NCBI GenBank assembly: GCA_963806535.1
Contig: CAWDYC010000010.1
Location: 1-64,000 of the forward strand
Reading direction: 5' to 3'
Source of the DNA: Candidatus Bathyarchaeota archaeon
Lineage (GTDB): Archaea; Thermoproteota; Bathyarchaeia; Bathyarchaeales; Bathycorpusculaceae
Length of the DNA stretch: 64,000 bases
In this document: piece by piece, positions 1 through 64,000 of the stretch
How the letters are laid out: every line of letters starts with the position of its first letter
Numbering within the stretch: position 1 is the stretch's first letter
Made by a program: the position numbers and the translations under genes
Notes under the pieces: generated by a model
The model's database searches: none
What the model was told of the DNA's origin: nothing
Seen by the model: only the letters and a program-made list of their open reading frames with translations

Positions 1-92
1 GAAAAGAATTTCAGATAAATGAAATTTCATTAATCATAATATATTATTCAAAATCTCGAGTTATTTCTCCTTTCCGTATTGAAAAATAGATT

Positions 93-467
93 CTACCTTA
101 GAACTGAGTTAAACATTTTCATAACTTGGGTGTGTCTTGATTCTTCTATTGCCATTATGCGTTTCATTAGGAAGTTTTTCCATTTTTCTTCTTTGTAAAT
201 CTGAACGAAGACTACGTTATAGCCATTCTTTCTATAAATTTCTTTTCGATATTCGTATGGGATGTTTTCTGTTCCACACACCTCAATGTACATGCCCAGT
301 TTTGGGAGGTGGAAATCAGGTGTCCACACTCGTGGTCGTTCTTTATCGTCATAAACAAATATTGGTGATTCGAAAACCCAGAATAGGCCTATTTCTTTGA
401 GGAAGTCAGCTACTTGTTTTTCGGCTTCGGTCATTTCTTCGAAGACAGAATTCTGCATCGGCTGCAC
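93..467 (-). CDS. Hypothetical protein, possible PD-(D/E)XK-like nuclease (copy 1)
   Basis: 124-aa ORF with WTPDF...YIEVCG motif; near-identical paralog at 8399-8773. Confidence 0.75.
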   Translation of the reverse strand: MQPMQNSVFEEMTEAEKQVADFLKEIGLFWVFESPIFVYDDKERPRVWTPDFHLPKLGMYIEVCGTENIPYEYRKEIYRKNGYNVVFVQIYKEEKWKNFLMKRIMAIEESRHTQVMKMFNSVLR

Positions 468-698
468 CTAAACAATATTGCCTTCTCATATGTGGCAGCA
501 AATAGAAAGCACTTATGAAGCCAAAATCAATATTCTGCTTTCTAACCGTTTTTCAAAACGAGATTGAGGGAGTACATAAAGAAGAAAACACGTTTAGTTG
601 ACCCATAAAATGGCCCAATTGATTGCGGCTTTTCGAGGACTAAGAAAATAAATTCGAAGTTAGTATTTCTGACTTGAAAAACTCAATATCCTATTTTG

Positions 699-1622
699 CT
701 AAACAACACCTATGTTTGGCGGTTTTTTGATTAAATTTGTCCAAATTACCTTTGTGTGGGGTCCTGGGTCCTTAGGATGAAGAGCAAACGTAATCTTTTT
801 CTCAAGTTTATATGTAAAATATAGCGGATCAGAGACAATTAATTGAGTCTTCACATCTATTGCTGCTCTATTTTTAATAATATCTGAATAGTCTGTCGAA
901 ACCACAGCACCCCATTTGTTTAGTTTATACATGCGACCAATTGCTTGTCGCAGAAGTTCTCGGTCATCTTCGTTGTGCACATTGCAAAATTGAATTAGCG
1001 TCTTCTCCACTTTTTCATCAGTTTCTAAGATATCGACCGCTTTAAGTGTCTTTGTTTTTAATTCATTCATGAATAAAGATTGCTTGTTGCAAAATTCACT
1101 ATATTTTTCTTTCAGTCTATTCTCCAATTTATCAAAAAAATCTCAAAGATTCAATTCCTGGTTATTTTCGAGAATCAAATCAAACTCCTCAATTACCTTG
1201 ATGTTTCTACTATTCTGGCTCTTCGAATTGACAAGTTTTTTTTCTCAACACTGGAAAATCTTTTTTCGGAAAGTTCGCGGAAGAATTTTGAAAAGGAAAG
1301 TTCGAGAACTTCCGCAAGATCTTTGTTAACCTTGGTTTTTTCTGGAGGTACTTTGGTTAACGATTGACAATAAAATTTACATCTCTTCAAAGTATACATA
1401 AAATCTGAGATCGCCGAAGTTAACTTATTAAAAATCTCGTCAGTGACCTTTGGCAAGAGTTCGTTTGAGATTCCTTTTTTGACTAAGTCGAGTATAGTGT
1501 TCAATTTTTGGCTTAAATTCTTCTTCACGAAAAATATAATTAAGCAAAGTGCAAGAATCTGGAAAAACTACACAAAAAGATTTTAATTGGTTAACGTTTT
1601 TTTTCTGATTTGCGACGCTCAT
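699..1622 (-). CDS. Frameshift-split hypothetical protein, possibly a divergent PIN-like domain
   Basis: Three staggered ORFs (1440-1622, 1193-1528, 699-1127) read as one protein; acidic motifs VVFPDSC, EDDRELL and VVSTDY are spaced like a PIN active site; ATG abuts the upstream stop. Confidence 0.5.
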
Positions 1623-1623
1623 T

Positions 1624-2460
1624 TCAAGTCATTACTATAAGTTGTTTGAAGGCCCAGTCGGTAGGTTTTGAAATTTCTATATGTGCTTGTTCTGGATTGA
1701 ATTTAAAGAAGGTTTGTTTTAATTGATTCAATGAAACATGAAAGTCAGCAAAAATAAAGTTAAACGCTTTTTTGTCTATCTTTTCAAAGCTCCAAATACA
1801 TTTAGCTGTAAAAAGTTCTTCTTCTTTTTTGCAGCTTCCGACTTCCATAAAAGTGAAAAAACTTAAATAATTTAGAATTACTTGGAAATATTGCTCAATT
1901 AAATCAAAATAGACGCGTGAAACTGCCTGCACCTGTTTATTCTTTTCGTGAGTATATTGGCTCTTTTTTGGAGCAAATCTGGGAATTTTGAGAAGTATGT
2001 CACCGAAATAGCTAACCATCTCTTCTTGAATTTTGGAAAATCTATCCAGTTCCATCCAAAGATATGATGGAAATTGGTCGTCTTTGAAGAATAACTTTAA
2101 TCCTTCTATTTCTTCTTTTGCATTTCGTTTTACTTCTTCTAAAAGACTATAAATTGACTTTTCATTGCTAAGGTCGATAGATTTTATATCTTTTTTGATA
2201 TCTTCCATTTTCTGTTTTCCTAAAGATCTTTCGTTCCATATTTCTTGAATTCGTACTCTTTTGGTTTCGCTTGAAAATGGAATTTTTTGAATTGCTAAAA
2301 AATGAAAATGGCTTACCCAATTACTAAAGTCTTGGGGGTCGCAAGTTTCAGGATTAAATATAGTTCCTTTTTTTATGGAGTCCAACAAATACAAAGGAAA
2401 AACCAATAGTGTGTCATCTAACCCATTACTATCCGAGAAACTTGGAGTCTGTAATTCCAT
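1624..2460 (-). CDS. Hypothetical protein (AT-rich, helical)
   Basis: 278-aa ORF, GAGGA SD-like motif upstream, coupled to the downstream gene; no recognised motif. Confidence 0.7.
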   Translation of the reverse strand: MELQTPSFSDSNGLDDTLLVFPLYLLDSIKKGTIFNPETCDPQDFSNWVSHFHFLAIQKIPFSSETKRVRIQEIWNERSLGKQKMEDIKKDIKSIDLSNEKSIYSLLEEVKRNAKEEIEGLKLFFKDDQFPSYLWMELDRFSKIQEEMVSYFGDILLKIPRFAPKKSQYTHEKNKQVQAVSRVYFDLIEQYFQVILNYLSFFTFMEVGSCKKEEELFTAKCIWSFEKIDKKAFNFIFADFHVSLNQLKQTFFKFNPEQAHIEISKPTDWAFKQLIVMT

Positions 2461-2604
2461 TCTTTATCCTCTTTTGGAGTCTCTAATTTAGAGATTTAGA
2501 TATATATATTTACTTGCTTTATAATCAATATAGAAGTTTGTCTTCCAATTATATCAGAAGATAATTCTCTTATTAATACTTACTTTGAAAAATCTTTTGT
2601 TTTC

Positions 2605-2790
2605 TTTTCTTGACGATTTTTGGCTAATTTTGACTTTTTTTGACGCACCCTTCAAGCAAATTAAGTTTTAAAACAAAAAAGCAGCCAAAAATGACTTGAA
2701 CAAAATTTGCTGACGTGAAACATCAACTACTAAATGATTTTGTCGTTGGCTTTGGCTAAAATAGAGAATGGCTTTTATAATCATTGAGTC
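2605..2790 (+). repeat. Phased-array/core element R1
   Basis: ttgac-type 10-bp units, then GACGCACCCTTCAAGC..AAAAAAGCAGCCAAAA; downstream flank shared with 21690-21780. Confidence 0.8.
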
Positions 2791-2860
2791 GATTTATGGC
2801 TGGTATAAATTTCCCATAGAATAAGTCTGCAAAAAACTATAGAAAAGACCTTTTAATTAG

Positions 2861-3293
2861 TTATTCTGGGAGCGGGCAGACTTTGATTTCTTTATTGAAT
2901 CGTTGTAGATCTTTGTCTTGTGAATAAATAACGTTTGCTTTTTGGTTGATTGCTGTGGCTAAAATTAAAGCGTCGGGTAATCTTCCGCCTTTTTGGGCTC
3001 GTAAGTTAGCGGACTAGATCAGCGATTTCAAAGGTAACTGGCACTATCTTGAAACTGTTAAGAGTCAGGTCGTTGAGTAATTTTTTTACTTTTGCGGCTC
3101 TGTTTATGTCGCCTGCTAAGTAGAAGCCTGTCAGGATTTCAGCAACGGTTATTGTCGAAATTAATCCTTCATTTTCAGAATTCATAAATCCGTGTAGTAT
3201 TTTTTCTACTTTGCTTGCTTGTGGTTCGATTTCTTCTAGATAATAAATGAGAATATTTGTGTCTAGGGCCGTTTTCATTGTGGGCGTTCCCAT
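2861..3293 (-). CDS. vapC: VapC-type PIN toxin (frameshift near 3010)
   Basis: ALDTNILIY, STITVAE; continues in another frame as LRAQKGGRLPDALILATA..IYSQDKD to TAA at 2861. Confidence 0.85.
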
Positions 3294-3508
3294 TCTTCTC
3301 GTAGCTTTTTTTGATATTTGATTGGGTCTCCGAAGATGCCTTTTCCTATTCCTTTTAATTCTCCTGCTGGGTTGAAGGGTTTTAGAAACAAGCCTTCGTT
3401 TGTTGCGTTTATTTCAAGTATGATTCCGGTTTCGATGTTGAGTTTTTTGCGGTATTTCTTGGGAATTACGATTTGACCTCGCACACCGACTTTTATTTTA
3501 TCTGACAT
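3275..3508 (-). CDS. AbrB/MazE-family antitoxin
   Basis: KVGVRGQIVIPKKYRKKLNI motif, overlaps the PIN start; start set at MSDK. Confidence 0.85.
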   Translation of the reverse strand: MSDKIKVGVRGQIVIPKKYRKKLNIETGIILEINATNEGLFLKPFNPAGELKGIGKGIFGDPIKYQKKLREEWERPQ

Positions 3509-3677
3509 ATTAATTATCAGATAACTAGTGGTCAGCAGACAAATAAACATTCTTACTATGAAATACAACAATTTATGAACAGATGCGTACTCGAGGGATC
3601 ATTATAATTGTTTACGAAGTCTTTTGCGCTAAATGTTTTTGGGGCAGGTTTAATTGGTTTGAGCTTGATTCTGTGTT

Positions 3678-5027
3678 ATGCTTCGTTTGTGGTTTGATAG
3701 AGGCACTCTTCTTTTGAAAGGGGAAGTGGGGACTCCTTATGGAAAATGGGATTCCAGAGTGGGTTGCTACAGAATTAAGGCGTACCATTATCGGGATGTT
3801 TTAGAATATTTAGCTGAAAGCAAACTTCAAGTTGAAGATGACGTTCCCATGTTGCCGCCACTTGAACAGCTCAAAGGTAATTTTGTGCTGAGGGATTACC
3901 AGAATGAGGCTTTGAACAATTGGTGTCGAGCACACTACAGGGGTGTCTTGGTGTTGCCTACTGCTGCGGGAAAAACGTTCATTGCGCTAAAAGCAATTCA
4001 GCAGTTGAAAGTGCAGACGCTGATTTTGGTTCCAACTTTGGATCTTATTGATCAATGGAAAAAACGCGTCAAAGACTGCCTTAACTTGGAAGCGGGAGCC
4101 GTTGGCGGAGGTGAAAACACTGTACGAATGGTAACTGTAACTACTTATGATTCAGCCCTCATTCATGCAGAACAGCTAGGCAACAAATTCAAGCTATTAG
4201 TCTTCGACGAAGTGCACCATTTAGCTTCCACAGGCTACATACAAATAACCGAAATGTACACTGCACCATACCGCATGGGCTTAACTGCAACATACGAACG
4301 ACGTGATCAGCGGCACTCTTTGCTTTCGCAACTCGTCGGCGACCCAGTCTACTCCATTGATGTCGAAGAACTCACAGGAGAACATCTATCACCATACACC
4401 TACGAGAAAATATCAGTAGAACTAACCCCCCAAGAGCAGCAAATATACGAATCTCAAATGAACATTTTTAGAAGCTTTCTTTTGCAGCGAAGAATTACTT
4501 TGCGAGGCGCCGCTGACTTCCAAAAATTCATAATGACTACCGGAAGAGATCCAAAAGCACGCGAAGCACTCCTCGCAAGAAACCGGGCCGTGAAAGCTGC
4601 AGTGAACTCCGAAGCAAAACTAACCGTACTCGCCCAGCAGCTTGAGGTTTACCGAAACGAGAAAATCCTAATTTTCACTCTCCACAACGACCTAGTCTAC
4701 AGGATTAGTATGCGTTTCTTGGTTCCCGCGATAACATATCAGACTCCAAGGGAGGAGCGCCGAGAAATACTCTCAAACTTTGGGAACGGAAAATACCCCG
4801 TTGTTGTTACCTCTCAGGTTCTAGACGAAGGCGTGGATGTACCTGACGCTTCAGTGGGCTTAGTTCTGGGTGGAACAGGCAGCAACAGAGAATACGTCCA
4901 AAGACTCGGCCGACTGCTTAGAAAAAAGGAAGGCAAAACCGCCCGCTTAATCGAGATAATTTCCAAAGCAACTATGGAAGTTGGCACAAGCCGTAGACGT
5001 CACCAAAAAACTGGAGAAGCAGCCTAG
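3678..5027 (+). CDS. xpb: XPB/Rad25-type SF2 DNA helicase
   Basis: LRDYQ, PTAAGKT, DEVHH, GLTAT, QRLGRLLR; directly followed by Bax1. Confidence 0.9.
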   Translation: MLRLWFDRGTLLLKGEVGTPYGKWDSRVGCYRIKAYHYRDVLEYLAESKLQVEDDVPMLPPLEQLKGNFVLRDYQNEALNNWCRAHYRGVLVLPTAAGKTFIALKAIQQLKVQTLILVPTLDLIDQWKKRVKDCLNLEAGAVGGGENTVRMVTVTTYDSALIHAEQLGNKFKLLVFDEVHHLASTGYIQITEMYTAPYRMGLTATYERRDQRHSLLSQLVGDPVYSIDVEELTGEHLSPYTYEKISVELTPQEQQIYESQMNIFRSFLLQRRITLRGAADFQKFIMTTGRDPKAREALLARNRAVKAAVNSEAKLTVLAQQLEVYRNEKILIFTLHNDLVYRISMRFLVPAITYQTPREERREILSNFGNGKYPVVVTSQVLDEGVDVPDASVGLVLGGTGSNREYVQRLGRLLRKKEGKTARLIEIISKATMEVGTSRRRHQKTGEAA

Positions 5028-6599
5028 ATGCTTCCAAGTGACTTACTTTTAGTATGGAAGCGCAAAGGCGAGATTTTGCCTCGATACGCTAAACCCTCAA
5101 GTAGCAACGATGAAGCAGCAAACTTCCTCATCACAGTATATAAGACCCATATTGGAGAAAAGAAGAAAGTCCTCAAAGCCCAGGTCACAGAACTTGAAGA
5201 CAAAGGCTACGAGTACCGCTTTGTCAGAGCCCTCTCTTTGCTCCTGGACCGAAAAAGCACCTTTGTCTGCCACAGCAAAATTGACCCAGTTGATTTAAGA
5301 AGAAAAATATTTCAAGCCACCGAACAATTTGGCATACCCACTACCCCTCAAAAGAGGCACTTAATTCTGGAGAGTGTGGCTTCTAAGATGGCTCTCACCG
5401 AAGAGGATATCGAGGGATATTTTTACTCTGATTTAGATGGGGAATTGGTTCTTGAAAAGTTTTCAGCACCTTCAGTCTCGGAACTGTTGAGTGAGTATAA
5501 TTTGAGTTTGACTCAGACATTGCTTTTTGATGCTACAGAACTCAGTTTCACGGCTTCAGGCAACTGGCAAGACCTTTTCCACGCAATAAAAAAGTTTGGC
5601 TTAATCTACGAAGTCTACCAAGATAATGGTTTGTGGGTGAAAATAGATGGTCCAGCCAGCCTGTTCAAGTTAACTCGAAGATATGGCGTGGGAATCGCCA
5701 AGATACTGCCTTTCATCGTCGCTAACCCTGAATGGATGGTTAAAGCGAAGGTTCTTTGGAGATTTACAAACGAAATCTGCGACTTCAAACTTGAAAGCCA
5801 AAAACATGCAGCATTACTAAAGAAACCGTACCTGCCAGCTCTTTCTTATGACAGCTCTATTGAAGAGACTTTCGCATCCCACTTTCAAGCCTTATCTTCT
5901 GGCTGGGTGCTGAAGAGAGAACCTGAACCGGTAACTGCAGGCAAACAGGTAATTATCCCCGATTTCTCCATGGAAAAGAGCGGCATCAGAATTTATTTAG
6001 AAATTGTGGGGTTCTGGACAGAAGAGTACTTGATGCGAAAGATAGAGAAATTAAAGCAGGTCGAAGTGACAATGCTACTTTTAGTCAATGAAGCCCTGGC
6101 ATGTGAAAAACTCTTTGCTTTGGAAAAACGCCCACAGCTTGACTTGATTTACTACCACGACAAAATCTCCATGGCTCCGATTCTAAGATATCTGACGACC
6201 AAGTTTGAAGACGTCAAATCCAAAGAGATTAAGTTTCTGGAGAATTTGTCTATTAGATTTACTGAACAGGTTGTTGCATTTAGGGAATTCGCAGATAGAA
6301 TCGGGGTTTCTGCAGAAGCCGCAAGAGCCTTCTTAACTATTAATCCACCTTCGGGCTATGTTGTCTTGCCGGATATTTTGATTAGCAATGAAAAACTTTT
6401 GCAAATCGGCGATAAAATCAAAGCTGCTACTGGACAATCGGGAAAAATAGCACTTAAGGAAGTTGCAAGAATCATTGAAGAAGAAGGCGTAGATGACTCA
6501 GCTAATGTGTTGACGATGCTTGGCTACAAGATTAGATGGCGAGGTATCGACAGCAAACAAGCAGAAGTCTGTAGAGATCCGAAGAATTCTGGCCAATAA
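5028..6599 (+). CDS. bax1: Bax1 (DUF790) endonuclease
   Basis: MLPSDLL N-terminus, YNLSLTQTLLF, DGPASLF..TRRYG, IPDF...YLEIVGFWT; abuts xpb. Confidence 0.9.
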   Translation: MLPSDLLLVWKRKGEILPRYAKPSSSNDEAANFLITVYKTHIGEKKKVLKAQVTELEDKGYEYRFVRALSLLLDRKSTFVCHSKIDPVDLRRKIFQATEQFGIPTTPQKRHLILESVASKMALTEEDIEGYFYSDLDGELVLEKFSAPSVSELLSEYNLSLTQTLLFDATELSFTASGNWQDLFHAIKKFGLIYEVYQDNGLWVKIDGPASLFKLTRRYGVGIAKILPFIVANPEWMVKAKVLWRFTNEICDFKLESQKHAALLKKPYLPALSYDSSIEETFASHFQALSSGWVLKREPEPVTAGKQVIIPDFSMEKSGIRIYLEIVGFWTEEYLMRKIEKLKQVEVTMLLLVNEALACEKLFALEKRPQLDLIYYHDKISMAPILRYLTTKFEDVKSKEIKFLENLSIRFTEQVVAFREFADRIGVSAEAARAFLTINPPSGYVVLPDILISNEKLLQIGDKIKAATGQSGKIALKEVARIIEEEGVDDSANVLTMLGYKIRWRGIDSKQAEVCRDPKNSGQ

Positions 6600-6609
6600 A
6601 GAAGACTCC

Positions 6610-6795
6610 GAGGTTAAATCTACCAGGAAAAAACAACAGGTCAGTCCAGAGAATCCACAAAAAACCGTCAATAATTGCCGGGACACATGGAGACGCACAG
6701 AGACGCGTAAAGACGCAGTCTGCAGACAATTCAAAAACTAAATCAAAAAAGAAGCCCAAAACAGCTTGAACAAATTTACGTGCACGAAACATCAG
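6610..6795 (+). repeat. Phased-array/core element R2
   Basis: Tail CACAAAAAACCGTCAATAA, gagac-type array, core GACGCAGTCTGCAGAC..AAATCAAAAAAGAAGCCCAAAAC. Confidence 0.8.
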
Positions 6796-6917
6796 CTAGA
6801 AGATATATAGTTCGCTTTTTGGTGGCAATTTTCGAGCCCAATGGCTAGTTTTTAGAACAATTACGGATCAACAACTTGCTTAGTACCCTTTTCTTTTTAG
6901 AAAGTTAATCATCGGCT

Positions 6918-7445
6918 TCAAGCAAGATCTAATGCGGTTCTCATTTTCTCGCTATAAGTGATTATATGTGCAATTGGAGGGCTGATCGAATAATACAGAT
7001 CAGTTATTTTTCTTCCAACAAAATTAGATTCCAGTTTAACATCTCTGAGATTCCTTAGTATGGCGAGTTCTTTAGAAGTTGACGTTCCATATGTAGCTGT
7101 AGCTATGAAACAGGAATGTTGTCGGTTCTTTTGACGTTGAATTATTTGACAAAGCTGGAAGGCAACGTTTTGAGGATAATCGAGAACGTCCTGGTTGCTG
7201 AAATGATAACCATTTATGTTATTTTGATTCAAAACCTTATCTCTTTTCTTGTCGTATGCCTCCCTTCTTTCATGTATGGAACCATCTACTTCTATGCCTA
7301 TTCTTAGTGTTGGACAATAAAAGTCCAAAATATAGCCACAATTCACGGACTGCCTGTAAAAAATATTTTCCGGATATTTGGGAACCACGTTCTGATAGAG
7401 CAGCTCATACATTTTTGCCTCTGCATGGGTAGGATTTTTGCGCAT
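6918..7445 (-). CDS. DUF559 (Vsr-like) endonuclease fused to a CFI-box-CTERM-like segment
   Basis: MRKNPTHAE, YILDFYC..IGIEVDGSIH, then CFIATATYG..LRNLRD..YYSISPPIA; start uncertain. Confidence 0.75.
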   Translation of the reverse strand: MRKNPTHAEAKMYELLYQNVVPKYPENIFYRQSVNCGYILDFYCPTLRIGIEVDGSIHERREAYDKKRDKVLNQNNINGYHFSNQDVLDYPQNVAFQLCQIIQRQKNRQHSCFIATATYGTSTSKELAILRNLRDVKLESNFVGRKITDLYYSISPPIAHIITYSEKMRTALDLA

Positions 7446-7509
7446 CTCTTCGGCTTTGTCATATTTCCACTGAGGGCTTCGACGGCTATATCGTCGGTGA
7501 GAATGCGTA

Positions 7510-8163
7510 TTAGCTAACGTAGCTGACGTCTGCCTGTGTGTTAACGTTTTTTTGCGAGAAGACTGAAAATGTATTATCAAAGACAAGAACGTATGTTCCA
7601 CTTGTTGGAAGTGAAGCACTTATGGTTCCAGTGGTTGTTTGTCCGCTCTGGTAATAGCATTGAGCGCTGTGGCCATTCTTCCAATTAGTGAAATCTGATT
7701 GTGCTAGAATGAGGACTTTTATGTCGTTTCCAGAGCCGCCAGATGCGGTGAAACTTCCTGAAACTTGAATGTTTGATGCTCCCGAAGGAATTGTAAATGT
7801 GTACGTCTCATAAGAGTTTGAATTTACTGTGGCTAATCCATTCACGATGTTTGTTGTGTGAGTTGTCTGGAAGAGGTCCGTACCGTTTCCCCCTCCATTA
7901 GAATTTAATGAATTCAAGTAGCTTGCAGCCATGATAACAGCTATGATTAGAAAGAATGCAACTAAAAGCCCGATTCCAATGTTTCTGCCTGTGTGTGAAA
8001 CGTGAACTGGTTTTGGAGCGGTATTCTGTGGTGACTGCAGCGGCTGAGGTGTTGATTGCATTGTAGGTTGCGACTGGGCATTGTTGACTGATATGGGTTT
8101 GCCGCAATGTGGACAAAAGGAGTTGTTTTCTTGGATTTGTTTGCCGCATGAGGGACAGAACAT
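7510..8163 (-). CDS. Zinc-ribbon + TM + GOLD/p24-like domain membrane protein
   Basis: CPSCG..CPHCG, one TM helix, C-terminal GTYVLVFDNTFSVFSQKNV. Confidence 0.8.
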   Translation of the reverse strand: MFCPSCGKQIQENNSFCPHCGKPISVNNAQSQPTMQSTPQPLQSPQNTAPKPVHVSHTGRNIGIGLLVAFFLIIAVIMAASYLNSLNSNGGGNGTDLFQTTHTTNIVNGLATVNSNSYETYTFTIPSGASNIQVSGSFTASGGSGNDIKVLILAQSDFTNWKNGHSAQCYYQSGQTTTGTISASLPTSGTYVLVFDNTFSVFSQKNVNTQADVSYVS

Positions 8164-8398
8164 TTCTATTTTGCCTCAGTGCAATTCTATAAAACAAACA
8201 GATTATTAACTATTACTACTCAATACATATTGTTATCGCTATATTAGTTGCAAAAAATTCTTTTGAGAAGATCAACGCTTGCATATTCGCTAGAATAATT
8301 AAAAAAAATCCCATCAGATTCAAACTTTTTGACAATTAGATACGCATTTTAAGAACTACAGCTCGATCGGATTAACCTTCTCTCTTTGAAGATGTATT

Positions 8399-8773
8399 TT
8401 ATTTTAGAACTGAGTTAAACATTTTCATAACTTGGGTATGTCTTGATTCCTCTATTGAGATTATGCGTTTCATCAGAAAGTTTTTCCATTTTTCTTCTTT
8501 GTAAATTTGAACGAAGACTACGTGGTATCCATTTTTTCTGTAAATTTCTTTTCGATACTCGTATGGTATGTTTTCTGTTCCGCACACCTCAATGTACATG
8601 CCGAGTTTTGGCAGGTAGAAATCTGGTGTCCACACTCGCGGCCGCTCTTTGTCATCGTAAACAAATATTGGCGACTCGAAAACCCAGAATAGGCCTATTT
8701 CTTTGAGGAAGTCGGCTACTTGTTTTTCTGATTCGGTCATTTCTTCGAAGACAGAATTCTGCATTCGGTGCAC
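8399..8773 (-). CDS. Hypothetical protein, possible PD-(D/E)XK-like nuclease (copy 2)
   Basis: Near-identical to 93-467, including upstream DNA. Confidence 0.75.
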   Translation of the reverse strand: MHRMQNSVFEEMTESEKQVADFLKEIGLFWVFESPIFVYDDKERPRVWTPDFYLPKLGMYIEVCGTENIPYEYRKEIYRKNGYHVVFVQIYKEEKWKNFLMKRIISIEESRHTQVMKMFNSVLK

Positions 8774-8839
8774 CTAAGTATAACTATTCCTCTTATATTG
8801 CTGTCATTAAATATCACTTATGAAGACAGAATCACTATT

Positions 8840-9461
8840 CAAATTATTGGCAGTATTTTATCTAGATTGATGAAAATGTCGACAACGAATTTTTTAATCA
8901 GATTTTCTCTAAGGCCGAGGCATCTGTGGACTAATCGAATTGCACCTTTCCATTCTTCAACTGTTTTGGGCCCATCCATGTCGGCGTCGTTTAGGAAGTA
9001 AATATTAACTAGCCAAGCCTCATAATCATTTTCTCTGAAAAAATAAATATGCGCTAGTCGGTTTGCATATTGGTAGAAGTTTTTGGTCCAATCATAGCTT
9101 TCTTTGACGGCGAACCGCTTCTTTGTGTCGTTTAGGCTTCTGTTAATTTTGTCGATTGATGCTTGGTTGCTTCCTTTGAAGTCCGAAACAAGTTGCCTGA
9201 ACTACTTTTACCTAATGCATCCCAGCGTGGACCACTTGTTGGCCAGAAGTCGGCGAGCTTGGGCTTTAGTGATTGGATTCCAAGTGCATCAAGAAATCCC
9301 TCATCTTTATACTCAACATAATTGTCGATGGCAAGCGGTGAGCGCCACTCTATTTTCTCATTTATTGGCAGAGATAGGTTTGTTTTGATTTGATTATTCA
9401 GGTAGTCTGTTTTTTGGTTGACAAGTATTTGGATCCATTTTTGGCTACCTTTAGTTGCCAT
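8840..9461 (-). pseudogene. Disrupted conserved hypothetical protein (nuclease-like)
   Basis: N-part KGSQKW..WRSPL..FWP..GPRWDALG; after the break YQYANRLAH..YFLND..GPKTVEEW; the middle appears deleted or frameshifted. Confidence 0.6.
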
Positions 9462-9518
9462 CTTTGCCAATCTCACTATGTACGACAAGTGCTTAGTTAG
9501 GTCTAACTGTAATTAAAT

Positions 9519-9660
9519 TTTTTTGACGAATTTTGACTTTTTATGACGCGTAGTGACGTTTAGTGACGTATAGTGACGCATCCTGCAAACCAATCAAGCT
9601 TAGATTCAGAAAAGCAACTTGAAAGACAAAGAACAAAGACTGCAAAAAACCGTCGAAATT
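9519..9660 (+). repeat. Phased-array/core element R3
   Basis: GAC ends at 9527, 9537, 9547, 9557, 9567, 9577; core GCATCCTGCAAACCAATCAAGC..GAAAAGCAAC..ACAAAGAACAAA; tail AAAAAACCGTC. Confidence 0.9.
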
Positions 9661-9838
9661 CATTTGCAAACTTTTTGCAAAAACTCTTTTGCCTCAGGAA
9701 TTTGGTCTTTCCACTTTTCTGCTTCATCGATCCACCGTTGTCGCAATTCAAAGTTGGGATGAGGTTCATTCCATTGGCTATTGAGTTCTACACAATCAGA
9801 AGTGAATTAGCTAGATTTATTTGCCTTTTTTCTTCATA

Positions 9839-10117
9839 TTAGTGAGGAATATCTTCAACTTCACATTTTGGACCCTTATGAGCTTTTAAAACAATTGAAC
9901 TTACGGTACTTTTCACGCCTTTTATTTTCATAATCTTATTTTTGAGGACTTCTCGAAACTCTTCAATGTCATCGGCTGAAACAAGAGTAATGATATCGAA
10001 TTCTCCAGTTACCTCGTAAAGCTCTTCTACATCCTCTATCTTAGAGAGTGCCTCAATAACTTCATCCATAAGTTGTGACTCAACGAAAATATCAACAAAT
10101 GCATGCATCTTATGCAA
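9839..10117 (-). CDS. Stand-alone Lrp/AsnC ligand-binding (RAM) domain protein
   Basis: YEVTGEFDII, KIKGVKSTVSSIVL; no HTH. Confidence 0.85.
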   Translation of the reverse strand: MHKMHAFVDIFVESQLMDEVIEALSKIEDVEELYEVTGEFDIITLVSADDIEEFREVLKNKIMKIKGVKSTVSSIVLKAHKGPKCEVEDIPH

Positions 10118-10145
10118 TCATTTCACCTGAATTCTTGCTTATTGA

Positions 10146-10445
10146 TTACTGAAATTTAATATTGTTGGTTGGGGCTTCGATTCGTTTGTGAGTTCTGAGT
10201 ACTACTGAGACTAAGGTGCTTTGGACGCCTTTGATCTTCATAATTTTCTTATGCAAGACATTGCGAAATTCCTCCACGCTCGAAGCAGAAACAATCGAAA
10301 CAATATCAAATTCGCCTTTGACATCATAAATCTCCTCGATATTTTCGACCTTTTCGAGGGCATCTATAACTTGCGCCTTCTGAGCTGGATCGACAAAAAT
10401 GTTAACTGATGCCTCAAACTGGCCGTGACTATCGATGGACTTCAT
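10146..10445 (-). CDS. Stand-alone Lrp/AsnC ligand-binding (RAM) domain protein, tandem paralog
   Basis: YDVKGEFDIV, KIKGVQSTLVSVVL. Confidence 0.85.
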   Translation of the reverse strand: MKSIDSHGQFEASVNIFVDPAQKAQVIDALEKVENIEEIYDVKGEFDIVSIVSASSVEEFRNVLHKKIMKIKGVQSTLVSVVLRTHKRIEAPTNNIKFQ

Positions 10446-10687
10446 ATTGGGTCATTAGAAACAGCTAAACGGGTCAGGTAGCTTTTGAGCTTTCTTGAGA
10501 ATCAAAATTGACTAAGTTGCGAAGCTTGGAGAGCTAACTGCTTGTTATGCAACGGATGACAAAAGGAAGCCAAATTGAATTTTGGAAATCTACCTCTTAG
10601 GCTTCAGCACAGCCTTAGATTAGCTTGACCGACAAGAAAAAGTTAGTAAAACACTAAGAACTGCAATTTTTTCAGTTCATCGATGTT

Positions 10688-10815
10688 CTCAACTTACAAC
10701 TTTAGAGTTAATATTCTTCTGAAACAATTTCCGAGGTTCGATTTTGGCCTGCTCTAAAATTTCTTTCCGTTCACAGGGTAAGTTTTCTCCAGCGCGGTTA
10801 ATATAGAAATTGAAG
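10688..10815 (-). pseudogene. 3' relic of the DUF3175-like gene
   Basis: Aligns with 12059-12185 (shared CCAGCGCGGTTAATATAGAA, TTTCCGTTCAC, GCCTGCTC). Confidence 0.75.
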
Positions 10816-11062
10816 AGACTATAGTTTTACTAAGAAGTAACAAAAATAAAAATTTTTGCAATTACTTAGCGAACAGTCACAAAATCAGACCTCATCCGGT
10901 CAGGATTCTGATGGGCGAACTGCAAGGCAAAGTCCTCGGGGACCTTGAGCTGAAGTTTTATTTCACGAAATCATTCAGGAAATAGCAAATAGGTAGTTAG
11001 ATGAGGCCGCTGATTGATCTTTGGAAAATATTGTGCCGTTAGCCTCAAGATTGTAAGTAACC

Positions 11063-11419
11063 TTAGGAGATTACGCGAAGTCTTCTTTTGGTGATTATTA
11101 CAAGTGTGTTTTGAACGTTTTTGAGGTCAATTCTAGATTGTGCGGTGTTAAGCGCTTGAATGATGCTTTGGCTGGTTCCTTCTTTGGTTTTGACGAGAAT
11201 GACCGTAAGTTTGCGTTTATAAATAGAATGATACAGCTTTGCAAAATCCGCGTCTTGGGTTAGGATTGTCATGTGTTTTTGAATCGCGAATTCTGCTATC
11301 TTTTTATCCGTCGCACCTCTGAGGTTGACGTCAGCTAAAATAACTGTTACGAAGCCTTTCTGTTTTAGCCAATCACTGACGCGTATTGGTATGTTTTGAT
11401 CGATCAAAATCGGCGTCAA
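11063..11419 (-). CDS. DUF5615 PIN-like toxin
   Basis: ILIDQNIP, GATDKKI, ILTQDADF; downstream of DUF433. Confidence 0.85.
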   Translation of the reverse strand: MTPILIDQNIPIRVSDWLKQKGFVTVILADVNLRGATDKKIAEFAIQKHMTILTQDADFAKLYHSIYKRKLTVILVKTKEGTSQSIIQALNTAQSRIDLKNVQNTLVIITKRRLRVIS

Positions 11420-11436
11420 AGAATGTTCCTCTGTTC

Positions 11437-11664
11437 TTACACTGGAATGATTTCTTCACGATCAAGGCATTTAGATGCGTACAACAGCGCGGCTTTTATG
11501 TCCTCTTTCTTCAGATCGGGATAGTCTTCTAATATTTCAGTTTCCGTGACCCCGTTTGCTAAGAGTTGAATAATGAGATTCACTGTGATACGTGTACCTT
11601 TGATGACTGGCTTGCCAACCATTATCTTAGGGTCTATAATAATCCTGTCCATCAGCTCTTCCAT
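11437..11664 (-). CDS. DUF433 antitoxin
   Basis: IDPKIMVGKPVIKGTRITV..EILEDYPDL..EDIKAALLYA. Confidence 0.9.
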   Translation of the reverse strand: MEELMDRIIIDPKIMVGKPVIKGTRITVNLIIQLLANGVTETEILEDYPDLKKEDIKAALLYASKCLDREEIIPV

Positions 11665-12059
11665 TCAAATCACTTTGTTCTTGTGAACCAATATCAGCAA
11701 ATATCTTTATCGCTTCAGTAGTATATGAGCATATACACCCACGTTTTAGTTTCATTAAAGAGTTTTCGTTTACTTGAGCTCATGCAAAACCTTCCATAGA
11801 TCCAGCCTGAATGACAACAGCAAAAATAAATAACTGGGCGGAACTTTGCCAAGAAAAAAAGACGATCAATATGTCATGATTTCAGACATGAGTAGCGATT
11901 ACATATAGAAGTATACAAGCAAAAACGTAATATTTTGACTATCGGGGGGGGGGGTTAACTAGTAGAGATAGGGAGAGAACTCTTTTTCTTTTCCATCAAC
12001 CGATTAAGTTCACACAAAAAAATTAACCCAACAAAATTCTGCAAGATTTTTCTACGTGC

Positions 12060-12350
12060 TCAACTTGTTATTTCAGGGTTTGCATAATTGTGAAAAAGTT
12101 TGCGAAGTTCGGTTTTAGCCTGCTCCAAAATTCCTTTCCGTTCACTGGGTAAATTTTTTCCAGCGCGGTTAATATAGAACTTGAGCATGCTCATGGCGGA
12201 TTGGTAGGGTGTTCCTTTTCGCTTTCCACTTTGCTCAGCTGATTTCTTTAATGATTCGGCGATCTTTTTGGGATTTTTTAGAGTGAACACTTCCGGCTGC
12301 AAATCTAAAGCGTTACTGTTCTCAGTTATTTCTTTAGACCATTTACGCAT
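12060..12350 (-). CDS. DUF3175-like protein
   Basis: RKWS..SNALDL..SAMSMLKFYINRAGKNL..AKTELRKLF. Confidence 0.8.
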   Translation of the reverse strand: MRKWSKEITENSNALDLQPEVFTLKNPKKIAESLKKSAEQSGKRKGTPYQSAMSMLKFYINRAGKNLPSERKGILEQAKTELRKLFHNYANPEITS

Positions 12351-12408
12351 AGCTTGTCTCCAAAAATTTTGTGTGGATTCTTAACTTATGAAAAAAATTG
12401 AGAGAGGG

Positions 12409-12591
12409 CTAAGCTTTTTTGGGTGGAACTTTAGCTCCTTTCTTTCGAGCCTCAGAAAGCCCGATTGCAACTGCTTGCTTTTTGCTTCTTACCGTTTTGC
12501 CGCTGCGACCGCTTTTCAATTTGCCTTCTTTCATCTTGTGCATTGCTGTTTCAACTGATTCTTGGGCGGCTTCACCGTATTTTCTCGCCAT
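12409..12591 (-). CDS. DUF6496-like small basic protein
   Basis: MHKMKEGKLKSGRSGKTVRSKKQAVAIGLSEARKKGAKVP; GGAGGTG SD upstream. Confidence 0.8.
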   Translation of the reverse strand: MARKYGEAAQESVETAMHKMKEGKLKSGRSGKTVRSKKQAVAIGLSEARKKGAKVPPKKA

Positions 12592-12764
12592 TTCTATCAA
12601 TTCACCTCCGTTATGGGTAACTCAATTATTGCTGATGTCAAAATGCTAGATATGTCTAATCAACGAATCTTGATTTTATATTTATGAATATGTGACTGCA
12701 TAATATTAGCAACTATTTGGATTTTTAAGATTTTCAATTTGCGAATTTTGAAAAAACTGTTATT

Positions 12765-13015
12765 CAAGCTTCCAGGTTAAGGTCTGAACCCGAAAACAAA
12801 AAGCAAACCAAAAAAACAGAACAAAAGACTCCACAAAAAACCATCAATAGCCGTTGGGACGCAAGGAGACGCAGCGAGACGGGCAGAGACGGAGGAGACG
12901 AACAGAGACGCGTAAAGACGCAGCCTGCAAACATAGCAAACCACAAAATAGTAGGGTAATCCTGAAAATCTTTTTGGCAGCATTAATCAGGAAACGGACA
13001 AATAGACGATTTTTC
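12765..13015 (+). repeat. Phased-array/core element R4 (core-tail-array-core)
   Basis: AAAAAGCAAACC..AGAACAAA, tail CACAAAAAACCATCAATAG, seven GAC units (gagac type), GACGCAGCCTGCAAAC. Confidence 0.9.
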
Positions 13016-13054
13016 TGGTACCCTTAATTTCTTTTCCAATTTGAGCTGTAGACA

Positions 13055-13489
13055 TCAAATGGACCTAGACTCATCAAGAATATTTCTGTTAAGCAATCCA
13101 AGCATTCCTTCGACAGTCATTATTTTGATTCTTTTGAATGTTTTCAACTCAAGAAGGTGTCTGTCTCCGCTTACAATAATGTCAGCGTTTCCATCATAAG
13201 CTGTTTCTATAATAATATTGTCTTTGGGGTCTTGTTTCACTGCTTCAAATTTTGATTTTACAGTAACAATTTCAGCTGACTTGATAAGTGCTTGTATGAT
13301 TCTGTTGATTTCAGCTTGGTTTGTCTTAAATTTTGGACGATTGAGTACGTTGACAAGCTCTTTTATGATTAAGTCGGATGTAATGATCGAAAACTGGTTT
13401 GTTATTCCTCGGATTAAGAGTTCTCTTGATTTGCCATCAGAGATTATGGCGCTCACCAAAACATTCGTATCGAGAACGACTCTGGGCAT
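13055..13489 (-). CDS. vapC: PIN-domain toxin (TIGR00305-like)
   Basis: RVVLDTNVLVSA, DPKDN, ADIIVSGDRHLL. Confidence 0.9.
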   Translation of the reverse strand: MPRVVLDTNVLVSAIISDGKSRELLIRGITNQFSIITSDLIIKELVNVLNRPKFKTNQAEINRIIQALIKSAEIVTVKSKFEAVKQDPKDNIIIETAYDGNADIIVSGDRHLLELKTFKRIKIMTVEGMLGLLNRNILDESRSI

Positions 13490-13500
13490 CTGATCATCTG

Positions 13501-13770
13501 TTACTTATGCCGTTTTTTTCTAACTTGGCTTATTTCTTCTTCGATTTCTTCGTCGGAAATCTTCAGTTCCTTTTCATCCATCATCTTAAAGATGCTGTCC
13601 CATTCCTTTTTCAAGTCGGGGATCTCAAGCTTCTTCATTATGATCGTGTCGCCTTTTCCGTAGATGAGAAATTTGTTTTTTGCCTTTATTCCCATCTGCT
13701 TTCTTATTGACTGTGGAATTACGACTTGGCCTTTTTCGCTGATTGTGGTGACTTGTGGTTCCTCTGTCAT
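13501..13770 (-). CDS. AbrB/MazE-family antitoxin
   Basis: TTISEKGQVVIPQSIRKQMGI. Confidence 0.9.
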   Translation of the reverse strand: MTEEPQVTTISEKGQVVIPQSIRKQMGIKAKNKFLIYGKGDTIIMKKLEIPDLKKEWDSIFKMMDEKELKISDEEIEEEISQVRKKRHK

Positions 13771-13859
13771 AGGTAAGAATAGTTTACTTTCATACTATTA
13801 TACATTATTAGGAAATTGCAGTTATAACAAAGCTGCAACAAGAACATTGTTCTAGACTA

Positions 13860-14160
13860 AAAGCTCAAAGAAAAAAACTTGTGCAAAAATCCGTCAATAA
13901 CTGTTGGGACGTAATAGACCAACCTGTCATTGTCTTTTTCTTGCGTTTTTTTGCAGATTCTTGCATTTATTTGCGTTTTCTTGCAGATAAAGCCGCAACC
14001 TACAAAGGATTCAAGCTCTAAAACAGAAAAGCAACCTGAATTATTAAGAGCAAAAATCCTTCTTCTTTTGTTTCCCTTATGTGTACTTGCTTTTCCTCGT
14101 GTATACACGCTTTTACTTGTGTACTTCTGTGTAAACTGTGAAAGCACATCACCAGCAAAA
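13860..14160 (+). repeat. Phased-array/core element R5
   Basis: Tail AAAAATCCGTCAATAA; TTGC ends at 13944-13984 every 10 bp; core CGCAACCTACAAA..CAAGCTCTAAAACAGAAAAGCAACC; a second degenerate tac-type array near 14080-14140. Confidence 0.85.
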
Positions 14161-14338
14161 TGTTATTTTCTTTGGCTTAGTGTAAAACAAAGAGGTGGGT
14201 TTTTAAATTATTTTAGAAAATAGGTGATAATCTGGATATAATTTGGTTAAGATTTGAGTTCAAATCTGGAATATTGATTAATATTCTTTTGTCTTTGGAG
14301 AAGTTGAAAGTTTCAAACAAAGAATGGAGGCTTGAGGA

Positions 14339-14581
14339 TTGAAGCAAGTGCAGGTGTATGTTTTGGATTTGACTAAAATTGATGGACAGGGAGAATTCTC
14401 GTGTCCAAGGTGTGGAAATGTGATATCTCCTGATAACTGTTCCGAAAACGCTTATTCTATTTTAGAAGCAAAGGTCAGCAATCAGGATTTGGAGGAAATA
14501 ATGATTCGTTGCAATAAGTGTCAAAGCGAGCTCCATTTGACCGGTTTTTCTCTCTTACAAAAACTAAGCGGGAGCCTTTAA
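14339..14581 (+). CDS. Small zinc-finger hypothetical protein
   Basis: CPRCG..CNKC; GGAGG upstream. Confidence 0.75.
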   Translation: MKQVQVYVLDLTKIDGQGEFSCPRCGNVISPDNCSENAYSILEAKVSNQDLEEIMIRCNKCQSELHLTGFSLLQKLSGSL

Positions 14582-14809
14582 CCTTTCAAGGAGATGAGAA
14601 AGATAACGCTACAAATTCCGCACAAAAATAAAGTTAAACAAACAAAAAAATCTGACTGCAAATACACAGAAAAGAAAAATGTTTCTTCAGGATCTTACGT
14701 TGACCATGTATAAGAAAACTAATTCTCTCTTGTGGACATTTTATTTATGTTGAAACAATGAAGGGAAAATAGTTAAATATTAACTTCGTAAAAGTTAACT
14801 TGATGCAGA

Positions 14810-15616
14810 ATGAATTTTTTAAGTCAAAATGTTACTTTCAAGTGCTTTGATGGCGCTGATATGTCGACTTATGTTGCGGCTCCTAAGGCTGAAGGTCGTT
14901 ACCCGGCAATTATTATTGTGCACGAAGCTTGGGGTCTTAACGATCAGATTAGAGGGGTCGCAAATAGGTTTGCTGAACAAGGTTTTGTTGGTGTGGCTCC
15001 TCATCTTTTCAGCAGGGATAAAGATCTAACTGAACAGGCAATTGAGAAAGCTATGATGAAAATGTGGCAAATTCCTCCCGAAAAACGCAGCGACCCAACT
15101 GCTGTGCAAAGTTTGATGGCGAGTTTGTCGGAGAATGACCGAAAAATAATGAACTTTTTCTTCACAGGTCGGGAAAGCGCTGAAAAATCAATGGCGCAAG
15201 ATCTGCTTTGCTGCATAAACTATGCTAAAACCTTGGATCCTGTGGACGCGGAAAGACTTGGAATAACTGGTTTTTGCCTTGGCGGCGGTTTGACTTATCA
15301 ACTTGCAACCGAATACCCATTTAGCGCAGCTGTTCCTTTTTATGGCGCAAACCCGCGACCGATTGAGTCCGTCGCTAAAATTAAATGTCCAGTGTTTGGG
15401 ATTTATGCTGGGGAGGATCTGAGAATAACTAGTGGGGTCCCTGCTTTAGTTGAGAGTATGATTGCTAATAAGAAAACTTTTCAAATGAAGATCTATCAGG
15501 GCACTCAGCATGCTTTTTTTAACGAAACACGACCCTCTTACAATAAGGAAGCAGCTGAAGATGCGTGGATGATGACTGTAGCTTTTTTCAATAAGTACCT
15601 GAAGGCGAACAAATGA
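14810..15616 (+). CDS. Dienelactone hydrolase family protein
   Basis: HEAWGLN, GFCLGG, VPFYG, HAFFN. Confidence 0.92.
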   Translation: MNFLSQNVTFKCFDGADMSTYVAAPKAEGRYPAIIIVHEAWGLNDQIRGVANRFAEQGFVGVAPHLFSRDKDLTEQAIEKAMMKMWQIPPEKRSDPTAVQSLMASLSENDRKIMNFFFTGRESAEKSMAQDLLCCINYAKTLDPVDAERLGITGFCLGGGLTYQLATEYPFSAAVPFYGANPRPIESVAKIKCPVFGIYAGEDLRITSGVPALVESMIANKKTFQMKIYQGTQHAFFNETRPSYNKEAAEDAWMMTVAFFNKYLKANK

Positions 15617-15772
15617 GCAATCCTGAAAACCAAAAAATTTCAAGTCTACTCTGGGACTGCTTCACCAATTGGTCATTAACATTGGAAAAAACCTCGGGGC
15701 AAAAACAAACAACAAAAGAATCTTAGAAGTTTTCTAAATTTAACATTAAGCTGTAATTGAATGTGAAGAATT

Positions 15773-16408
15773 ATGGAGCCAAGTAATGTTCGAAGGCTTT
15801 ATGCGGTCGTTCTTGTCGGAATCATACTCTATTTTATGCTAGATGTTGTTGCCCAGATTCTTCCTCCGCACTATAGTTGGATTAGTCAGGCGGAGAGTGA
15901 TTTGGCTGTAGGTCCATTCGGTTACATAATGATCCTCAACTTCCTCAACCGTGGCATCTTGTCTCTCGTATTTTTGTACGCCTTACTCGGCATTATCCGC
16001 CTAAAAGGAGAAAACATAGCCCAGTACCGTGGAGGATTATTTCTCTTTGCCACCTGGTCAGTCGGCGCCTTGCTACTTGCGATCTTTCCCACTGACGTTC
16101 CAGCTACACCCGTTTCGTGGCATGGAGCAATCCACCTTGTAGTGGCGATTGTTGCGTTTCTGACAGGTGCGTTTGGCTCGCTTGCATTGTCTCTGAAAAT
16201 GAGTGGAAATCAAAGTCTGCGAAATCTCCGACGATTCGCCCTACCGATCTCCGAGATCACGGTTGTTTTGTGTTTGGTCGAGTTACTGACTCCGTTTGTC
16301 GCTCCTCACTTTGCCGCACTCTTTGGAGGACTTTTAGAGAGGCTATTCCTTGGAGTTTTGTTGGTTTGGATCGCGGCTATATCAGCATATTTGCTCAGGT
16401 ATGTATAG
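15773..16408 (+). CDS. DUF998-like membrane protein
   Basis: YSWISQAESDL, FPTD, HGAIH, GLLERL; several TM helices. Confidence 0.8.
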   Translation: MEPSNVRRLYAVVLVGIILYFMLDVVAQILPPHYSWISQAESDLAVGPFGYIMILNFLNRGILSLVFLYALLGIIRLKGENIAQYRGGLFLFATWSVGALLLAIFPTDVPATPVSWHGAIHLVVAIVAFLTGAFGSLALSLKMSGNQSLRNLRRFALPISEITVVLCLVELLTPFVAPHFAALFGGLLERLFLGVLLVWIAAISAYLLRYV

Positions 16409-16458
16409 AAATTAGCCAGGTCTTAGGTTATTCTAAAATTAGGTGCATTTACCAATCT

Positions 16459-16722
16459 ATGGAATTAAGCAGGGAAACTCTAATTCAAACTGTAATCAGA
16501 ATTGTAAAATTCGTTAAAGTTACAAAAAAACTTGATGTAGTTCGGGAACATTCAGCAGACAATAAATTTGTGGAATGTGCCTCGGTGGCTGGAGTAGACT
16601 ACATTGTTAGTGGGGACAAACATCTTTTCAAAGTAGCTTGTTATGGGAAAACGCAGATTGTATCAGTGAAAGAATTTCTGAAACAAATCGAAACCAATTG
16701 GTCTTCAAAAGATTGCCAATGA
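16459..16722 (+). pseudogene. C-terminal relic of a PIN (TIGR00305-like) toxin
   Basis: ADNKFVECA..DYIVSGDKHL..IVSVKEFL matches the C-half of 13055-13489; the N-terminal LDTN motif and antitoxin are absent. Confidence 0.7.
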
Positions 16723-16819
16723 AATTGTTCCATCTGAAGCCTGATTTAATATTTAATCAAATTATGGCGTAAGAAGAAACGCTAATAATTTTTTGCTTGC
16801 CTTCTTTGTCTTGGTTTTC

Positions 16820-16965
16820 TATTGACTTTTTTGACGAATTTTGACGTTTCTTGACGATTTTTGACGCGACCTGCAAACAGCATGAGGCTCAAAACAAAAT
16901 AGCTAGCGTAATCTTGAAAATCTTTTGAGCAGCACTAATCAAGAAACGGCAATAGAGTTTTTCTT
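16820..16965 (+). repeat. Phased-array/core element R6
   Basis: TTGAC x5 at 10-bp period, then GCGACCTGCAAAC; array nearly identical to 26059-26110; 3' flank shared with 12945-13015. Confidence 0.9.
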
Positions 16966-17061
16966 TCAAAGCTTCTTTACAATTCTGTTAAAGCAATAAC
17001 ATTTATTCTCCATTTCATATTATTAAAAGGTTTAAATAGTTTTTTAATCGTATGAAATGTC

Positions 17062-18009
17062 ATGAAATACACAGAGCCAGAGTATGCTTTCAACAAATCA
17101 GAATTGCAAATACTTAGAGAACTCACTAAAGGAAAGAAATCTCTGCCAGAGATTAGAAAGTCGCTCACACTAAAACCAGCTCTTCTTTCCTACAATCTCA
17201 AAAAATTACAGAAGAAAGGGCTGATTCAAACAACCGAACAAGGAAACAGAAAATACACATGTTTCAACGAGACAAAGCACGCGTCTCTACTAAGAGACCT
17301 ATTGACAGCTTATGATTTTATAGATTGGGAAAATATTCTAAAAGGAAAAACAATTGATATCCTTTTCCACGGTCTCAGTGCAAAAGAAGGCAATTTATCC
17401 GGTTTTTCAAATGCTACGCTTTGGCGTTATCTGAAGGAGCTAAAAGCAAGAGGTATTATTGCAGAGACTAAAAAAAGGTACCAAATTAACTCACGTTTCC
17501 CAGTTCTCATAGACTTCCTAAAGGAATACCAACGATATTTTGCCAACAAAGTTTCTAAAACCCTCTCAGAAAATGCGGTCATTCTTTGGCAGGAAGACAT
17601 GGAGTTTTTAGTCAGAGTACCCAAAGCTTCGAAACCGCCATCCGAAGACTTCCACAAAACTGCCACATCAATATTTGCTCAATACGATCTTCCGCTTTTT
17701 TCAGAATTTGACATCTACTTTTACTCAATAGCCAAAAGAACAATCAAACTCGAGGATGCAATATTGCATACGCTTCTTGTAGAATCAGGCAATATGCGAT
17801 ACACAACTTACGCTCTTTTGCTGCTCAAAAAAGCTCAAAACGAAATCGATAAAACATACTTGCTCGGAGAAGCTGAAAGATTTAGGCTTAAGGATCAAGT
17901 AATCGGTATGCTCGAATTCTTAGAGACTCACACGCGTCCAGAAGGTCAACTACTGCCCACTTGGAACGAATTTATCAAAAAGGCAAATGATTACGCAGTG
18001 GTGGTCTAA
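17062..18009 (+). CDS. Winged-HTH protein, probable antitoxin partner of a nucleotidyltransferase
   Basis: N-terminal ArsR-like wHTH plus a second HTH; stop overlaps the ATG of the NTase-like ORF. Confidence 0.7.
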   Translation: MKYTEPEYAFNKSELQILRELTKGKKSLPEIRKSLTLKPALLSYNLKKLQKKGLIQTTEQGNRKYTCFNETKHASLLRDLLTAYDFIDWENILKGKTIDILFHGLSAKEGNLSGFSNATLWRYLKELKARGIIAETKKRYQINSRFPVLIDFLKEYQRYFANKVSKTLSENAVILWQEDMEFLVRVPKASKPPSEDFHKTATSIFAQYDLPLFSEFDIYFYSIAKRTIKLEDAILHTLLVESGNMRYTTYALLLLKKAQNEIDKTYLLGEAERFRLKDQVIGMLEFLETHTRPEGQLLPTWNEFIKKANDYAVVV

Positions 18010-18130
18010 TGGCTCAAAGGCGATCCTTTGATAAGAACTATCTCAATCAAGAATTCGAAAAACTAAACGCGACAGCAAAACAATCTCTTACACTCTATCT
18101 CATAGGCGGAGGAGCAATGGCATTTTACAT
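18009..18130 (+). pseudogene. Truncated nucleotidyltransferase (DUF6036/AbiEii-like) N-terminus
   Basis: LYLIGGGAMAFY motif, then similarity is lost; no T.DID motif. Confidence 0.6.
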
Positions 18131-18238
18131 CTGTGAATTTATCTTTAGACTAACGAAACGCGCTGAACATGGTTTTTTCAGTAGAGGCTTACACATGTGA
18201 AGATTGCAAAACCAGATTCAAAAAATCACGTTAATATT

Positions 18239-18469
18239 TTAGCTTGAGCGGAAAACTGTTTTTCCGTTTGATGTAACCATTTCTAAACGGTGTTTGGCAA
18301 CAATTTTTTCTAGACATGCAATCTCCGATTGATGAGGGACACAATGAACATGAAGTTCCCAACTATCGGTTGACTTGCCTTTCGCTAGGGATACTGCTTG
18401 GGCGTCATGGAATGAACTGCAAACTGCTATCATTTCCTTTAGTATTGAGACTGCCTCTTGCCGATTCAT
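18239..18469 (-). CDS. Small hypothetical protein
   Basis: 76-aa ORF with GGGAGAG upstream and plausible composition. Confidence 0.65.
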   Translation of the reverse strand: MNRQEAVSILKEMIAVCSSFHDAQAVSLAKGKSTDSWELHVHCVPHQSEIACLEKIVAKHRLEMVTSNGKTVFRSS

Positions 18470-19109
18470 TGATTACTCTCTCTCCCTTGCGGCTTGTTCG
18501 TACACAAGCAATTAAAGCTTGCCTGCTAAACCCAAAAAATAGGTGTCAAAATTTTTTGCAGATTTATTTTTCTTTTGAGGTTGATACATGAAATTCTTGA
18601 CTTCGAAGTCGCTGCTGCCTGAGCTGAAAAAACTGCCACAGACATAACGGACAAAAAGCCGAGTTTTTACTAAGAAACAGACTCCTAGATGGGAGGATAG
18701 TCAGAGAAGTTAGGAAATGAATATATTTTACCTGAGAGAAGGATATTGCGACAGCGTAAACAAGATATCCAAAAAATGGTTTTGTGTCCTTACTGCCTTG
18801 CAATAAGCCACGCTGAACTTCAAATTTTTGGTTAATGTATGACCTGCCTTAAAGTAAATTGGAGATGAATATATGATAAATAATGATAGATGTCGTTGCG
18901 GTTGTGCAGAGACTGTTACTGAGTTTCTGGATGAAACAATACTGTTATGTTGCCCAAACTGTAATGCGATTAGAAGCAAAAGTTGGTTTTAGCATAGCTT
19001 AGATGCAAGAAAACATAGTTCTGAAATGAGAAAAAAGGGATATGGGGGGCTGTCTCCACTTCTCGGAGATCAAATCTTACCCGGTCCACTTTTTCCCCAA
19101 ATAACTTTG

Positions 19110-19460
19110 AGTTTTTTGACTAATTTTGACTTTTCTCGATTTTTTTGACACAACCTGCAACCAATTTAAGCTCTAAAACAGAAAAGCAACCCAAAACACA
19201 AAGAATAAACCCACCACAAAAAATCGTCAATAACTAATTCGGGAAGCATTGGACCAACCTCGTCTTCCTTTTTCCTCCGTTTTTTTCCTTTTTCTTGCGT
19301 TTTCTTGCATTTAAAGACGCAACCTGCAAACAAATTGGACCCTAAATCAAAAAAGCAAGCTGAAACACAAAGAACAAAACCTGCACAAAAAACCGTCAAT
19401 CGCCGTTGGGACGTAATGCGACACAGCAAGACGGGTAGAGACGGAGGGAGACGAAGGTAA
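19110..19460 (+). repeat. Phased-array/core element R7 (tandem: array-core-tail-array-core-tail-array)
   Basis: Two full cores (CAACCTGCAA at ~19151 and ~19320), two tails and three arrays with different units (ttgac, ttcc/ttgc, gagac). Confidence 0.92.
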
Positions 19461-19498
19461 CTGTTGGTTTGGTTTGTTTTAAATACTTAAACGCTCCA

Positions 19499-19714
19499 AT
19501 TAATATATGGGGATTAGTGTTGCTGGAAATACAACGTCCATGCTTCAATGAATTCCCCGATCAATGTGTAGCATGCCCTGAATACCGTGAAACAAGGCAA
19601 GATCAAGCAGCGCAACTCACATTTCTTACAGGGATGACGTATCTGCCGCAGATGGCAAAAATCGTTAAAGAATGCAAACGGTATCACAAACGCAAAGTTG
19701 AATACCTAATGTAA
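19499..19714 (+). CDS. Small Cys-containing hypothetical protein
   Basis: C..CVAC..C pattern; start uncertain. Confidence 0.55.
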   Translation: MNIWGLVLLEIQRPCFNEFPDQCVACPEYRETRQDQAAQLTFLTGMTYLPQMAKIVKECKRYHKRKVEYLM

Positions 19715-19999
19715 ATCTGTCATAACAGTCGAAGTTGACTCAAAAAATAAGACATCGGGGAAGAATCTCGAATTCCACCTGATTCTTTAAATCTCATTAA
19801 ATACAGTTTAATGAAATACCTGTTGAAATTAAATCTGCTTTTTTGGTGCTCCGCAGGCTAGAGAGTTCATTTCAATTCTCTGCTCAATTTGCCCTGGGGT
19901 TGAAATTCAAGTCCAATTTGAACGAATTATCTCAATTGCGGTGAGGGTTCAAATCCTTCGTCACAAGACTTTTAGGTTAGTCATTTTCTGAATTAGTTA

Positions 20000-20305
20000 G
20001 TGGTGAGAGTTTTGGCAAGTTTTGTTGTCCTTGGAAATTGGACTGATCAGGGAATACGAAATGTTAAAGCCGTTCCCGATAGGATTCATCCAACGCGCAG
20101 CATGGTTGAAAAAGCCAATGGAAAAATGCAGCTTTACTTCACACTTGGAACATACGATTTTGTTATGATTATCGAGGTTCCAAACGATGAAGCTATTATT
20201 GAAATTCTCTCGTCCCTCGGCAGCATGGGGAACGTTCGCACAGCCACAATGAAAGCTTGGACAGAATCTGAAGTAGCCACCATAATAAAATCCGCCCATC
20301 AATAA
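20000..20305 (+). CDS. GYD-domain protein
   Basis: WTDQGIRNVK, YFTLGTYD, GNVRTATMKA. Confidence 0.85.
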   Translation: MVRVLASFVVLGNWTDQGIRNVKAVPDRIHPTRSMVEKANGKMQLYFTLGTYDFVMIIEVPNDEAIIEILSSLGSMGNVRTATMKAWTESEVATIIKSAHQ

Positions 20306-20528
20306 CTTTAACAACATACGCTGCTTTCGGGAAAAAGTTGGCAACATCCACTTCTTTTGATAGCGAATGCTATTTTTAAGAAGTTTAATTTGAGCTCTGC
20401 CTGCAATTTGGAAATATGTCTGGAACTGATAATTTTAAGGCTTTAGCGGCGGAAATAGCGACTTAGCTATTGGAACTAAGTCTAAATTGGTCTTTCGTCT
20501 CTTACTATTACATGAGGTTACTTTTGTG

Positions 20529-21362
20529 ATGAAATCTACTGGCTTAAGAAAGGATTTTCCAAGCGTCGTTGATATTGCATATGAACAATACGTCCGCGAC
20601 CTATCACGTTACAAACAAGTCAAGGATATCATGAGTACGAACGTAATCACCATATCTCCGGAAGCATCCATGGATCAAGCTGCTGACATCATGGGTGAGA
20701 ACCACATTGGAAGCCTTATTGTCTCTAAGTATAACACGCCTGTGGGCATAGTGACCGAGAGGGACTTTTTGAGCAAGGTTTTAGCGTACGAGAAAATCCC
20801 TAAAGACACAAGAGTTGAGGCAGTAATGTCATATCCACTAATTACTATTGCTTCGACAGCTAAAATAAAGGAAGCCGCCAGGTTAATGATGAGTAAAAAA
20901 AGCCGGCTTGCAGTGTTTGACAGCGGAAGGATTGTGGGAGTTGTCACCGCCTCAGATCTTATCAGGAGTTTGCCTGATGTTCCGGAAACCGAAGCTAAAG
21001 TTGACGATTTCATGACTAAAGAAATCGTAACTGCAGACGAAAAAACACCCGTAAACGAAATAATCAAACTCATGAGCGAGAACCACATCGGCAGCGTAAT
21101 AGTAACCACCCAAGGAGAACACTTTGGAATTTTCACAGAAAGAGACTTACTGAGCACTTTCTTGCTTAAAAGTAAACCGCTAACTGCCGAAGTAGGCAGA
21201 GAAAGCTCATCGCCCTTGATAACTACCGTTGCAGGAACAAGTATTCACAGGGCTGCTGCCCTGATGGCTTTAAAACACATTAGAAGATTACCCATCGCCG
21301 CAGAAGACAAGCTCATGGGAATTATTACAGCACGAGACCTGGTAGAAGTATACGCGAAATAA
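20529..21362 (+). CDS. Tandem CBS-domain protein (4 CBS)
   Basis: Repeated HIGSLIV/GIVTERD motifs; start uncertain. Confidence 0.88.
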   Translation: MKSTGLRKDFPSVVDIAYEQYVRDLSRYKQVKDIMSTNVITISPEASMDQAADIMGENHIGSLIVSKYNTPVGIVTERDFLSKVLAYEKIPKDTRVEAVMSYPLITIASTAKIKEAARLMMSKKSRLAVFDSGRIVGVVTASDLIRSLPDVPETEAKVDDFMTKEIVTADEKTPVNEIIKLMSENHIGSVIVTTQGEHFGIFTERDLLSTFLLKSKPLTAEVGRESSSPLITTVAGTSIHRAAALMALKHIRRLPIAAEDKLMGIITARDLVEVYAK

Positions 21363-21399
21363 CACAATTTCCTTACCTCAGCAAACAAATGAATTCACT

Positions 21400-21780
21400 T
21401 CTTTCTGTGACGTTCTGGACGCATGGAGACGTTGCGTGACAGGTAGAGACAGAGCGAGACGGGCAGAGACGCAAAAAGACGCAACCTGCAACCAAATCAA
21501 GCTTCAGAACAGGAAAGCAACTTGAAAAATAAAGAACAAAAATGGGGAAAATCTGTTTTCTGTTTGCGCGGGTTTGCTTGTATTTGCTTCTATGTGCTTG
21601 CTTCTGCATGCTTTTGCTTAGGCTTGCTTCTGTGTACGCAGCCTGCAAACAAAACAATCTCTGAATAAAAAAAGCAACTTAAACCAACCTGAACAAGATT
21701 TGCCGAAATGAAACATCAACAGCTAAATCCAATTCTCGTAGGCTTCTGGTTAAAATAAAGAATGGCTTTTATAATCATTA
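21400..21780 (+). repeat. Phased-array/core element R8 (two units)
   Basis: GAC ends every 10 bp at 21420-21480, then core; TGC ends every 10 bp at 21567-21627, then core CGCAGCCTGCAAAC. Confidence 0.92.
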
Positions 21781-21803
21781 GATAGACTTAAGGCAGAACA
21801 TAG

Positions 21804-23073
21804 TTGACTTTAGACTATATCTGCAGAAAATGCAATAAAAACTATTCGAACCAAGAGTATGAGCAGAGCCGCTTTTGCACTGTTTGTGGTTCTTTTTTGT
21901 TGCGGAATTTTAAAGATGATCGGTATGCTCAGATGTTGGCTCAGAAAGCTTTTGGCAATCAAGCATCCGCGTCTAAACCTGATGGTTCTTCTAAAGAAAA
22001 AATCGCTCTCACCAGAGCAGCAGAAAGCCTCAGCGAAAGAATAGCTCATTCAAGAGAGTATGAGGTTGTTTCTGAAACCGCTAAGGCGGAGTCGCCGAAA
22101 AAACCGGTTTTTGAAAGTTGGATTTGGAGTTCCGAGTACAATGACGCGTTGTTCCTCGAAAACGAATTGATTAAACAATATCAGGGCAAGAGTCTTGAAG
22201 ATGCCATATCTGGTAGAGTAGTTTCAAATGAGCAAGGTGAATGCTATTCTATCTCGGCTTCTTGCAACTCTGACTTTAAATTGGTGCCTTACGGCGAAAG
22301 CAGACAACATATCATCTCTGACCTAAAGGTTCTGTCTGGAATAGGACCGGTGAGTGAACAATCACTAAAGCAAAAGGGTTTCAATACAGTGGAAGATTTG
22401 GAGCGTCATTCCCGCTGGAGAAAGCAAGCCCTCGACTTCATGCAACTGATCGATAAAAAAGACGTTGACTCGATGCAGAAATGGCTATGGCAACGACTCC
22501 CAAAATCCCACCCGCTACTTCACTATTTAGCCGGATTCTGCCAAGACCAAGACTTCGCCATCGTGGACATTGAAACTTTGGGTCTCTCAGAGCGTCCCAT
22601 AATTCTGTTGGGCATAGCTAAGCCAACCAAAACTCATGTTTGTACAAGCCAGTTTTTGCTAAGAGATATTGGGGATGAACCCAGCGCCATCTGGGCTCTT
22701 ATTTCTCAGCTTGAACCCGAACTTGTCGCTCATTACTTATAATGGCAGAAGCTTTGATATTCCATATATTAAGCAGAGATTGGCTTACTATGGATTGGAT
22801 GCGCCGCTGGATAATCCGCATTTTGATGTTCTCCACTTCACACGCCGGGCGCTACGCCATAAACTGTCAGATTGCAAACTGGAAACCGTAGAAAAATACA
22901 TTGGAATAAAACGAGACATCAACATTCCAGGAGCTTTAGTTCCCCACTTCTACGATACTTACCTGAAAACAAAAAATGCGGGACCACTCGTCGCAATAGT
23001 TGAGCACAACAGACAAGACCTGCTAACCCTTGGCACCTTATTCTCCAAACTATATGAGGAATGGAATCTTTGA
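21804..23073 (+). CDS. YprB/MrfB-like RNase_H_2 exonuclease with N-terminal Zn ribbon (frameshift ~22730)
   Basis: [24 protein letters not shown]; HhH-like LSGIGP; two overlapping ORFs. Confidence 0.85.
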
Positions 23074-25347
23074 TAGACGACTTCATCCAAAGCATAAAAC
23101 ACATGCAAGGCTACAAAAAACAGATAGTTCACATTCAAGAAATTCCTCCGCAAGAAGCGTGCTTTGGAGAGCTGGAAAAATCTCTGCCTGAAAACATCCA
23201 AAATTGCCTATTGAATCGAGATATCCATCTTTATTCGCATCAGGCTGAAGCGATAAACCAAGCTCGCGCGGGCAAGAACGTGGTGATTGTCACTCCGACC
23301 GCTTCAGGAAAAACCTTAGCCTTCAACATTCCAGTACTTGAAGCTCTCACAAAAGACCCCAAAGCAACTGCACTTTATCTTTACCCGACGAAGGCGCTGA
23401 CAAATGATCAACTCAAAGTTCTTAGAGAATTAGAAAAAGAAACAGGCATCGAAGCTTTCCCTAATGTATACGATGGTGATACTCCTCAAAGTCAAAGGGC
23501 AAGCATACGCGAAAACAGCAAAATCATCCTAAGCAACCCATATGGGCTTCACCAGTATCTTCCGTGGCACTATAAGTGGCGAAGCTTTCTTGCAAACCTC
23601 AAATTCATCATAATCGATGAAGCCCACGTTTACCGAGGAGTATTCGGCTCCAACGTGGCCATGCTTCTAAGACGGCTTATGAGAATATGCAATTATTACC
23701 ATGCAGACCCACAAATCATCCTTTCATCAGCCACCATCGCAAACCCAGAAGAGCACGCTAAGAAACTAACGGGAAAAGACTTCGAAATCATCTCAAATGA
23801 CGGCGCTCCCAGAGGAAAAAAATCATTCCTATTCTGGAATCCCCCATTCATCGACAGCACCAACACCACTCGCCGATCTACTCATCAAGAAACCAAAGAC
23901 CTCCTAACCCTTAGCATCACAAAAAACCTCCAAACACTCTGTTTCACCACTTCAAGACAAATGGCTGAACTTATCACAAGATGGACAAGAGAAGAACTCA
24001 AAAGAAGATCACCAAAGCTGGCCAATTCAGTTACCGCATATAGAGCAGGCTATCTACCTCAAGAACGCCGGGAAATAGAGAATCGACTAAAAACAAAAAA
24101 CTTAATCGGAGTTGTCTCAACAAACGCGCTTGAATTGGGAATTGATATTGGATCGTTGGATTCTGTGATTATTTCTGGTTATCCAGGAACGGTCATTTCC
24201 ACTTGGCAGCAAGCGGGAAGAGCAGGAAGAACCAACGCAGATTCACTTGTGACACTTGTTGCTTTTCAAAACCCGCTCGACCAGTACTTCATGAAGCACC
24301 CCGATGACTTCTTTGGTAGACCGCATGAACAAGCCATAATTGATCTGCATAACCGCTACATCTCCTTGGGACACATTATGTGTGCAGCAAGCGAATTGCC
24401 CCTAACAGAGGCGGACAAAAAATATTTCCCAGAACTATTCCAAGAGAGCATCCAAGCACTTGAACAACAGAATCTTGGTTCGTAAAACGCCAAGAGGATA
24501 CGTGTATTCGGGCACGGCAAGGCCTGTTGAAGTTGTAGGTTTAGAAAGTATTTCCGACAAAACTGTCACCGTGACCTGCAACGGAAACATACTCGAAACC
24601 CTCACCTTAAACAAAGCCTACGAAGAAGCTCACGCAGGCGCAGTCTTACTGCATCAAGGCGAAACATACATCTCTGAAGAATTAGACCTCAACCAATTAA
24701 CTGCCAAAGTCAAACAGGAAAACGTCAACTACTACACAGAAGCACTAAAAACCGTCGACGTCGCCATAAAGAAAACTCTTGAAGAAAAACAAATCGGAAT
24801 CCAAGTCGGCTTAGGCGAATTAGCTACAACAGAATTCTACCACACATACATCACCAAATCATACGATGAAGTTATCGAGAGAAAACCGCTCAATCTGCCT
24901 CCATTATCCTTTTCAACAGTGGGAATGTGGTTTATTATTCCAGAAGAAATCAAAAAAGAAATCCAAGATAGAGGGCTCGATTTTGACGGAGGAATTCACG
25001 CGGCGGAACATGCGATGATTGCGATGTCGCCGATATTTGCGATGTGTGACAGATGGGACATTGGCGGATTATCAACGCCTCTTCACCCAGACACTGGGAG
25101 CGCAACCATTTTCATTTATGATGGCTTCGAAGGCGGAATCGGAATTTCAGAAAACCTCTACCAAAACATAAAACCACTTTTTGAAAAAACCCTTGAGCTA
25201 ATCGATAATTGCGAATGCAAAGACGGCTGCCCCTCATGCATCTACTCGCCAAAATGCGGAAACGAAAACAAACCCTTAGACAAAAAAGCCGCAAGCATAA
25301 TTCTAAAAAAGCTTTTAACTGCTATAAATGAACATCAACCTCAATAA
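23061..25347 (+). CDS. Hrq1/YprA/MrfA-like DEAH helicase with DUF1998 (frameshift ~24470)
   Basis: [34 protein letters not shown]-terminal [10 protein letters not shown]. Confidence 0.9.
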
Positions 25348-25361
25348 AAACAGGTGAATTC

Positions 25362-25946
25362 GTGGGTAAAACAAAGGCATCACCGAAAAATATCAAACCG
25401 CACAAGCAACTCACATTGGACAATCTGCCAATTGTAATTGCGAAAAAATCCATTATACCTATTGAGCAAAAGCAAGTAATCATAATCGAAATCCAGCAAA
25501 CCTTTAATGAGGCTGAGTTAGACCTCAAAGTTGGGTTCAAGTTGTGTCCATCAAAATCTGCGTTTTCAAAATTAAAGTTAGATTTATGGTTTGACAACCA
25601 AGAAGTCAGTTCTGGCTTAATTAGAATTCCTCAGGGTCCTTTGTCTGCTGATGAGTTAGAGTTGCCGCTTGTACTGGATATGAAGGGAATTGCTGCTGGG
25701 GGTTACCTTGTTAGGGTTGAAATGTATGAGCCGTGGGATGATGGAGAAAAGCTCTCTTTCACCCAAAAAGAGGTTATTGTGGAGTATATCCCTAAGACAC
25801 GAGAGTCCAGGCTGATAAAAATTCCAATTGTAAAAAGCTTTGGAGAACCCTCTTTAGCAGTGGTTTCCGAGTCTGACAAAAACATTTACCGTGAAATTGA
25901 AGAAACCAATAAGAAAGAATCAGACAGCAAACGAGACGAATGGTAA
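25362..25946 (+). CDS. Hypothetical protein
   Basis: 194-aa ORF, GGTGA upstream, co-oriented with the helicase. Confidence 0.7.
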   Translation: MGKTKASPKNIKPHKQLTLDNLPIVIAKKSIIPIEQKQVIIIEIQQTFNEAELDLKVGFKLCPSKSAFSKLKLDLWFDNQEVSSGLIRIPQGPLSADELELPLVLDMKGIAAGGYLVRVEMYEPWDDGEKLSFTQKEVIVEYIPKTRESRLIKIPIVKSFGEPSLAVVSESDKNIYREIEETNKKESDSKRDEW

Positions 25947-26054
25947 TTCTTCAAATTTCGTTAATTCTAAACAGCTTTGATCGAGCGGGACATTCGAAAA
26001 CTTCTTCATTTTTCCACTATTTCCTCAGTGATTGTCGAAATATCTTGATTTCAA

Positions 26055-26495
26055 TTGATTTTTTGACGAATTTTGACGTTTCTTGACGATTTTTGACGCA
26101 ACCTGCAAACGAATCAAGCTCCAAACCACGAATACAACCTGGAACACAAAGAAAAAATTTAGAAGAAGAATTGCCAAGAGATTACCTAAGCTTCATCATT
26201 GAAAGTTAAAGGCAACTTTTCTCTTCCTTTTTCTTACATTTTCTTACAGATTTTTACATTTACTTACATTTAGAGACGCAACCTGCAAACAAAACAAAGC
26301 CCAAATCAAAAAAGCAACCTAAAACACAAACAACAAACCCAGCCAAAAAAACAGTCAATAGCCTTTTGATCTAACGTTATCTTTCAAGTTAGTTCTAAAT
26401 GTCAAATAATGTAAATTCATGTCAAAAAAAGTATCAACTTGCAACCAAATTAAGCTTTAAACCAAAAAAGCAGCCCAAAACAACCTGAACAGAAT
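26055..26495 (+). repeat. Phased-array/core element R9 (three cores)
   Basis: ttgac array + core at ~26100; ttac array + core at ~26280 + tail; atgtc array + core at ~26435. Confidence 0.92.
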
Positions 26496-26534
26496 CTTCC
26501 ATTAAGGACTCCATTTTGTTCTCAGTTTCAAAAT

Positions 26535-26912
26535 TTAGTCTTCTATTGCACCTAACTTTTCTCGCACTGTAGCTATGATCTCTTCAGCTCTAACTGGTTT
26601 AACTAGAAAATCGTCAGCTCCATAATCGGCAGCTTTTTTTCCAGCCTCGTTGGTTGAGAAGCCTGTTACAATAATTTTGATTGTTTTAGGGTCATTTGGT
26701 ATTTTGAGAAGAAGTTCGGTTCCATCCATGTCAGGGAGCCTAACGTCAACTAAGCACACGTCGAACTTTGTTTTTTTTATTTTCTTGAGGGCGTCTTTGC
26801 CTGTCTCTGCAGTCTCAACTGTGTATCCTTCTTTTTCCAAGATTCTTCTAAAAACTCTCAGAATATTAACATCGTCATCTACTGCAAGAATTCGCTTTTT
26901 ACTCCAGTTCAT
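26535..26912 (-). CDS. Stand-alone response regulator receiver protein
   Basis: ILAVDDD, DVRLPDMDG, IVTG, KP. Confidence 0.92.
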   Translation of the reverse strand: MNWSKKRILAVDDDVNILRVFRRILEKEGYTVETAETGKDALKKIKKTKFDVCLVDVRLPDMDGTELLLKIPNDPKTIKIIVTGFSTNEAGKKAADYGADDFLVKPVRAEEIIATVREKLGAIED

Positions 26913-26941
26913 TTAACTTCTCCAATCAAACGTTAGCTCAT

Positions 26942-27205
26942 CTAATGAGTTAGGGGGGAATTTTGCATATGGCGAGAAAAATGGCCCGGCGAAACTTTTT
27001 GGCTTCTTTTTTCCCAATCTTTTCTTAACAAGGCTAATACTTCAGCATTAGTTATTCCAAAAGGGAGAAAATCCTTGTGGAAGAGTTCAAAATGGGATCG
27101 TACCCGGATTATGGCATCTACCTCATTGCTTAAGCCTTCAAATATATACCCGCAAGGGCATTGAACTTTTAGCTTTCTTTTCAAACAGTCCACTCTTTGC
27201 AACAT
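26942..27205 (-). CDS. Small hypothetical protein (CPCG..H..H Zn motif)
   Basis: QCPCGYIF..RSHFELFH. Confidence 0.6.
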   Translation of the reverse strand: MLQRVDCLKRKLKVQCPCGYIFEGLSNEVDAIIRVRSHFELFHKDFLPFGITNAEVLALLRKDWEKRSQKVSPGHFSRHMQNSPLTH

Positions 27206-27608
27206 TGTGTAATTATACTATGTTAAAATAGAATATGAACTTCAGTGACTGGGTAGCCACAGTCACAACTAACTCTGTAAGTGAGATGACAGGCTTTAGC
27301 TGCTTTGATTATTTTCTCTTTGTTCTTTCTAAAAAAACTATAAAAATGAATAGCCTCGATCATAAAATTGAAGTATTAAACAGCATATTTTTACATAATA
27401 AATAGTCTTTACAGACGAAACAGACTTTAAGGTCGAGAAGTAAATATGGAAATGGCAAAATAACGCTCCAAGCTTGAACCTAAAAATCCCTCAATTATAT
27501 CTTTGTCAAAAATGAAAGCCCAGTTTGATCTCCAGAAATCTTCGCTTCTCATGAATTGCAAAAGGGAATTTTTGGGTTAATAAAAATTGAAATAGTGAGT
27601 TAATAAAA

Positions 27609-28868
27609 ATGGTCCAGAAACTTGTTTTGGATAGCGCAAAGCACATCGGGTATTTCAGTACCTACCCCCCTAGAGAATGCGGAATTGCAAATTTCACAAA
27701 AGACTTAATTGATTCTGCATCTAAACTTGACAAGCTTAAATCTTCTATAATTGCAATAAATGAAAAAGGTGCAATTTACCCTTACGACAGCCGCGTCAAA
27801 CGGACAGTCGATCGAGACAAAATCGAAGACTATGTTAAAGCAGCTGAATACGTAAACTCGTCAAATATTCAACTATTAGTTGTTCAACATGAGTTCGGCC
27901 TCTACGGAGGCAACTACGGCGATCACATTAGACTTTTCTTAGAAAAAGTCAAAAAACCAGTTATCACCACTCTTCATACGGTGCAACCGAATTTTGAGCC
28001 AAAAGCGATTGAATCTCTAAGATACATAGTTGAAAGGAGCGAATCAATTATTGTAATTGCGAATGCCGCAATTGACATGCTAAAACAACAAGGAATCTCG
28101 TGCAAGAAATGTGTTGTTATTCCACATGGTTGCCCAAGCGTTGACCACAAAAACAACAAATCAATCAAGGAATCCCTGGGTCTAAAGGGGCGTCTGGTTG
28201 CTTCCACTTTCGGGTTAATAAGCAGCGGTAAAGGAATCGAATACGCAATTCAAGCTCTTCCTGAGGTTATTAAGAATGAACCGCGAATAATTTATCTCAT
28301 CATTGGAGAAACTCACCCTGAAGTCAGAAGAAATGAGGGTGAAAAATACCGAAATAAGTTAACCATGCTTGTTAATGAACTCGGATTGGAAGAACACGTC
28401 AAATTTACGAACAGATTTGTTACCAAAAGTGAACTAATAGATTTTCTTAAAGCAACCGACATATATTTGACTCCTTATATTTCCCCCAACCAAATCAGCA
28501 GTGGCACCCTCATATATGCTCTTGGCGCCGGAAAAGCTGTCGTTTCTACTCCCTATTACCACGCCCAAGAAGTCCTGGCCAATGAGAGAGGAATACTCTG
28601 CAAATTCGAAGATTCCGCATCAATTGCAGCAGGCATAAACAGGCTTTTGGACGAAAAATTCCGTAATGAGCTTCAAAAGAGAGCTTACAAATACAGTAGA
28701 CGCTTCCTGTGGAAAAATGTGGCAAGAAAATATGTAAACCTAATAAAATCTATAACTGAAAATAGCGAGGTAGACCAAGTTGATAACTTTTCCAATAAAA
28801 CTAGATTTTGTGCGAGCACTGACAGACGACGTGGGAATGCTCCAGCACTCGAAATACGCAACTCCTAA
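27609..28868 (+). CDS. GT4 glycosyltransferase
   Basis: STYPPRECGIANFT, QHEFGLYGG, IPHG, GKGIE, SSGTLIYALG; true C-terminus uncertain. Confidence 0.9.
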   Translation: MVQKLVLDSAKHIGYFSTYPPRECGIANFTKDLIDSASKLDKLKSSIIAINEKGAIYPYDSRVKRTVDRDKIEDYVKAAEYVNSSNIQLLVVQHEFGLYGGNYGDHIRLFLEKVKKPVITTLHTVQPNFEPKAIESLRYIVERSESIIVIANAAIDMLKQQGISCKKCVVIPHGCPSVDHKNNKSIKESLGLKGRLVASTFGLISSGKGIEYAIQALPEVIKNEPRIIYLIIGETHPEVRRNEGEKYRNKLTMLVNELGLEEHVKFTNRFVTKSELIDFLKATDIYLTPYISPNQISSGTLIYALGAGKAVVSTPYYHAQEVLANERGILCKFEDSASIAAGINRLLDEKFRNELQKRAYKYSRRFLWKNVARKYVNLIKSITENSEVDQVDNFSNKTRFCASTDRRRGNAPALEIRNS

Positions 28869-29808
28869 TAAAAAAGAAGGATACACAACAGATGACAACG
28901 CAAGAGCTTTAATTGCATGTACAAATTACTTCATGTTGTTTAATGATACAAGCGTTAAGAAATTAATTGATACTTACTTATGCTTTTTGTTCTATATGCA
29001 GAGATCTGACGGCAAAATGCACAACTACATAGGCTATGACCGAGCGCTTTTAGACGAAACAAGCTCTGAGGATTGCATGGGTCGGACGATCTGGGCATGT
29101 GGGTATTGTTTGAGCTCAAAATTGCCAGAAGAAAAAAGAATGGTCTCTAAAGAGATTTTTGACAAACTTTTCAAATGGTCTCCCAGTTTAATATCTCCAC
29201 GCGCAAAAGCATACTCAATTATGGGATTGTTTCATTACCAGAAAGCCTATCCAGAGGACCAAAATGTCAAATTAAACATCGTTACACTCGCGGATCAGCT
29301 GACTGAGCAATTTGAACTGGAATCCTCCGAAGGATGGGATTGGTTTGAATCATATCTAACCTACTCAAATGCAAGACTTCCCCATTCACTTTTCCTAGCC
29401 TACGAAGCCACTGGAAAAAAATGTTACCTCCAAGTTGCCTCCAAATCCATGAAGTTTCTAATAAATACTCAAACAATAAACAAAATGTTCGTACCTATAG
29501 GCAACCGTGGCTGGTATAAAAAAGGATCTGAGAGGGCAATGTATGATCAACAATCCGTTGAAGCATCATGCACGACAGAAGCCGCAATCGCTGCTTTCAG
29601 AAACACCCACGAAGAAGCCTACCTCAAAGCAGCATACGTCGCCTTTAAATGGTTCTTTGGAGGGAACACGAAAGGCGTAAATTTGTACGACCCAGAAAAC
29701 GGGAGTTGCTGCGACGGCATAACTCCCCAAGGACTAAATCTAAACAAAGGCGCCGAAGCCACCATATCTTACCTTCAAGCCCGCCTAAACTTAGAAGAAA
29801 TAAAATAA
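28780..29808 (+). CDS. (alpha/alpha)6-type domain protein that usually accompanies this GT4
   Basis: LTDDVGMLQH, GYTTDDNARAL, WFE..LTYSNA, DQQ.VE, CCDG..NKGAE. Confidence 0.85.
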   Translation: MITFPIKLDFVRALTDDVGMLQHSKYATPNKKEGYTTDDNARALIACTNYFMLFNDTSVKKLIDTYLCFLFYMQRSDGKMHNYIGYDRALLDETSSEDCMGRTIWACGYCLSSKLPEEKRMVSKEIFDKLFKWSPSLISPRAKAYSIMGLFHYQKAYPEDQNVKLNIVTLADQLTEQFELESSEGWDWFESYLTYSNARLPHSLFLAYEATGKKCYLQVASKSMKFLINTQTINKMFVPIGNRGWYKKGSERAMYDQQSVEASCTTEAAIAAFRNTHEEAYLKAAYVAFKWFFGGNTKGVNLYDPENGSCCDGITPQGLNLNKGAEATISYLQARLNLEEIK

Positions 29809-29933
29809 ACTACGATAAATTAAAGACAGCATTAAGACTATTTCCAAATGTGCTAGTTGGAAATTCTTAAATTTTACACAAATCTATATAATTATTATTC
29901 TAAAATTCGGATTAAAACTGGAGATTTAATTAT

Positions 29934-30308
29934 ATGATGACTCGCGACTTAATGTTAAAAGACGTAGTTACCACTTGCGGAAACGTCCCAGTAAAGGAGG
30001 CAATTGAGCTCCTTTTCAAAAGACATATTGGTTCTATTGTGGTTGTCGACGATACCGAGAAATGCGTTGGTATTTTTACGGAACGTGATGCCATAAGAGT
30101 CGTTGCGCAAAATGTTCCCTTAGATGCCCCTGTAGAAAAAGTAATGACTAAAAACCCTTTTACAATTAATGAAGATTCGACTTTTGATGAAGCAAAGTAT
30201 GTCATCAAATCCGCTAAGATTCGTCATCTGCCTGTGATTGACGCAAATGGAAAAATAGTTGGACTGATATCCGTCAGAGCCATATTAGATGAGCTGAGCG
30301 GTTTGTAA
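29934..30308 (+). CDS. CBS-pair protein
   Basis: HIGSIVV, GIFTERD, IRHLPV. Confidence 0.9.
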   Translation: MMTRDLMLKDVVTTCGNVPVKEAIELLFKRHIGSIVVVDDTEKCVGIFTERDAIRVVAQNVPLDAPVEKVMTKNPFTINEDSTFDEAKYVIKSAKIRHLPVIDANGKIVGLISVRAILDELSGL

Positions 30309-30344
30309 CTGCAAAAAATAAGAACAACTTGAGAGAGAACGTAA

Positions 30345-31238
30345 ATGAAAAGGTACTTGCATAATCCTATACTTGAGCCGATTGGCACACATTCTTGGGA
30401 ATCAAGCTTGGTCTTCAACGCAGCAGCTTTTGCCGGTAACAATCGCGTCCACCTTCTTTACAGAGCAATGGGCACAGATAATATTTCACGCATAGGCTTA
30501 GCATCGTCTTCAGATGGGTATAACATAGATGAGCGTTTACCGCTTCCAGTTTTCAGCCCTTCAAATGATATAGAAAGCCAAGGTTGCGAAGATCCGAGAT
30601 TAAGTCTATTTGATAATTCACTGATTATGGCATATACAGCTTATGGAATCCATTCACAACATCAAGTCTACCAAATTGCAATAACATCCATAAATGTGGA
30701 CGATTTTTTAGCTAGAAGGTGGCAATGGGGTGAAAGGATCTTAACTTTTCCAGGAATACACAATAAAGATGCGGTGATATTTCCTAGGAAGTTCAACGGT
30801 GAGTATGTGATGTTTCACCGATTAGAACCTGACCTTTGTATTGCACGCTCTAATGATCTGCACCGTTGGTATGGCCTAAAATACGTTTTTGGTCCACGAG
30901 AGGGCGGCTGGGATTCCTGGAAAGTAGGTGCTGCAGGACCTCCTATTTTGGTAAATGAAGGATGGCTTTTAATTTATCATGGAGTGAATATGGACAAAGT
31001 TTACTCCCTAGGCGTTGCGCTTTTGGATAAAAATGACCCCGAGCAAGTTCTATACCGCTCCGAAGAGCCAATTTTGACGCCGACAGAAGATTATGAACGC
31101 TACGGAAAGGTTCCCAATGTAGTTTTCAGTTGTGGGCAAGTTATGATGGATGGTCAACTTCTAATCTACTATGGAGGCGCCGACAGCTCGTTATGTGTGG
31201 CAACTGTTGAGCTTGCCGAACTTTTGCCAAAAAAGTAG
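30345..31238 (+). CDS. GH130 mannoside phosphorylase/glycosidase
   Basis: VFNAAA, GCEDPR, NKDAVIFP, WLLIYHGV, VPNVVF, YYGGAD. Confidence 0.9.
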   Translation: MKRYLHNPILEPIGTHSWESSLVFNAAAFAGNNRVHLLYRAMGTDNISRIGLASSSDGYNIDERLPLPVFSPSNDIESQGCEDPRLSLFDNSLIMAYTAYGIHSQHQVYQIAITSINVDDFLARRWQWGERILTFPGIHNKDAVIFPRKFNGEYVMFHRLEPDLCIARSNDLHRWYGLKYVFGPREGGWDSWKVGAAGPPILVNEGWLLIYHGVNMDKVYSLGVALLDKNDPEQVLYRSEEPILTPTEDYERYGKVPNVVFSCGQVMMDGQLLIYYGGADSSLCVATVELAELLPKK

Positions 31239-31460
31239 AAGTACACAGCCTTCAAAAAATTCAAACCCTGAATAAGAAAACAACTTTAAATAATCTGAAC
31301 AAAAATGGCGATGGAGGCATTTACCCATCCTGAGATGTGAGCCTTGCGCGATTACAAAGGATGCATTGGATAGAGCGATGAAGCTGTAGCTGTTTATTCC
31401 CAGTCACACATCTTAAAATAAGCCTGCGGGTTAAATGTGAAATAGAGAAAGTGAAAAACA

Positions 31461-32240
31461 ATGACAGGGAAAACCCTAATAGTTTTTTCGACAATAAGCG
31501 GATTAAACGATGAAGTAGCACATGTCATAGCTGATGCCCTTAAGTCAACCTACAACATGGATACAACAGTCGCAGATCTTAGACAAGGTCCACCAGACAT
31601 TACACCATTCCAAAACATTATTGTTGGAGGTGGCGACAGTGGAAAAAACGTTTACAATGAAGCTGTGGATTTTTTGGAAAAGAACTTTGAAGGCAAAACT
31701 GTTGCGCTCTATTTCTGTTGCGAGGGTGGTGAAAACCCTAAAGCTGAAATTACTGAAGCTAACCAAAAAAAATTACTGGCCAAAAACCAGTCTCTCAAGC
31801 CGATTGACGTTACTGCCTTTGGAGGCTGCATGATTAGGCAAGGAAGAACCTTTATGGACGATCTTAACATGGCTAGGGTGAAGGAATGGGCGATAGAGCT
31901 GGGAAACAAGTTTAATACTCTATCTCAACCGCTAAACCTCCTCAACCCAGTTCCCTTCGAAAAAGCCTTTCAATTTTTCACAGAACTCGGAAAAAACACT
32001 GGAATAACTGCAAGCAGCATGATCGAGTTCAACGAAAAACTCCAAACAATACCAATTGAGTCTGTCACGTTTCATTTTCAACGCCAAGATTTTCAAAGAT
32101 GGTTCAAAAACACTATCGGCGATGAAGAAATAGCCAAGAAAATTGACCAGATTAATGTGTGGGTCCACGACGATGAAAATTTGAGAAAAGAGCTATCCGA
32201 AACGGTTCAAAATCGAATTGCCGAATTAATGAAATCTTAA
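31461..32240 (+). CDS. Flavodoxin-like domain fused to DUF5752
   Basis: N-terminal flavodoxin_5-like fold with degenerate FMN loop; C-terminal FQFF..G..A.S..FHFQRQDFQRW..IGD. Confidence 0.75.
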   Translation: MTGKTLIVFSTISGLNDEVAHVIADALKSTYNMDTTVADLRQGPPDITPFQNIIVGGGDSGKNVYNEAVDFLEKNFEGKTVALYFCCEGGENPKAEITEANQKKLLAKNQSLKPIDVTAFGGCMIRQGRTFMDDLNMARVKEWAIELGNKFNTLSQPLNLLNPVPFEKAFQFFTELGKNTGITASSMIEFNEKLQTIPIESVTFHFQRQDFQRWFKNTIGDEEIAKKIDQINVWVHDDENLRKELSETVQNRIAELMKS

Positions 32241-32285
32241 CAAGCAGTTTTACCAGTCTATCTCCGTTATTGCGAGATGAGTTAG

Positions 32286-32531
32286 TTGACAATCGTTCAA
32301 GCCAACGAATGGGATTCAGAGCCTAGAACAGAACCAACTCCCAGAACCGAGCCCGAAGCCCGAACCGAACCAGCCCCCAGGACAGAAATAGCTGCGAGAA
32401 CGGAACCAGAAAACAATTGCATACAGTCAATTAAGTGCCCTTCTTGCGGTTATCATATGATATGTTCTAAAGGAACTGGGAAGCAAAGTATCAATTGCAC
32501 AAAATGTGGAAACGAAATCCAAATAGAATAG
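32286..32531 (+). CDS. Small protein with five xRTEP hexapeptide repeats and a C-terminal Zn ribbon
   Basis: PRTEPT PRTEPE ARTEPA PRTEIA ARTEPE; CPSC..CTKC. Confidence 0.6.
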   Translation: MTIVQANEWDSEPRTEPTPRTEPEARTEPAPRTEIAARTEPENNCIQSIKCPSCGYHMICSKGTGKQSINCTKCGNEIQIE

Positions 32532-32583
32532 AGCTGGCTGTAAACTATGATTACCAGTAACCAAATATTTTACTTGCTAACTA

Positions 32584-32598
32584 CTTACTCCAAGTAAG
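32584..32598. promoter_or_regulatory. Palindrome upstream of the clpB promoter, candidate operator
   Basis: CTTACT-cca-AGTAAG just before an AT-rich TATA-like stretch. Confidence 0.3.
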
Positions 32599-32661
32599 AA
32601 ATTATTTATTGTATTATAAATTTGTAAATTCAAGATTATCTATTAAAGAAGGATACCACAA

Positions 32662-35256
32662 ATGAACTTGAACAATTTCACAATTAAATCGCAAGAAGTC
32701 ATTCAGAAAGCCACCGAAATTGCTATGGCAAAACAGAACCAATCAATTGAACCCTCACATTTATTGAAGGGAATATTGATGGTTGATGAAAATGTTGTTC
32801 CCTATTTATTGAGGAAATTAAATGTAAACTTTGATGTTTTTTCAAAGGAACTTGATAAAATAATTGATTTCTTACCTCAAGTTAGCGGAGGAGGAGAACA
32901 ATATCTTTCACCTAATTCTAATCGTGTCCTTCAGAAGGCGGAGGAAATAGCTTCAGAATTCAAGGATGAATTCATTTCTATCGAACATTTATTGTTAGGA
33001 ATTTTAACGGTAAATGATTCTGCTTCAAGATTGCTCCAGAGTAACGGAGTCACAGACAAGGATTTGAGGGCAGCAATCAAGCAATTGCGGAAAGGATCCA
33101 CCGTTAATTCTCAAACTGCAGAAGAGACCTATAATGCATTAAATAAATATGCATTGAACCTAAACGACATGGCTAGAAAGGGAAAACTTGATCCTGTCAT
33201 TGGGCGAGACGAGGAAATCCATAGAGTCCTTCAGATACTATCTCGAAGAACAAAAAACAATCCAATTTTAATCGGAGAGCCAGGTGTTGGCAAAACCGCA
33301 ATTGCAGAGGGCCTTGCTCACCGTATAATCGACGGAGATGTACCAGAGAATCTGAAATCAAAGCAAATATATTCATTAGATATGAGCGCGCTTATCGCAG
33401 GCGCAAAATTCAAAGGCGAATTTGAAGAGAGATTGAAAAGCGTTGTCAAGGAAGTTGTTTCAGCTGAAGGCGAAATAGTTCTATTCATTGACGAGATCCA
33501 CACACTCGTAGGAGCTGGTGGGGGTGAAGGCGCAATGGACGCAGCCAACATTCTAAAACCCGCATTAGCCAAGGGCGAACTACGTGCAATCGGCGCCACT
33601 ACACTAAATGAATATCAAAAGTATTTTGAAAAAGACAAAGCTCTAGAACGACGATTCCAAAAAGTTATGGTGAATGAACCAGACACGTTGGACGCCATTT
33701 CTATTCTTCGCGGTCTTAAGGAGCGTTATGAAACATATCATCACGTCAGAATAAAGGATGAAGCTATAATTGCTGCTGTTGAGCTTTCACAGAAGTATAT
33801 TTCTGACCGGTTTCTTCCGGATAAAGCAATCGATTTGATTGATGAGGCAGCATCGAAACTTCGACTTGAAATTGATTCTGCTCCTGAAGAACTTGAGAAA
33901 ATAGATCGGAAGATTCGACAATTAGAGATTGAACGTGAAGCAATTAAACGAGAGAAAGATGAAGTGAAACTTAAATCTCTAAATGAAGAGATCGCTAACC
34001 TTAGCGAAAAACGCGATCAGCTTCGAGCTAAGTGGCAGTCTGAAAAAGAAATAGTTGACAAGATTCAGATAAAAAAGAATGAAATTGAAAAACTTAAATT
34101 TGAAGATGAAAAAGCAAACCGCATTGGTGATCTTGGAAAAATCGCTGAAATTCGCTACGGCAAAATTCCGGAAGCAGAAACAACAATTAAGGGTCTGGAG
34201 AAAAAACTGTCAGAATTGCAGAAAGATTCACCCATGGTAAATGAAGAAGTTGACGCAGAAGAGATTGCCGATGTAGTTTCTCGCTGGACAGGTATCCCAG
34301 TTAGCAAAATGCTCCAGAGTGAAAAACAGAAATTGCTTAACATAGAAACAGAACTTCATATGCGGGTTGTGGGACAAGAAGAAGCAATCAGTGCAGTAGC
34401 GGATGCTATTAGGAGAAACCGCGCAGGTTTGCAGGATCCAAAACGCCCAATCGGCTCATTTATTTTCTTGGGAACAACGGGGGTTGGAAAAACCGAATTA
34501 GCAAAGGCTTTGGCTGAATTGTTATTCAATAACGAAAATAGCATGGTTAGAATTGATATGTCTGAATATCAAGAACGCCATACTGTTTCAAGACTCATCG
34601 GCGCACCTCCTGGATACGTAGGTTATGAGGAAAGTGGGCAACTAACCGAAGCTATAAGAAGAAAACCATATTCAGTTGTGCTTCTCGACGAGATTGAAAA
34701 GGCACATCCGGATGTTTTCAATATATTACTTCAAGTGCTTGACGATGGTAGATTGACTGACAACAAGGGTCGAACAGTGGATTTCAAAAATACTATAATT
34801 ATAATGACCTCAAACCTCGGATCTCACATAATACAGGAAAACCTGGAAAGAATAGATGAACATAACCGTGAAGAAATCTTAAATCAAACACGAAAACAGG
34901 TTTTCGATCTGCTGAAAAAAAGTATTAAGCCAGAATTCTTGAACCGTATCGATGAGATAATCATGTTTCAATCTCTCACGCAGGAAGAAGTGCGCGAAAT
35001 AGTAGAACTTCAATTAAAAAACGTCCAGAAGACGCTTGAAAAGAACTGCATCAAACTTACAATCACCAAAAAAGCAGTGGATTTCATTGCCCTTATCGGT
35101 TATGACCCCCAGTTCGGAGCAAGACCAATAAAACGTGTCATTCAAAAAAACATATTGAACGATTTGTCAAAAATGATCCTAGAAGAAAAAGTCGACAAAG
35201 ACTCAGTAATCGTGGTTGATGTGAAAAACGGTAAATTTGTATTTACAAATAAATAA
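32662..35256 (+). CDS. clpB: ClpB disaggregase
   Basis: Two AAA+ modules (GEPGVGKT, GTTGVGKT), coiled-coil M domain, GYVG pore loop, GARP. Confidence 0.97.
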   Translation: MNLNNFTIKSQEVIQKATEIAMAKQNQSIEPSHLLKGILMVDENVVPYLLRKLNVNFDVFSKELDKIIDFLPQVSGGGEQYLSPNSNRVLQKAEEIASEFKDEFISIEHLLLGILTVNDSASRLLQSNGVTDKDLRAAIKQLRKGSTVNSQTAEETYNALNKYALNLNDMARKGKLDPVIGRDEEIHRVLQILSRRTKNNPILIGEPGVGKTAIAEGLAHRIIDGDVPENLKSKQIYSLDMSALIAGAKFKGEFEERLKSVVKEVVSAEGEIVLFIDEIHTLVGAGGGEGAMDAANILKPALAKGELRAIGATTLNEYQKYFEKDKALERRFQKVMVNEPDTLDAISILRGLKERYETYHHVRIKDEAIIAAVELSQKYISDRFLPDKAIDLIDEAASKLRLEIDSAPEELEKIDRKIRQLEIEREAIKREKDEVKLKSLNEEIANLSEKRDQLRAKWQSEKEIVDKIQIKKNEIEKLKFEDEKANRIGDLGKIAEIRYGKIPEAETTIKGLEKKLSELQKDSPMVNEEVDAEEIADVVSRWTGIPVSKMLQSEKQKLLNIETELHMRVVGQEEAISAVADAIRRNRAGLQDPKRPIGSFIFLGTTGVGKTELAKALAELLFNNENSMVRIDMSEYQERHTVSRLIGAPPGYVGYEESGQLTEAIRRKPYSVVLLDEIEKAHPDVFNILLQVLDDGRLTDNKGRTVDFKNTIIIMTSNLGSHIIQENLERIDEHNREEILNQTRKQVFDLLKKSIKPEFLNRIDEIIMFQSLTQEEVREIVELQLKNVQKTLEKNCIKLTITKKAVDFIALIGYDPQFGARPIKRVIQKNILNDLSKMILEEKVDKDSVIVVDVKNGKFVFTNK

Positions 35257-35299
35257 TAAATATCAACCGCTAAGTTGCTAGAATGTTCTCGCAAGTAAA

Positions 35300-35505
35300 G
35301 GTTCTGGTTTAAAAAAGCAACATAAAACACAAAGAAAACCTCTTCCAAAAAATCCATCAATAACCTTCGAGACACAATAGACCACCTTATATCTTCCTTT
35401 TTCTTCCAGATTTTTCCATTTTCCTACATTTAAAGACGCAACCTGCAAACAAACCAAAGCCTAAATCAGAAAAGCAACCCAAAACACAAAGACCAAAATT
35501 TGTTG
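35300..35505 (+). repeat. Phased-array/core element R10
   Basis: Half core + tail, ttcc-type array, full core GACGCAACCTGCAAACAAACCAAAGCCTAAATCAGAAAAGCAACCCAAAACACAAAG. Confidence 0.92.
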
Positions 35506-35586
35506 ACAAAAAATTCAAAACTAAAAAATCTATAATAAGATAAAAAACTGCCTTTATATTTTTATCAAGCTAATTATATTGAGCAT

Positions 35587-36805
35587 ATGCTTAAGTTAAC
35601 AAAACGAACTTTACCTCTCTTGTTCTTGCTCTTAACTTCTCTGATAACAACTAACTTGATGCTGGTTAATGCTGAATTTACAACAGATCAATCTGGAATG
35701 ATTAAAGGTGTATTAGCTCATGAGATGACCTCTCAAGAAGCTCAAACTTTGGCAAAGTCCAATATCACTTGGGTCAGTTGCGATGTAACATTTGATCGCT
35801 CCGACTCCAGTAATTGGTATCATGATTTACTCTTTAGCAAAGCAATACAATCTAAATTTATTGGGGATTCTTGATTGGCATCTTATGAATTATAGTCAAA
35901 CCTTTCAACTAAACGATTGGGATAACGCTGTGAATCAAGCAGTAAGCGAGTTTGGCGATGTAGTTAAAACTTGGGAGATATGGAATGAACCAAATTTTGC
36001 CTGGAATTCCTTTGGGTACTATAATGGAACTGCACAGCAATATGTAGCTCTTATGCAAACTGCTTATGACAACATAAAAGCCGCTGCCCCTAATGATGTC
36101 GTAATAGGATTAGGCGGGGTACCGTTATTCACGGGCTCAGAACCCACTATGGCTAACACATATGCCCAACAAGCCTATGCCTGGACGCAAAATGTGGTAC
36201 AATTAGGCGGAATGAAATATTGTGACGCTATAGCTGTACATGCCTATCCTTATGGAGAATATAATCAAATCAGCCAGCTCGCATGGCAATATTTTCTTCA
36301 AAATTACCAACAATTATGTCAAGAAAAACCCATCTGGGTTACAGAAGTAGGACAAGAATCCTACAGCACTAACTACACGGCTTCAGAAACTCTGCAATCT
36401 GCTTTCTTAACTCAAAGCTACACGCTGCTTCAAAGTTTAGGTGTTAAAGCATACATATGGTACGAACTTAACGATAATTACACAAACAGACCAAACTCTA
36501 ACTTTGGTCTCTTTGATAACGGCGGAAATCCAAAAGACTCGTTAAGCGCATTTGCGAATTCAACTTCTCCAAATTCACCCCCAACCCCTGAGGCTTCATC
36601 CACTTCTTCACCCGTCATAACCCCCACACCAACTGTTGCCTTGACCCCATCGACCACCGATACTCCAACGCCAACCGCCCCAGAATTTTCATTTGGGCTA
36701 GTTCTTGTTTTAATTATCGCGATATCCTTTTGCACCACTCTAATTAAAAAATGGACACAAGCAATCATAATAAAAAAACCGTTCTGCAGAAAAATCCATC
36801 AATAA
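35587..36805 (+). CDS. Secreted clan GH-A glycoside hydrolase (GH5/GH39-like) with S/T/P linker and PEF-CTERM-like anchor (frameshift ~35825)
   Basis: Signal peptide, WEIWNEPN, DAIAVHAY, IWVTEVG, PEF + TM. Confidence 0.82.
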
Positions 36806-36940
36806 TTTGTTCTTTGTGACGTTCTATGACTTTTGGTGACGCGTAGTGACGTTTAGTGACGTTCTATGACGTTTAGAGACGGATAGTGACGCATCCTAAA
36901 GACAAAGCAAGCTCAAAACCAAAAAAGCAACCCAAAATCT
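36785..36940 (+). repeat. Phased-array/core element R11
   Basis: Eight GAC ending exactly at 36820, 36830...36890, then GCATCCT..CAAGCTCAAAACCAAAAAAGCAACCCAAAA. Confidence 0.92.
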
Positions 36941-36951
36941 CAGCTATTTAT

Positions 36952-39210
36952 TCACGATTTATTTACTTTGAAAACAGCGGCTTGGTCATTCTTGAAGACA
37001 AGAGTAAACATTGGGTCGTCTGAGAACCGTGGAATCTGTTTTAAGTCTCGAATAGCGATGTATGATATTTTCCAGTCTTTTATTGCGGTTTGATAGTCAA
37101 AGTAGTTAAGCGGCTGGTTTGAGGTCTTGTCGAGATATTTTTTCGAGTTATTATCTATTAAATTGTTCCAATTCGTTTGATTGATATCCGCTTGGACGTT
37201 AAATTGGCAGAGCCCTACAAAAAAGCTAATCGTTGAGGTGGCGTTTCCTTGTAGATTGTAGCTAAGTTGGTACGAATTGGAGTTTTGCTCCATGATTACG
37301 TTGTTGCCGAGTTCTCCTGAAGGGAAAACTATTTGGTTTACTTCATGTAACACATTATCGATTATGCCGATGCTGTTGCCTGATTGGTCGGGGAAACCTC
37401 GTGCTTGAAAGGGCAGTTGTAGCCAATCAAAATTGACGGAGCTGTCATTGCTTTGGAAGGCAAACGAAATCTGCGCAAAACCAACTCCTTTGTAAACAGT
37501 TATTTGTTCAGTGATTTTGAGCAAGTTGTTTTCTCTTGTCACGATAAAGGATGCGTTGTTTACGTTGCTTTCCACCATGGTGCTTGTTTGAGTGAATCCC
37601 GCTACGCTAAGCTGTTGCGGTAAGCCATTCTCTCGATATAACAGGCTGATTTGGGTGTCATTTAATATGAAAACAGGTGGATGAACGTATGAACTGTTTA
37701 GATCCGCCAAAACTTCATGTGTATTATCTTTAGAGTAAGCCCCTGCCTGTTGAACCTCAATTAGCCCATTGTCCACTATATAGTCGGCAGTCAACAGGTT
37801 TGTTGCCACAGTCGCTGGTCCAACCTCATGCTGCAAAATCAAATACTGAGGGTCAACCGCGCTTAATGTTGGTCTTTGAGCAAATCCAGAAAGCCACCAA
37901 CCGAACTCCGCGTCCGCCACACAGATTGAGCCGACAGAAGTATTGGCTTTAACCCATTGTATTGCTTTATATTCTGAAGGATTCATAACTTGGAAATAAT
38001 TCGCTTGTGCAACACCAGTGTTTGGTAATGAGAAAAGAGGCGTGAACAGCACCAAAACCACGAGTGTTGCTATTAAGAACGTCGTTGCAGCTTTTTTTGA
38101 CACCTTGCTGGCCGGTTTGAAGTTGATTTTAAGCTTGGTAGCTTTTTGAAGAACTTGTACTGCCCAGGAAAGAGCGTTTGGTAAACTTGTAATTACTAGC
38201 GAGAGACAGATAAAGGCGGGAAGCGCCAGGAAATAGAGAAACCGTTCATAATCCAAGTAGACGCCAAACAAGTAGCTTTGAGTTCCTAACGCGGGAACAA
38301 GTAGCCATGATGTAAACAGAATAGCTGGGACTGAAAGGAATTTTGCCTTTTTATACTTTGAAAAAACAAAGAACAGAAAAACTGGAACTAAGCTTAAACA
38401 GATGATTTCAAGAGGCGCAAGTCTGGTTTGAAGAACTGCTTGGCTGGTTTTTGCAGCTGCATCAATTATTGTGCCTTGTGAACCAAAATAAATTGGAAAC
38501 ACATTGATTAGATAGGGAGAAACCAGCAAAAACCCGACGCAAATTGGCATCAGCCAAAAGAAAGCTTGGTTTTTTGATAGCCCCGTTTGTTTTGAAAACA
38601 CTCCGCAAATAAAGAGGGTCAACAATGTTATTCCAACGAAAATCAACCCACTAAAAACATGGGTTAAGAAAAGAGCGCTAACTAGAATGGACGCGACAGC
38701 AACATAACTTTTAGATGAAAGCTTTGATGGCTGCAGAAACAAGCAAAAAACAACCGAAATCAGCGTCAAGGCAACTATGTTTGGGTATCCAGCCCAGCCT
38801 AACATAATGATGTCACCGGCTGAGAAAGTAGCAAAAACAGCAACAACAAAGCCTGCTAACTCACTCCATACTTGTCTTACAATCAGGAAAGAGCACAAAA
38901 CCAAAAAAGCTGAAAAGAACGAAGCCACCAAAGCCTGTGCTAAATAGTCAGGTAATTCAGTCATACTTATCATGAATGCTGCGAAAATGTGGTACCCGGG
39001 ATTCGTCGCAGATAAACCGCCACCCATCTGGTAATAATTCCAGAAGAAGCTTGGCTTTGCCGACGTGATGGATGCTATAACGCTTTGATGTAATCCGATG
39101 TCTGCACCTGGCGGGTAAGTGTTCATGGTAACTAGGAAAAATCGGTAAACAAAAGCTATGGCAAGAATGATGAATAAAAAAAGGTTCTTTCTGCTTTTCT
39201 CAACCATCAA
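36952..39210 (-). CDS. Multi-TM GT-C-like membrane protein
   Basis: About 12 TM helices, PPGADIGLH loop, YERFLYF, AIQWVKANT, soluble C-terminal domain. Confidence 0.7.
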   Translation of the reverse strand: MMVEKSRKNLFLFIILAIAFVYRFFLVTMNTYPPGADIGLHQSVIASITSAKPSFFWNYYQMGGGLSATNPGYHIFAAFMISMTELPDYLAQALVASFFSAFLVLCSFLIVRQVWSELAGFVVAVFATFSAGDIIMLGWAGYPNIVALTLISVVFCLFLQPSKLSSKSYVAVASILVSALFLTHVFSGLIFVGITLLTLFICGVFSKQTGLSKNQAFFWLMPICVGFLLVSPYLINVFPIYFGSQGTIIDAAAKTSQAVLQTRLAPLEIICLSLVPVFLFFVFSKYKKAKFLSVPAILFTSWLLVPALGTQSYLFGVYLDYERFLYFLALPAFICLSLVITSLPNALSWAVQVLQKATKLKINFKPASKVSKKAATTFLIATLVVLVLFTPLFSLPNTGVAQANYFQVMNPSEYKAIQWVKANTSVGSICVADAEFGWWLSGFAQRPTLSAVDPQYLILQHEVGPATVATNLLTADYIVDNGLIEVQQAGAYSKDNTHEVLADLNSSYVHPPVFILNDTQISLLYRENGLPQQLSVAGFTQTSTMVESNVNNASFIVTRENNLLKITEQITVYKGVGFAQISFAFQSNDSSVNFDWLQLPFQARGFPDQSGNSIGIIDNVLHEVNQIVFPSGELGNNVIMEQNSNSYQLSYNLQGNATSTISFFVGLCQFNVQADINQTNWNNLIDNNSKKYLDKTSNQPLNYFDYQTAIKDWKISYIAIRDLKQIPRFSDDPMFTLVFKNDQAAVFKVNKS

Positions 39211-39348
39211 TCCGCCGCCTAATATATATCAAGAGTAACGTTTGTCTCAATACTTGAGGGTAATTATTAACATTATCCAATATATGGCTAAATATTATTC
39301 GGATAATAAGTAAACAAGTTTTATATATCACTACTGCATCCATAGGAT

Positions 39349-40782
39349 ATGGTGTGTGTGGGTATCTTGAGACTTAACACTCGCAGTTTAAAAATTGTTA
39401 CATTAATAATATCTATATTTATAATCGGTTTAGTTTCTCCGTCGCTTGTATCAGCGCAATATTATTACCCAACATGTACTGTAACTACAACAGTTAATTA
39501 TCCTGGAGCTGGCACAATAACGCCCGGCTCCGACACCTATGGTTACGGCAACTATGTTGTGTTTTCCGAAACTACCAACCCTGGGTACTCATTCAACGGC
39601 TGGTATTTGAACGGGATTTACGAAGGCAAACTATCAAGCATGCCAGTAACAATGTACATGAATTATCAAGTCATAGCGGTTTACAGCGTTAGCGTAAATT
39701 ATCTAACACTTTCATCAAATGGTCCAGGAACCACCAACCCCGGAGGAGGCACCATAAGCTACGGTACTGGTACAACAGTTACAATTACAGAATCCCCGAA
39801 TTCGGGAGATACATTCAGCGGCTGGTACCTTGATGGAGCTTTCATGGGTACTTCAAACAGTCTTGTAGCAACTATGGACAAAGACCATCAAGTAGCTGCA
39901 TTCTTCGCAGGAAATAATAATACATCGCCCACACCAACCCCCACTTCTATGCCGGCGCCAACCCCCAATCCATATCTTATAATTCCCACTTTACAGTTTT
40001 ACTGTTCCAGTTTGACAACCAATTCTGCGTTTAACGTCGAAATTCAAGGAAATCTTGCTTACAATGGTTCAGGATTGGTTGATGCAGGCGTTTACCTTTC
40101 GTACAGTGTCACAAATGGAAATACTTGGCAAGACTTTGCCTACGTTCAAACAGGCTCTTACGGTAATTTCTCCGCTTATTGGATGCCTTCTGCTTCAGGT
40201 ATATATGTTCTTCGAGCGATCTATTTTGGCGATAGTGTGTACTCCGGAGTTTCTCAAAATGTGAACTTTGCTCTTACTCCTTCAGATAACCAAAACCAGA
40301 ATGTCTTCTCTGTAGAATCAAACTCAACAGTTACAAGTTTGTCATTTAACTCAGCCACTGATTCATTAAGTTTCAATGTTACTGGGACTTCAGGGACCAC
40401 AGGATACTCCCAAATATCTATTTCGAAAACTCTCCTACCTGATGTAACAAAGCTTCAAGTTTCGTTGGACAGCTCAACAATTTCTTATGCTTCATATTCG
40501 ACTGGGAACAATTGGCTAATAACTATCTATTACCATCACAGTAGCCACAACGTTGTGATGGCTCTTAACTCTCCAGTTTCCACTGTCAGTCCCTCCGTGA
40601 GTCCAACTTCCTCATCTACTCCCACTTCCACATCTAGTCAAACAGATTCCCCTGCTTCAAGTCCCACGCCAACTGCCACTTCTGCACCTATCCCAGAATT
40701 TCCTTTAATCCTTCTTCCAATAGTTCTGGTGATAGTTGGTTTTGCGATTAGTATCACCTTAAGAAAACGATCTTCAAAATAA
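39349..40782 (+). CDS. Surface protein with InlB B-repeat-like domains and PEF-CTERM-like anchor
   Basis: Signal peptide, two GY.F.GWY repeats, S/T/P linker, IPEFP + TM + RKR. Confidence 0.85.
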   Translation: MVCVGILRLNTRSLKIVTLIISIFIIGLVSPSLVSAQYYYPTCTVTTTVNYPGAGTITPGSDTYGYGNYVVFSETTNPGYSFNGWYLNGIYEGKLSSMPVTMYMNYQVIAVYSVSVNYLTLSSNGPGTTNPGGGTISYGTGTTVTITESPNSGDTFSGWYLDGAFMGTSNSLVATMDKDHQVAAFFAGNNNTSPTPTPTSMPAPTPNPYLIIPTLQFYCSSLTTNSAFNVEIQGNLAYNGSGLVDAGVYLSYSVTNGNTWQDFAYVQTGSYGNFSAYWMPSASGIYVLRAIYFGDSVYSGVSQNVNFALTPSDNQNQNVFSVESNSTVTSLSFNSATDSLSFNVTGTSGTTGYSQISISKTLLPDVTKLQVSLDSSTISYASYSTGNNWLITIYYHHSSHNVVMALNSPVSTVSPSVSPTSSSTPTSTSSQTDSPASSPTPTATSAPIPEFPLILLPIVLVIVGFAISITLRKRSSK

Positions 40783-40814
40783 AACGTTCCAAAGCCACAA
40801 TCTTTTTTTCTTCT

Positions 40815-40930
40815 TTTTTTGACGAATTTTAACGTTTCTAATTGTCTAATTTTGTCTAATAATGAACCTACCTGCAAAGATTTTAAGCCCTGAACAAAAA
40901 AGCAAACCAAAAACACAAAGAACAAAAATG
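40815..40930 (+). repeat. Phased-array/core element R12
   Basis: ttgac/ttgtc array + CCTACCTGCAAAG core; 40846-40915 is the exact reverse complement of 50967-51036. Confidence 0.92.
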
Positions 40931-41022
40931 CCACAATAATTTGGGTCCACTGACACCAATGCAAACGATCAGTGCAATAAGAATTATACCAGACGAATTA
41001 CATTCTTTGTTGGGATTATTTA

Positions 41023-41397
41023 ATGTTGAAGTATGCAGATTCTAAAGAGCACTTTATTTCTGACCTAAAAATTGTGAAGATCTTAAGCAATGTGCCGCAT
41101 AGTAAAGGATTTTATTTTTACTTTGATTTTGATCACTACACTGGTGAGAGTGCCACAAACTTAACTACTTTTGCTGAAAAACTTGAAACGATAACTGCTG
41201 ATTCAATAAAGTTTCATTTTCAAAGAAATGATTATCAAAACTGGATTAAAACCACAGTTGGAGATGATGTTTTAGCTGGCCGGATTAATCAAATAAACCG
41301 ACAGCTTCCTGTGGAGGATTTGAGGAAAGAACTAGTTAAAACAGTTCAAACGCGTATTGATCACTTAAAACTCCTGCACGGCGAAATGATCCGCTAA
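41023..41397 (+). CDS. DUF5752 family protein
   Basis: FYFY..YTGESA..FHFQRNDYQNWIKTTVGD; homologous to the C-half of 31461-32240. Confidence 0.8.
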   Translation: MLKYADSKEHFISDLKIVKILSNVPHSKGFYFYFDFDHYTGESATNLTTFAEKLETITADSIKFHFQRNDYQNWIKTTVGDDVLAGRINQINRQLPVEDLRKELVKTVQTRIDHLKLLHGEMIR

Positions 41398-41549
41398 CGA
41401 TAAGCATATTCATCATTCAAGTATTCCTTTCATTCATCATTTCAAAGATGCTGTCCACTTTTTTCAAATCAGAGAATGCCCAGAGACATCAGTAATATTA
41501 CTTAAATAATTTGAAGAGAATAAGCTAAAGGCTAAAAGAGTGATAAGTT

Positions 41550-42131
41550 GTGCCTGCGGAACATCTTTTTATTGTTAGGCATGGAGAAACTAAGGCTAAC
41601 GAAAAAGGCATAGAGGCTGGTCCTTTGGATTACCCCTTAATTAAGAAGGGCGTAAAAGGGGCTGAATTCATCGCCGAAAGTCTCTCGAAAATCAAAGTAA
41701 ATGCGGTTTATAGTAGTCCAATATTTCGTGCTTGTGAAACTGCGAGAATTCTTACGAAGCCACATAACTTGAAAATAAGAACACTTGAAGAACTGACTGA
41801 AGCTAAGCTTAAACCCGAAATCGTTGGCAAAGCAGGCAGGCATCACATTTTGACTGAGCCTGAAGCGTATTCAGAAACAAACAAGGAACTCTTAGATCGA
41901 ACCAAAAAAGCCATCGACCACATCAGGAAGCAAGTCAATGGTAACGCAATTGTTGTTTCTCATGGAGATGTGATTAATGCAATGCTTGAAGATGTGATTG
42001 AGAGAAGAGTAAGTGCTGAGAAATACTATGTTTTAGATACTGATCCCGCTGCGCTTAGTATTCTAAAAATTAGGGAGCGGCCTATTTTGATTCTGTATAA
42101 TTTTCATCGTAAGATGTTTGCAGAATTTTAA
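41550..42131 (+). CDS. Histidine phosphatase family protein
   Basis: RHGET, YSSP..RA.ETA, VSHG. Confidence 0.92.
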   Translation: MPAEHLFIVRHGETKANEKGIEAGPLDYPLIKKGVKGAEFIAESLSKIKVNAVYSSPIFRACETARILTKPHNLKIRTLEELTEAKLKPEIVGKAGRHHILTEPEAYSETNKELLDRTKKAIDHIRKQVNGNAIVVSHGDVINAMLEDVIERRVSAEKYYVLDTDPAALSILKIRERPILILYNFHRKMFAEF

Positions 42132-42139
42132 ATCTCGCT

Positions 42140-42222
42140 GGACGGAAAGAAACAGATAGGGCCGCAGCCTGCAAAGTCGTCAGTTTCTCTTTCAAAGAAG
42201 CAGTCTAAAACACAAAGAACCA
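42140..42222 (+). repeat. Degenerate phased-array/core element R13
   Basis: CCGCAGCCTGCAAAG..AAGCAGTCTAAAACACAAAGAAC. Confidence 0.7.
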
Positions 42223-42281
42223 CTGTTGAAGCTTTGTGTTTGGCAGAACGGTTTTATACTTAAAATTTTATTGTTCCAGCT

Positions 42282-43208
42282 GTGTTATTAATCGAAGCTA
42301 TCTTCATAGTGTTGGGTTTAATTGTTTTTGAGGTAGTCAACAGCATAGACAACGCTATTGTTAATGCACATGTTCTACAAACGATGGGGGCTCTATGGCG
42401 AAGACGTTTTCTTCTTGTGGGCATTGTGACATCTGTTTTTCTGGTTCGGTTTCTGCTCCCACTATTTATCGTCTGGATTTCAGTACCTAATATCTCGTTG
42501 AACACCCTTTTCGCCAGTTTTTATGGAGGAAACGACGTTGCAGCTAACGCCATTGCCACCCAAAAACCTGTCATCCTTATTTTTGGAGGAGTTTTCCTAT
42601 TGTACCTTTATTTTCATTGGCTTTTTGTGGAAAACAAAGACCCATTGTACATTGAGCGTTTTCTTAAAGCTAAACATGGAGTTTGGTTCTTCGGATTTAC
42701 TGCCGTTATTCTTGTAGTTGTTATGTATTTTGCAAGAGCAAATCCGATGATGATGCTTGCAGCCGCAATCGGCTCTGCAACATTTTTCCTTCTCAATGGG
42801 CTCAAGGAAACAGCTGAATCAAACGGAAAAAACGTCCAAACTCCCTATATGAGCGATTTATCCAAATTCGTTTATCTTGAGGTGTTAGATGCTACTTTCA
42901 GTTTTGATGGTGTCATCGGCTCCTTTGCCTTCACGATTAACTTGTTGCTTATCTTCATAGGGATTGGTATTGGCGCGGTTGTTGTTCGGCAGTTAACTGT
43001 TAAGGGGATTGATCAAGTTGGGAAGTATCGTTATCTGAAGAATGGGGCATTAACTTCAATTGGGTTCTTGGGTTTGTTTATGACTGTTGAAGCATTTGGC
43101 CTTGAAATGCCTTCATACGTGCCAATAATTGTCACACTGCTGCTGGTCGGCGTAGCGTTTTGGAAGTCAAGACAACTGCTAACCAAACAACCCAAAAAAC
43201 CAACCTAA
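42282..43208 (+). CDS. DUF475 (TerC-related) membrane protein
   Basis: SIDNAIVNA, YLEVLDATFSFDGVIG, YLKNGA. Confidence 0.88.
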   Translation: MLLIEAIFIVLGLIVFEVVNSIDNAIVNAHVLQTMGALWRRRFLLVGIVTSVFLVRFLLPLFIVWISVPNISLNTLFASFYGGNDVAANAIATQKPVILIFGGVFLLYLYFHWLFVENKDPLYIERFLKAKHGVWFFGFTAVILVVVMYFARANPMMMLAAAIGSATFFLLNGLKETAESNGKNVQTPYMSDLSKFVYLEVLDATFSFDGVIGSFAFTINLLLIFIGIGIGAVVVRQLTVKGIDQVGKYRYLKNGALTSIGFLGLFMTVEAFGLEMPSYVPIIVTLLLVGVAFWKSRQLLTKQPKKPT

Positions 43209-43225
43209 AACACGGAGAACAACAA
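43176..43225 (+). repeat. Partial core R14 overlapping the DUF475 stop codon
   Basis: CTGCTAACCAAAC..AAAAAACCAACCTAAAACACGGAGAACAA. Confidence 0.55.
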
Positions 43226-43296
43226 CTTCAATTTTGAAGTAAAAAATTTGATATGCATCTTAACACAATATAAACTCAAGCAAGGAGGCGAATTAT

Positions 43297-44661
43297 GTGG
43301 ATTTTAACCTGTATTACAGGCTTAGCGATGACAAGTCTAATTTAAAGGCTGAGGGGGAAGCGAAAGCTGCCCTTGACGAGAACTATTTGACTCTCACAGT
43401 TGACTTTGGCGATCCTCTTTTATTTTCATATGCTGACATAACTGGAATTGTAGATAACGATTACACGGTTGATATAACGTTAACCTCTGACGAAAAGCTG
43501 ACTTTGACGCGTTTAGGCTACCAATATGAGGATTTCTTGTTTCAACTCTTTAAACTCCGAAACGAACTATTGCTGAAATATTTGTTGATGCAGGAATCGT
43601 TACTTCTAGCAGGATTTGAAGGTCAATATTCATCGGTTTCCTCGACGGGGCAGACTAAAACTGGGCGGTGTGAAATCCGACTCTACGATACTGGACTGGT
43701 GATTCTTCCACAGAAAGCGGATCCGATTCGTACTCCGTACTGTTACATTTCCCAAATAACCAAAGGCGACTACAAATTATTGATAATCGACGAATTCGCA
43801 AATAAAATAGAGATCACCCAATTAGGCCCAAACTTCGACCCGCTATCAAAAGCCCTCTCAGAAGCCTTCAACAAAATGATAACTAGAACACAAGAAAACG
43901 TGAAGGAGCTGATACCAGAAGCAGATCCTGTTACCATACGAAAACTTGCATCTCTAATGAAGGATGGTCGAGCAGCAAAAAGAAAAGACATTGAATCGCT
44001 ATCATCCGAATTTTGGCATCGGCTGGCAAAAAGAATTGATGAAGCAAACCTCAAAACAGAATATGACTTCTTAGATTCTCTTTCAATGAAAGATCAAGAA
44101 TGTGTCGGACAAAAACGTGGGCTCATGGGTAATTTAACTGGTTATTACACATGGTTTCTGTTTCCTCTTCGCGTTCACAACCCAAATAGATTAGGCAACA
44201 TGGTTGCCATGGAAGCCTTCAACAATACCAAAGACAAAGAAAATCAAGTACAACAAGACACAACAGAAAACGAAGATACATCAGATGGCCAGCCGAAAAA
44301 CGAAAACAACGCAGCAACCACCACAGGCGCAACCTATCTCTTTCAAATTTTGGGACAGAAAGAGTATTCTCAAGCTAAAGATGAAGAGCTAGCTGGAAAA
44401 CTGGATGACTTCATAAAAAGTATTAACCGAGCAATGATTGATATTAACTTCAGAAGAGAACCAATTTACCTTTCAGATAACCAGCTGGACAGCACAAAAT
44501 ATGTACAATACCGCTTTGCTATTCAAAACATACCTTCACTTAGACTTCTAAGAAGTCTTTTTACTGCGAGAGTTGTGCACTCTTCACCTGAGCGATGGAA
44601 GAGTGACATCTCTAGTTTATTAGCTAATACAACCAAAAGCTTTGATGACAAAGAAAAATAG
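43297..44661 (+). CDS. Hypothetical protein, possibly with tandem PH-like domains
   Basis: 454-aa ORF, GGAGG SD; two repeats ending T.LG..Y/F. Confidence 0.7.
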   Translation: MDFNLYYRLSDDKSNLKAEGEAKAALDENYLTLTVDFGDPLLFSYADITGIVDNDYTVDITLTSDEKLTLTRLGYQYEDFLFQLFKLRNELLLKYLLMQESLLLAGFEGQYSSVSSTGQTKTGRCEIRLYDTGLVILPQKADPIRTPYCYISQITKGDYKLLIIDEFANKIEITQLGPNFDPLSKALSEAFNKMITRTQENVKELIPEADPVTIRKLASLMKDGRAAKRKDIESLSSEFWHRLAKRIDEANLKTEYDFLDSLSMKDQECVGQKRGLMGNLTGYYTWFLFPLRVHNPNRLGNMVAMEAFNNTKDKENQVQQDTTENEDTSDGQPKNENNAATTTGATYLFQILGQKEYSQAKDEELAGKLDDFIKSINRAMIDINFRREPIYLSDNQLDSTKYVQYRFAIQNIPSLRLLRSLFTARVVHSSPERWKSDISSLLANTTKSFDDKEK

Positions 44662-44677
44662 AAAAAGAGGACTTGAA

Positions 44678-45004
44678 ATGCCAGGTTATAAGCATCCTTG
44701 CAAATACTGCGGCAAACTCGTCGACGCAGACGATAATGTTTGCCCTTACTGCGGAAAAGTTAACCCTGTAGGACCTATCAGGTGCCCAAAATGTCGCAAT
44801 CCAACAGAGATTGGTCAAATCAAATGCAGCAACTGCGGTCTAACGCTTAAAATCAACTGTCCTCACTGTGGAAAACCTACTTTCTTCGGAGATTACTGCG
44901 AAAACTGTAACCAAAGACTCACTGTTACCTGCCCCAAATGCAAAACTGAGCAGCCACCGTTGCAACAGAAATGTATAAAATGCGGCAAAATGTTAAGCTT
45001 TTAA
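44678..45004 (+). CDS. Multi zinc-ribbon (DZR-like) protein
   Basis: Eight CxxC motifs; ATG after GAGG. Confidence 0.85.
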   Translation: MPGYKHPCKYCGKLVDADDNVCPYCGKVNPVGPIRCPKCRNPTEIGQIKCSNCGLTLKINCPHCGKPTFFGDYCENCNQRLTVTCPKCKTEQPPLQQKCIKCGKMLSF

Positions 45005-45010
45005 TAGAGA

Positions 45011-45679
45011 ATGGATAAAATGTCACTCCAGCCTTTTACAAGAAATTATCAAGATAACAGCACTGATGCTGGTTTTCAATTTACTTTTAATTGCGATATA
45101 TGTGGTGATGGTTACAAAACAGCATTTATTGCAAGCAAAACATATAAAAAACGAGGCTTCTGGCGGGGCATAGGTCAAGTCGCTTCTATAGGTTCTGAAT
45201 TGGCCGGGCGAGGCAGTGGTTACACAATGCAAAGAGGCGCAGATGCCATGAGCGAAAGATTCCAAGGTATGACTCCAGAATGGCATAAGGAACATGAGCA
45301 AGCATTTGAATTAGCGCAAAACGAAGCCAAAGGCCACTTTCATAGATGCCCAAGATGCCACAAATATGTTTGCGAAGATGATTGGAACGAGCAAGAAGGT
45401 CTATGCGTTGAAGACGCCCCAAGGGAGAGCACTGAAGTTGCCGCTGCCCGAGCAGAAAAGATGGTTACAGACATAAAGCAAAAAGCCGAAAATACGCAGG
45501 TTTACACAGGTGAAATAACTCAAAGACAGACTCTCTGCCCAGTATGCGGAAAACCAGCTGGATCAGGTAAGTTCTGCAATAATTGTGGAGCGCCACTCGG
45601 TTTAAAAGTGTGCCCTAAATGTGGTGCGAAAAATCCGGTTACAACCAACTTCTGCGGTGAATGCGGAACAAAACTTTAG
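45011..45679 (+). CDS. Zinc-ribbon domain protein
   Basis: FQFTFNCDICG, CPRC..C..C, C-terminal double zinc ribbon. Confidence 0.85.
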   Translation: MDKMSLQPFTRNYQDNSTDAGFQFTFNCDICGDGYKTAFIASKTYKKRGFWRGIGQVASIGSELAGRGSGYTMQRGADAMSERFQGMTPEWHKEHEQAFELAQNEAKGHFHRCPRCHKYVCEDDWNEQEGLCVEDAPRESTEVAAARAEKMVTDIKQKAENTQVYTGEITQRQTLCPVCGKPAGSGKFCNNCGAPLGLKVCPKCGAKNPVTTNFCGECGTKL

Positions 45680-45721
45680 CGCAATTAAGACCAAGGCCTC
45701 AGCATTAACTTCAAATCTTTT

Positions 45722-45855
45722 TTTAACTTTTCTTTTTGGACTAATTTTGACTTTTCTTGACTTATTTTAACTTTTATTGGCTTTTTTTGACGCATTCTGA
45801 AAACAAATTGAACCCTAAACCACAAAAGCAACTCGAAATACAAAGAACAAATTTA
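45722..45855 (+). repeat. Phased-array/core element R15 (last clear + copy)
   Basis: ttgac/ttaac units every 10 bp, then GACGCATTCTGAAAAC..AAAAGCAACTCGAAATACAAAGAACAAA. Confidence 0.85.
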
Positions 45856-45954
45856 CCACCCTGCCCAGAACTCACTAGGCCATAATGCATTTCTTTTTCG
45901 ATATTGACAAATTATTAAAGTAACATTGCTCGTAATTGGCAGGTGGGATACGCA

Positions 45955-47760
45955 ATGTCAGCTAAACTTACGTTTTACGGAGGAGTCGACGAGATCGGCG
46001 GCAACAAAATCTTGCTCCAGACAGAAGATGGCTCTGTTCTTCTTGATTTTGGACGCAGAATGGGCGAATACAGCAAATTCTTTTCAGAGTTTCCTTCAAG
46101 CACGCAGCAAAAATGCGTTACGAGATATGCTTAGGCTGGGGATTTTGCCTAAAATCGACGGCGTTTACACGCCCTACTTGGTTGATATGACAGTTTTGTT
46201 TGAGAACGATAAGGTTAGAGATAAAGTTCCTTTAGGTGAAGCTTTGGATTATTGGAAAACCACAGATGTTTGTCCATGCAATTCTGAGTATCCTGCGGTT
46301 GACGGTGTTTTTGTTTCACATGCCCATTTTGATCATATTCAAGATGTCAGTTTCCTTGATCCCTGCATTCCAGTTTTCTGCACAGAAAAGACGAAGGTTT
46401 TGGCAAAGGCGATGACTGATGTTTCAGTCTCTGGCGTGGATGATCAGTACTTACAAAGTTGCTAAGAAAGTAACCATTAAACAGAAAGAACATTGTTTAA
46501 GACTCTGTGTCCGGGCGAATGCGCATGCTGTGAAGAAAAAGAAGCTGAGCACCCGATTATTGAAGATCCCAAAAACCAAATTCAAATTTACCTATGACAT
46601 TGCTCCTCAATATAGAACATTTAACACAGCTTCTGAAGGGCAGATCAAAGGCATCAAGTACAAGATGATTCCTGTTGGGCATTCGGTACCGGGCGCCTGC
46701 TCAATACTTCTCACCCTTCCAAACGGCAAACGCATCTCTATACACTGGAGACGTGAGATTTCACGGAGCAAATGAGGTTTCAATCGATGATTATGTTCAC
46801 TCAATTGGCGGACCAGTTGACGTCTTAATTACTGAAGGAACCAGAGTTAACAAAGAAGAGGTTTTAACAGAAAACGAAGTTGAAAAAGAAATCAGCGACA
46901 GACATTAGTCAAGCCGAAGGGTTGGTTCTCATAAATTTCGGTTGGAAAGACCTAACACGTTTCAACACTGTTTACCAAGCAACAAAAGAAAATAAACGAA
47001 CCCTCTTAATTTCACCCAAACTAGCATACCTGCTTTACGAAATGCACTTCAATTTTCCAACAGAATATGCAGACCCAAGAAAGATGCCTAATCTAAAAGT
47101 CTATTTGAAAAGAGAAGGCGACCTACTCTACTCAAAAGCCGATTACGACAAGTACAGCATGGGCTACCTACATTTTCATGGAAGAAACATTGCACAAGAT
47201 GACCGAAATATTGTACGTGTAGCCGAAAGACTTGGAGTAGGCGGCAACCCAAACAACCCCAAAAACCCCTTGCCAAAAACAAGCGAGCAAGAACCCTACG
47301 ATTACAAAGAGCTCTATGAGTTAGCAACCCATCACTTAGATAATGGAGTAAGAGCATATCAAATTAGGAAGAACCCCAAGCAAGTATGTTTTGATGTTTT
47401 CTTATTGGGATGCAAATGAACTCTTCGACTTAATTCCAATAGATAACAACGCGAAGACACGTGTATATTTCGGCTTCAACTGAGCCCTTCAATGAAGAAA
47501 TGGAGATTGACGAATCCAAAATGGTGAATTGGCTGGATTTCTTCAATATCAATTATGATTATGAAACAAAAGATAAACAGAAATTCTTTGTCAGAAGACA
47601 TGTTTCAGGACATGCATCAAAAAACGAATTGAAAGAACTGATAGACAAGATAAACCCAAAAACAATAATTCCCATTCATACAACCCATCCAAAGCTGTTT
47701 GAGGATATGTTTCCTGGGAGAGTAATTTTGCCCAAATATGCTCAACCAATTGAAATATAG
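45955..47760 (+). CDS. Metallo-beta-lactamase/beta-CASP nuclease (RNase J-like), split by several indels
   Basis: GGVDEIGGN, LDFG, SHAHFDH, HSVPG, YTGDVRFHG, EGT, HVSGHA, IPIHT. Confidence 0.85.
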
Positions 47761-47861
47761 AACACAAAAATTGAAGAATGCACTTAAGCGCTTGATTATG
47801 GAAAACCTTTATAACTTAAAAAAGTCATCAGGGATTCACTCCAACTCGAAGTGAACATAAC

Positions 47862-48771
47862 TTGAAAAAGATAATAGCCATCGTAATCATTGCAGCCTTA
47901 GTTTTAGCTGCGTTTACCATTGCTTGCAGGAAATGTAAAAGCGCAGTCTTCGGAAGTTACCGTTATAACTTACAGTCAATATGTTGCTCCCTCAACCGCA
48001 ACCATAGCATTGGCACCTGGCGATTTAATTGTGGTCGGTGAGGTACGGAATATCGGTGCAAACATTGTTGATAATGTGACTGTTCAAGGAACAGCTTTAG
48101 GCGCCAATGGACAGACTTTGGCTATAACCAGTTCGCAAGCATTTGTGTATTATATGGCTCCTGGTCAGAAAGCTCCTTTCTACCTCGATTTTACTGCTCA
48201 AAGCAGCTCAACTCAAGACCTAAGCTTGGGTTCCCTCAGTAACCCATGTTCTGGTAACAGTTACTTCCGTTCAAGATGTTAACCCAGCAGACAATATGCA
48301 GATGCAAAAGTTGCCTATGACATGAATTACACGGATAATTCAGGTCTTTATGTTGTTCGCGGAACAGTTGTGAATAACTGGCAACATCTGGTAGCTCAGC
48401 AACCTTGGGTTGTAACGACTTTCTATGATGCTTCTGGAACCGTTGTAGGTTTGAATTTCACTAATTTCTTAACCAGCTACGCTTTCACCTAATGGCGGAG
48501 ATCTGTTTTTATGCCGTTCCTGCTGACAACAATACTGCAATTAACAAGTGAAATAAAGAGTTATTCATTTCAAGTTGACTCATTAACCCTAACTAACCAA
48601 ACATCCCCCCAACGTCTACTCCAACCTCCTCAGGCTCAGCTTGCACCAACAGGGCAAATCCCAATCCTACCAATAGTAATCGTTGTAGTGCTCGTTGTAG
48701 TTGCTGTCGCCGCTTTGATGCTGTTTAGAAGTCGCAGAAAGCCGTTGCCGCCTCCGCCGCCAACTGAATAA
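47862..48771 (+). CDS. Secreted FxLYD-like domain protein with C-terminal TM, frameshifted
   Basis: Signal peptide, VVGEVRN, PGQKAPF, TFYDASG, TM + RRK + poly-Pro. Confidence 0.65.
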
Positions 48772-48869
48772 ATTTTGCTTCACGAACCTGTTGATTTTTT
48801 CAATTAGTTTCTAAAATTTTCTCAATAAAATAGTTTTAAAAGTTTTAACAAAGTCAAGGTTATTTTTTC

Positions 48870-50225
48870 TTAGGTGCTGTGGAAATTTTCGAGTTGTATT
48901 TTATAGTTGCTCCGTTTCCAAATGAAGTCGTAGGCGTTATGTTGTGGATCTAAAGTGTCAATTGTTCCTAGTAATTCGTCGGGCACGATAAGCATAAGGC
49001 AGAAGTAGTCGCCGTATTGTTGACGGAAGCTTTTGAGTTTGTTTAGAAATTCGGATAGGTTGGCCTTGACGCCGTGCGGTTCAAGTAGAATCTTCCTGCC
49101 GTTGTGTGTTAATTGTGGCAAGAGAAAGTCTGGTTTGTAAGTTAATGAAACATCTGGATTGGTTTGGGGTAGGTAGAATTCCATGAATTCGTAGTAGAAG
49201 ATAACCTGTTTGTCCTTTAGAAACTCGTAGACATCTTTTTCCATCAGAGTGAATGCACCAGGCTCAATGCGTTCGCCAATCCGATTGTAATGATAAACCA
49301 CTGTTAAATAGCGCATAAGGGGCCCAAGTAACTCCTGATTTTTCTGAATAAAAAACCGCAGCGACCGCTCAAGAGAAATCGGCGTTAAATCGGAGTATTC
49401 TAGCCATGTACCCAAAATAAAAAAGGGAAAATCTATTTTAGCTGGGTCTTCGGGAAAAAGTGAACTTGCAAACTGGGTTAGTTTTTCTGCATCAGCATCA
49501 AATTCAGCAGTGTTTTCCCACCAGCTATCAGGTTTGTTTTTGCTGTTTAATTTGAAGGGTAAATTTTCGTCATTACTTAAACCTAGCGCTACGTAGACTC
49601 TGAATTTAGGGGTGGTAAGAGAAACCATCAAATCTTTTGGGTCAAACTTGAAAAGTCCTAGATCAGGCGAACTTCTTACCATCCAGCGTAGATACAGCCA
49701 GGACTTCGATTTATGCTGCTTATTCATCCTCTTAACAACGTAAGATAGGGTTTCAACAAAGTCTTTTGGTTTCCTGCCCCTTAGGCTTAACTTGGATGTG
49801 TAATCTATTAAATCTCCCTGAGCTTTCTTAGCGACAAATTGATTAACCGAGCACAACACCTCTGGAATTTCAGCTTTCTCTTTTCCTAAGCGGTCGAGAT
49901 TCTCTATTTTTCGTTCAAATTTGTCAACTTCACGCTTGAACTCCAGTGGATCCGCTATATTGTAGAGCTTGTGTCCGAACACTTCGGAAAGATGACTTAG
50001 CAATAACTGGATGTTTCTGGGGTTTCCTGTTAGCTGGTAGTCGCTAAGTGCGGCTGCAAGCAAAAAGTAGTGTGCCGCCTCTTTTTTTGCTTCATCGCTG
50101 TTTAATGGCATGAATGAGGGTTTAGGATGCAGATGTAGATCAAGCTCTAAATCTGTGACGGTACTGTATGTTTTGACAAAACTGACAATCAAATCTCTTA
50201 AGTCCTGAGAAACCTGAGTAGCCAT
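48870..50225 (-). CDS. DUF2400/HhH-like domain fused to a C-terminal PD-(D/E)XK-like nuclease
   Basis: KSWLYLRWMVR..PDLGL, DPAKIDF; C-terminal YKPDFLL..ILLEPHG. Confidence 0.65.
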   Translation of the reverse strand: MATQVSQDLRDLIVSFVKTYSTVTDLELDLHLHPKPSFMPLNSDEAKKEAAHYFLLAAALSDYQLTGNPRNIQLLLSHLSEVFGHKLYNIADPLEFKREVDKFERKIENLDRLGKEKAEIPEVLCSVNQFVAKKAQGDLIDYTSKLSLRGRKPKDFVETLSYVVKRMNKQHKSKSWLYLRWMVRSSPDLGLFKFDPKDLMVSLTTPKFRVYVALGLSNDENLPFKLNSKNKPDSWWENTAEFDADAEKLTQFASSLFPEDPAKIDFPFFILGTWLEYSDLTPISLERSLRFFIQKNQELLGPLMRYLTVVYHYNRIGERIEPGAFTLMEKDVYEFLKDKQVIFYYEFMEFYLPQTNPDVSLTYKPDFLLPQLTHNGRKILLEPHGVKANLSEFLNKLKSFRQQYGDYFCLMLIVPDELLGTIDTLDPQHNAYDFIWKRSNYKIQLENFHST

Positions 50226-50347
50226 ACCTCATAATTGTGTTTCTACTTTTAATTGTTTTTTGTATGGACAATTTGTTTTTGGAAAAAGAAATGAAAGTGT
50301 TTCCTAAGCTGATGAAATAAAGTCTTAAGATTTATACAGGCTTGATT

Positions 50348-50413
50348 TTATTTGCCTGTTTTTGCTTCATGCTTTGCTTTTTTGGCAGCATTCTTCTTTT
50401 TTAATGATGGCAT
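50348..50413 (-). CDS. Candidate 21-aa basic peptide MPSLKKKNAAKKAKHEAKTGK
   Basis: ATG..TAA ORF with AGGA and a BRE/TATA-like GAAAAGTCTTTTTAG upstream. Confidence 0.4.
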   Translation of the reverse strand: MPSLKKKNAAKKAKHEAKTGK

Positions 50414-50576
50414 AGTCCTAAGTGTGTTGATGAAGCTAAAAAGACTTTTCGCCAATTGCAAACCCAGTTTCCCAGACTTAACGCTCATCCTCGGACTGTA
50501 AGCTAAAAGATTCTTGTTTTCGGAGCTAACTTTATGCTTTTTCGAACTGTTGTTTTCTTGGTTGTCATTGTGGGTT

Positions 50577-50786
50577 TCATATTCTTGAAAAGTATTCTAG
50601 TGGAGAATACCAGTAAATCGTTATAGATTTTTTGCAGTCTGGTTTTTGGCACTTATGATTCTTCTTTACAATTCTCCCATAATAACTCTCGCGCATAGGC
50701 TTCACAAGCGAAAATGCGTTATGCAGTTTATCCGGCGGGTCAACTTCCAGAATTTCAAAACAGAAGGGGCATTCAATAGTTGCCAC
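50577..50786 (-). CDS. Small zinc-finger hypothetical protein
   Basis: CPFC..C...C; GAGGG upstream. Confidence 0.7.
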   Translation of the reverse strand: MATIECPFCFEILEVDPPDKLHNAFSLVKPMRESYYGRIVKKNHKCQKPDCKKSITIYWYSPLEYFSRI

Positions 50787-50949
50787 AACACACCCTCACA
50801 AATAAATATATCAGTCTATGCTAAAAGATTTTTCGCATTGAAATAGAAGAGAACCAACGGTCTTGTTAGAGCTGAATTAATTAAGTGTTATTTTGGTTGT
50901 TGAAATTTGAAAGGTTAAGTTAATGAGATCGCAATTTTGTTGCTTTTTC

Positions 50950-51036
50950 GGCAAATTTTTTGGGTTTGTTTTTGGTTTGCTTTTTTGTTCAGGGCTTAAA
51001 ATCTTTGCAGGTAGGTTCATTATTAGACAAAATTAG
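50950..51036 (-). repeat. Phased-array/core element R16 (first clear - copy)
   Basis: 70-bp perfect reverse complement of 40846-40915. Confidence 0.92.
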
Positions 51037-51710
51037 GCATTCTTCGACAATATGTTTTGGTGCCAGATGGATAAAACGGATAGGGTACGTCAATTCTTAG
51101 AGCCCTCCAAATACTATTCCCATATTTGAAGCAACCCAATAAGAATAAGAACTCTCAATGTGATAAGAGCCAGATTGAGCGTTAATGTTTTTCTCCAATC
51201 CTTAATTTTCTGACCCAAAAAATTATAGCAAGGCAGGTATAACACGATTACCCAAAACTAACCGTAAACATTGCCTACGGGAGAGCCAAACCATACGCTT
51301 TGAGGCGTCCAGACCCAAAAACCAAAGACTTTAGCCGTCGGCTCTAAAAGAAAAAAATCAAACAGCAGTAGAGGAAAACTAGCGGCAATCGCTATGATTA
51401 CTGAATTTTTGAATTGCGACTTCCTGTAACAAACAATAGCTAATATACATCAGCGCGGCCCAAGCAAAAGAAATATTTAGAGGCACATTTGCAACGTAGA
51501 CCAGAAAGCCTTTGCCATAATTGTATCTACAGAAAACTTCTTGGGATGTATATTCAAGCAGAATCCTCCAACCACCGCAGGCAAAAAGAAAGAAACCGAA
51601 CGCTTAACCCCTATCCGCCTAATAGAGAAACCAACCGCAAACGCAAAAAAGTGAACCAAATAACTTCGTATAAAACAAAAATCAGATGCTCTAAAGCTGT
51701 CTCCTAAATC
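51033..51710 (-). pseudogene. Frameshifted CruF/DUF422-like membrane protein
   Basis: Joined frames give LLEY..RYNY..ANVPL..AWA..DF.LEP....GFWVW...WFGSPVGN; an in-frame stop and indels could be errors. Confidence 0.55.
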
Positions 51711-51816
51711 TTAGACTTAATATTTCCAAATAAACAGAGAACCTCAAAACAAGCGATGTTTTTATCCTCTCTAGTTTTGGCAGCATTGCATTTAACATTT
51801 TACAGATATCTTTGGG

Positions 51817-52442
51817 TTAGGAAAACTTTGGTGTGCGTTGGGATTCTAAACTGTTCTTTGTGCTCCAGTTAGCGCATACTGTTAGAGATTGATCCATTAA
51901 ACCTTGACAGTATTTGCAGGGAATCATTACAACTGTGCGTATAACTTCTCTTTGAACTGCAGCAGCCTGAACTGTTGGTGCTATAACTTGGATTTCGCAG
52001 GTTTGGCTTGTACGGTCAGGTCTTCCGTCTAGAGCGAGCACGCCTTTGATGGTCCAAGTGACTCTCGCGGTCATAGCCTGAACACGTTGGAGATGCTACA
52101 GCTGGAATGTTTACGTTGATTGGAAAGTTTCGGTTATCTCCTTTTACAAAATTTGTTGGTCCTGCAAGCGAAGGTTTCATAGTTACAGATTATGGTTGTT
52201 TCTTCAACTATCTTGGGAATAGAAGTTTTAAGGGCAGGATCGTAGACGTTCTTTAAAACTTTAGCTTGTTGAGTGCATAGAATTTCACATCGTACTTCCG
52301 TTGTTTGAAAGTCTTCTTGTGATTGTACATTGAGGTTTCCCAGTAGGCTTTCTCCTAAGGAAACAGAATAATTGGAAAGGTTCAAATGAACAATAGCTTC
52401 AGGAGCTGTAAGCTTATCTGTGAATTTCTTCAAGAAACACAA
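51817..52442 (-). CDS. Arrestin/SpoOM-like protein with C-terminal Zn ribbon, frameshifted
   Basis: G.L.V.S.EDF..TEVRCEI; VTWTIKGV..LDGRPD; CKYC. Confidence 0.55.
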
Positions 52443-52934
52443 AATAACACCTGCAAGTTGTTTTCCATTGATAATTCAATCTTTACCTTTTAAGATTTAT
52501 GAATATTAGATAAAACTTAACTACGATCCTATCGTGACAAAGGTAATGTCTATTAACGTTCTTAACTGATATCTTCAAGTCAGTTTTTGAAAGCTCTTCA
52601 AGACTTTTCTTTTGTCCAAATAACTTATCAGAATCACCATTAGAAAAACAAGTAGAATTGCAGCTAGAATAGTTGAGAAAATAGCAAGATAAATATCGAT
52701 ATATAATTTTCAGAAATATGTACCCATAAAAATTACTTACTGAACCAAAAACAAAAAACGCTTCTAAAGCCTAAAAGCCCAACTAACGGTTAAGCGATCT
52801 TTAGTTTTTTGGTTTAACGGCTTAATCTTCCTTCTCCCTTCGGAGAACCTTTACTTGGAAGAGACATAAATAGAGTTACAAAACTAAAAAAGTTAACTAA
52901 AAAAGCTTTGACGTCGGGCGATTAAACTTTTCTG

Positions 52935-53095
52935 TGTATTTTTTTCTTTGTGTTTTGGGTTATTTTTGGTTCGATCGGTTCATAAAAGAATGCTGGTTGG
53001 AAAACTTGAAGGACAAGCGATGGAGAAGCTTTCTTGCGCATGTTGGTATCTTTGTTTGCGTTTACTCTTTGCTTTTTGATTTTTTACAGGCAGTT
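52935..53095 (-). repeat. Two degenerate cores R17
   Basis: Reverse complement reads AACCAAAAATAACCCAAAACACAAAGAAAA and CCTGTAAAAAATCAAAAAGCAAAG..AAACGCAAACAAA. Confidence 0.6.
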
Positions 53096-53709
53096 TTTCT
53101 TGGGTTATAATTGGGGGTTGATTTGATGCAGATAATGATAGACTATTCCTCCACAGTAGACATTTCGATTAGGATTTTTACTGACCTTTTGTGAAGTGCT
53201 CTGGCTTAAACAGAAGGCTGATCCTTTATACTTCACTTCCAAAGATAAATTCAATTTCTGCCGCATTGTTTGAGGAAACGCATCCAAAACAACTTGAGGT
53301 AGCAATCGTCTCAAAACAAGCATATTCAAAGTTTTAGCCTCATTGCTCTATTAAATCGCACGATGCATTACGTTAATAAACAATTTGTTTCTTGGGCTTC
53401 ACAAAAAACTGTTCCACACAGAAACAACTAACACGTCATGATTGATTAAAAGTTTTAAACCGCGAGTGGAAAAAGTTTACGAACCAAAAAATTTACAAGT
53501 GTCCACCAAGAACACCCGCCACTATTGAAATTATAAAAAGCACAATAATACCAATAACTATGATTTTTTTAGTTGAAGACTTCATTTCGATCTGATTTCC
53601 ACGGATCTTTTGCAGAGATATACTCTTTATTTGAATTTAGGCTTTGTGAATTCAGAATTAAGCTAGATTTTGGGTTTTTAACAATTCTCAAATTTGCATG
53701 GCGATTTTA

Positions 53710-54271
53710 TTACTTTCTAAATTTGCTTTCTAAGCCCAAATGTTTCCTAAATATTTCTTCTCGCCATTTCCCTTCCCAACTAGCCCAACCAGTCTTCACA
53801 AGACTCTCGCGCAAATGAGGACTCTGAGCAACCCAATCGAGAAAACTCCAAAACCGCCTCTTATCTTGAAGCATCTCTCGCGGCACACCTTTTTCAACAC
53901 ACCACCTAACATAGGCATCGTCAACCAGCTGTCTGAGCTCGCCTGTAGATTGGACTTTTTTAACTTTGAACCCTTGCTTCTGCAGATGCTCAATTACATT
54001 TGGATAGAACGTATTCTGAACAAACATTAAAGCAGGTTTCACTATCAGGCTGCATCACAGCAACAATTTCATCTGCAATCTTTACGGCATCATCTAAGTA
54101 TTTCTTATTTCTAAAGTTCGGAGGCTGAAAAGATGACGTGGAAATTCTGCGTTCCAAAAGCATCGGTTGTGGAGGTTTAAGCGCACCAACAACAACACCC
54201 AACAAGAGATCACTCCACCCAGATGCATCTATCAAAATCATTTTACCGGGAAGAAAACAATCCAACGCCAT
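53710..54271 (-). CDS. Hypothetical protein, frameshifted near 54000
   Basis: Two overlapping ORFs (53990-54271, 53710-54042) read as one protein. Confidence 0.6.
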
Positions 54272-54881
54272 AATTAATTCGCCAGCCGCTCAAACAGCCT
54301 TTCGGTAATTTCTATGGAGCCAAACATAATTTAATCCTTCTGGTGCAACTGCTTTTGGTGGGTTTCTAATGAAAAAACTAATCTTTTTAGTTGGGGAAGC
54401 AAAAACTGAATTCTGTGTTCATAATCATTAACTAAGAGCTATCCTTCTTTATTAAAGAAAACAATAAGTGAAATTCGAGCACTCATTAGAAAGCAAAAAT
54501 TGATTTTAAAGCCGTATAAAATAAGCATTGAACGATTATATACCCAAAATCTTTAAGTTGTCCATTTACAGAAGATGTATGCACAGCAAAACAGTGCTGG
54601 AATGCGACGTTTTCAAAAAATCCACAAAATCAAAGATGAAAAACTAGGCAACCCAAACAAAGCCAATGCCCTGAAAAATCTTGGTTGTTTAACTAATTTG
54701 TAAATGGATTCAATTCGCGTTATACTTTTCTTCTTCAATTATTGTTATGGGGAAAACGGAAGCAGTTAATGGTAAAATGAATTTACTACCTAACGAGCCT
54801 CAACAAAATAATAGAATTAATTTTAATGGCTAAAAAATATTCGTGAAACAAAAGACTTAGAAACTTAAGGCGCCAATTCTA

Positions 54882-55496
54882 TCATAGTCCTGGAATGTTC
54901 GAGTCAACCAAGTTAATGTCCATATTGTAAGATTGCCCTTCGACTGAGGTTGGAGAAGTCATAACCATCTTGATTGGCCAATGAACCGTATCATCAACAT
55001 AGTACGCAGCGCTAATGCCTTCGTTATTATACTCGTAGACAGTGCAGCTTCGTGTTCCAAGCTTTGCCAAAGTTACCTGAGTACTATAGGTGCTGTTCAG
55101 AGTCATATTCGGTGGTTGGAAAGTCATGTCTTGTCTGCTTACCCAAGTGGTGGTTTCATTTTCTGATGCGCCATATGGTGTTGACATGTTATAGTCTGTT
55201 GCAACTTGGATATGGGTTTGGTTAAAGTCTACTATTTCCATTCTTGCATTGAAGGAGACATCAATTCCCATAATACTGACCTGGCCATCATATGTTGCGT
55301 AAGCACCTACTTTCATCCAAGATTGTGGATTGGTTTGGGTGCCAGATTGATTATTGGATGGGTTTTGACCGCTCATCAATATCGAAGCAGTTAAACCTAT
55401 TGCCAACGCGACAACTAAAACAACGGCGGCGACTACCAATAATCTCCTTTTGTTATTTGCAGGAATTTTTGTGTTTTGCTGATTAGATTCCGACAT
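54882..55496 (-). CDS. Membrane-anchored hypothetical protein
   Basis: N-terminal TM, WMKVGAYATY, beta-rich domain. Confidence 0.75.
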   Translation of the reverse strand: MSESNQQNTKIPANNKRRLLVVAAVVLVVALAIGLTASILMSGQNPSNNQSGTQTNPQSWMKVGAYATYDGQVSIMGIDVSFNARMEIVDFNQTHIQVATDYNMSTPYGASENETTTWVSRQDMTFQPPNMTLNSTYSTQVTLAKLGTRSCTVYEYNNEGISAAYYVDDTVHWPIKMVMTSPTSVEGQSYNMDINLVDSNIPGL

Positions 55497-55662
55497 CCGT
55501 CATCAATTTAGCAATGTATTGAATATTGCGATACAATTATATGTCTTATGGAAGCCCGATGTAGATTTGAAATCAATAAAACTAATTTGCGGAAACAGAT
55601 ATATCCAATTGAGGGTGCTTGCCAAAGAGCTATCATTTTTCCCTTAAATTGAAGGTTAAATC

Positions 55663-55770
55663 GGTTGTTGACGAATTTTTGTGAGTTTTTGTTCTTCGTG
55701 TTTTGTTTGTTTTTTGTTTTAGAGCTTGAATCAATTGCAGGCTGAGTGAAATTAAATGAAAAAAGTGAAG
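55663..55770 (-). repeat. Phased-array/core element R18
   Basis: Reverse complement: ttcac units, CTCAGCCTGCAA..CAAGCTCTAAAAC..AAAACACGAAGAACAAA, tail CACAAAAATTCGTCAAC. Confidence 0.85.
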
Positions 55771-55962
55771 GAACAGTTAATCTGGCTATTTCATCAACAG
55801 TTACTTTTGATAACGAAGAAGGCTTTGTAGATTTGTTTTCACTTTTTTGCACTCTTTTTATTAAGTAAACTGTCTATTTTGCTTAATTAAACTTGCATAA
55901 TAAACAAGCTTACGAGCGCATGCAACAAATTAGTTAAATATTCGATTTCTTTGTGTAGTTTC

Positions 55963-56105
55963 AGGAGAGGTAAAACAGCGGCGTCGAGCCGAGGGCAAAC
56001 AGCAGAGTTGAGTTCTCCTCATATTATCTTATGAAGTGCTCAACCTAAACCGTCTGTTACCCTTTGAAAGCTCGCACTTTCTGCGAAGCCTCTCGTAAGG
56101 AGAAA
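55963..56105 (+). ncRNA. Candidate structured 5' leader RNA
   Basis: TATA-like TTAAATA at 55934; nested stems GAGAGG/CCTCTC, CGAGC/GCTCG, GAGGG/CCCTT, AACAG/CTGTT, GTTGAG/CTCAAC, TCATA/TATGA; GC-richer than flanks. Confidence 0.55.
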
Positions 56106-56113
56106 AATAAAAA

Positions 56114-58724
56114 ATGAAAACTCAAACTAAAAAAATAGCAGTCGTTTTAGCAACAATGTTTCTATTGATTTCAATGATGGCAGCATTATCACCAATGATT
56201 CTAGGCGCAACTAAATAATCCAGCAGGAACAATTCAGACATCATACCCTTATGTTAAAGTCGGTCCTAACCCAATAGGCGTCGGTCAAACAGCAACCGTT
56301 ATCATGTTCGTTGGTCAACCCACATTAACCAGCGAACCCGTAACAGGTTGGACTGTGGTTAGTAACCGATCCCAATGGAGTTAAAACAACACTTGGACCC
56401 TTCGTGTCAGACGCAACAGGAGGCACATAACACTATTCACTCCATCAAAAGTCGGCAACTACACATTCCAAGGTTTCGTAGCGCAGGCAAATTTTATCAA
56501 ATAACGTCACTCTGGTCAGCTGGAACATCTAATGTGGACACACTTGTAGTGCAATCACACCCATATCGCTTAGCAGTTATCCGATAACTCCTCTTCCAAC
56601 TCAATGGTGGCAAACTCCAATAACCGCTGAAAACGTACAAAACTGGTACGCTATCTCTGGACCATGGCTTGGATACGGTTCTAACGCTTTTGCTATCACC
56701 GGAGCATACAACAATACACAAAACCAGTACAATCCATACACTCTACCGGTAATGTCTGGTCACGTCCTCTGGACAAAGCCTTGGGCTACCGGCGGAGTAG
56801 TTGGAGGAAACGCAGGCGGAACTGAAAGCAGCCACTTCTGGTCAACCAACCAATACTGGCCTAAATATGCACCAGTCATAATGAACGGTATAATGTACTC
56901 CACCCAATTTGACACAGACACCTCAAACAATCACGGCACAATTGCAACTGACTTATACACTGGAAAAACACTCTGGACACTCAACAGCACTAGCGGTAAC
57001 TTAGTTTGCGGCATGGAAACTTTCTACAAGAATCCTAATCAATACGGCACAGTCGGTCCATACATCGTCACCACGGGAGTCCTTCCAGGAATGACGGTAA
57101 TAGTCATTCTGGAACAGCATACAATCTCTGGGATGCATTGAACGGACAATATGCAGGCAGCATCATAAACGCGCCTGCAATGGGTTGATTCGGTCCGTTC
57201 GGAGGACCAGAATGGGGTGCAGATGACAACGGAAACTTAATCGCTTACAACGTTGACAACTCTAATGCGACTAAACCGATGCTTCAATTGTTTAACATGA
57301 CAGCTTGCTCTTGGAGAGGCCTTGCAATTTCGGGTGGACTCCACCACAAGGCGGCATTTTCAATTGGAACAGATGGAATAGTATGGTCTAAACCAATATT
57401 CACAAGTGTTAATGGTGGAGCATTAAAGACAGGACTCGCAGTAAACGGAGTAACAAACAATGAAGTAATCTTGACTGGCGAATTCACTTTCGGACAATTC
57501 TACGGCGGATTGCAACAAGGCTATAATATTGTAGCAGGCATGGACGCAACATACTGGCGCTCAGCTATGGATTAAAAACTTCACATCAGCAGATTCCTAA
57601 TACTCTTGCACCATGGACAAGGACACAAATGCAGATTTTCGACGGACTATGGGTTCAAGTAAACGAGGATAATGATGCCGTATTCGCAGTAAATGCAAGA
57701 CAGGCACTAAGGCATGGCAAACAACTCTGCCCGCCAGGCATAAACAACGAATGGATACGATGTGTTTAACCTCAGAACCTATCAACGGACTTGGCTGCCT
57801 CATATGCGTAGGCTTCGGAGGAGACATCTGGTGCATCAACGAAACAAGACGGACAAACGATAGATGGCAAACAGACACCATCAAGCTCTTAGGCAATCCA
57901 GGACTTGAAACACCCTACGCTACATGGCCACTATGGACCTTCATCTGCGATTGCATAACCAACGACGTAGGATACTTCGCAGTTGGCCACGAATACAACC
58001 CACCGCTATTCCACGGCGCACAACTAATAGCACTTAACATGACAAATGGACAAATTCATCTGGAGCGAATTAGACATGTCCATTGAATCCACAGAAATCT
58101 CATACGGCATCATGCTATCACGCAACGCATACGACAACCAAATATACGCATTCGGCAAAGGACCAAGCGCAACGACAGTTACTGCACCACAAGTTGGAGT
58201 AACAACACAGTACACCAATAACCATAACCGGAACAGTAATGGACGTCTCTGCAGGCGCATCCCAAAGTGCAGTTGCAAAGAACTTCCCCAACGGTCTACC
58301 ATGCGTTTCTGACGCAAAGCCAGAGCCACTGGATGGAATATGTCTACCAGCAACAACCGGTCACCAGCAAACACTACTGGCGTTCCAGTTACCTTAAGCG
58401 TCATAGATGCCAACAACAACTTTAGAACAATCGGCACAACTACAAGCGACGCAAGCGGAACATATCGCTTATACATGGACACCTGACATACCAGGCGCAT
58501 ACGCAGTCATCGCATCATTCGGAGGATCCAACTCATACTACGGATCATCAGCTGAAACCCACTTCTACGCTAGCTCAGCCATGCAGCAACACCTAGCACC
58601 AGCAGCTACACCAGAAACAGGCCTAGCAAGCAACACTACGCTAGAATACGGAATCATAGCAGTCATAATCGTCATCATCATCATCGGCGCTGTTCTAGCG
58701 TTGTTGATTATGAGAAAGAAATAA
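56114..58724 (+). CDS. Large secreted PQQ-like beta-propeller protein with C-terminal TM, heavily frameshifted
   Basis: Signal peptide, PNPIGVGQ, HVLWTKP..GG, DLYTGKTLW, HEYNPP, YDNQIYAFGKGPS, WTPDIPG.Y, TM + RKK. Confidence 0.8.
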
Positions 58725-58749
58725 AATCGACAAACACAAAATAAACAAC

Positions 58750-58772
58750 CATTTCCTTTTTTTATTTTTTTT
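58750..58772 (+). terminator. Oligo-T terminator-like tract
   Basis: CCTTTTTTTATTTTTTTT shortly after the stop codon. Confidence 0.45.
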
Positions 58773-58814
58773 GTTATAAATATTCGTCTTGTGGACTTTT
58801 TGAGTATTCGAATT

Positions 58815-58930
58815 AGTTATTGACGGTTTTTTGCGCAGGGTTTTCTTTGTGTTTTAGGTTGTTTTTTTGGTTTGGGGTTTGGTTTATTTGTAGGTTGAGT
58901 CGAATAAAGTCGAAATAAGTCCAAAAAGTT
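58815..58930 (-). repeat. Phased-array/core element R19
   Basis: Reverse complement: gac units, CTCAACCTACAAA..ACAACCTAAAACACAAAGAAAA, tail GCAAAAAACCGTCAATAA. Confidence 0.88.
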
Positions 58931-58991
58931 CAGGCTCAAAAGTGGGGAGTTGAAGCCAGCAGGCTGTTCAGTTTTATTTTTCAGAAGAGAA

Positions 58992-59130
58992 ATTTTGTTG
59001 TTTGTGTTTCAGTTTGCTTTTTTGTTTCAGGATTTGCTTTGTTTGCAGGTTGAGACTATAATTGACTGATTTAGACCCTTTGTGACCATATTAGACTATA
59101 ATTGACTATACTTGACTCTTTTTGACTTAT
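58992..59130 (-). repeat. Phased-array/core element R20
   Basis: Eight units at 10-bp period (GAC on + ending 59056-59126, i.e. GTC on the core strand), then TCAACCTGCAAACAAAGC..AAAAAAGCAAACTGAAACACAAAC. Confidence 0.9.
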
Positions 59131-59196
59131 TTTTTTTGTCTCTCTCTCAAAGTCGACAATTTGGCAAAATATTACTAATTGAAGCGTCTTATGATT

Positions 59197-62100
59197 TTAC
59201 CAGAGTTTCCAAGGTAACTCGTCCATGTACTCGTTGAGTGATCGGATTGAAGTGCCGTTTTTGCCCTTCTGCTTTAACACATCCACAAGTGCAGCGGCCA
59301 ACTGCAGATTCGTGATAACTGGTACGTTGAATTCTACTGCTTGACGTCTAATTATGTAGCCGTCGGTTAAAATGTCTGAGAAACTATTCTGTCGATTAGC
59401 AATAGGCACGTTAATCACTAAATCTATCTTATGCTCCTGAAGGTAATCCAGAACGTTTGGGTTAGCTTGAGCCTCTTTAACTTTGAAGAGAACAGTTGCA
59501 TTAATGCCTGCATCATTGAGAACTTTAGCTGTATGCGCAGTAGCGTAGATTTTGACGCCCATCTCAGCAAAAGCCTGAGCTATCGGCACAACCCGTTTTT
59601 TGCGTTCTTCATCGCCGCCAACACTTATGAACACTGCCCCATCTTTTGGCGGAATATTAAATTCTGCAGACTGCAAAGCTTTTGAGAATGCATCAGAGAA
59701 GTTTTCTCCTAAACAGGCTACCTCGCCAGTACTGAGCATTTCAACTCCGAGAACAGGGTCGGCACCGCTTAAGCGCATGAAGCTGAACTGTGGAACTTTA
59801 ACTCCGACGTGAGGCGCAACAGTCATTGGTGAGAGTTGAACGCCGTCGATTTTTTTGCCCAACATAGCCAAAGTGGCGAGTTCAATTAGGTTTATTCCTC
59901 GTGTTTTGCTTACAAATGGCATTGAACGAGATGCCCGCAAATTACATTCGATAACGTTTACAACGTCGTCTTTGACAAGGTACTGGATGTTGAATGGTCC
60001 ATGAATGTTGAGGGCTTTAACTATGCGTTGTGTGCAATCCTCAATTTTCTCTTGAACCTCAAGTTTTAACGCTTGAGGTGGAATGGTCATGGTTGCATCG
60101 CCGCTGTGGACACCAGCGTTTTCCACATGCTCCATTATGGCGCCGATTAGAACAGTTTCACCGTCTGAAACTCCGTCGACCTCAACTTCTTTTGCACGAT
60201 TTATGAATTTGCTGATAACTACTGGATGATCACGTGAAACCTTCGCGGCTAAGTTAAGGAAATTCTCCAGAGACGTTTCGTTGTATGCTACACGCATCGC
60301 TGAACCTGACAGCACATAGCTTGGACGAACAATAACTGGGTACCCGATTTTGTCAGCAAACCGTTTCGCATCAGCAATTGATAATAGTTTGCTCCAAGGT
60401 GGCTGAGAAATTCCCAAGTTGATCTAGAAGTGCACTGAATTTTGAGCGGTCTTCAGCTAAATCAACGTTTTCAGCAGATGTGCCAAGAAGTTTTACGCCT
60501 GCATTGGAGAGTTTCATGGCTAAATTATTTGGAATTTGACCGCCGACGCTGGTGATTACGCCAAGCGGGTTTTCTTTTTCGTAAATATCTAAAATGCGTT
60601 CAATTGTTAGTTCTTCAAAGTAAAGTTTGTCTGAAACATCATAGTCTGTTGAAACGGTTTCTGGGTTATAATTGACCATTATGGCTTCTTTTATGCCGTT
60701 TTTCTTAAGTGCCCAGATAGTGTTGACGCCGCACCAGTCAAACTCTACGCTTGAACCTATGCGAAAGACGCCGGCTCCAAGAACAATAACTTTGCTTTCT
60801 GTAGTGCTTAATTCTATGTCGTCTTCGTCTCCGCCGTAAGTCAGGTAGAGATAGTTTGTTTTTGCTGGCCACTCAGCGGCTAAAGTGTCAATTTGCTTTA
60901 CTGCTGGGATGATGTTTGCGCTTTTTCTAAATGCCCTAATTGTAAATTCGTCTGTGCCTTGGCATTGAGCAATTTGTTCATCTGAGAAGCCTAAGCGTTT
61001 AGCTTCACGAATAATTTCTGCTGCAGAGCTTTCTGCAAGGTTTAGAGTGCGAAGTTCTGCTTCCATATTAATTATGTTCTGGATTTTATGCAGGAAAAAT
61101 GGGTCTACTCCGCTTAGACGGTATATTTCAGAGATGGGTATGCCTATTTTTAATGCTTTAACAATTTTGTAGAGTCGTTCGTCGGTGGGGTTAGCCATTT
61201 CATCTCTTAATCTTTCTTCAGATTCAGGTTCAGAATCTTCTGGGTTACAGACTAATCCTATTTTGCCGGTATCCAACATGCGAACGGCTTTTTGCAGTGC
61301 TTCTTCAAAGCAGCGTCCAATCGCCATAACCTCGCCAACAGAACGCATCTGGGGACCAACGTGTCGGTCTGCATTCTTGAATTTCTGGAGGTCCCAACGT
61401 GGGATTTTGACGGTTATGTAGTCTAAGGCTGGTTCGAAGCAGGCGGTTGTGACTTCAGTTACTTTGTTAATCAATTCTGGAAGCGTATAGCCAAGCGTTA
61501 GTTTTGTCGCTATGTAGGCTAAGGGGTAACCTGTTACTTTGCTTGCTAGGGCAGAGCTTCGGGACATGCGTGAGTTAACTTCGATTACGCGGTATTCTTC
61601 TGATTTAGGGTTAAGTGCCCATTGGATGTTGCATTCGCCAACAATGCCTAAGCTTCGGATTGCGTTTATCGAGGTGGATCGAATAAGATGGTATTCACGG
61701 TTTGATCAGGGTTTGTGACGGCGCAACAACTATAGAGTCGCCTGTGTGGACGCCCATGGGGTCAAAGTTTTCCATGTTGCAAACGGTTAAGCAGTTGTCG
61801 GAGTAGTCCCGCATTACTTCATATTCGACTTCTTTCCAGTGCCCAACATACTCTTCGATAAGCACTTGACCTATGCGGCTTTGAGCTATACCACGTGTTG
61901 CTATCTCTTTTAGTTCTGCAACGTTGTGGGCTACGCCTGCACCTTTCCCGCCAAGAGTGTAGGCAACACGCACTATAACGGGGTAACCGATTTCCTCAGC
62001 CACTTCCAACGCATGATTAACGCTTGTAGCTGATTTGCTTTGTAGAGGGGGAACTCCTGCTTTGAGCATGGCTTGGCGGAACCGTTCTCTGTCACCCGTG

Positions 62101-62474
62101 TCTTCTATGGCTTTGACAGGGGTGCCTAAGACTTTACAATTATATTTTTGCAGGATGCCTTTTTTCTCAAGTTCCAAACCGCAGTTTAAGGCTGTTTGTC
62201 CGCCGAACCCCAAAAGTATGCCGTCTGGGCGTTCTTTCTCGATGACTCTTTCGACATATTCAGGGGTGACTGGAAGAAGATACACTTTGCCAGATAAACG
62301 TGGGTCAGTCTGAATAGTGGCTATGTTAGGGTTAATCAGAACTGTTTCAATGCCCTCTTCTTTGAGAGCTTTGAGACATTGGCTTCCTGAATAATCAAAT
62401 TCGGCTGCTTCACCGATTTTTATGGCGCCGCTTCCAAGAACCATCACTTTCTTTATCCAATCAAACTTGGGCAT
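59197..62474 (-). CDS. carB: Carbamoyl-phosphate synthase large subunit (two frameshifts, probably errors)
   Basis: [47 protein letters not shown] domain. Confidence 0.95.
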
Positions 62475-63619
62475 TACTTAACCTCCAAGGTTTTAGCGAA
62501 TTTGTCAAAAAGCAACTCGGTGTCATATGGTCCTGGTGAAGCTTCAGGATGCCACTGTACTGCAAAAACTGGCTTGTTTCTGTGTTTGATGCCTTCGATT
62601 GTTTTGTCGTTGGGATTTACAAACCATGGTTCCAGCGGCGTTTTCTTTAAGGATTCTAAATCAACAGCGTAACCGTGATTTTGAGTTGTAATGTAACAGC
62701 GATTGTTGTTTATATCGAGGGCTGGTTGGTTTTGAGCGCGATGTCCAAATTTGAGTTTGTAAGTGTCTCCGCCCATTGATAATGCTAATATTTGAGCGCC
62801 AAGGCAAATGCCCATTAGCGGCACTTTTTCGGTTAATTCTTTTATGCACTGGATTGTTTCGGTGCATTTTTTGGGGTCGCCTGGACCGTTGCTTAAGAAT
62901 ACACCGTCAGGGTTGTAAGCCATTACTTCGCTGGCTGAAGTGTCATAGGGCACTCGTACAACGTTTATTCCCCGTTTAAGCAGGTTGCGGATGATGCTGT
63001 ATTTGACTCCGCAGTCAATTAGGACAACAGTTTTTTTGCCGTCAACGCTGTATTTGACGGGTTTTTTAACTGAAACTTCCTTAACTAAATCAGTTAAGTT
63101 TGGGTCAGCGATGTTTTTGCCGTTCTTTAAAATCGCATCCAAATCAGGTTCTTCGCCTTCTTCAAAAACCTGCAGAATCCCCAGCATGACACCGTGGGTT
63201 CGAAGTTTCTTTGTTAAACGTCTGGTGTCTATTCCATAGATTCCGGGAACGCCTTCGTCTAGAAGCCACTTATCAAGTGTTCTTGTTGATGCCCAATGGA
63301 AGGGTTCATGGCATAACTCGTGAATAATTAATCCTTGAACCTGAATGTGGTCGGATTCAAAATAGAGTGGAAGACCAAGGTTTAATTCGTTTGATGGAAC
63401 GCCATAGTTGCCTATAAGCGGGTAAGTTAATGTTAAAACTTGACCTTTATACGATGGGTCAGTTAGCGCTTCTGGATAACCAACCATCTGTGTTGAAAAA
63501 ACTACTTCGCCGCTGATTTTTCCTGTTGCTCCAAAACCGTTACCGATAAATGACGTTCCGTCTTCAAGAAGCAGAATCGCTTTTTTATTTTTGTTGAACG
63601 TGTTATGTTGTGGGACCAA
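62474..63619 (-). CDS. carA: Carbamoyl-phosphate synthase small subunit
   Basis: [36 protein letters not shown]. Confidence 0.97.
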
Positions 63620-63663
63620 AGCCCTATTCTACCTGCGTGTTTGAATTTTTAAGTCTTACGTTT

Positions 63664-64000
63664 TCAGAGCTTGTCTGAAACAGCGTAAGACTCTAAGGTT
63701 GCGTTAAGTTTCTTTTCAGCATCAGCAAGGTTCTTTTTAAGTTTAGCGATGTTGTTTTTTGCATCTGCCATGCTCTTCTTTGCTGTTGCGATTGATTTTT
63801 CAACCTCAACGGCTGAAGGACCGCCTTGCACTTTATAGGTTTCGACTAGTTTACGCGGATTCGTGCATTCAGATATATCCTCTTTCTTAACTGTTAATTT
63901 GACTCCAGCGGCTTCCTTAGCTACTTTTTGAAGCATTTCAGGGGTCGCATCCAGCAAAGTCTCATGAGAATCAATCAATGCCTTGACAAGAGCGCCGACT
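63664..64000 (-). CDS. argH: Argininosuccinate lyase C-terminus (partial, window edge)
   Basis: VGALVK..GGPS..V motif and position upstream of carAB. Confidence 0.7.
   Translation of the reverse strand, partial: VGALVKALIDSHETLLDATPEMLQKVAKEAAGVKLTVKKEDISECTNPRKLVETYKVQGGPSAVEVEKSIATAKKSMADAKNNIAKLKKNLADAEKKLNATLESYAVSDKL

Follow-up and report, generated by a model that had tools for sequence, protein, structure and literature searches.

The window analysed here is a stretch of 64,000 nucleotides from a Bathyarchaeia MAG of 2.95 Mb, and in many of its intergenic gaps lies the same three-part element: an array of 10-bp units, an A/C-rich core of about 65 bp and, in some copies, a tail. This repeated intergenic element is real. 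A core model built with nhmmer from 40 seed copies (genome cut-off E ≤ 1e-3) finds 108 matches in the genome, 22 of them in the window, which represents 2.2% of the genome yet holds about 20% of the element copies. The window has 17 occurrences of the 16-nt core start, up to three mismatches being allowed, where shuffles lead one to expect 0.53 (none of 100 shuffles reaches 17), and the tail motif occurs nine times against 0.13 expected from shuffles. The first-pass annotation of this DNA, which had described a dispersed element at about 20 loci and proposed to measure its enrichment over shuffled DNA, is thus borne out.

The window cores span positions 2638 to 59060; the 18 elements from 2.6 to 45.8 kb are all in one orientation, on the plus strand, and the last four cores are on the minus strand. 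In the following description the cores are those of the nhmmer model, and arrays assigned by eye are marked as such; all the copies are solo, in the sense that no gene of the family discussed below adjoins them. The first element (2610-2712) has a TTGAC-type array at 2610-2644 and a core at 2638-2712 with a variant 3' half. It is followed by the element at 6690-6780, with a GAGACG-type array (6690-6717), a core (6708-6780) and a tail-like motif that precedes it (6656-6673), and by the element at 9534-9658, with a GTGAC-type array (9534-9581), a core (9571-9658) and a tail (9641-9658). The element at 12858-12998 joins a GAGACG-type array (12858-12910) to a core (12913-12998) whose 3' half is replaced by a 56-nt module, and that at 13936-14059 a CTTGC-type array (13936-13985) to a core at 13989-14059. 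The same module closes the element at 16822-16949, where it occupies 16894-16949 behind a TTGACG-type array (16822-16866), within the core at 16859-16949.

Several of the next elements stand in tandem. The element at 19108-19232 has a short TTGAC-type array (by eye, with no TRF call), a core at 19143-19232 and a tail at 19215-19232; its partner at 19263-19402 has a TTCC/CTTGC-type array (19263-19306), a core (19312-19402) and a tail (19384-19401), and directly after it comes a GAGACG-type array without a core (about 19403-19470). A second pair is formed by the element at 21400-21562, with a GAGACG-type array (by eye) and a core at 21476-21562, and the element at 21573-21708, with a TGCTT-type array (21573-21617) and a core (21636-21708) of variant 3' half. 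Downstream of the latter there is a TATA-like box and then a gene at 21804. The element at 26059-26179 (TTGACG-type array 26059-26098, core 26091-26179) is followed by tandem elements at 26229-26362 (CTTAC-type array 26229-26271, core 26271-26362, tail 26343-26360) and at 26394-26502 (core 26435-26502), whose array at 26394-26433 is the reverse complement of the CTTAC type. The element at 35385-35508, with a TTCC/CTTAC-type array (by eye) and a core at 35431-35508, begins 175 bp after clpB. Further along are the element at 36816-36937, in which a GTGAC-type array of 7.6 units (36816-36891) meets a partial core (36884-36937, E 2.7e-4), the element at 40842-40943, with a short GTCTAA-type array and a core at 40870-40943, and a partial core at 42160-42220 with no recognisable array. 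The last plus-strand element (45733-45856; TTGAC-type array 45733-45791, core 45785-45856) is the left boundary of an inversion of 45.8-59.0 kb relative to a comparison genome of another species (G013). On the minus strand there is a weak core (50945-51012, E 5.7e-4) with a GTCTAA-type array assigned by eye, together at 50945-51060, and then three elements: at 55666-55790 (core 55667-55747, tail 55666-55683, TTCAC-type array by eye), at 58817-58929 (core 58817-58903, tail 58818-58835, GACT-type array 58898-58929) and, in tandem with it, at 58988-59140 (core 58988-59060, AGTC-type array 59053-59117 or slightly beyond), which is the right boundary of the inversion.

An array detected by TRF adjoins 15 of the 22 window cores, with 1.9-7.6 copies of the unit, and 82 of the 108 cores genome-wide. 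The period is 10 bp in 64 of the 66 TRF calls beside cores, just as the original description of helical phasing had claimed. Each unit consists of a box of 4-6 nt and a spacer of about 6 nt, and the last unit overlaps the core start, whose first three or four bases belong to the array. The boxes vary between copies, falling by eye into roughly 14 classes, and their identity is free while the period is kept; in most classes the box alternates with a T-run or an A-run, the GAGACG class being without A/T tracts. A tail is found, at up to four mismatches, at 7 of the 22 window cores. The gaps between elements in the window contain 1 to about 8 genes each. In the genome the elements are spread over all 12 contigs rather than gathered in one single array, in hot spots and long same-strand runs (by count, 17 of 68 pairs of adjacent clusters differ in orientation). 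Five composite copies are near-identical, the order of the units is kept among copies, and indels of 1 or 2 nt are present in 15 of the 108 core copies.

The search for a gene that tracks the element, advised in the first-pass annotation, leads to a family of proteins of about 92 amino acids, named AbrB2 in this report, which has at least 1200 relatives in public data, mostly labelled hypothetical. In the genome under study, tblastn with the family finds nine AbrB2 loci, six intact and three broken, and all nine adjoin the array side of an element in divergent orientation, the distance between start codon and core start being 65-129 bp. The complete unit consists, in order, of the AbrB2 gene (leftward), a 10-bp-phased array of 3-9 boxes, the A/C-rich core (rightward) and, in some cases, the tail. 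Among other genomes of the same genus, the core model places a divergent core at the start of AbrB2 in 19 of 23 loci: 15 of 19 in the series L168-L186, with a gap of 45-107 bp in those measured (L168-L178), and four of four at L188, L200, L204 and L207. The four loci missed by the model have, by eye, a short array and a diverged core. The same arrangement of gene, array and core is present on one IMG/VR contig; no second neighbour gene is conserved between the AbrB2 loci compared, and the unit occurs in unrelated contexts. There is no AbrB2 gene in the window, where 22 of 22 copies are solo, and about 99 of the 108 copies in the genome lack an adjoining one. The copy nearest to the window, a broken one, lies 12 kb past the window end. 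On their array side, 16 of the 108 elements retain residual similarity to AbrB2 coding sequence of at least 3 bits; on the control side, 1 of 108 does.

The gene and the element also occur together across genomes. Among 61 genomes of the genus examined, in which the number of copies ranges from 0 to 45 pattern hits between species, AbrB2 is present in all 18 that have two or more element hits, while the 25 genomes without AbrB2 have at most one hit each; the Spearman correlation between element hits and AbrB2 is 0.78, computed without a species tree among genomes that are kin. Outside the genus AbrB2 is found in 14 of 201 genomes of the class, and these homologues have upstream, by eye, short arrays and a core-like TTAAGC...AAAAGCAA stretch.

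With regard to the protein itself, no Pfam family matches AbrB2, MraZ included. Its alignment profile retrieves PDB 2GLW (E 4.5e-4), and its AF2 model (pLDDT 90.5, pTM 0.80), in which a strand-strand-helix-strand pattern appears twice, has the same structure as best Foldseek match (TM 0.72, E 4e-4); MraZ complexes are matched weakly (E 0.1-0.2). 2GLW (PhS018) has been assigned to the AbrB/MazE/MraZ group, with DNA binding as its predicted activity (PMC4333400). Judged from the model, AbrB2 is a single-chain swapped-hairpin protein of this superfamily, similar to PhS018, and because of the missing Pfam match and the weak MraZ scores it is taken as a relative within the superfamily rather than as a member of the MraZ family. 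Different AbrB2 paralogs adjoin different boxes, and by eye the loop of the first half goes with the box class: GNR with xGAC, QNR with GGAC/GTAC, RDR with GACC, NL/DL with CACA and ANA with AACG; the KDGR loop of the second half is nearly invariant. In the 92%-complete assembly, the solo classes GAGACG, GGGAC, TTCAC and TGCTT have no intact cognate gene-linked array, and the classes GTGAC and AACG have theirs only beside broken genes. Both the match of loop to box and the co-occurrence could reflect joint inheritance.

A precedent for such a layout exists in MraZ of the bacterial dcw operon. The part of the report available describes a cryo-EM complex on four boxes, from M. genitalium, in which boxes of 4 nt, GTG(G/T), with N6 spacers stand in four copies upstream of the gene's own start, and each box receives one subunit in its major groove with cooperative binding (PMC12957436). 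The explanation preferred here, with a probability of about one half, is that the element serves as cis-control module for a multi-copy AbrB2-type family of DNA-binding proteins in peat and sediment archaea, and that most copies of the element have lost, or never had, the AbrB2 gene. Successive AbrB2 molecules would each place a single basic loop in the major groove of their box, one box per turn, different paralogs would read different boxes, and coverage of the array would occupy and repress the promoter region of the gene itself. The earlier proposal of a protein-binding platform with one site per turn and a constant anchor gains real support from the linkage to AbrB2 (9/9; 19/23) and from this MraZ-like layout. 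The core would most likely be an insulated promoter for AbrB2, since many gene-linked copies have a TATA-like box on the gene strand of its array-proximal half, and its T-runs on that strand resemble archaeal terminators. A strict TATA-like pattern is present in only 18 of 107 core copies of the genome, and the neighbour on the array side of these is directed away from the element in 11 cases and towards it in 7, a split that carries no information.

The solo modules, about nine tenths of the total and including 22 of 22 in the window, would derive from duplication, gene truncation and recombination between copies, and would remain as extra predicted binding platforms. They do not look like ordinary regulon promoters, because most are gene-less and their orientation is near random: with a crude gene caller, clusters are same/same to their neighbouring genes in 27 cases, opposite/opposite in 21, opposite/same in 17 and same/opposite in 13. 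At matching positions in G013 solo arrays are poorly conserved; the two gene-linked pairs have array identities of 0.95 and 0.70, and the mean of all 16 pairs is 0.47. At one locus (L139) the element is present in both species with a different array class, and at another (L143) the entire spacer is replaced. Turnover fits the poor conservation and the switched class better than conserved regulation does. Cores at matching positions have an identity of 0.73, which is about that of any two family members and therefore gives no sign of site-specific conservation; flank identity cannot separate true breakpoints from fast-evolving spacer DNA.

Solo copies do mark synteny breaks and the end points of inversions, and probably assembly breaks as well. 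Three inversions between the two species have their breakpoints at inverted element copies (in the coordinates of the genome under study, C8 126.6-148.9 kb, C7 357.6-367.1 kb and the window, 45.8-59.0 kb), and in the window the homology switch falls inside the core; on C2 there is a fourth inversion, of which only one end coincides with a model hit. In the stretch of 30-48 kb, five of five elements lie at boundaries of blocks that map to different places in relatives. Being repeated, the solo copies would serve as crossover points for inversions and for the reshuffling of gene blocks.

An alternative, considered somewhat unlikely, is that the element is a selfish, non-autonomous mobile repeat of the BOX/BIME/MITE kind, spread by transposition or a copy mechanism, with AbrB2 as a passenger or as an accessory factor with which the full-length element binds DNA, and with the arrays as by-products of, for instance, slippage or accumulated junction duplications. 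Such a repeat would suit the copy numbers that vary between congeneric species, the hot-spot clusters with their same-strand runs, the near-identical composites, the position in either orientation beside any kind of gene, the turnover of arrays and elements at matching positions and the unit of gene, array and core in unrelated contexts. However, terminal inverted repeats are lacking, as the sequence at the tail end is not that of the array end inverted, and alignments of copies show no target-site duplication at the edges, so that the element is not a MITE; 20 loci of G013 offer no clean filled-versus-empty site. Nor does any transposase track the element: all-against-all clustering of the ORF set finds no multi-copy one besides an IS200-type Y1 transposase, with three identical copies (one inserted into a core) that have their own hairpin ends. 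BLAST of plasmid and phage records gives no match, and slippage alone explains neither the kept unit order nor the strict 10-bp period. Sixty viral pattern hits are chance matches, since 0/60 pass the core model, and identity with REP/BIME was rejected in view of the lack of palindromic hairpin units and of a Y1 REP-associated transposase that tracks the repeat.

An extension of the preferred cis-control reading, unlikely as it is, would see a paralog-coded DNA address system, in which each paralog recognises its own 4-6-nt box by one variable loop and the hundred or so solo arrays, all attached to the same conserved core, are chromosomal landmarks with whose help the proteins organise or insulate accessory gene blocks and gather cores for exchange. 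If true, this would be a new, protein-guided form of cassette shuffling in archaea without a classical integrase.

It is quite unlikely that the element is a transcribed one, with a core that comprises a promoter and a short unstructured RNA (A/C-rich or, on the other strand, G/U-rich) in the role of a portable leader, a small RNA or a protein sponge, controlled from upstream by the array. Many copies have AT-rich TATA-box-like hexamers just before the core, many gene-linked copies have a second TATA-like box inside the core on the opposite strand, similar to hexamers for which the regions upstream of this genome's genes are enriched, and the core consensus is kept across species of the genus. 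Against this, the Rfam search that had been suggested gives zero matches at gathering score on either strand of the 64-kb window, folding is no better than in shuffles in six of six strands (z +0.19 to +1.23), the core has no coding periodicity and, in some copies, the 1-2-nt indels noted above, and the genes downstream have their own TATA-like box after the element, which is oriented almost at random to them. The last two observations also led to the rejection of the view that the element is the leader or promoter of the gene that follows it; a scan for TATA positions ahead of crude gene starts is too blurred to place promoters. Among sequencing runs, a search lists no RNA run, and a single DNA metagenome, with 7% of the sequence words. 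A peptide encoded on the G/T strand of the core was discarded too: the frame is open in 99 of 107 copies, but there is no 3-base periodicity, and the chance that all four consensus stop triplets miss that frame is about 0.2.

The idea of a site-specific recombination site, integron- or shufflon-like, that bounds exchangeable cassettes with the core as crossover is improbable, and it stands only in part. The proposed comparison of breakpoints in relatives places inversion ends at inverted copies, with the homology switch within the core in the window case, and the five elements of the 30-48 kb stretch at block boundaries; the single orientation of the 18 elements up to 45.8 kb likewise speaks for it. 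Nothing marks this recombination as site-specific. Any dispersed repeats that recombine would yield the same inversions, only five of the nine block boundaries in that stretch carry an element, and clpB has no element within 1.5 kb in seven relatives. The window encodes no recombinase, as had been noticed, and PF00589 (tyrosine recombinase) is absent from the whole contig C10, its six matches lying elsewhere in the genome, with none linked to the element. The core lacks dyad symmetry and hairpin (of three element regions, two are free of inverted repeats, and in the third the complementarity is confined to that of array with array), and the copies are scattered over 12 contigs; an integron attC cassette array was rejected on these grounds and for want of an integrase beside the array. 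The statement that the element is neither attC nor REP therefore stands, as does the exclusion of CRISPR, whose constant repeats of 24-48 bp with unique spacers are replaced here by 10-bp units of box and spacer.

A chromatin or architecture signal, in which boxes with G/C and A/T tracts, alternating every 10 bp, would bend the DNA or set the position of archaeal histones and so mark boundaries, is highly improbable: it would account for the strict period, for the freedom of the boxes and for the T- or A-runs of most classes, but not for the GAGACG class, the AbrB2 linkage or the conserved core. A KOPS-like link to replication finds no support, because over 44 bins of 20 kb the orientation of the elements follows neither GC skew (r 0.00), AT skew (0.07) nor gene strand (0.10).

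Abundant as they are, Bathyarchaeia have hardly any cultured members, for which reason their gene regulation is little known, and a listing of papers on their intergenic or mobile repeats contains no description of the element. Through the element, a large family of proteins without annotation is tied to a DNA signature that can be read, and this linkage yields predictions on the pairing of proteins with boxes and on the loop residue that determines the box. Recombinant protein suffices to address them, so that no cultivation is needed. Should the box code hold, the family would offer small natural DNA readers whose specificity can be swapped.

Several known systems resemble parts of this arrangement. 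BOX elements are mosaics of the form boxA-boxB(n)-boxC, and REP/BIME are made of palindromic units associated with a RAYT-type enzyme. Like them, the element is a short, non-coding, modular, multi-copy intergenic sequence in which the repeat number of one module varies; it is likewise confined to a lineage, differs in copy number and is a substrate for rearrangement. Unlike them, it has no palindromic or hairpin units, no RAYT-type enzyme and no sign of a stable RNA fold, its module is only 10 bp long and differs in sequence by copy, and it is linked to a DNA-binding gene family. In plasmid parC with ParR and in Rep iterons, helix-phased direct repeats are cooperatively bound by a small protein encoded next to them, which regulates itself. 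The element shares with these centromeres and iterons the helix-phased repeats beside a gene for a small putative DNA-binding protein, but it is chromosomal, exceeds 100 copies and involves another protein fold, and no partner ATPase or replication initiator is seen among the AbrB2 neighbours. As for PhS018 of Pyrococcus horikoshii (2GLW), a single-chain barrel between the swapped-hairpin and double-psi types, AbrB2 is similar in being an archaeal protein of equal length (92 amino acids) with two repeat halves in one chain, at an identity of 18%; PhS018 is uncharacterised and therefore gives AbrB2 no function, and we know of no report of repeat arrays next to it. MraZ differs in several respects: AbrB2 has 92 amino acids against about 150, no Pfam MraZ match and a weak Foldseek likeness, its arrays have 3-9 boxes rather than four, many paralogs with different boxes are present in one genome, and the arrays, more than 100, are scattered, mostly gene-less, attached to a conserved core and outside any dcw context. 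Nevertheless, according to the model AbrB2 falls within the AbrB/MazE/MraZ swapped-hairpin superfamily, with the two repeat halves in one chain, and, as far as the available part of the MraZ report goes, both systems place boxes of about 4 nt with spacers of about 6 nt head to tail at 10 bp, beside the regulator's own gene.

The intergenic repeat reported by the first-pass annotation is genuine: the 16-nt start of its core, allowing up to three mismatches, occurs 17 times in the window against 0.53 expected, and the tail motif is also enriched (nine occurrences against 0.13 expected). An nhmmer model of the core, built from 40 seed copies and searched over the 12 contigs of the genome (2.95 Mb, 41% G+C), recovers 108 cores at E ≤ 1e-3. 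The 22 that fall in the window comprise 18 on the forward strand (2638 to 45785) followed by four on the reverse strand (50945 to 59060); the window represents 2.2% of the genome, yet it holds about one fifth of the core copies. Over the whole genome, the elements fall into 79 clusters, of which 57 are single, 15 double and seven triple. Neighbouring clusters tend to lie on the same strand: by our own count, 17 of 68 neighbouring pairs switch orientation.

A tandem array is detected by TRF beside 15 of the 22 window cores and beside 82 of the 108 cores of the genome; the period is 10 in 64 of the 66 TRF calls that adjoin cores. The tail is carried by seven of the 22 window cores. Among the 65 arrays that measure at least 45 bp and have periods close to 10, 20 or 30, 47 adjoin a core and 18 lie away from any core. 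Core-less phased arrays, with periods of 10 or 21, are seen at 19403-19470 in the window and, on other contigs of the same genome, at C3:370595-370661, C4:85949-86034 and C7:148445-148510. Each array unit consists of a box of 4-6 nt plus about six spacer bases. The array sequence varies by copy, and a core-anchored alignment of all copies, with classes assigned by eye, yields roughly 14 classes, whose box types include TTGAC, GTGAC, GGGAC, GAGACG, GACC, CTTAC/CTTGC/TTCC and CACA, as well as TTCAC, AACG, TACG/GTAC, TGCTT, AGTC, GTCTAA and ATGTAA. Box orientation relative to the core is not fixed, given that three of the classes correspond to others read in reverse complement. The final unit extends into the core, and thus the first three to four “core” bases vary with the array class; the constant stretch begins at CAACCTGCAAAC.

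The 3' half of the core comes in variants. At 12943-12997 and 16894-16949 (cores 12913 and 16859) it is replaced by a 56-nt module, present in these two copies only in the genome (87.5% identical), for which a hairpin with a single compensatory change is possible. Folding of three elements on both strands was no better than that of shuffled sequence in all six cases; the element has no terminal inverted repeats. There is no Rfam match and no tRNA in the window.

A single family stands out next to the elements when neighbouring genes are compared with a crude ORF-based set of 3200 genes, namely a protein of approximately 92 aa. It has nine loci in this genome by tblastn, six intact and three broken; the intact ones are C4:368188-368466, C12:31397-31672, C9:160421-160681, C6:39788-40063, C11:63733-64005 and C11:177124-177402. 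All nine lie on the array side of the element and point away from it. Their start codons are 65-129 bp from where the core starts, which means that the array occupies the upstream region of the gene. In other genomes of the genus, the core model identifies a divergent core at the gene start in 15 of 19 loci, and a short array with a diverged core is visible by eye in the remaining four; the start-to-core gap is 45-107 bp in the loci measured (L168-L178), and four additional loci outside this genome all carry a divergent core. No other neighbouring gene is conserved between loci. The loci covered outside this genome number 23, of about 150 places listed. A 29.9-kb IMG/VR contig filed as viral (L269) carries the 92-aa gene (64% identical), with a divergent core 107 bp away. 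The window itself, which corresponds to C10:1-64000, contains no copy of the gene, the closest being a broken one at C10:75907-76181. PIN genes paired with MazE/AbrB-type antitoxins are found at 3006-3571 and 13055-13770, and a DUF5615 PIN-like gene at 11063-11419; the MazE-type genes encode ordinary antitoxin-like proteins and do not belong to the 92-aa family.

In many gene-linked cores the array-proximal half reads, on the gene strand, as a TATA-like box of the TTAAAT type, which corresponds to the hexamers most enriched upstream of the genes of this genome; a strict version of the box is present in only 18 of 107 copies. The remainder of the core is T-rich on the gene strand and resembles archaeal terminators. 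A TATA-like box in this position would place the start site near the core-array junction and the array just downstream of it. Judged from sequence, the core is then a putative promoter for the linked gene, and the array would act as an operator just past the start site.

A core-pattern scan of genome contigs returned many contigs of Candidatus Bathyarchaeia/Bathyarchaeota (MAGs from peat, bog and soil), together with lone single hits in unrelated bacteria. Counts with a strict pattern range from 0 to 45 per genome within the genus, and 26 of 61 genomes have one or more; reversed-pattern controls give 0 or 1, as do other families of the order. Among these 61 genomes, all 18 with two or more hits encode the 92-aa protein, and the 25 that lack it have at most one hit each; the copy numbers of element and protein are correlated (Spearman 0.78), a value that is not an independent-sample statistic because the genomes are kin. 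Beyond the genus, homologues occur as single copies in 14 of 201 genomes of the class, with short arrays and a core-like stretch visible upstream by eye. Plasmid and phage collections gave no match, and the 60 pattern hits on viral contigs are chance matches, as none passes the core model. Among the papers listed for intergenic or mobile repeats of Bathyarchaeia, none concerned the element. The dispersed modules constitute a family that is undescribed and expanded in the genus.

Solo copies, which lack the gene, make up about nine tenths of the total and include all 22 in the window. Their orientation relative to neighbouring genes is near-random, and element orientation bears no relation to GC skew, AT skew or gene strand. 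Some solo copies are apparently full units that have decayed: remnants of coding similarity to the 92-aa gene are seen on the array side in 16 of the 108 elements and on the control side in one, and the conserved “head” that precedes several array classes matches, by eye, the gene's first dozen codons in reverse complement. Others are, from their sequence, parts of recent segmental copies, as in five composite repeats that span 0.3-0.8 kb and are 85-96% identical (C5:365.4 kb, C4:413.6 kb, C6:106.5 kb, C11:6.6 kb and C8:171.2 kb), in which a small zinc-ribbon gene whose acidic C-terminus is LysW-like, whole or as its 3' end, is followed by an element with a GTGAC array and usually then by one with a CTTAC array. 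In a comparison with a related species (G013), the two comparable gene-linked pairs keep their arrays (identity 0.95 and 0.70), and array identity averages 0.47 across all 16 positional pairs. Turnover of solo arrays is seen between species; one matching locus has a different class in each. Neither a clean filled-versus-empty site nor a target duplication was found, and transposition is therefore not demonstrated. Outside the window, the genome has three identical copies of an IS200-type element of about 590 bp with a 131-aa Y1 transposase and subterminal hairpins (C3:355935-356330, C4:112587-112982 and C8:17988-18383); the C4 copy is inserted in a core element.

A survey of 20 G013 loci, each centred on an element, showed three inversions that end at inverted element copies in the genome studied here: C8 126.6-148.9 kb, C7 357.6-367.1 kb and 45.8-59.0 kb of the window, the last bounded by 45785 (+) and 58817-59060 (-), with the homology switch falling within the core. 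In a further case, on C2, a core-model match is present at one end only. Between 30 and 48 kb of the window, relatives have the gene blocks on different contigs or at different places; all five elements of this stretch are placed at borders of such blocks, but four other borders carry none. The clpB gene has no element within 1.5 kb in seven relatives. Inversions and block boundaries are explained by recombination between repeats. A dedicated site-specific recombination system acting at the element is possible but unsupported: the window had been said to encode no recombinase, and this is true of the whole contig. The window stands out as a hot spot for gene-less copies, which also mark points of rearrangement.

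Other genes of the window include two repair-type pairs, XPB helicase with Bax1 (DUF790) at 3678-6599 and a helicase of the DEAD/HRQ1 type paired with an MrfA Zn-binding (MZB) protein at 23061-25347; two side-by-side stand-alone Lrp/AsnC ligand-domain genes (9839-10445), of a family with eight members in the genome; and a 752-aa ORF without Pfam match (36952-39210, reverse strand), beside which lies a 477-aa protein carrying Listeria-Bacteroides-type repeats. The XPB and Bax1 pair, as well as an HVO_2833-type domain, identifies the DNA as archaeal.

The 92-aa protein has no Pfam match; a profile of 23 members matches PDB 2GLW alone (PhS018 of Pyrococcus horikoshii, E = 4.5e-4). The AlphaFold model is confident (pLDDT 90.5, pTM 0.80) and shows a strand-strand-helix-strand pattern occurring twice, and its top structural match is again 2GLW (TM 0.72), with MraZ-promoter complexes matching weakly. 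Public protein data contain at least 1200 relatives; most are labelled “hypothetical”, and a few bear automatic labels of AbrB/PrlF or MraZ. In 21 pairs compared by eye, the box class tracks the loop of the first half, at about residues 14-19, and there is almost no variation in the KDGR loop of the second half. The loop presumably corresponds to the Gly-Arg loop through which AbrB-type proteins contact bases.

A published account places PhS018, as a relative made of one chain, with the DNA-binding barrels of the swapped-hairpin AbrB/MazE/MraZ group and predicts that it binds DNA (PMC4333400). In its solved complex, the MraZ of M. genitalium is reported to sit on four GTG(G/T) boxes separated by six-nucleotide gaps upstream of its own gene, each box being held in the major groove by one subunit, in a cooperative and spacing-sensitive manner (PMC12957436). 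The arrays described here show the same 4+6 layout and, with respect to a gene from that superfamily, are placed like the MraZ boxes. These two matches, together with the co-occurrence across the genus, the correspondence of box and loop, the retention of gene-linked arrays in G013 and the arrays of homologues beyond the genus, are the grounds for reading them as operators. The element is best understood as putative MraZ-like multi-box operator arrays, joined to a promoter-like core, of multi-copy PhS018-like proteins of the AbrB superfamily.
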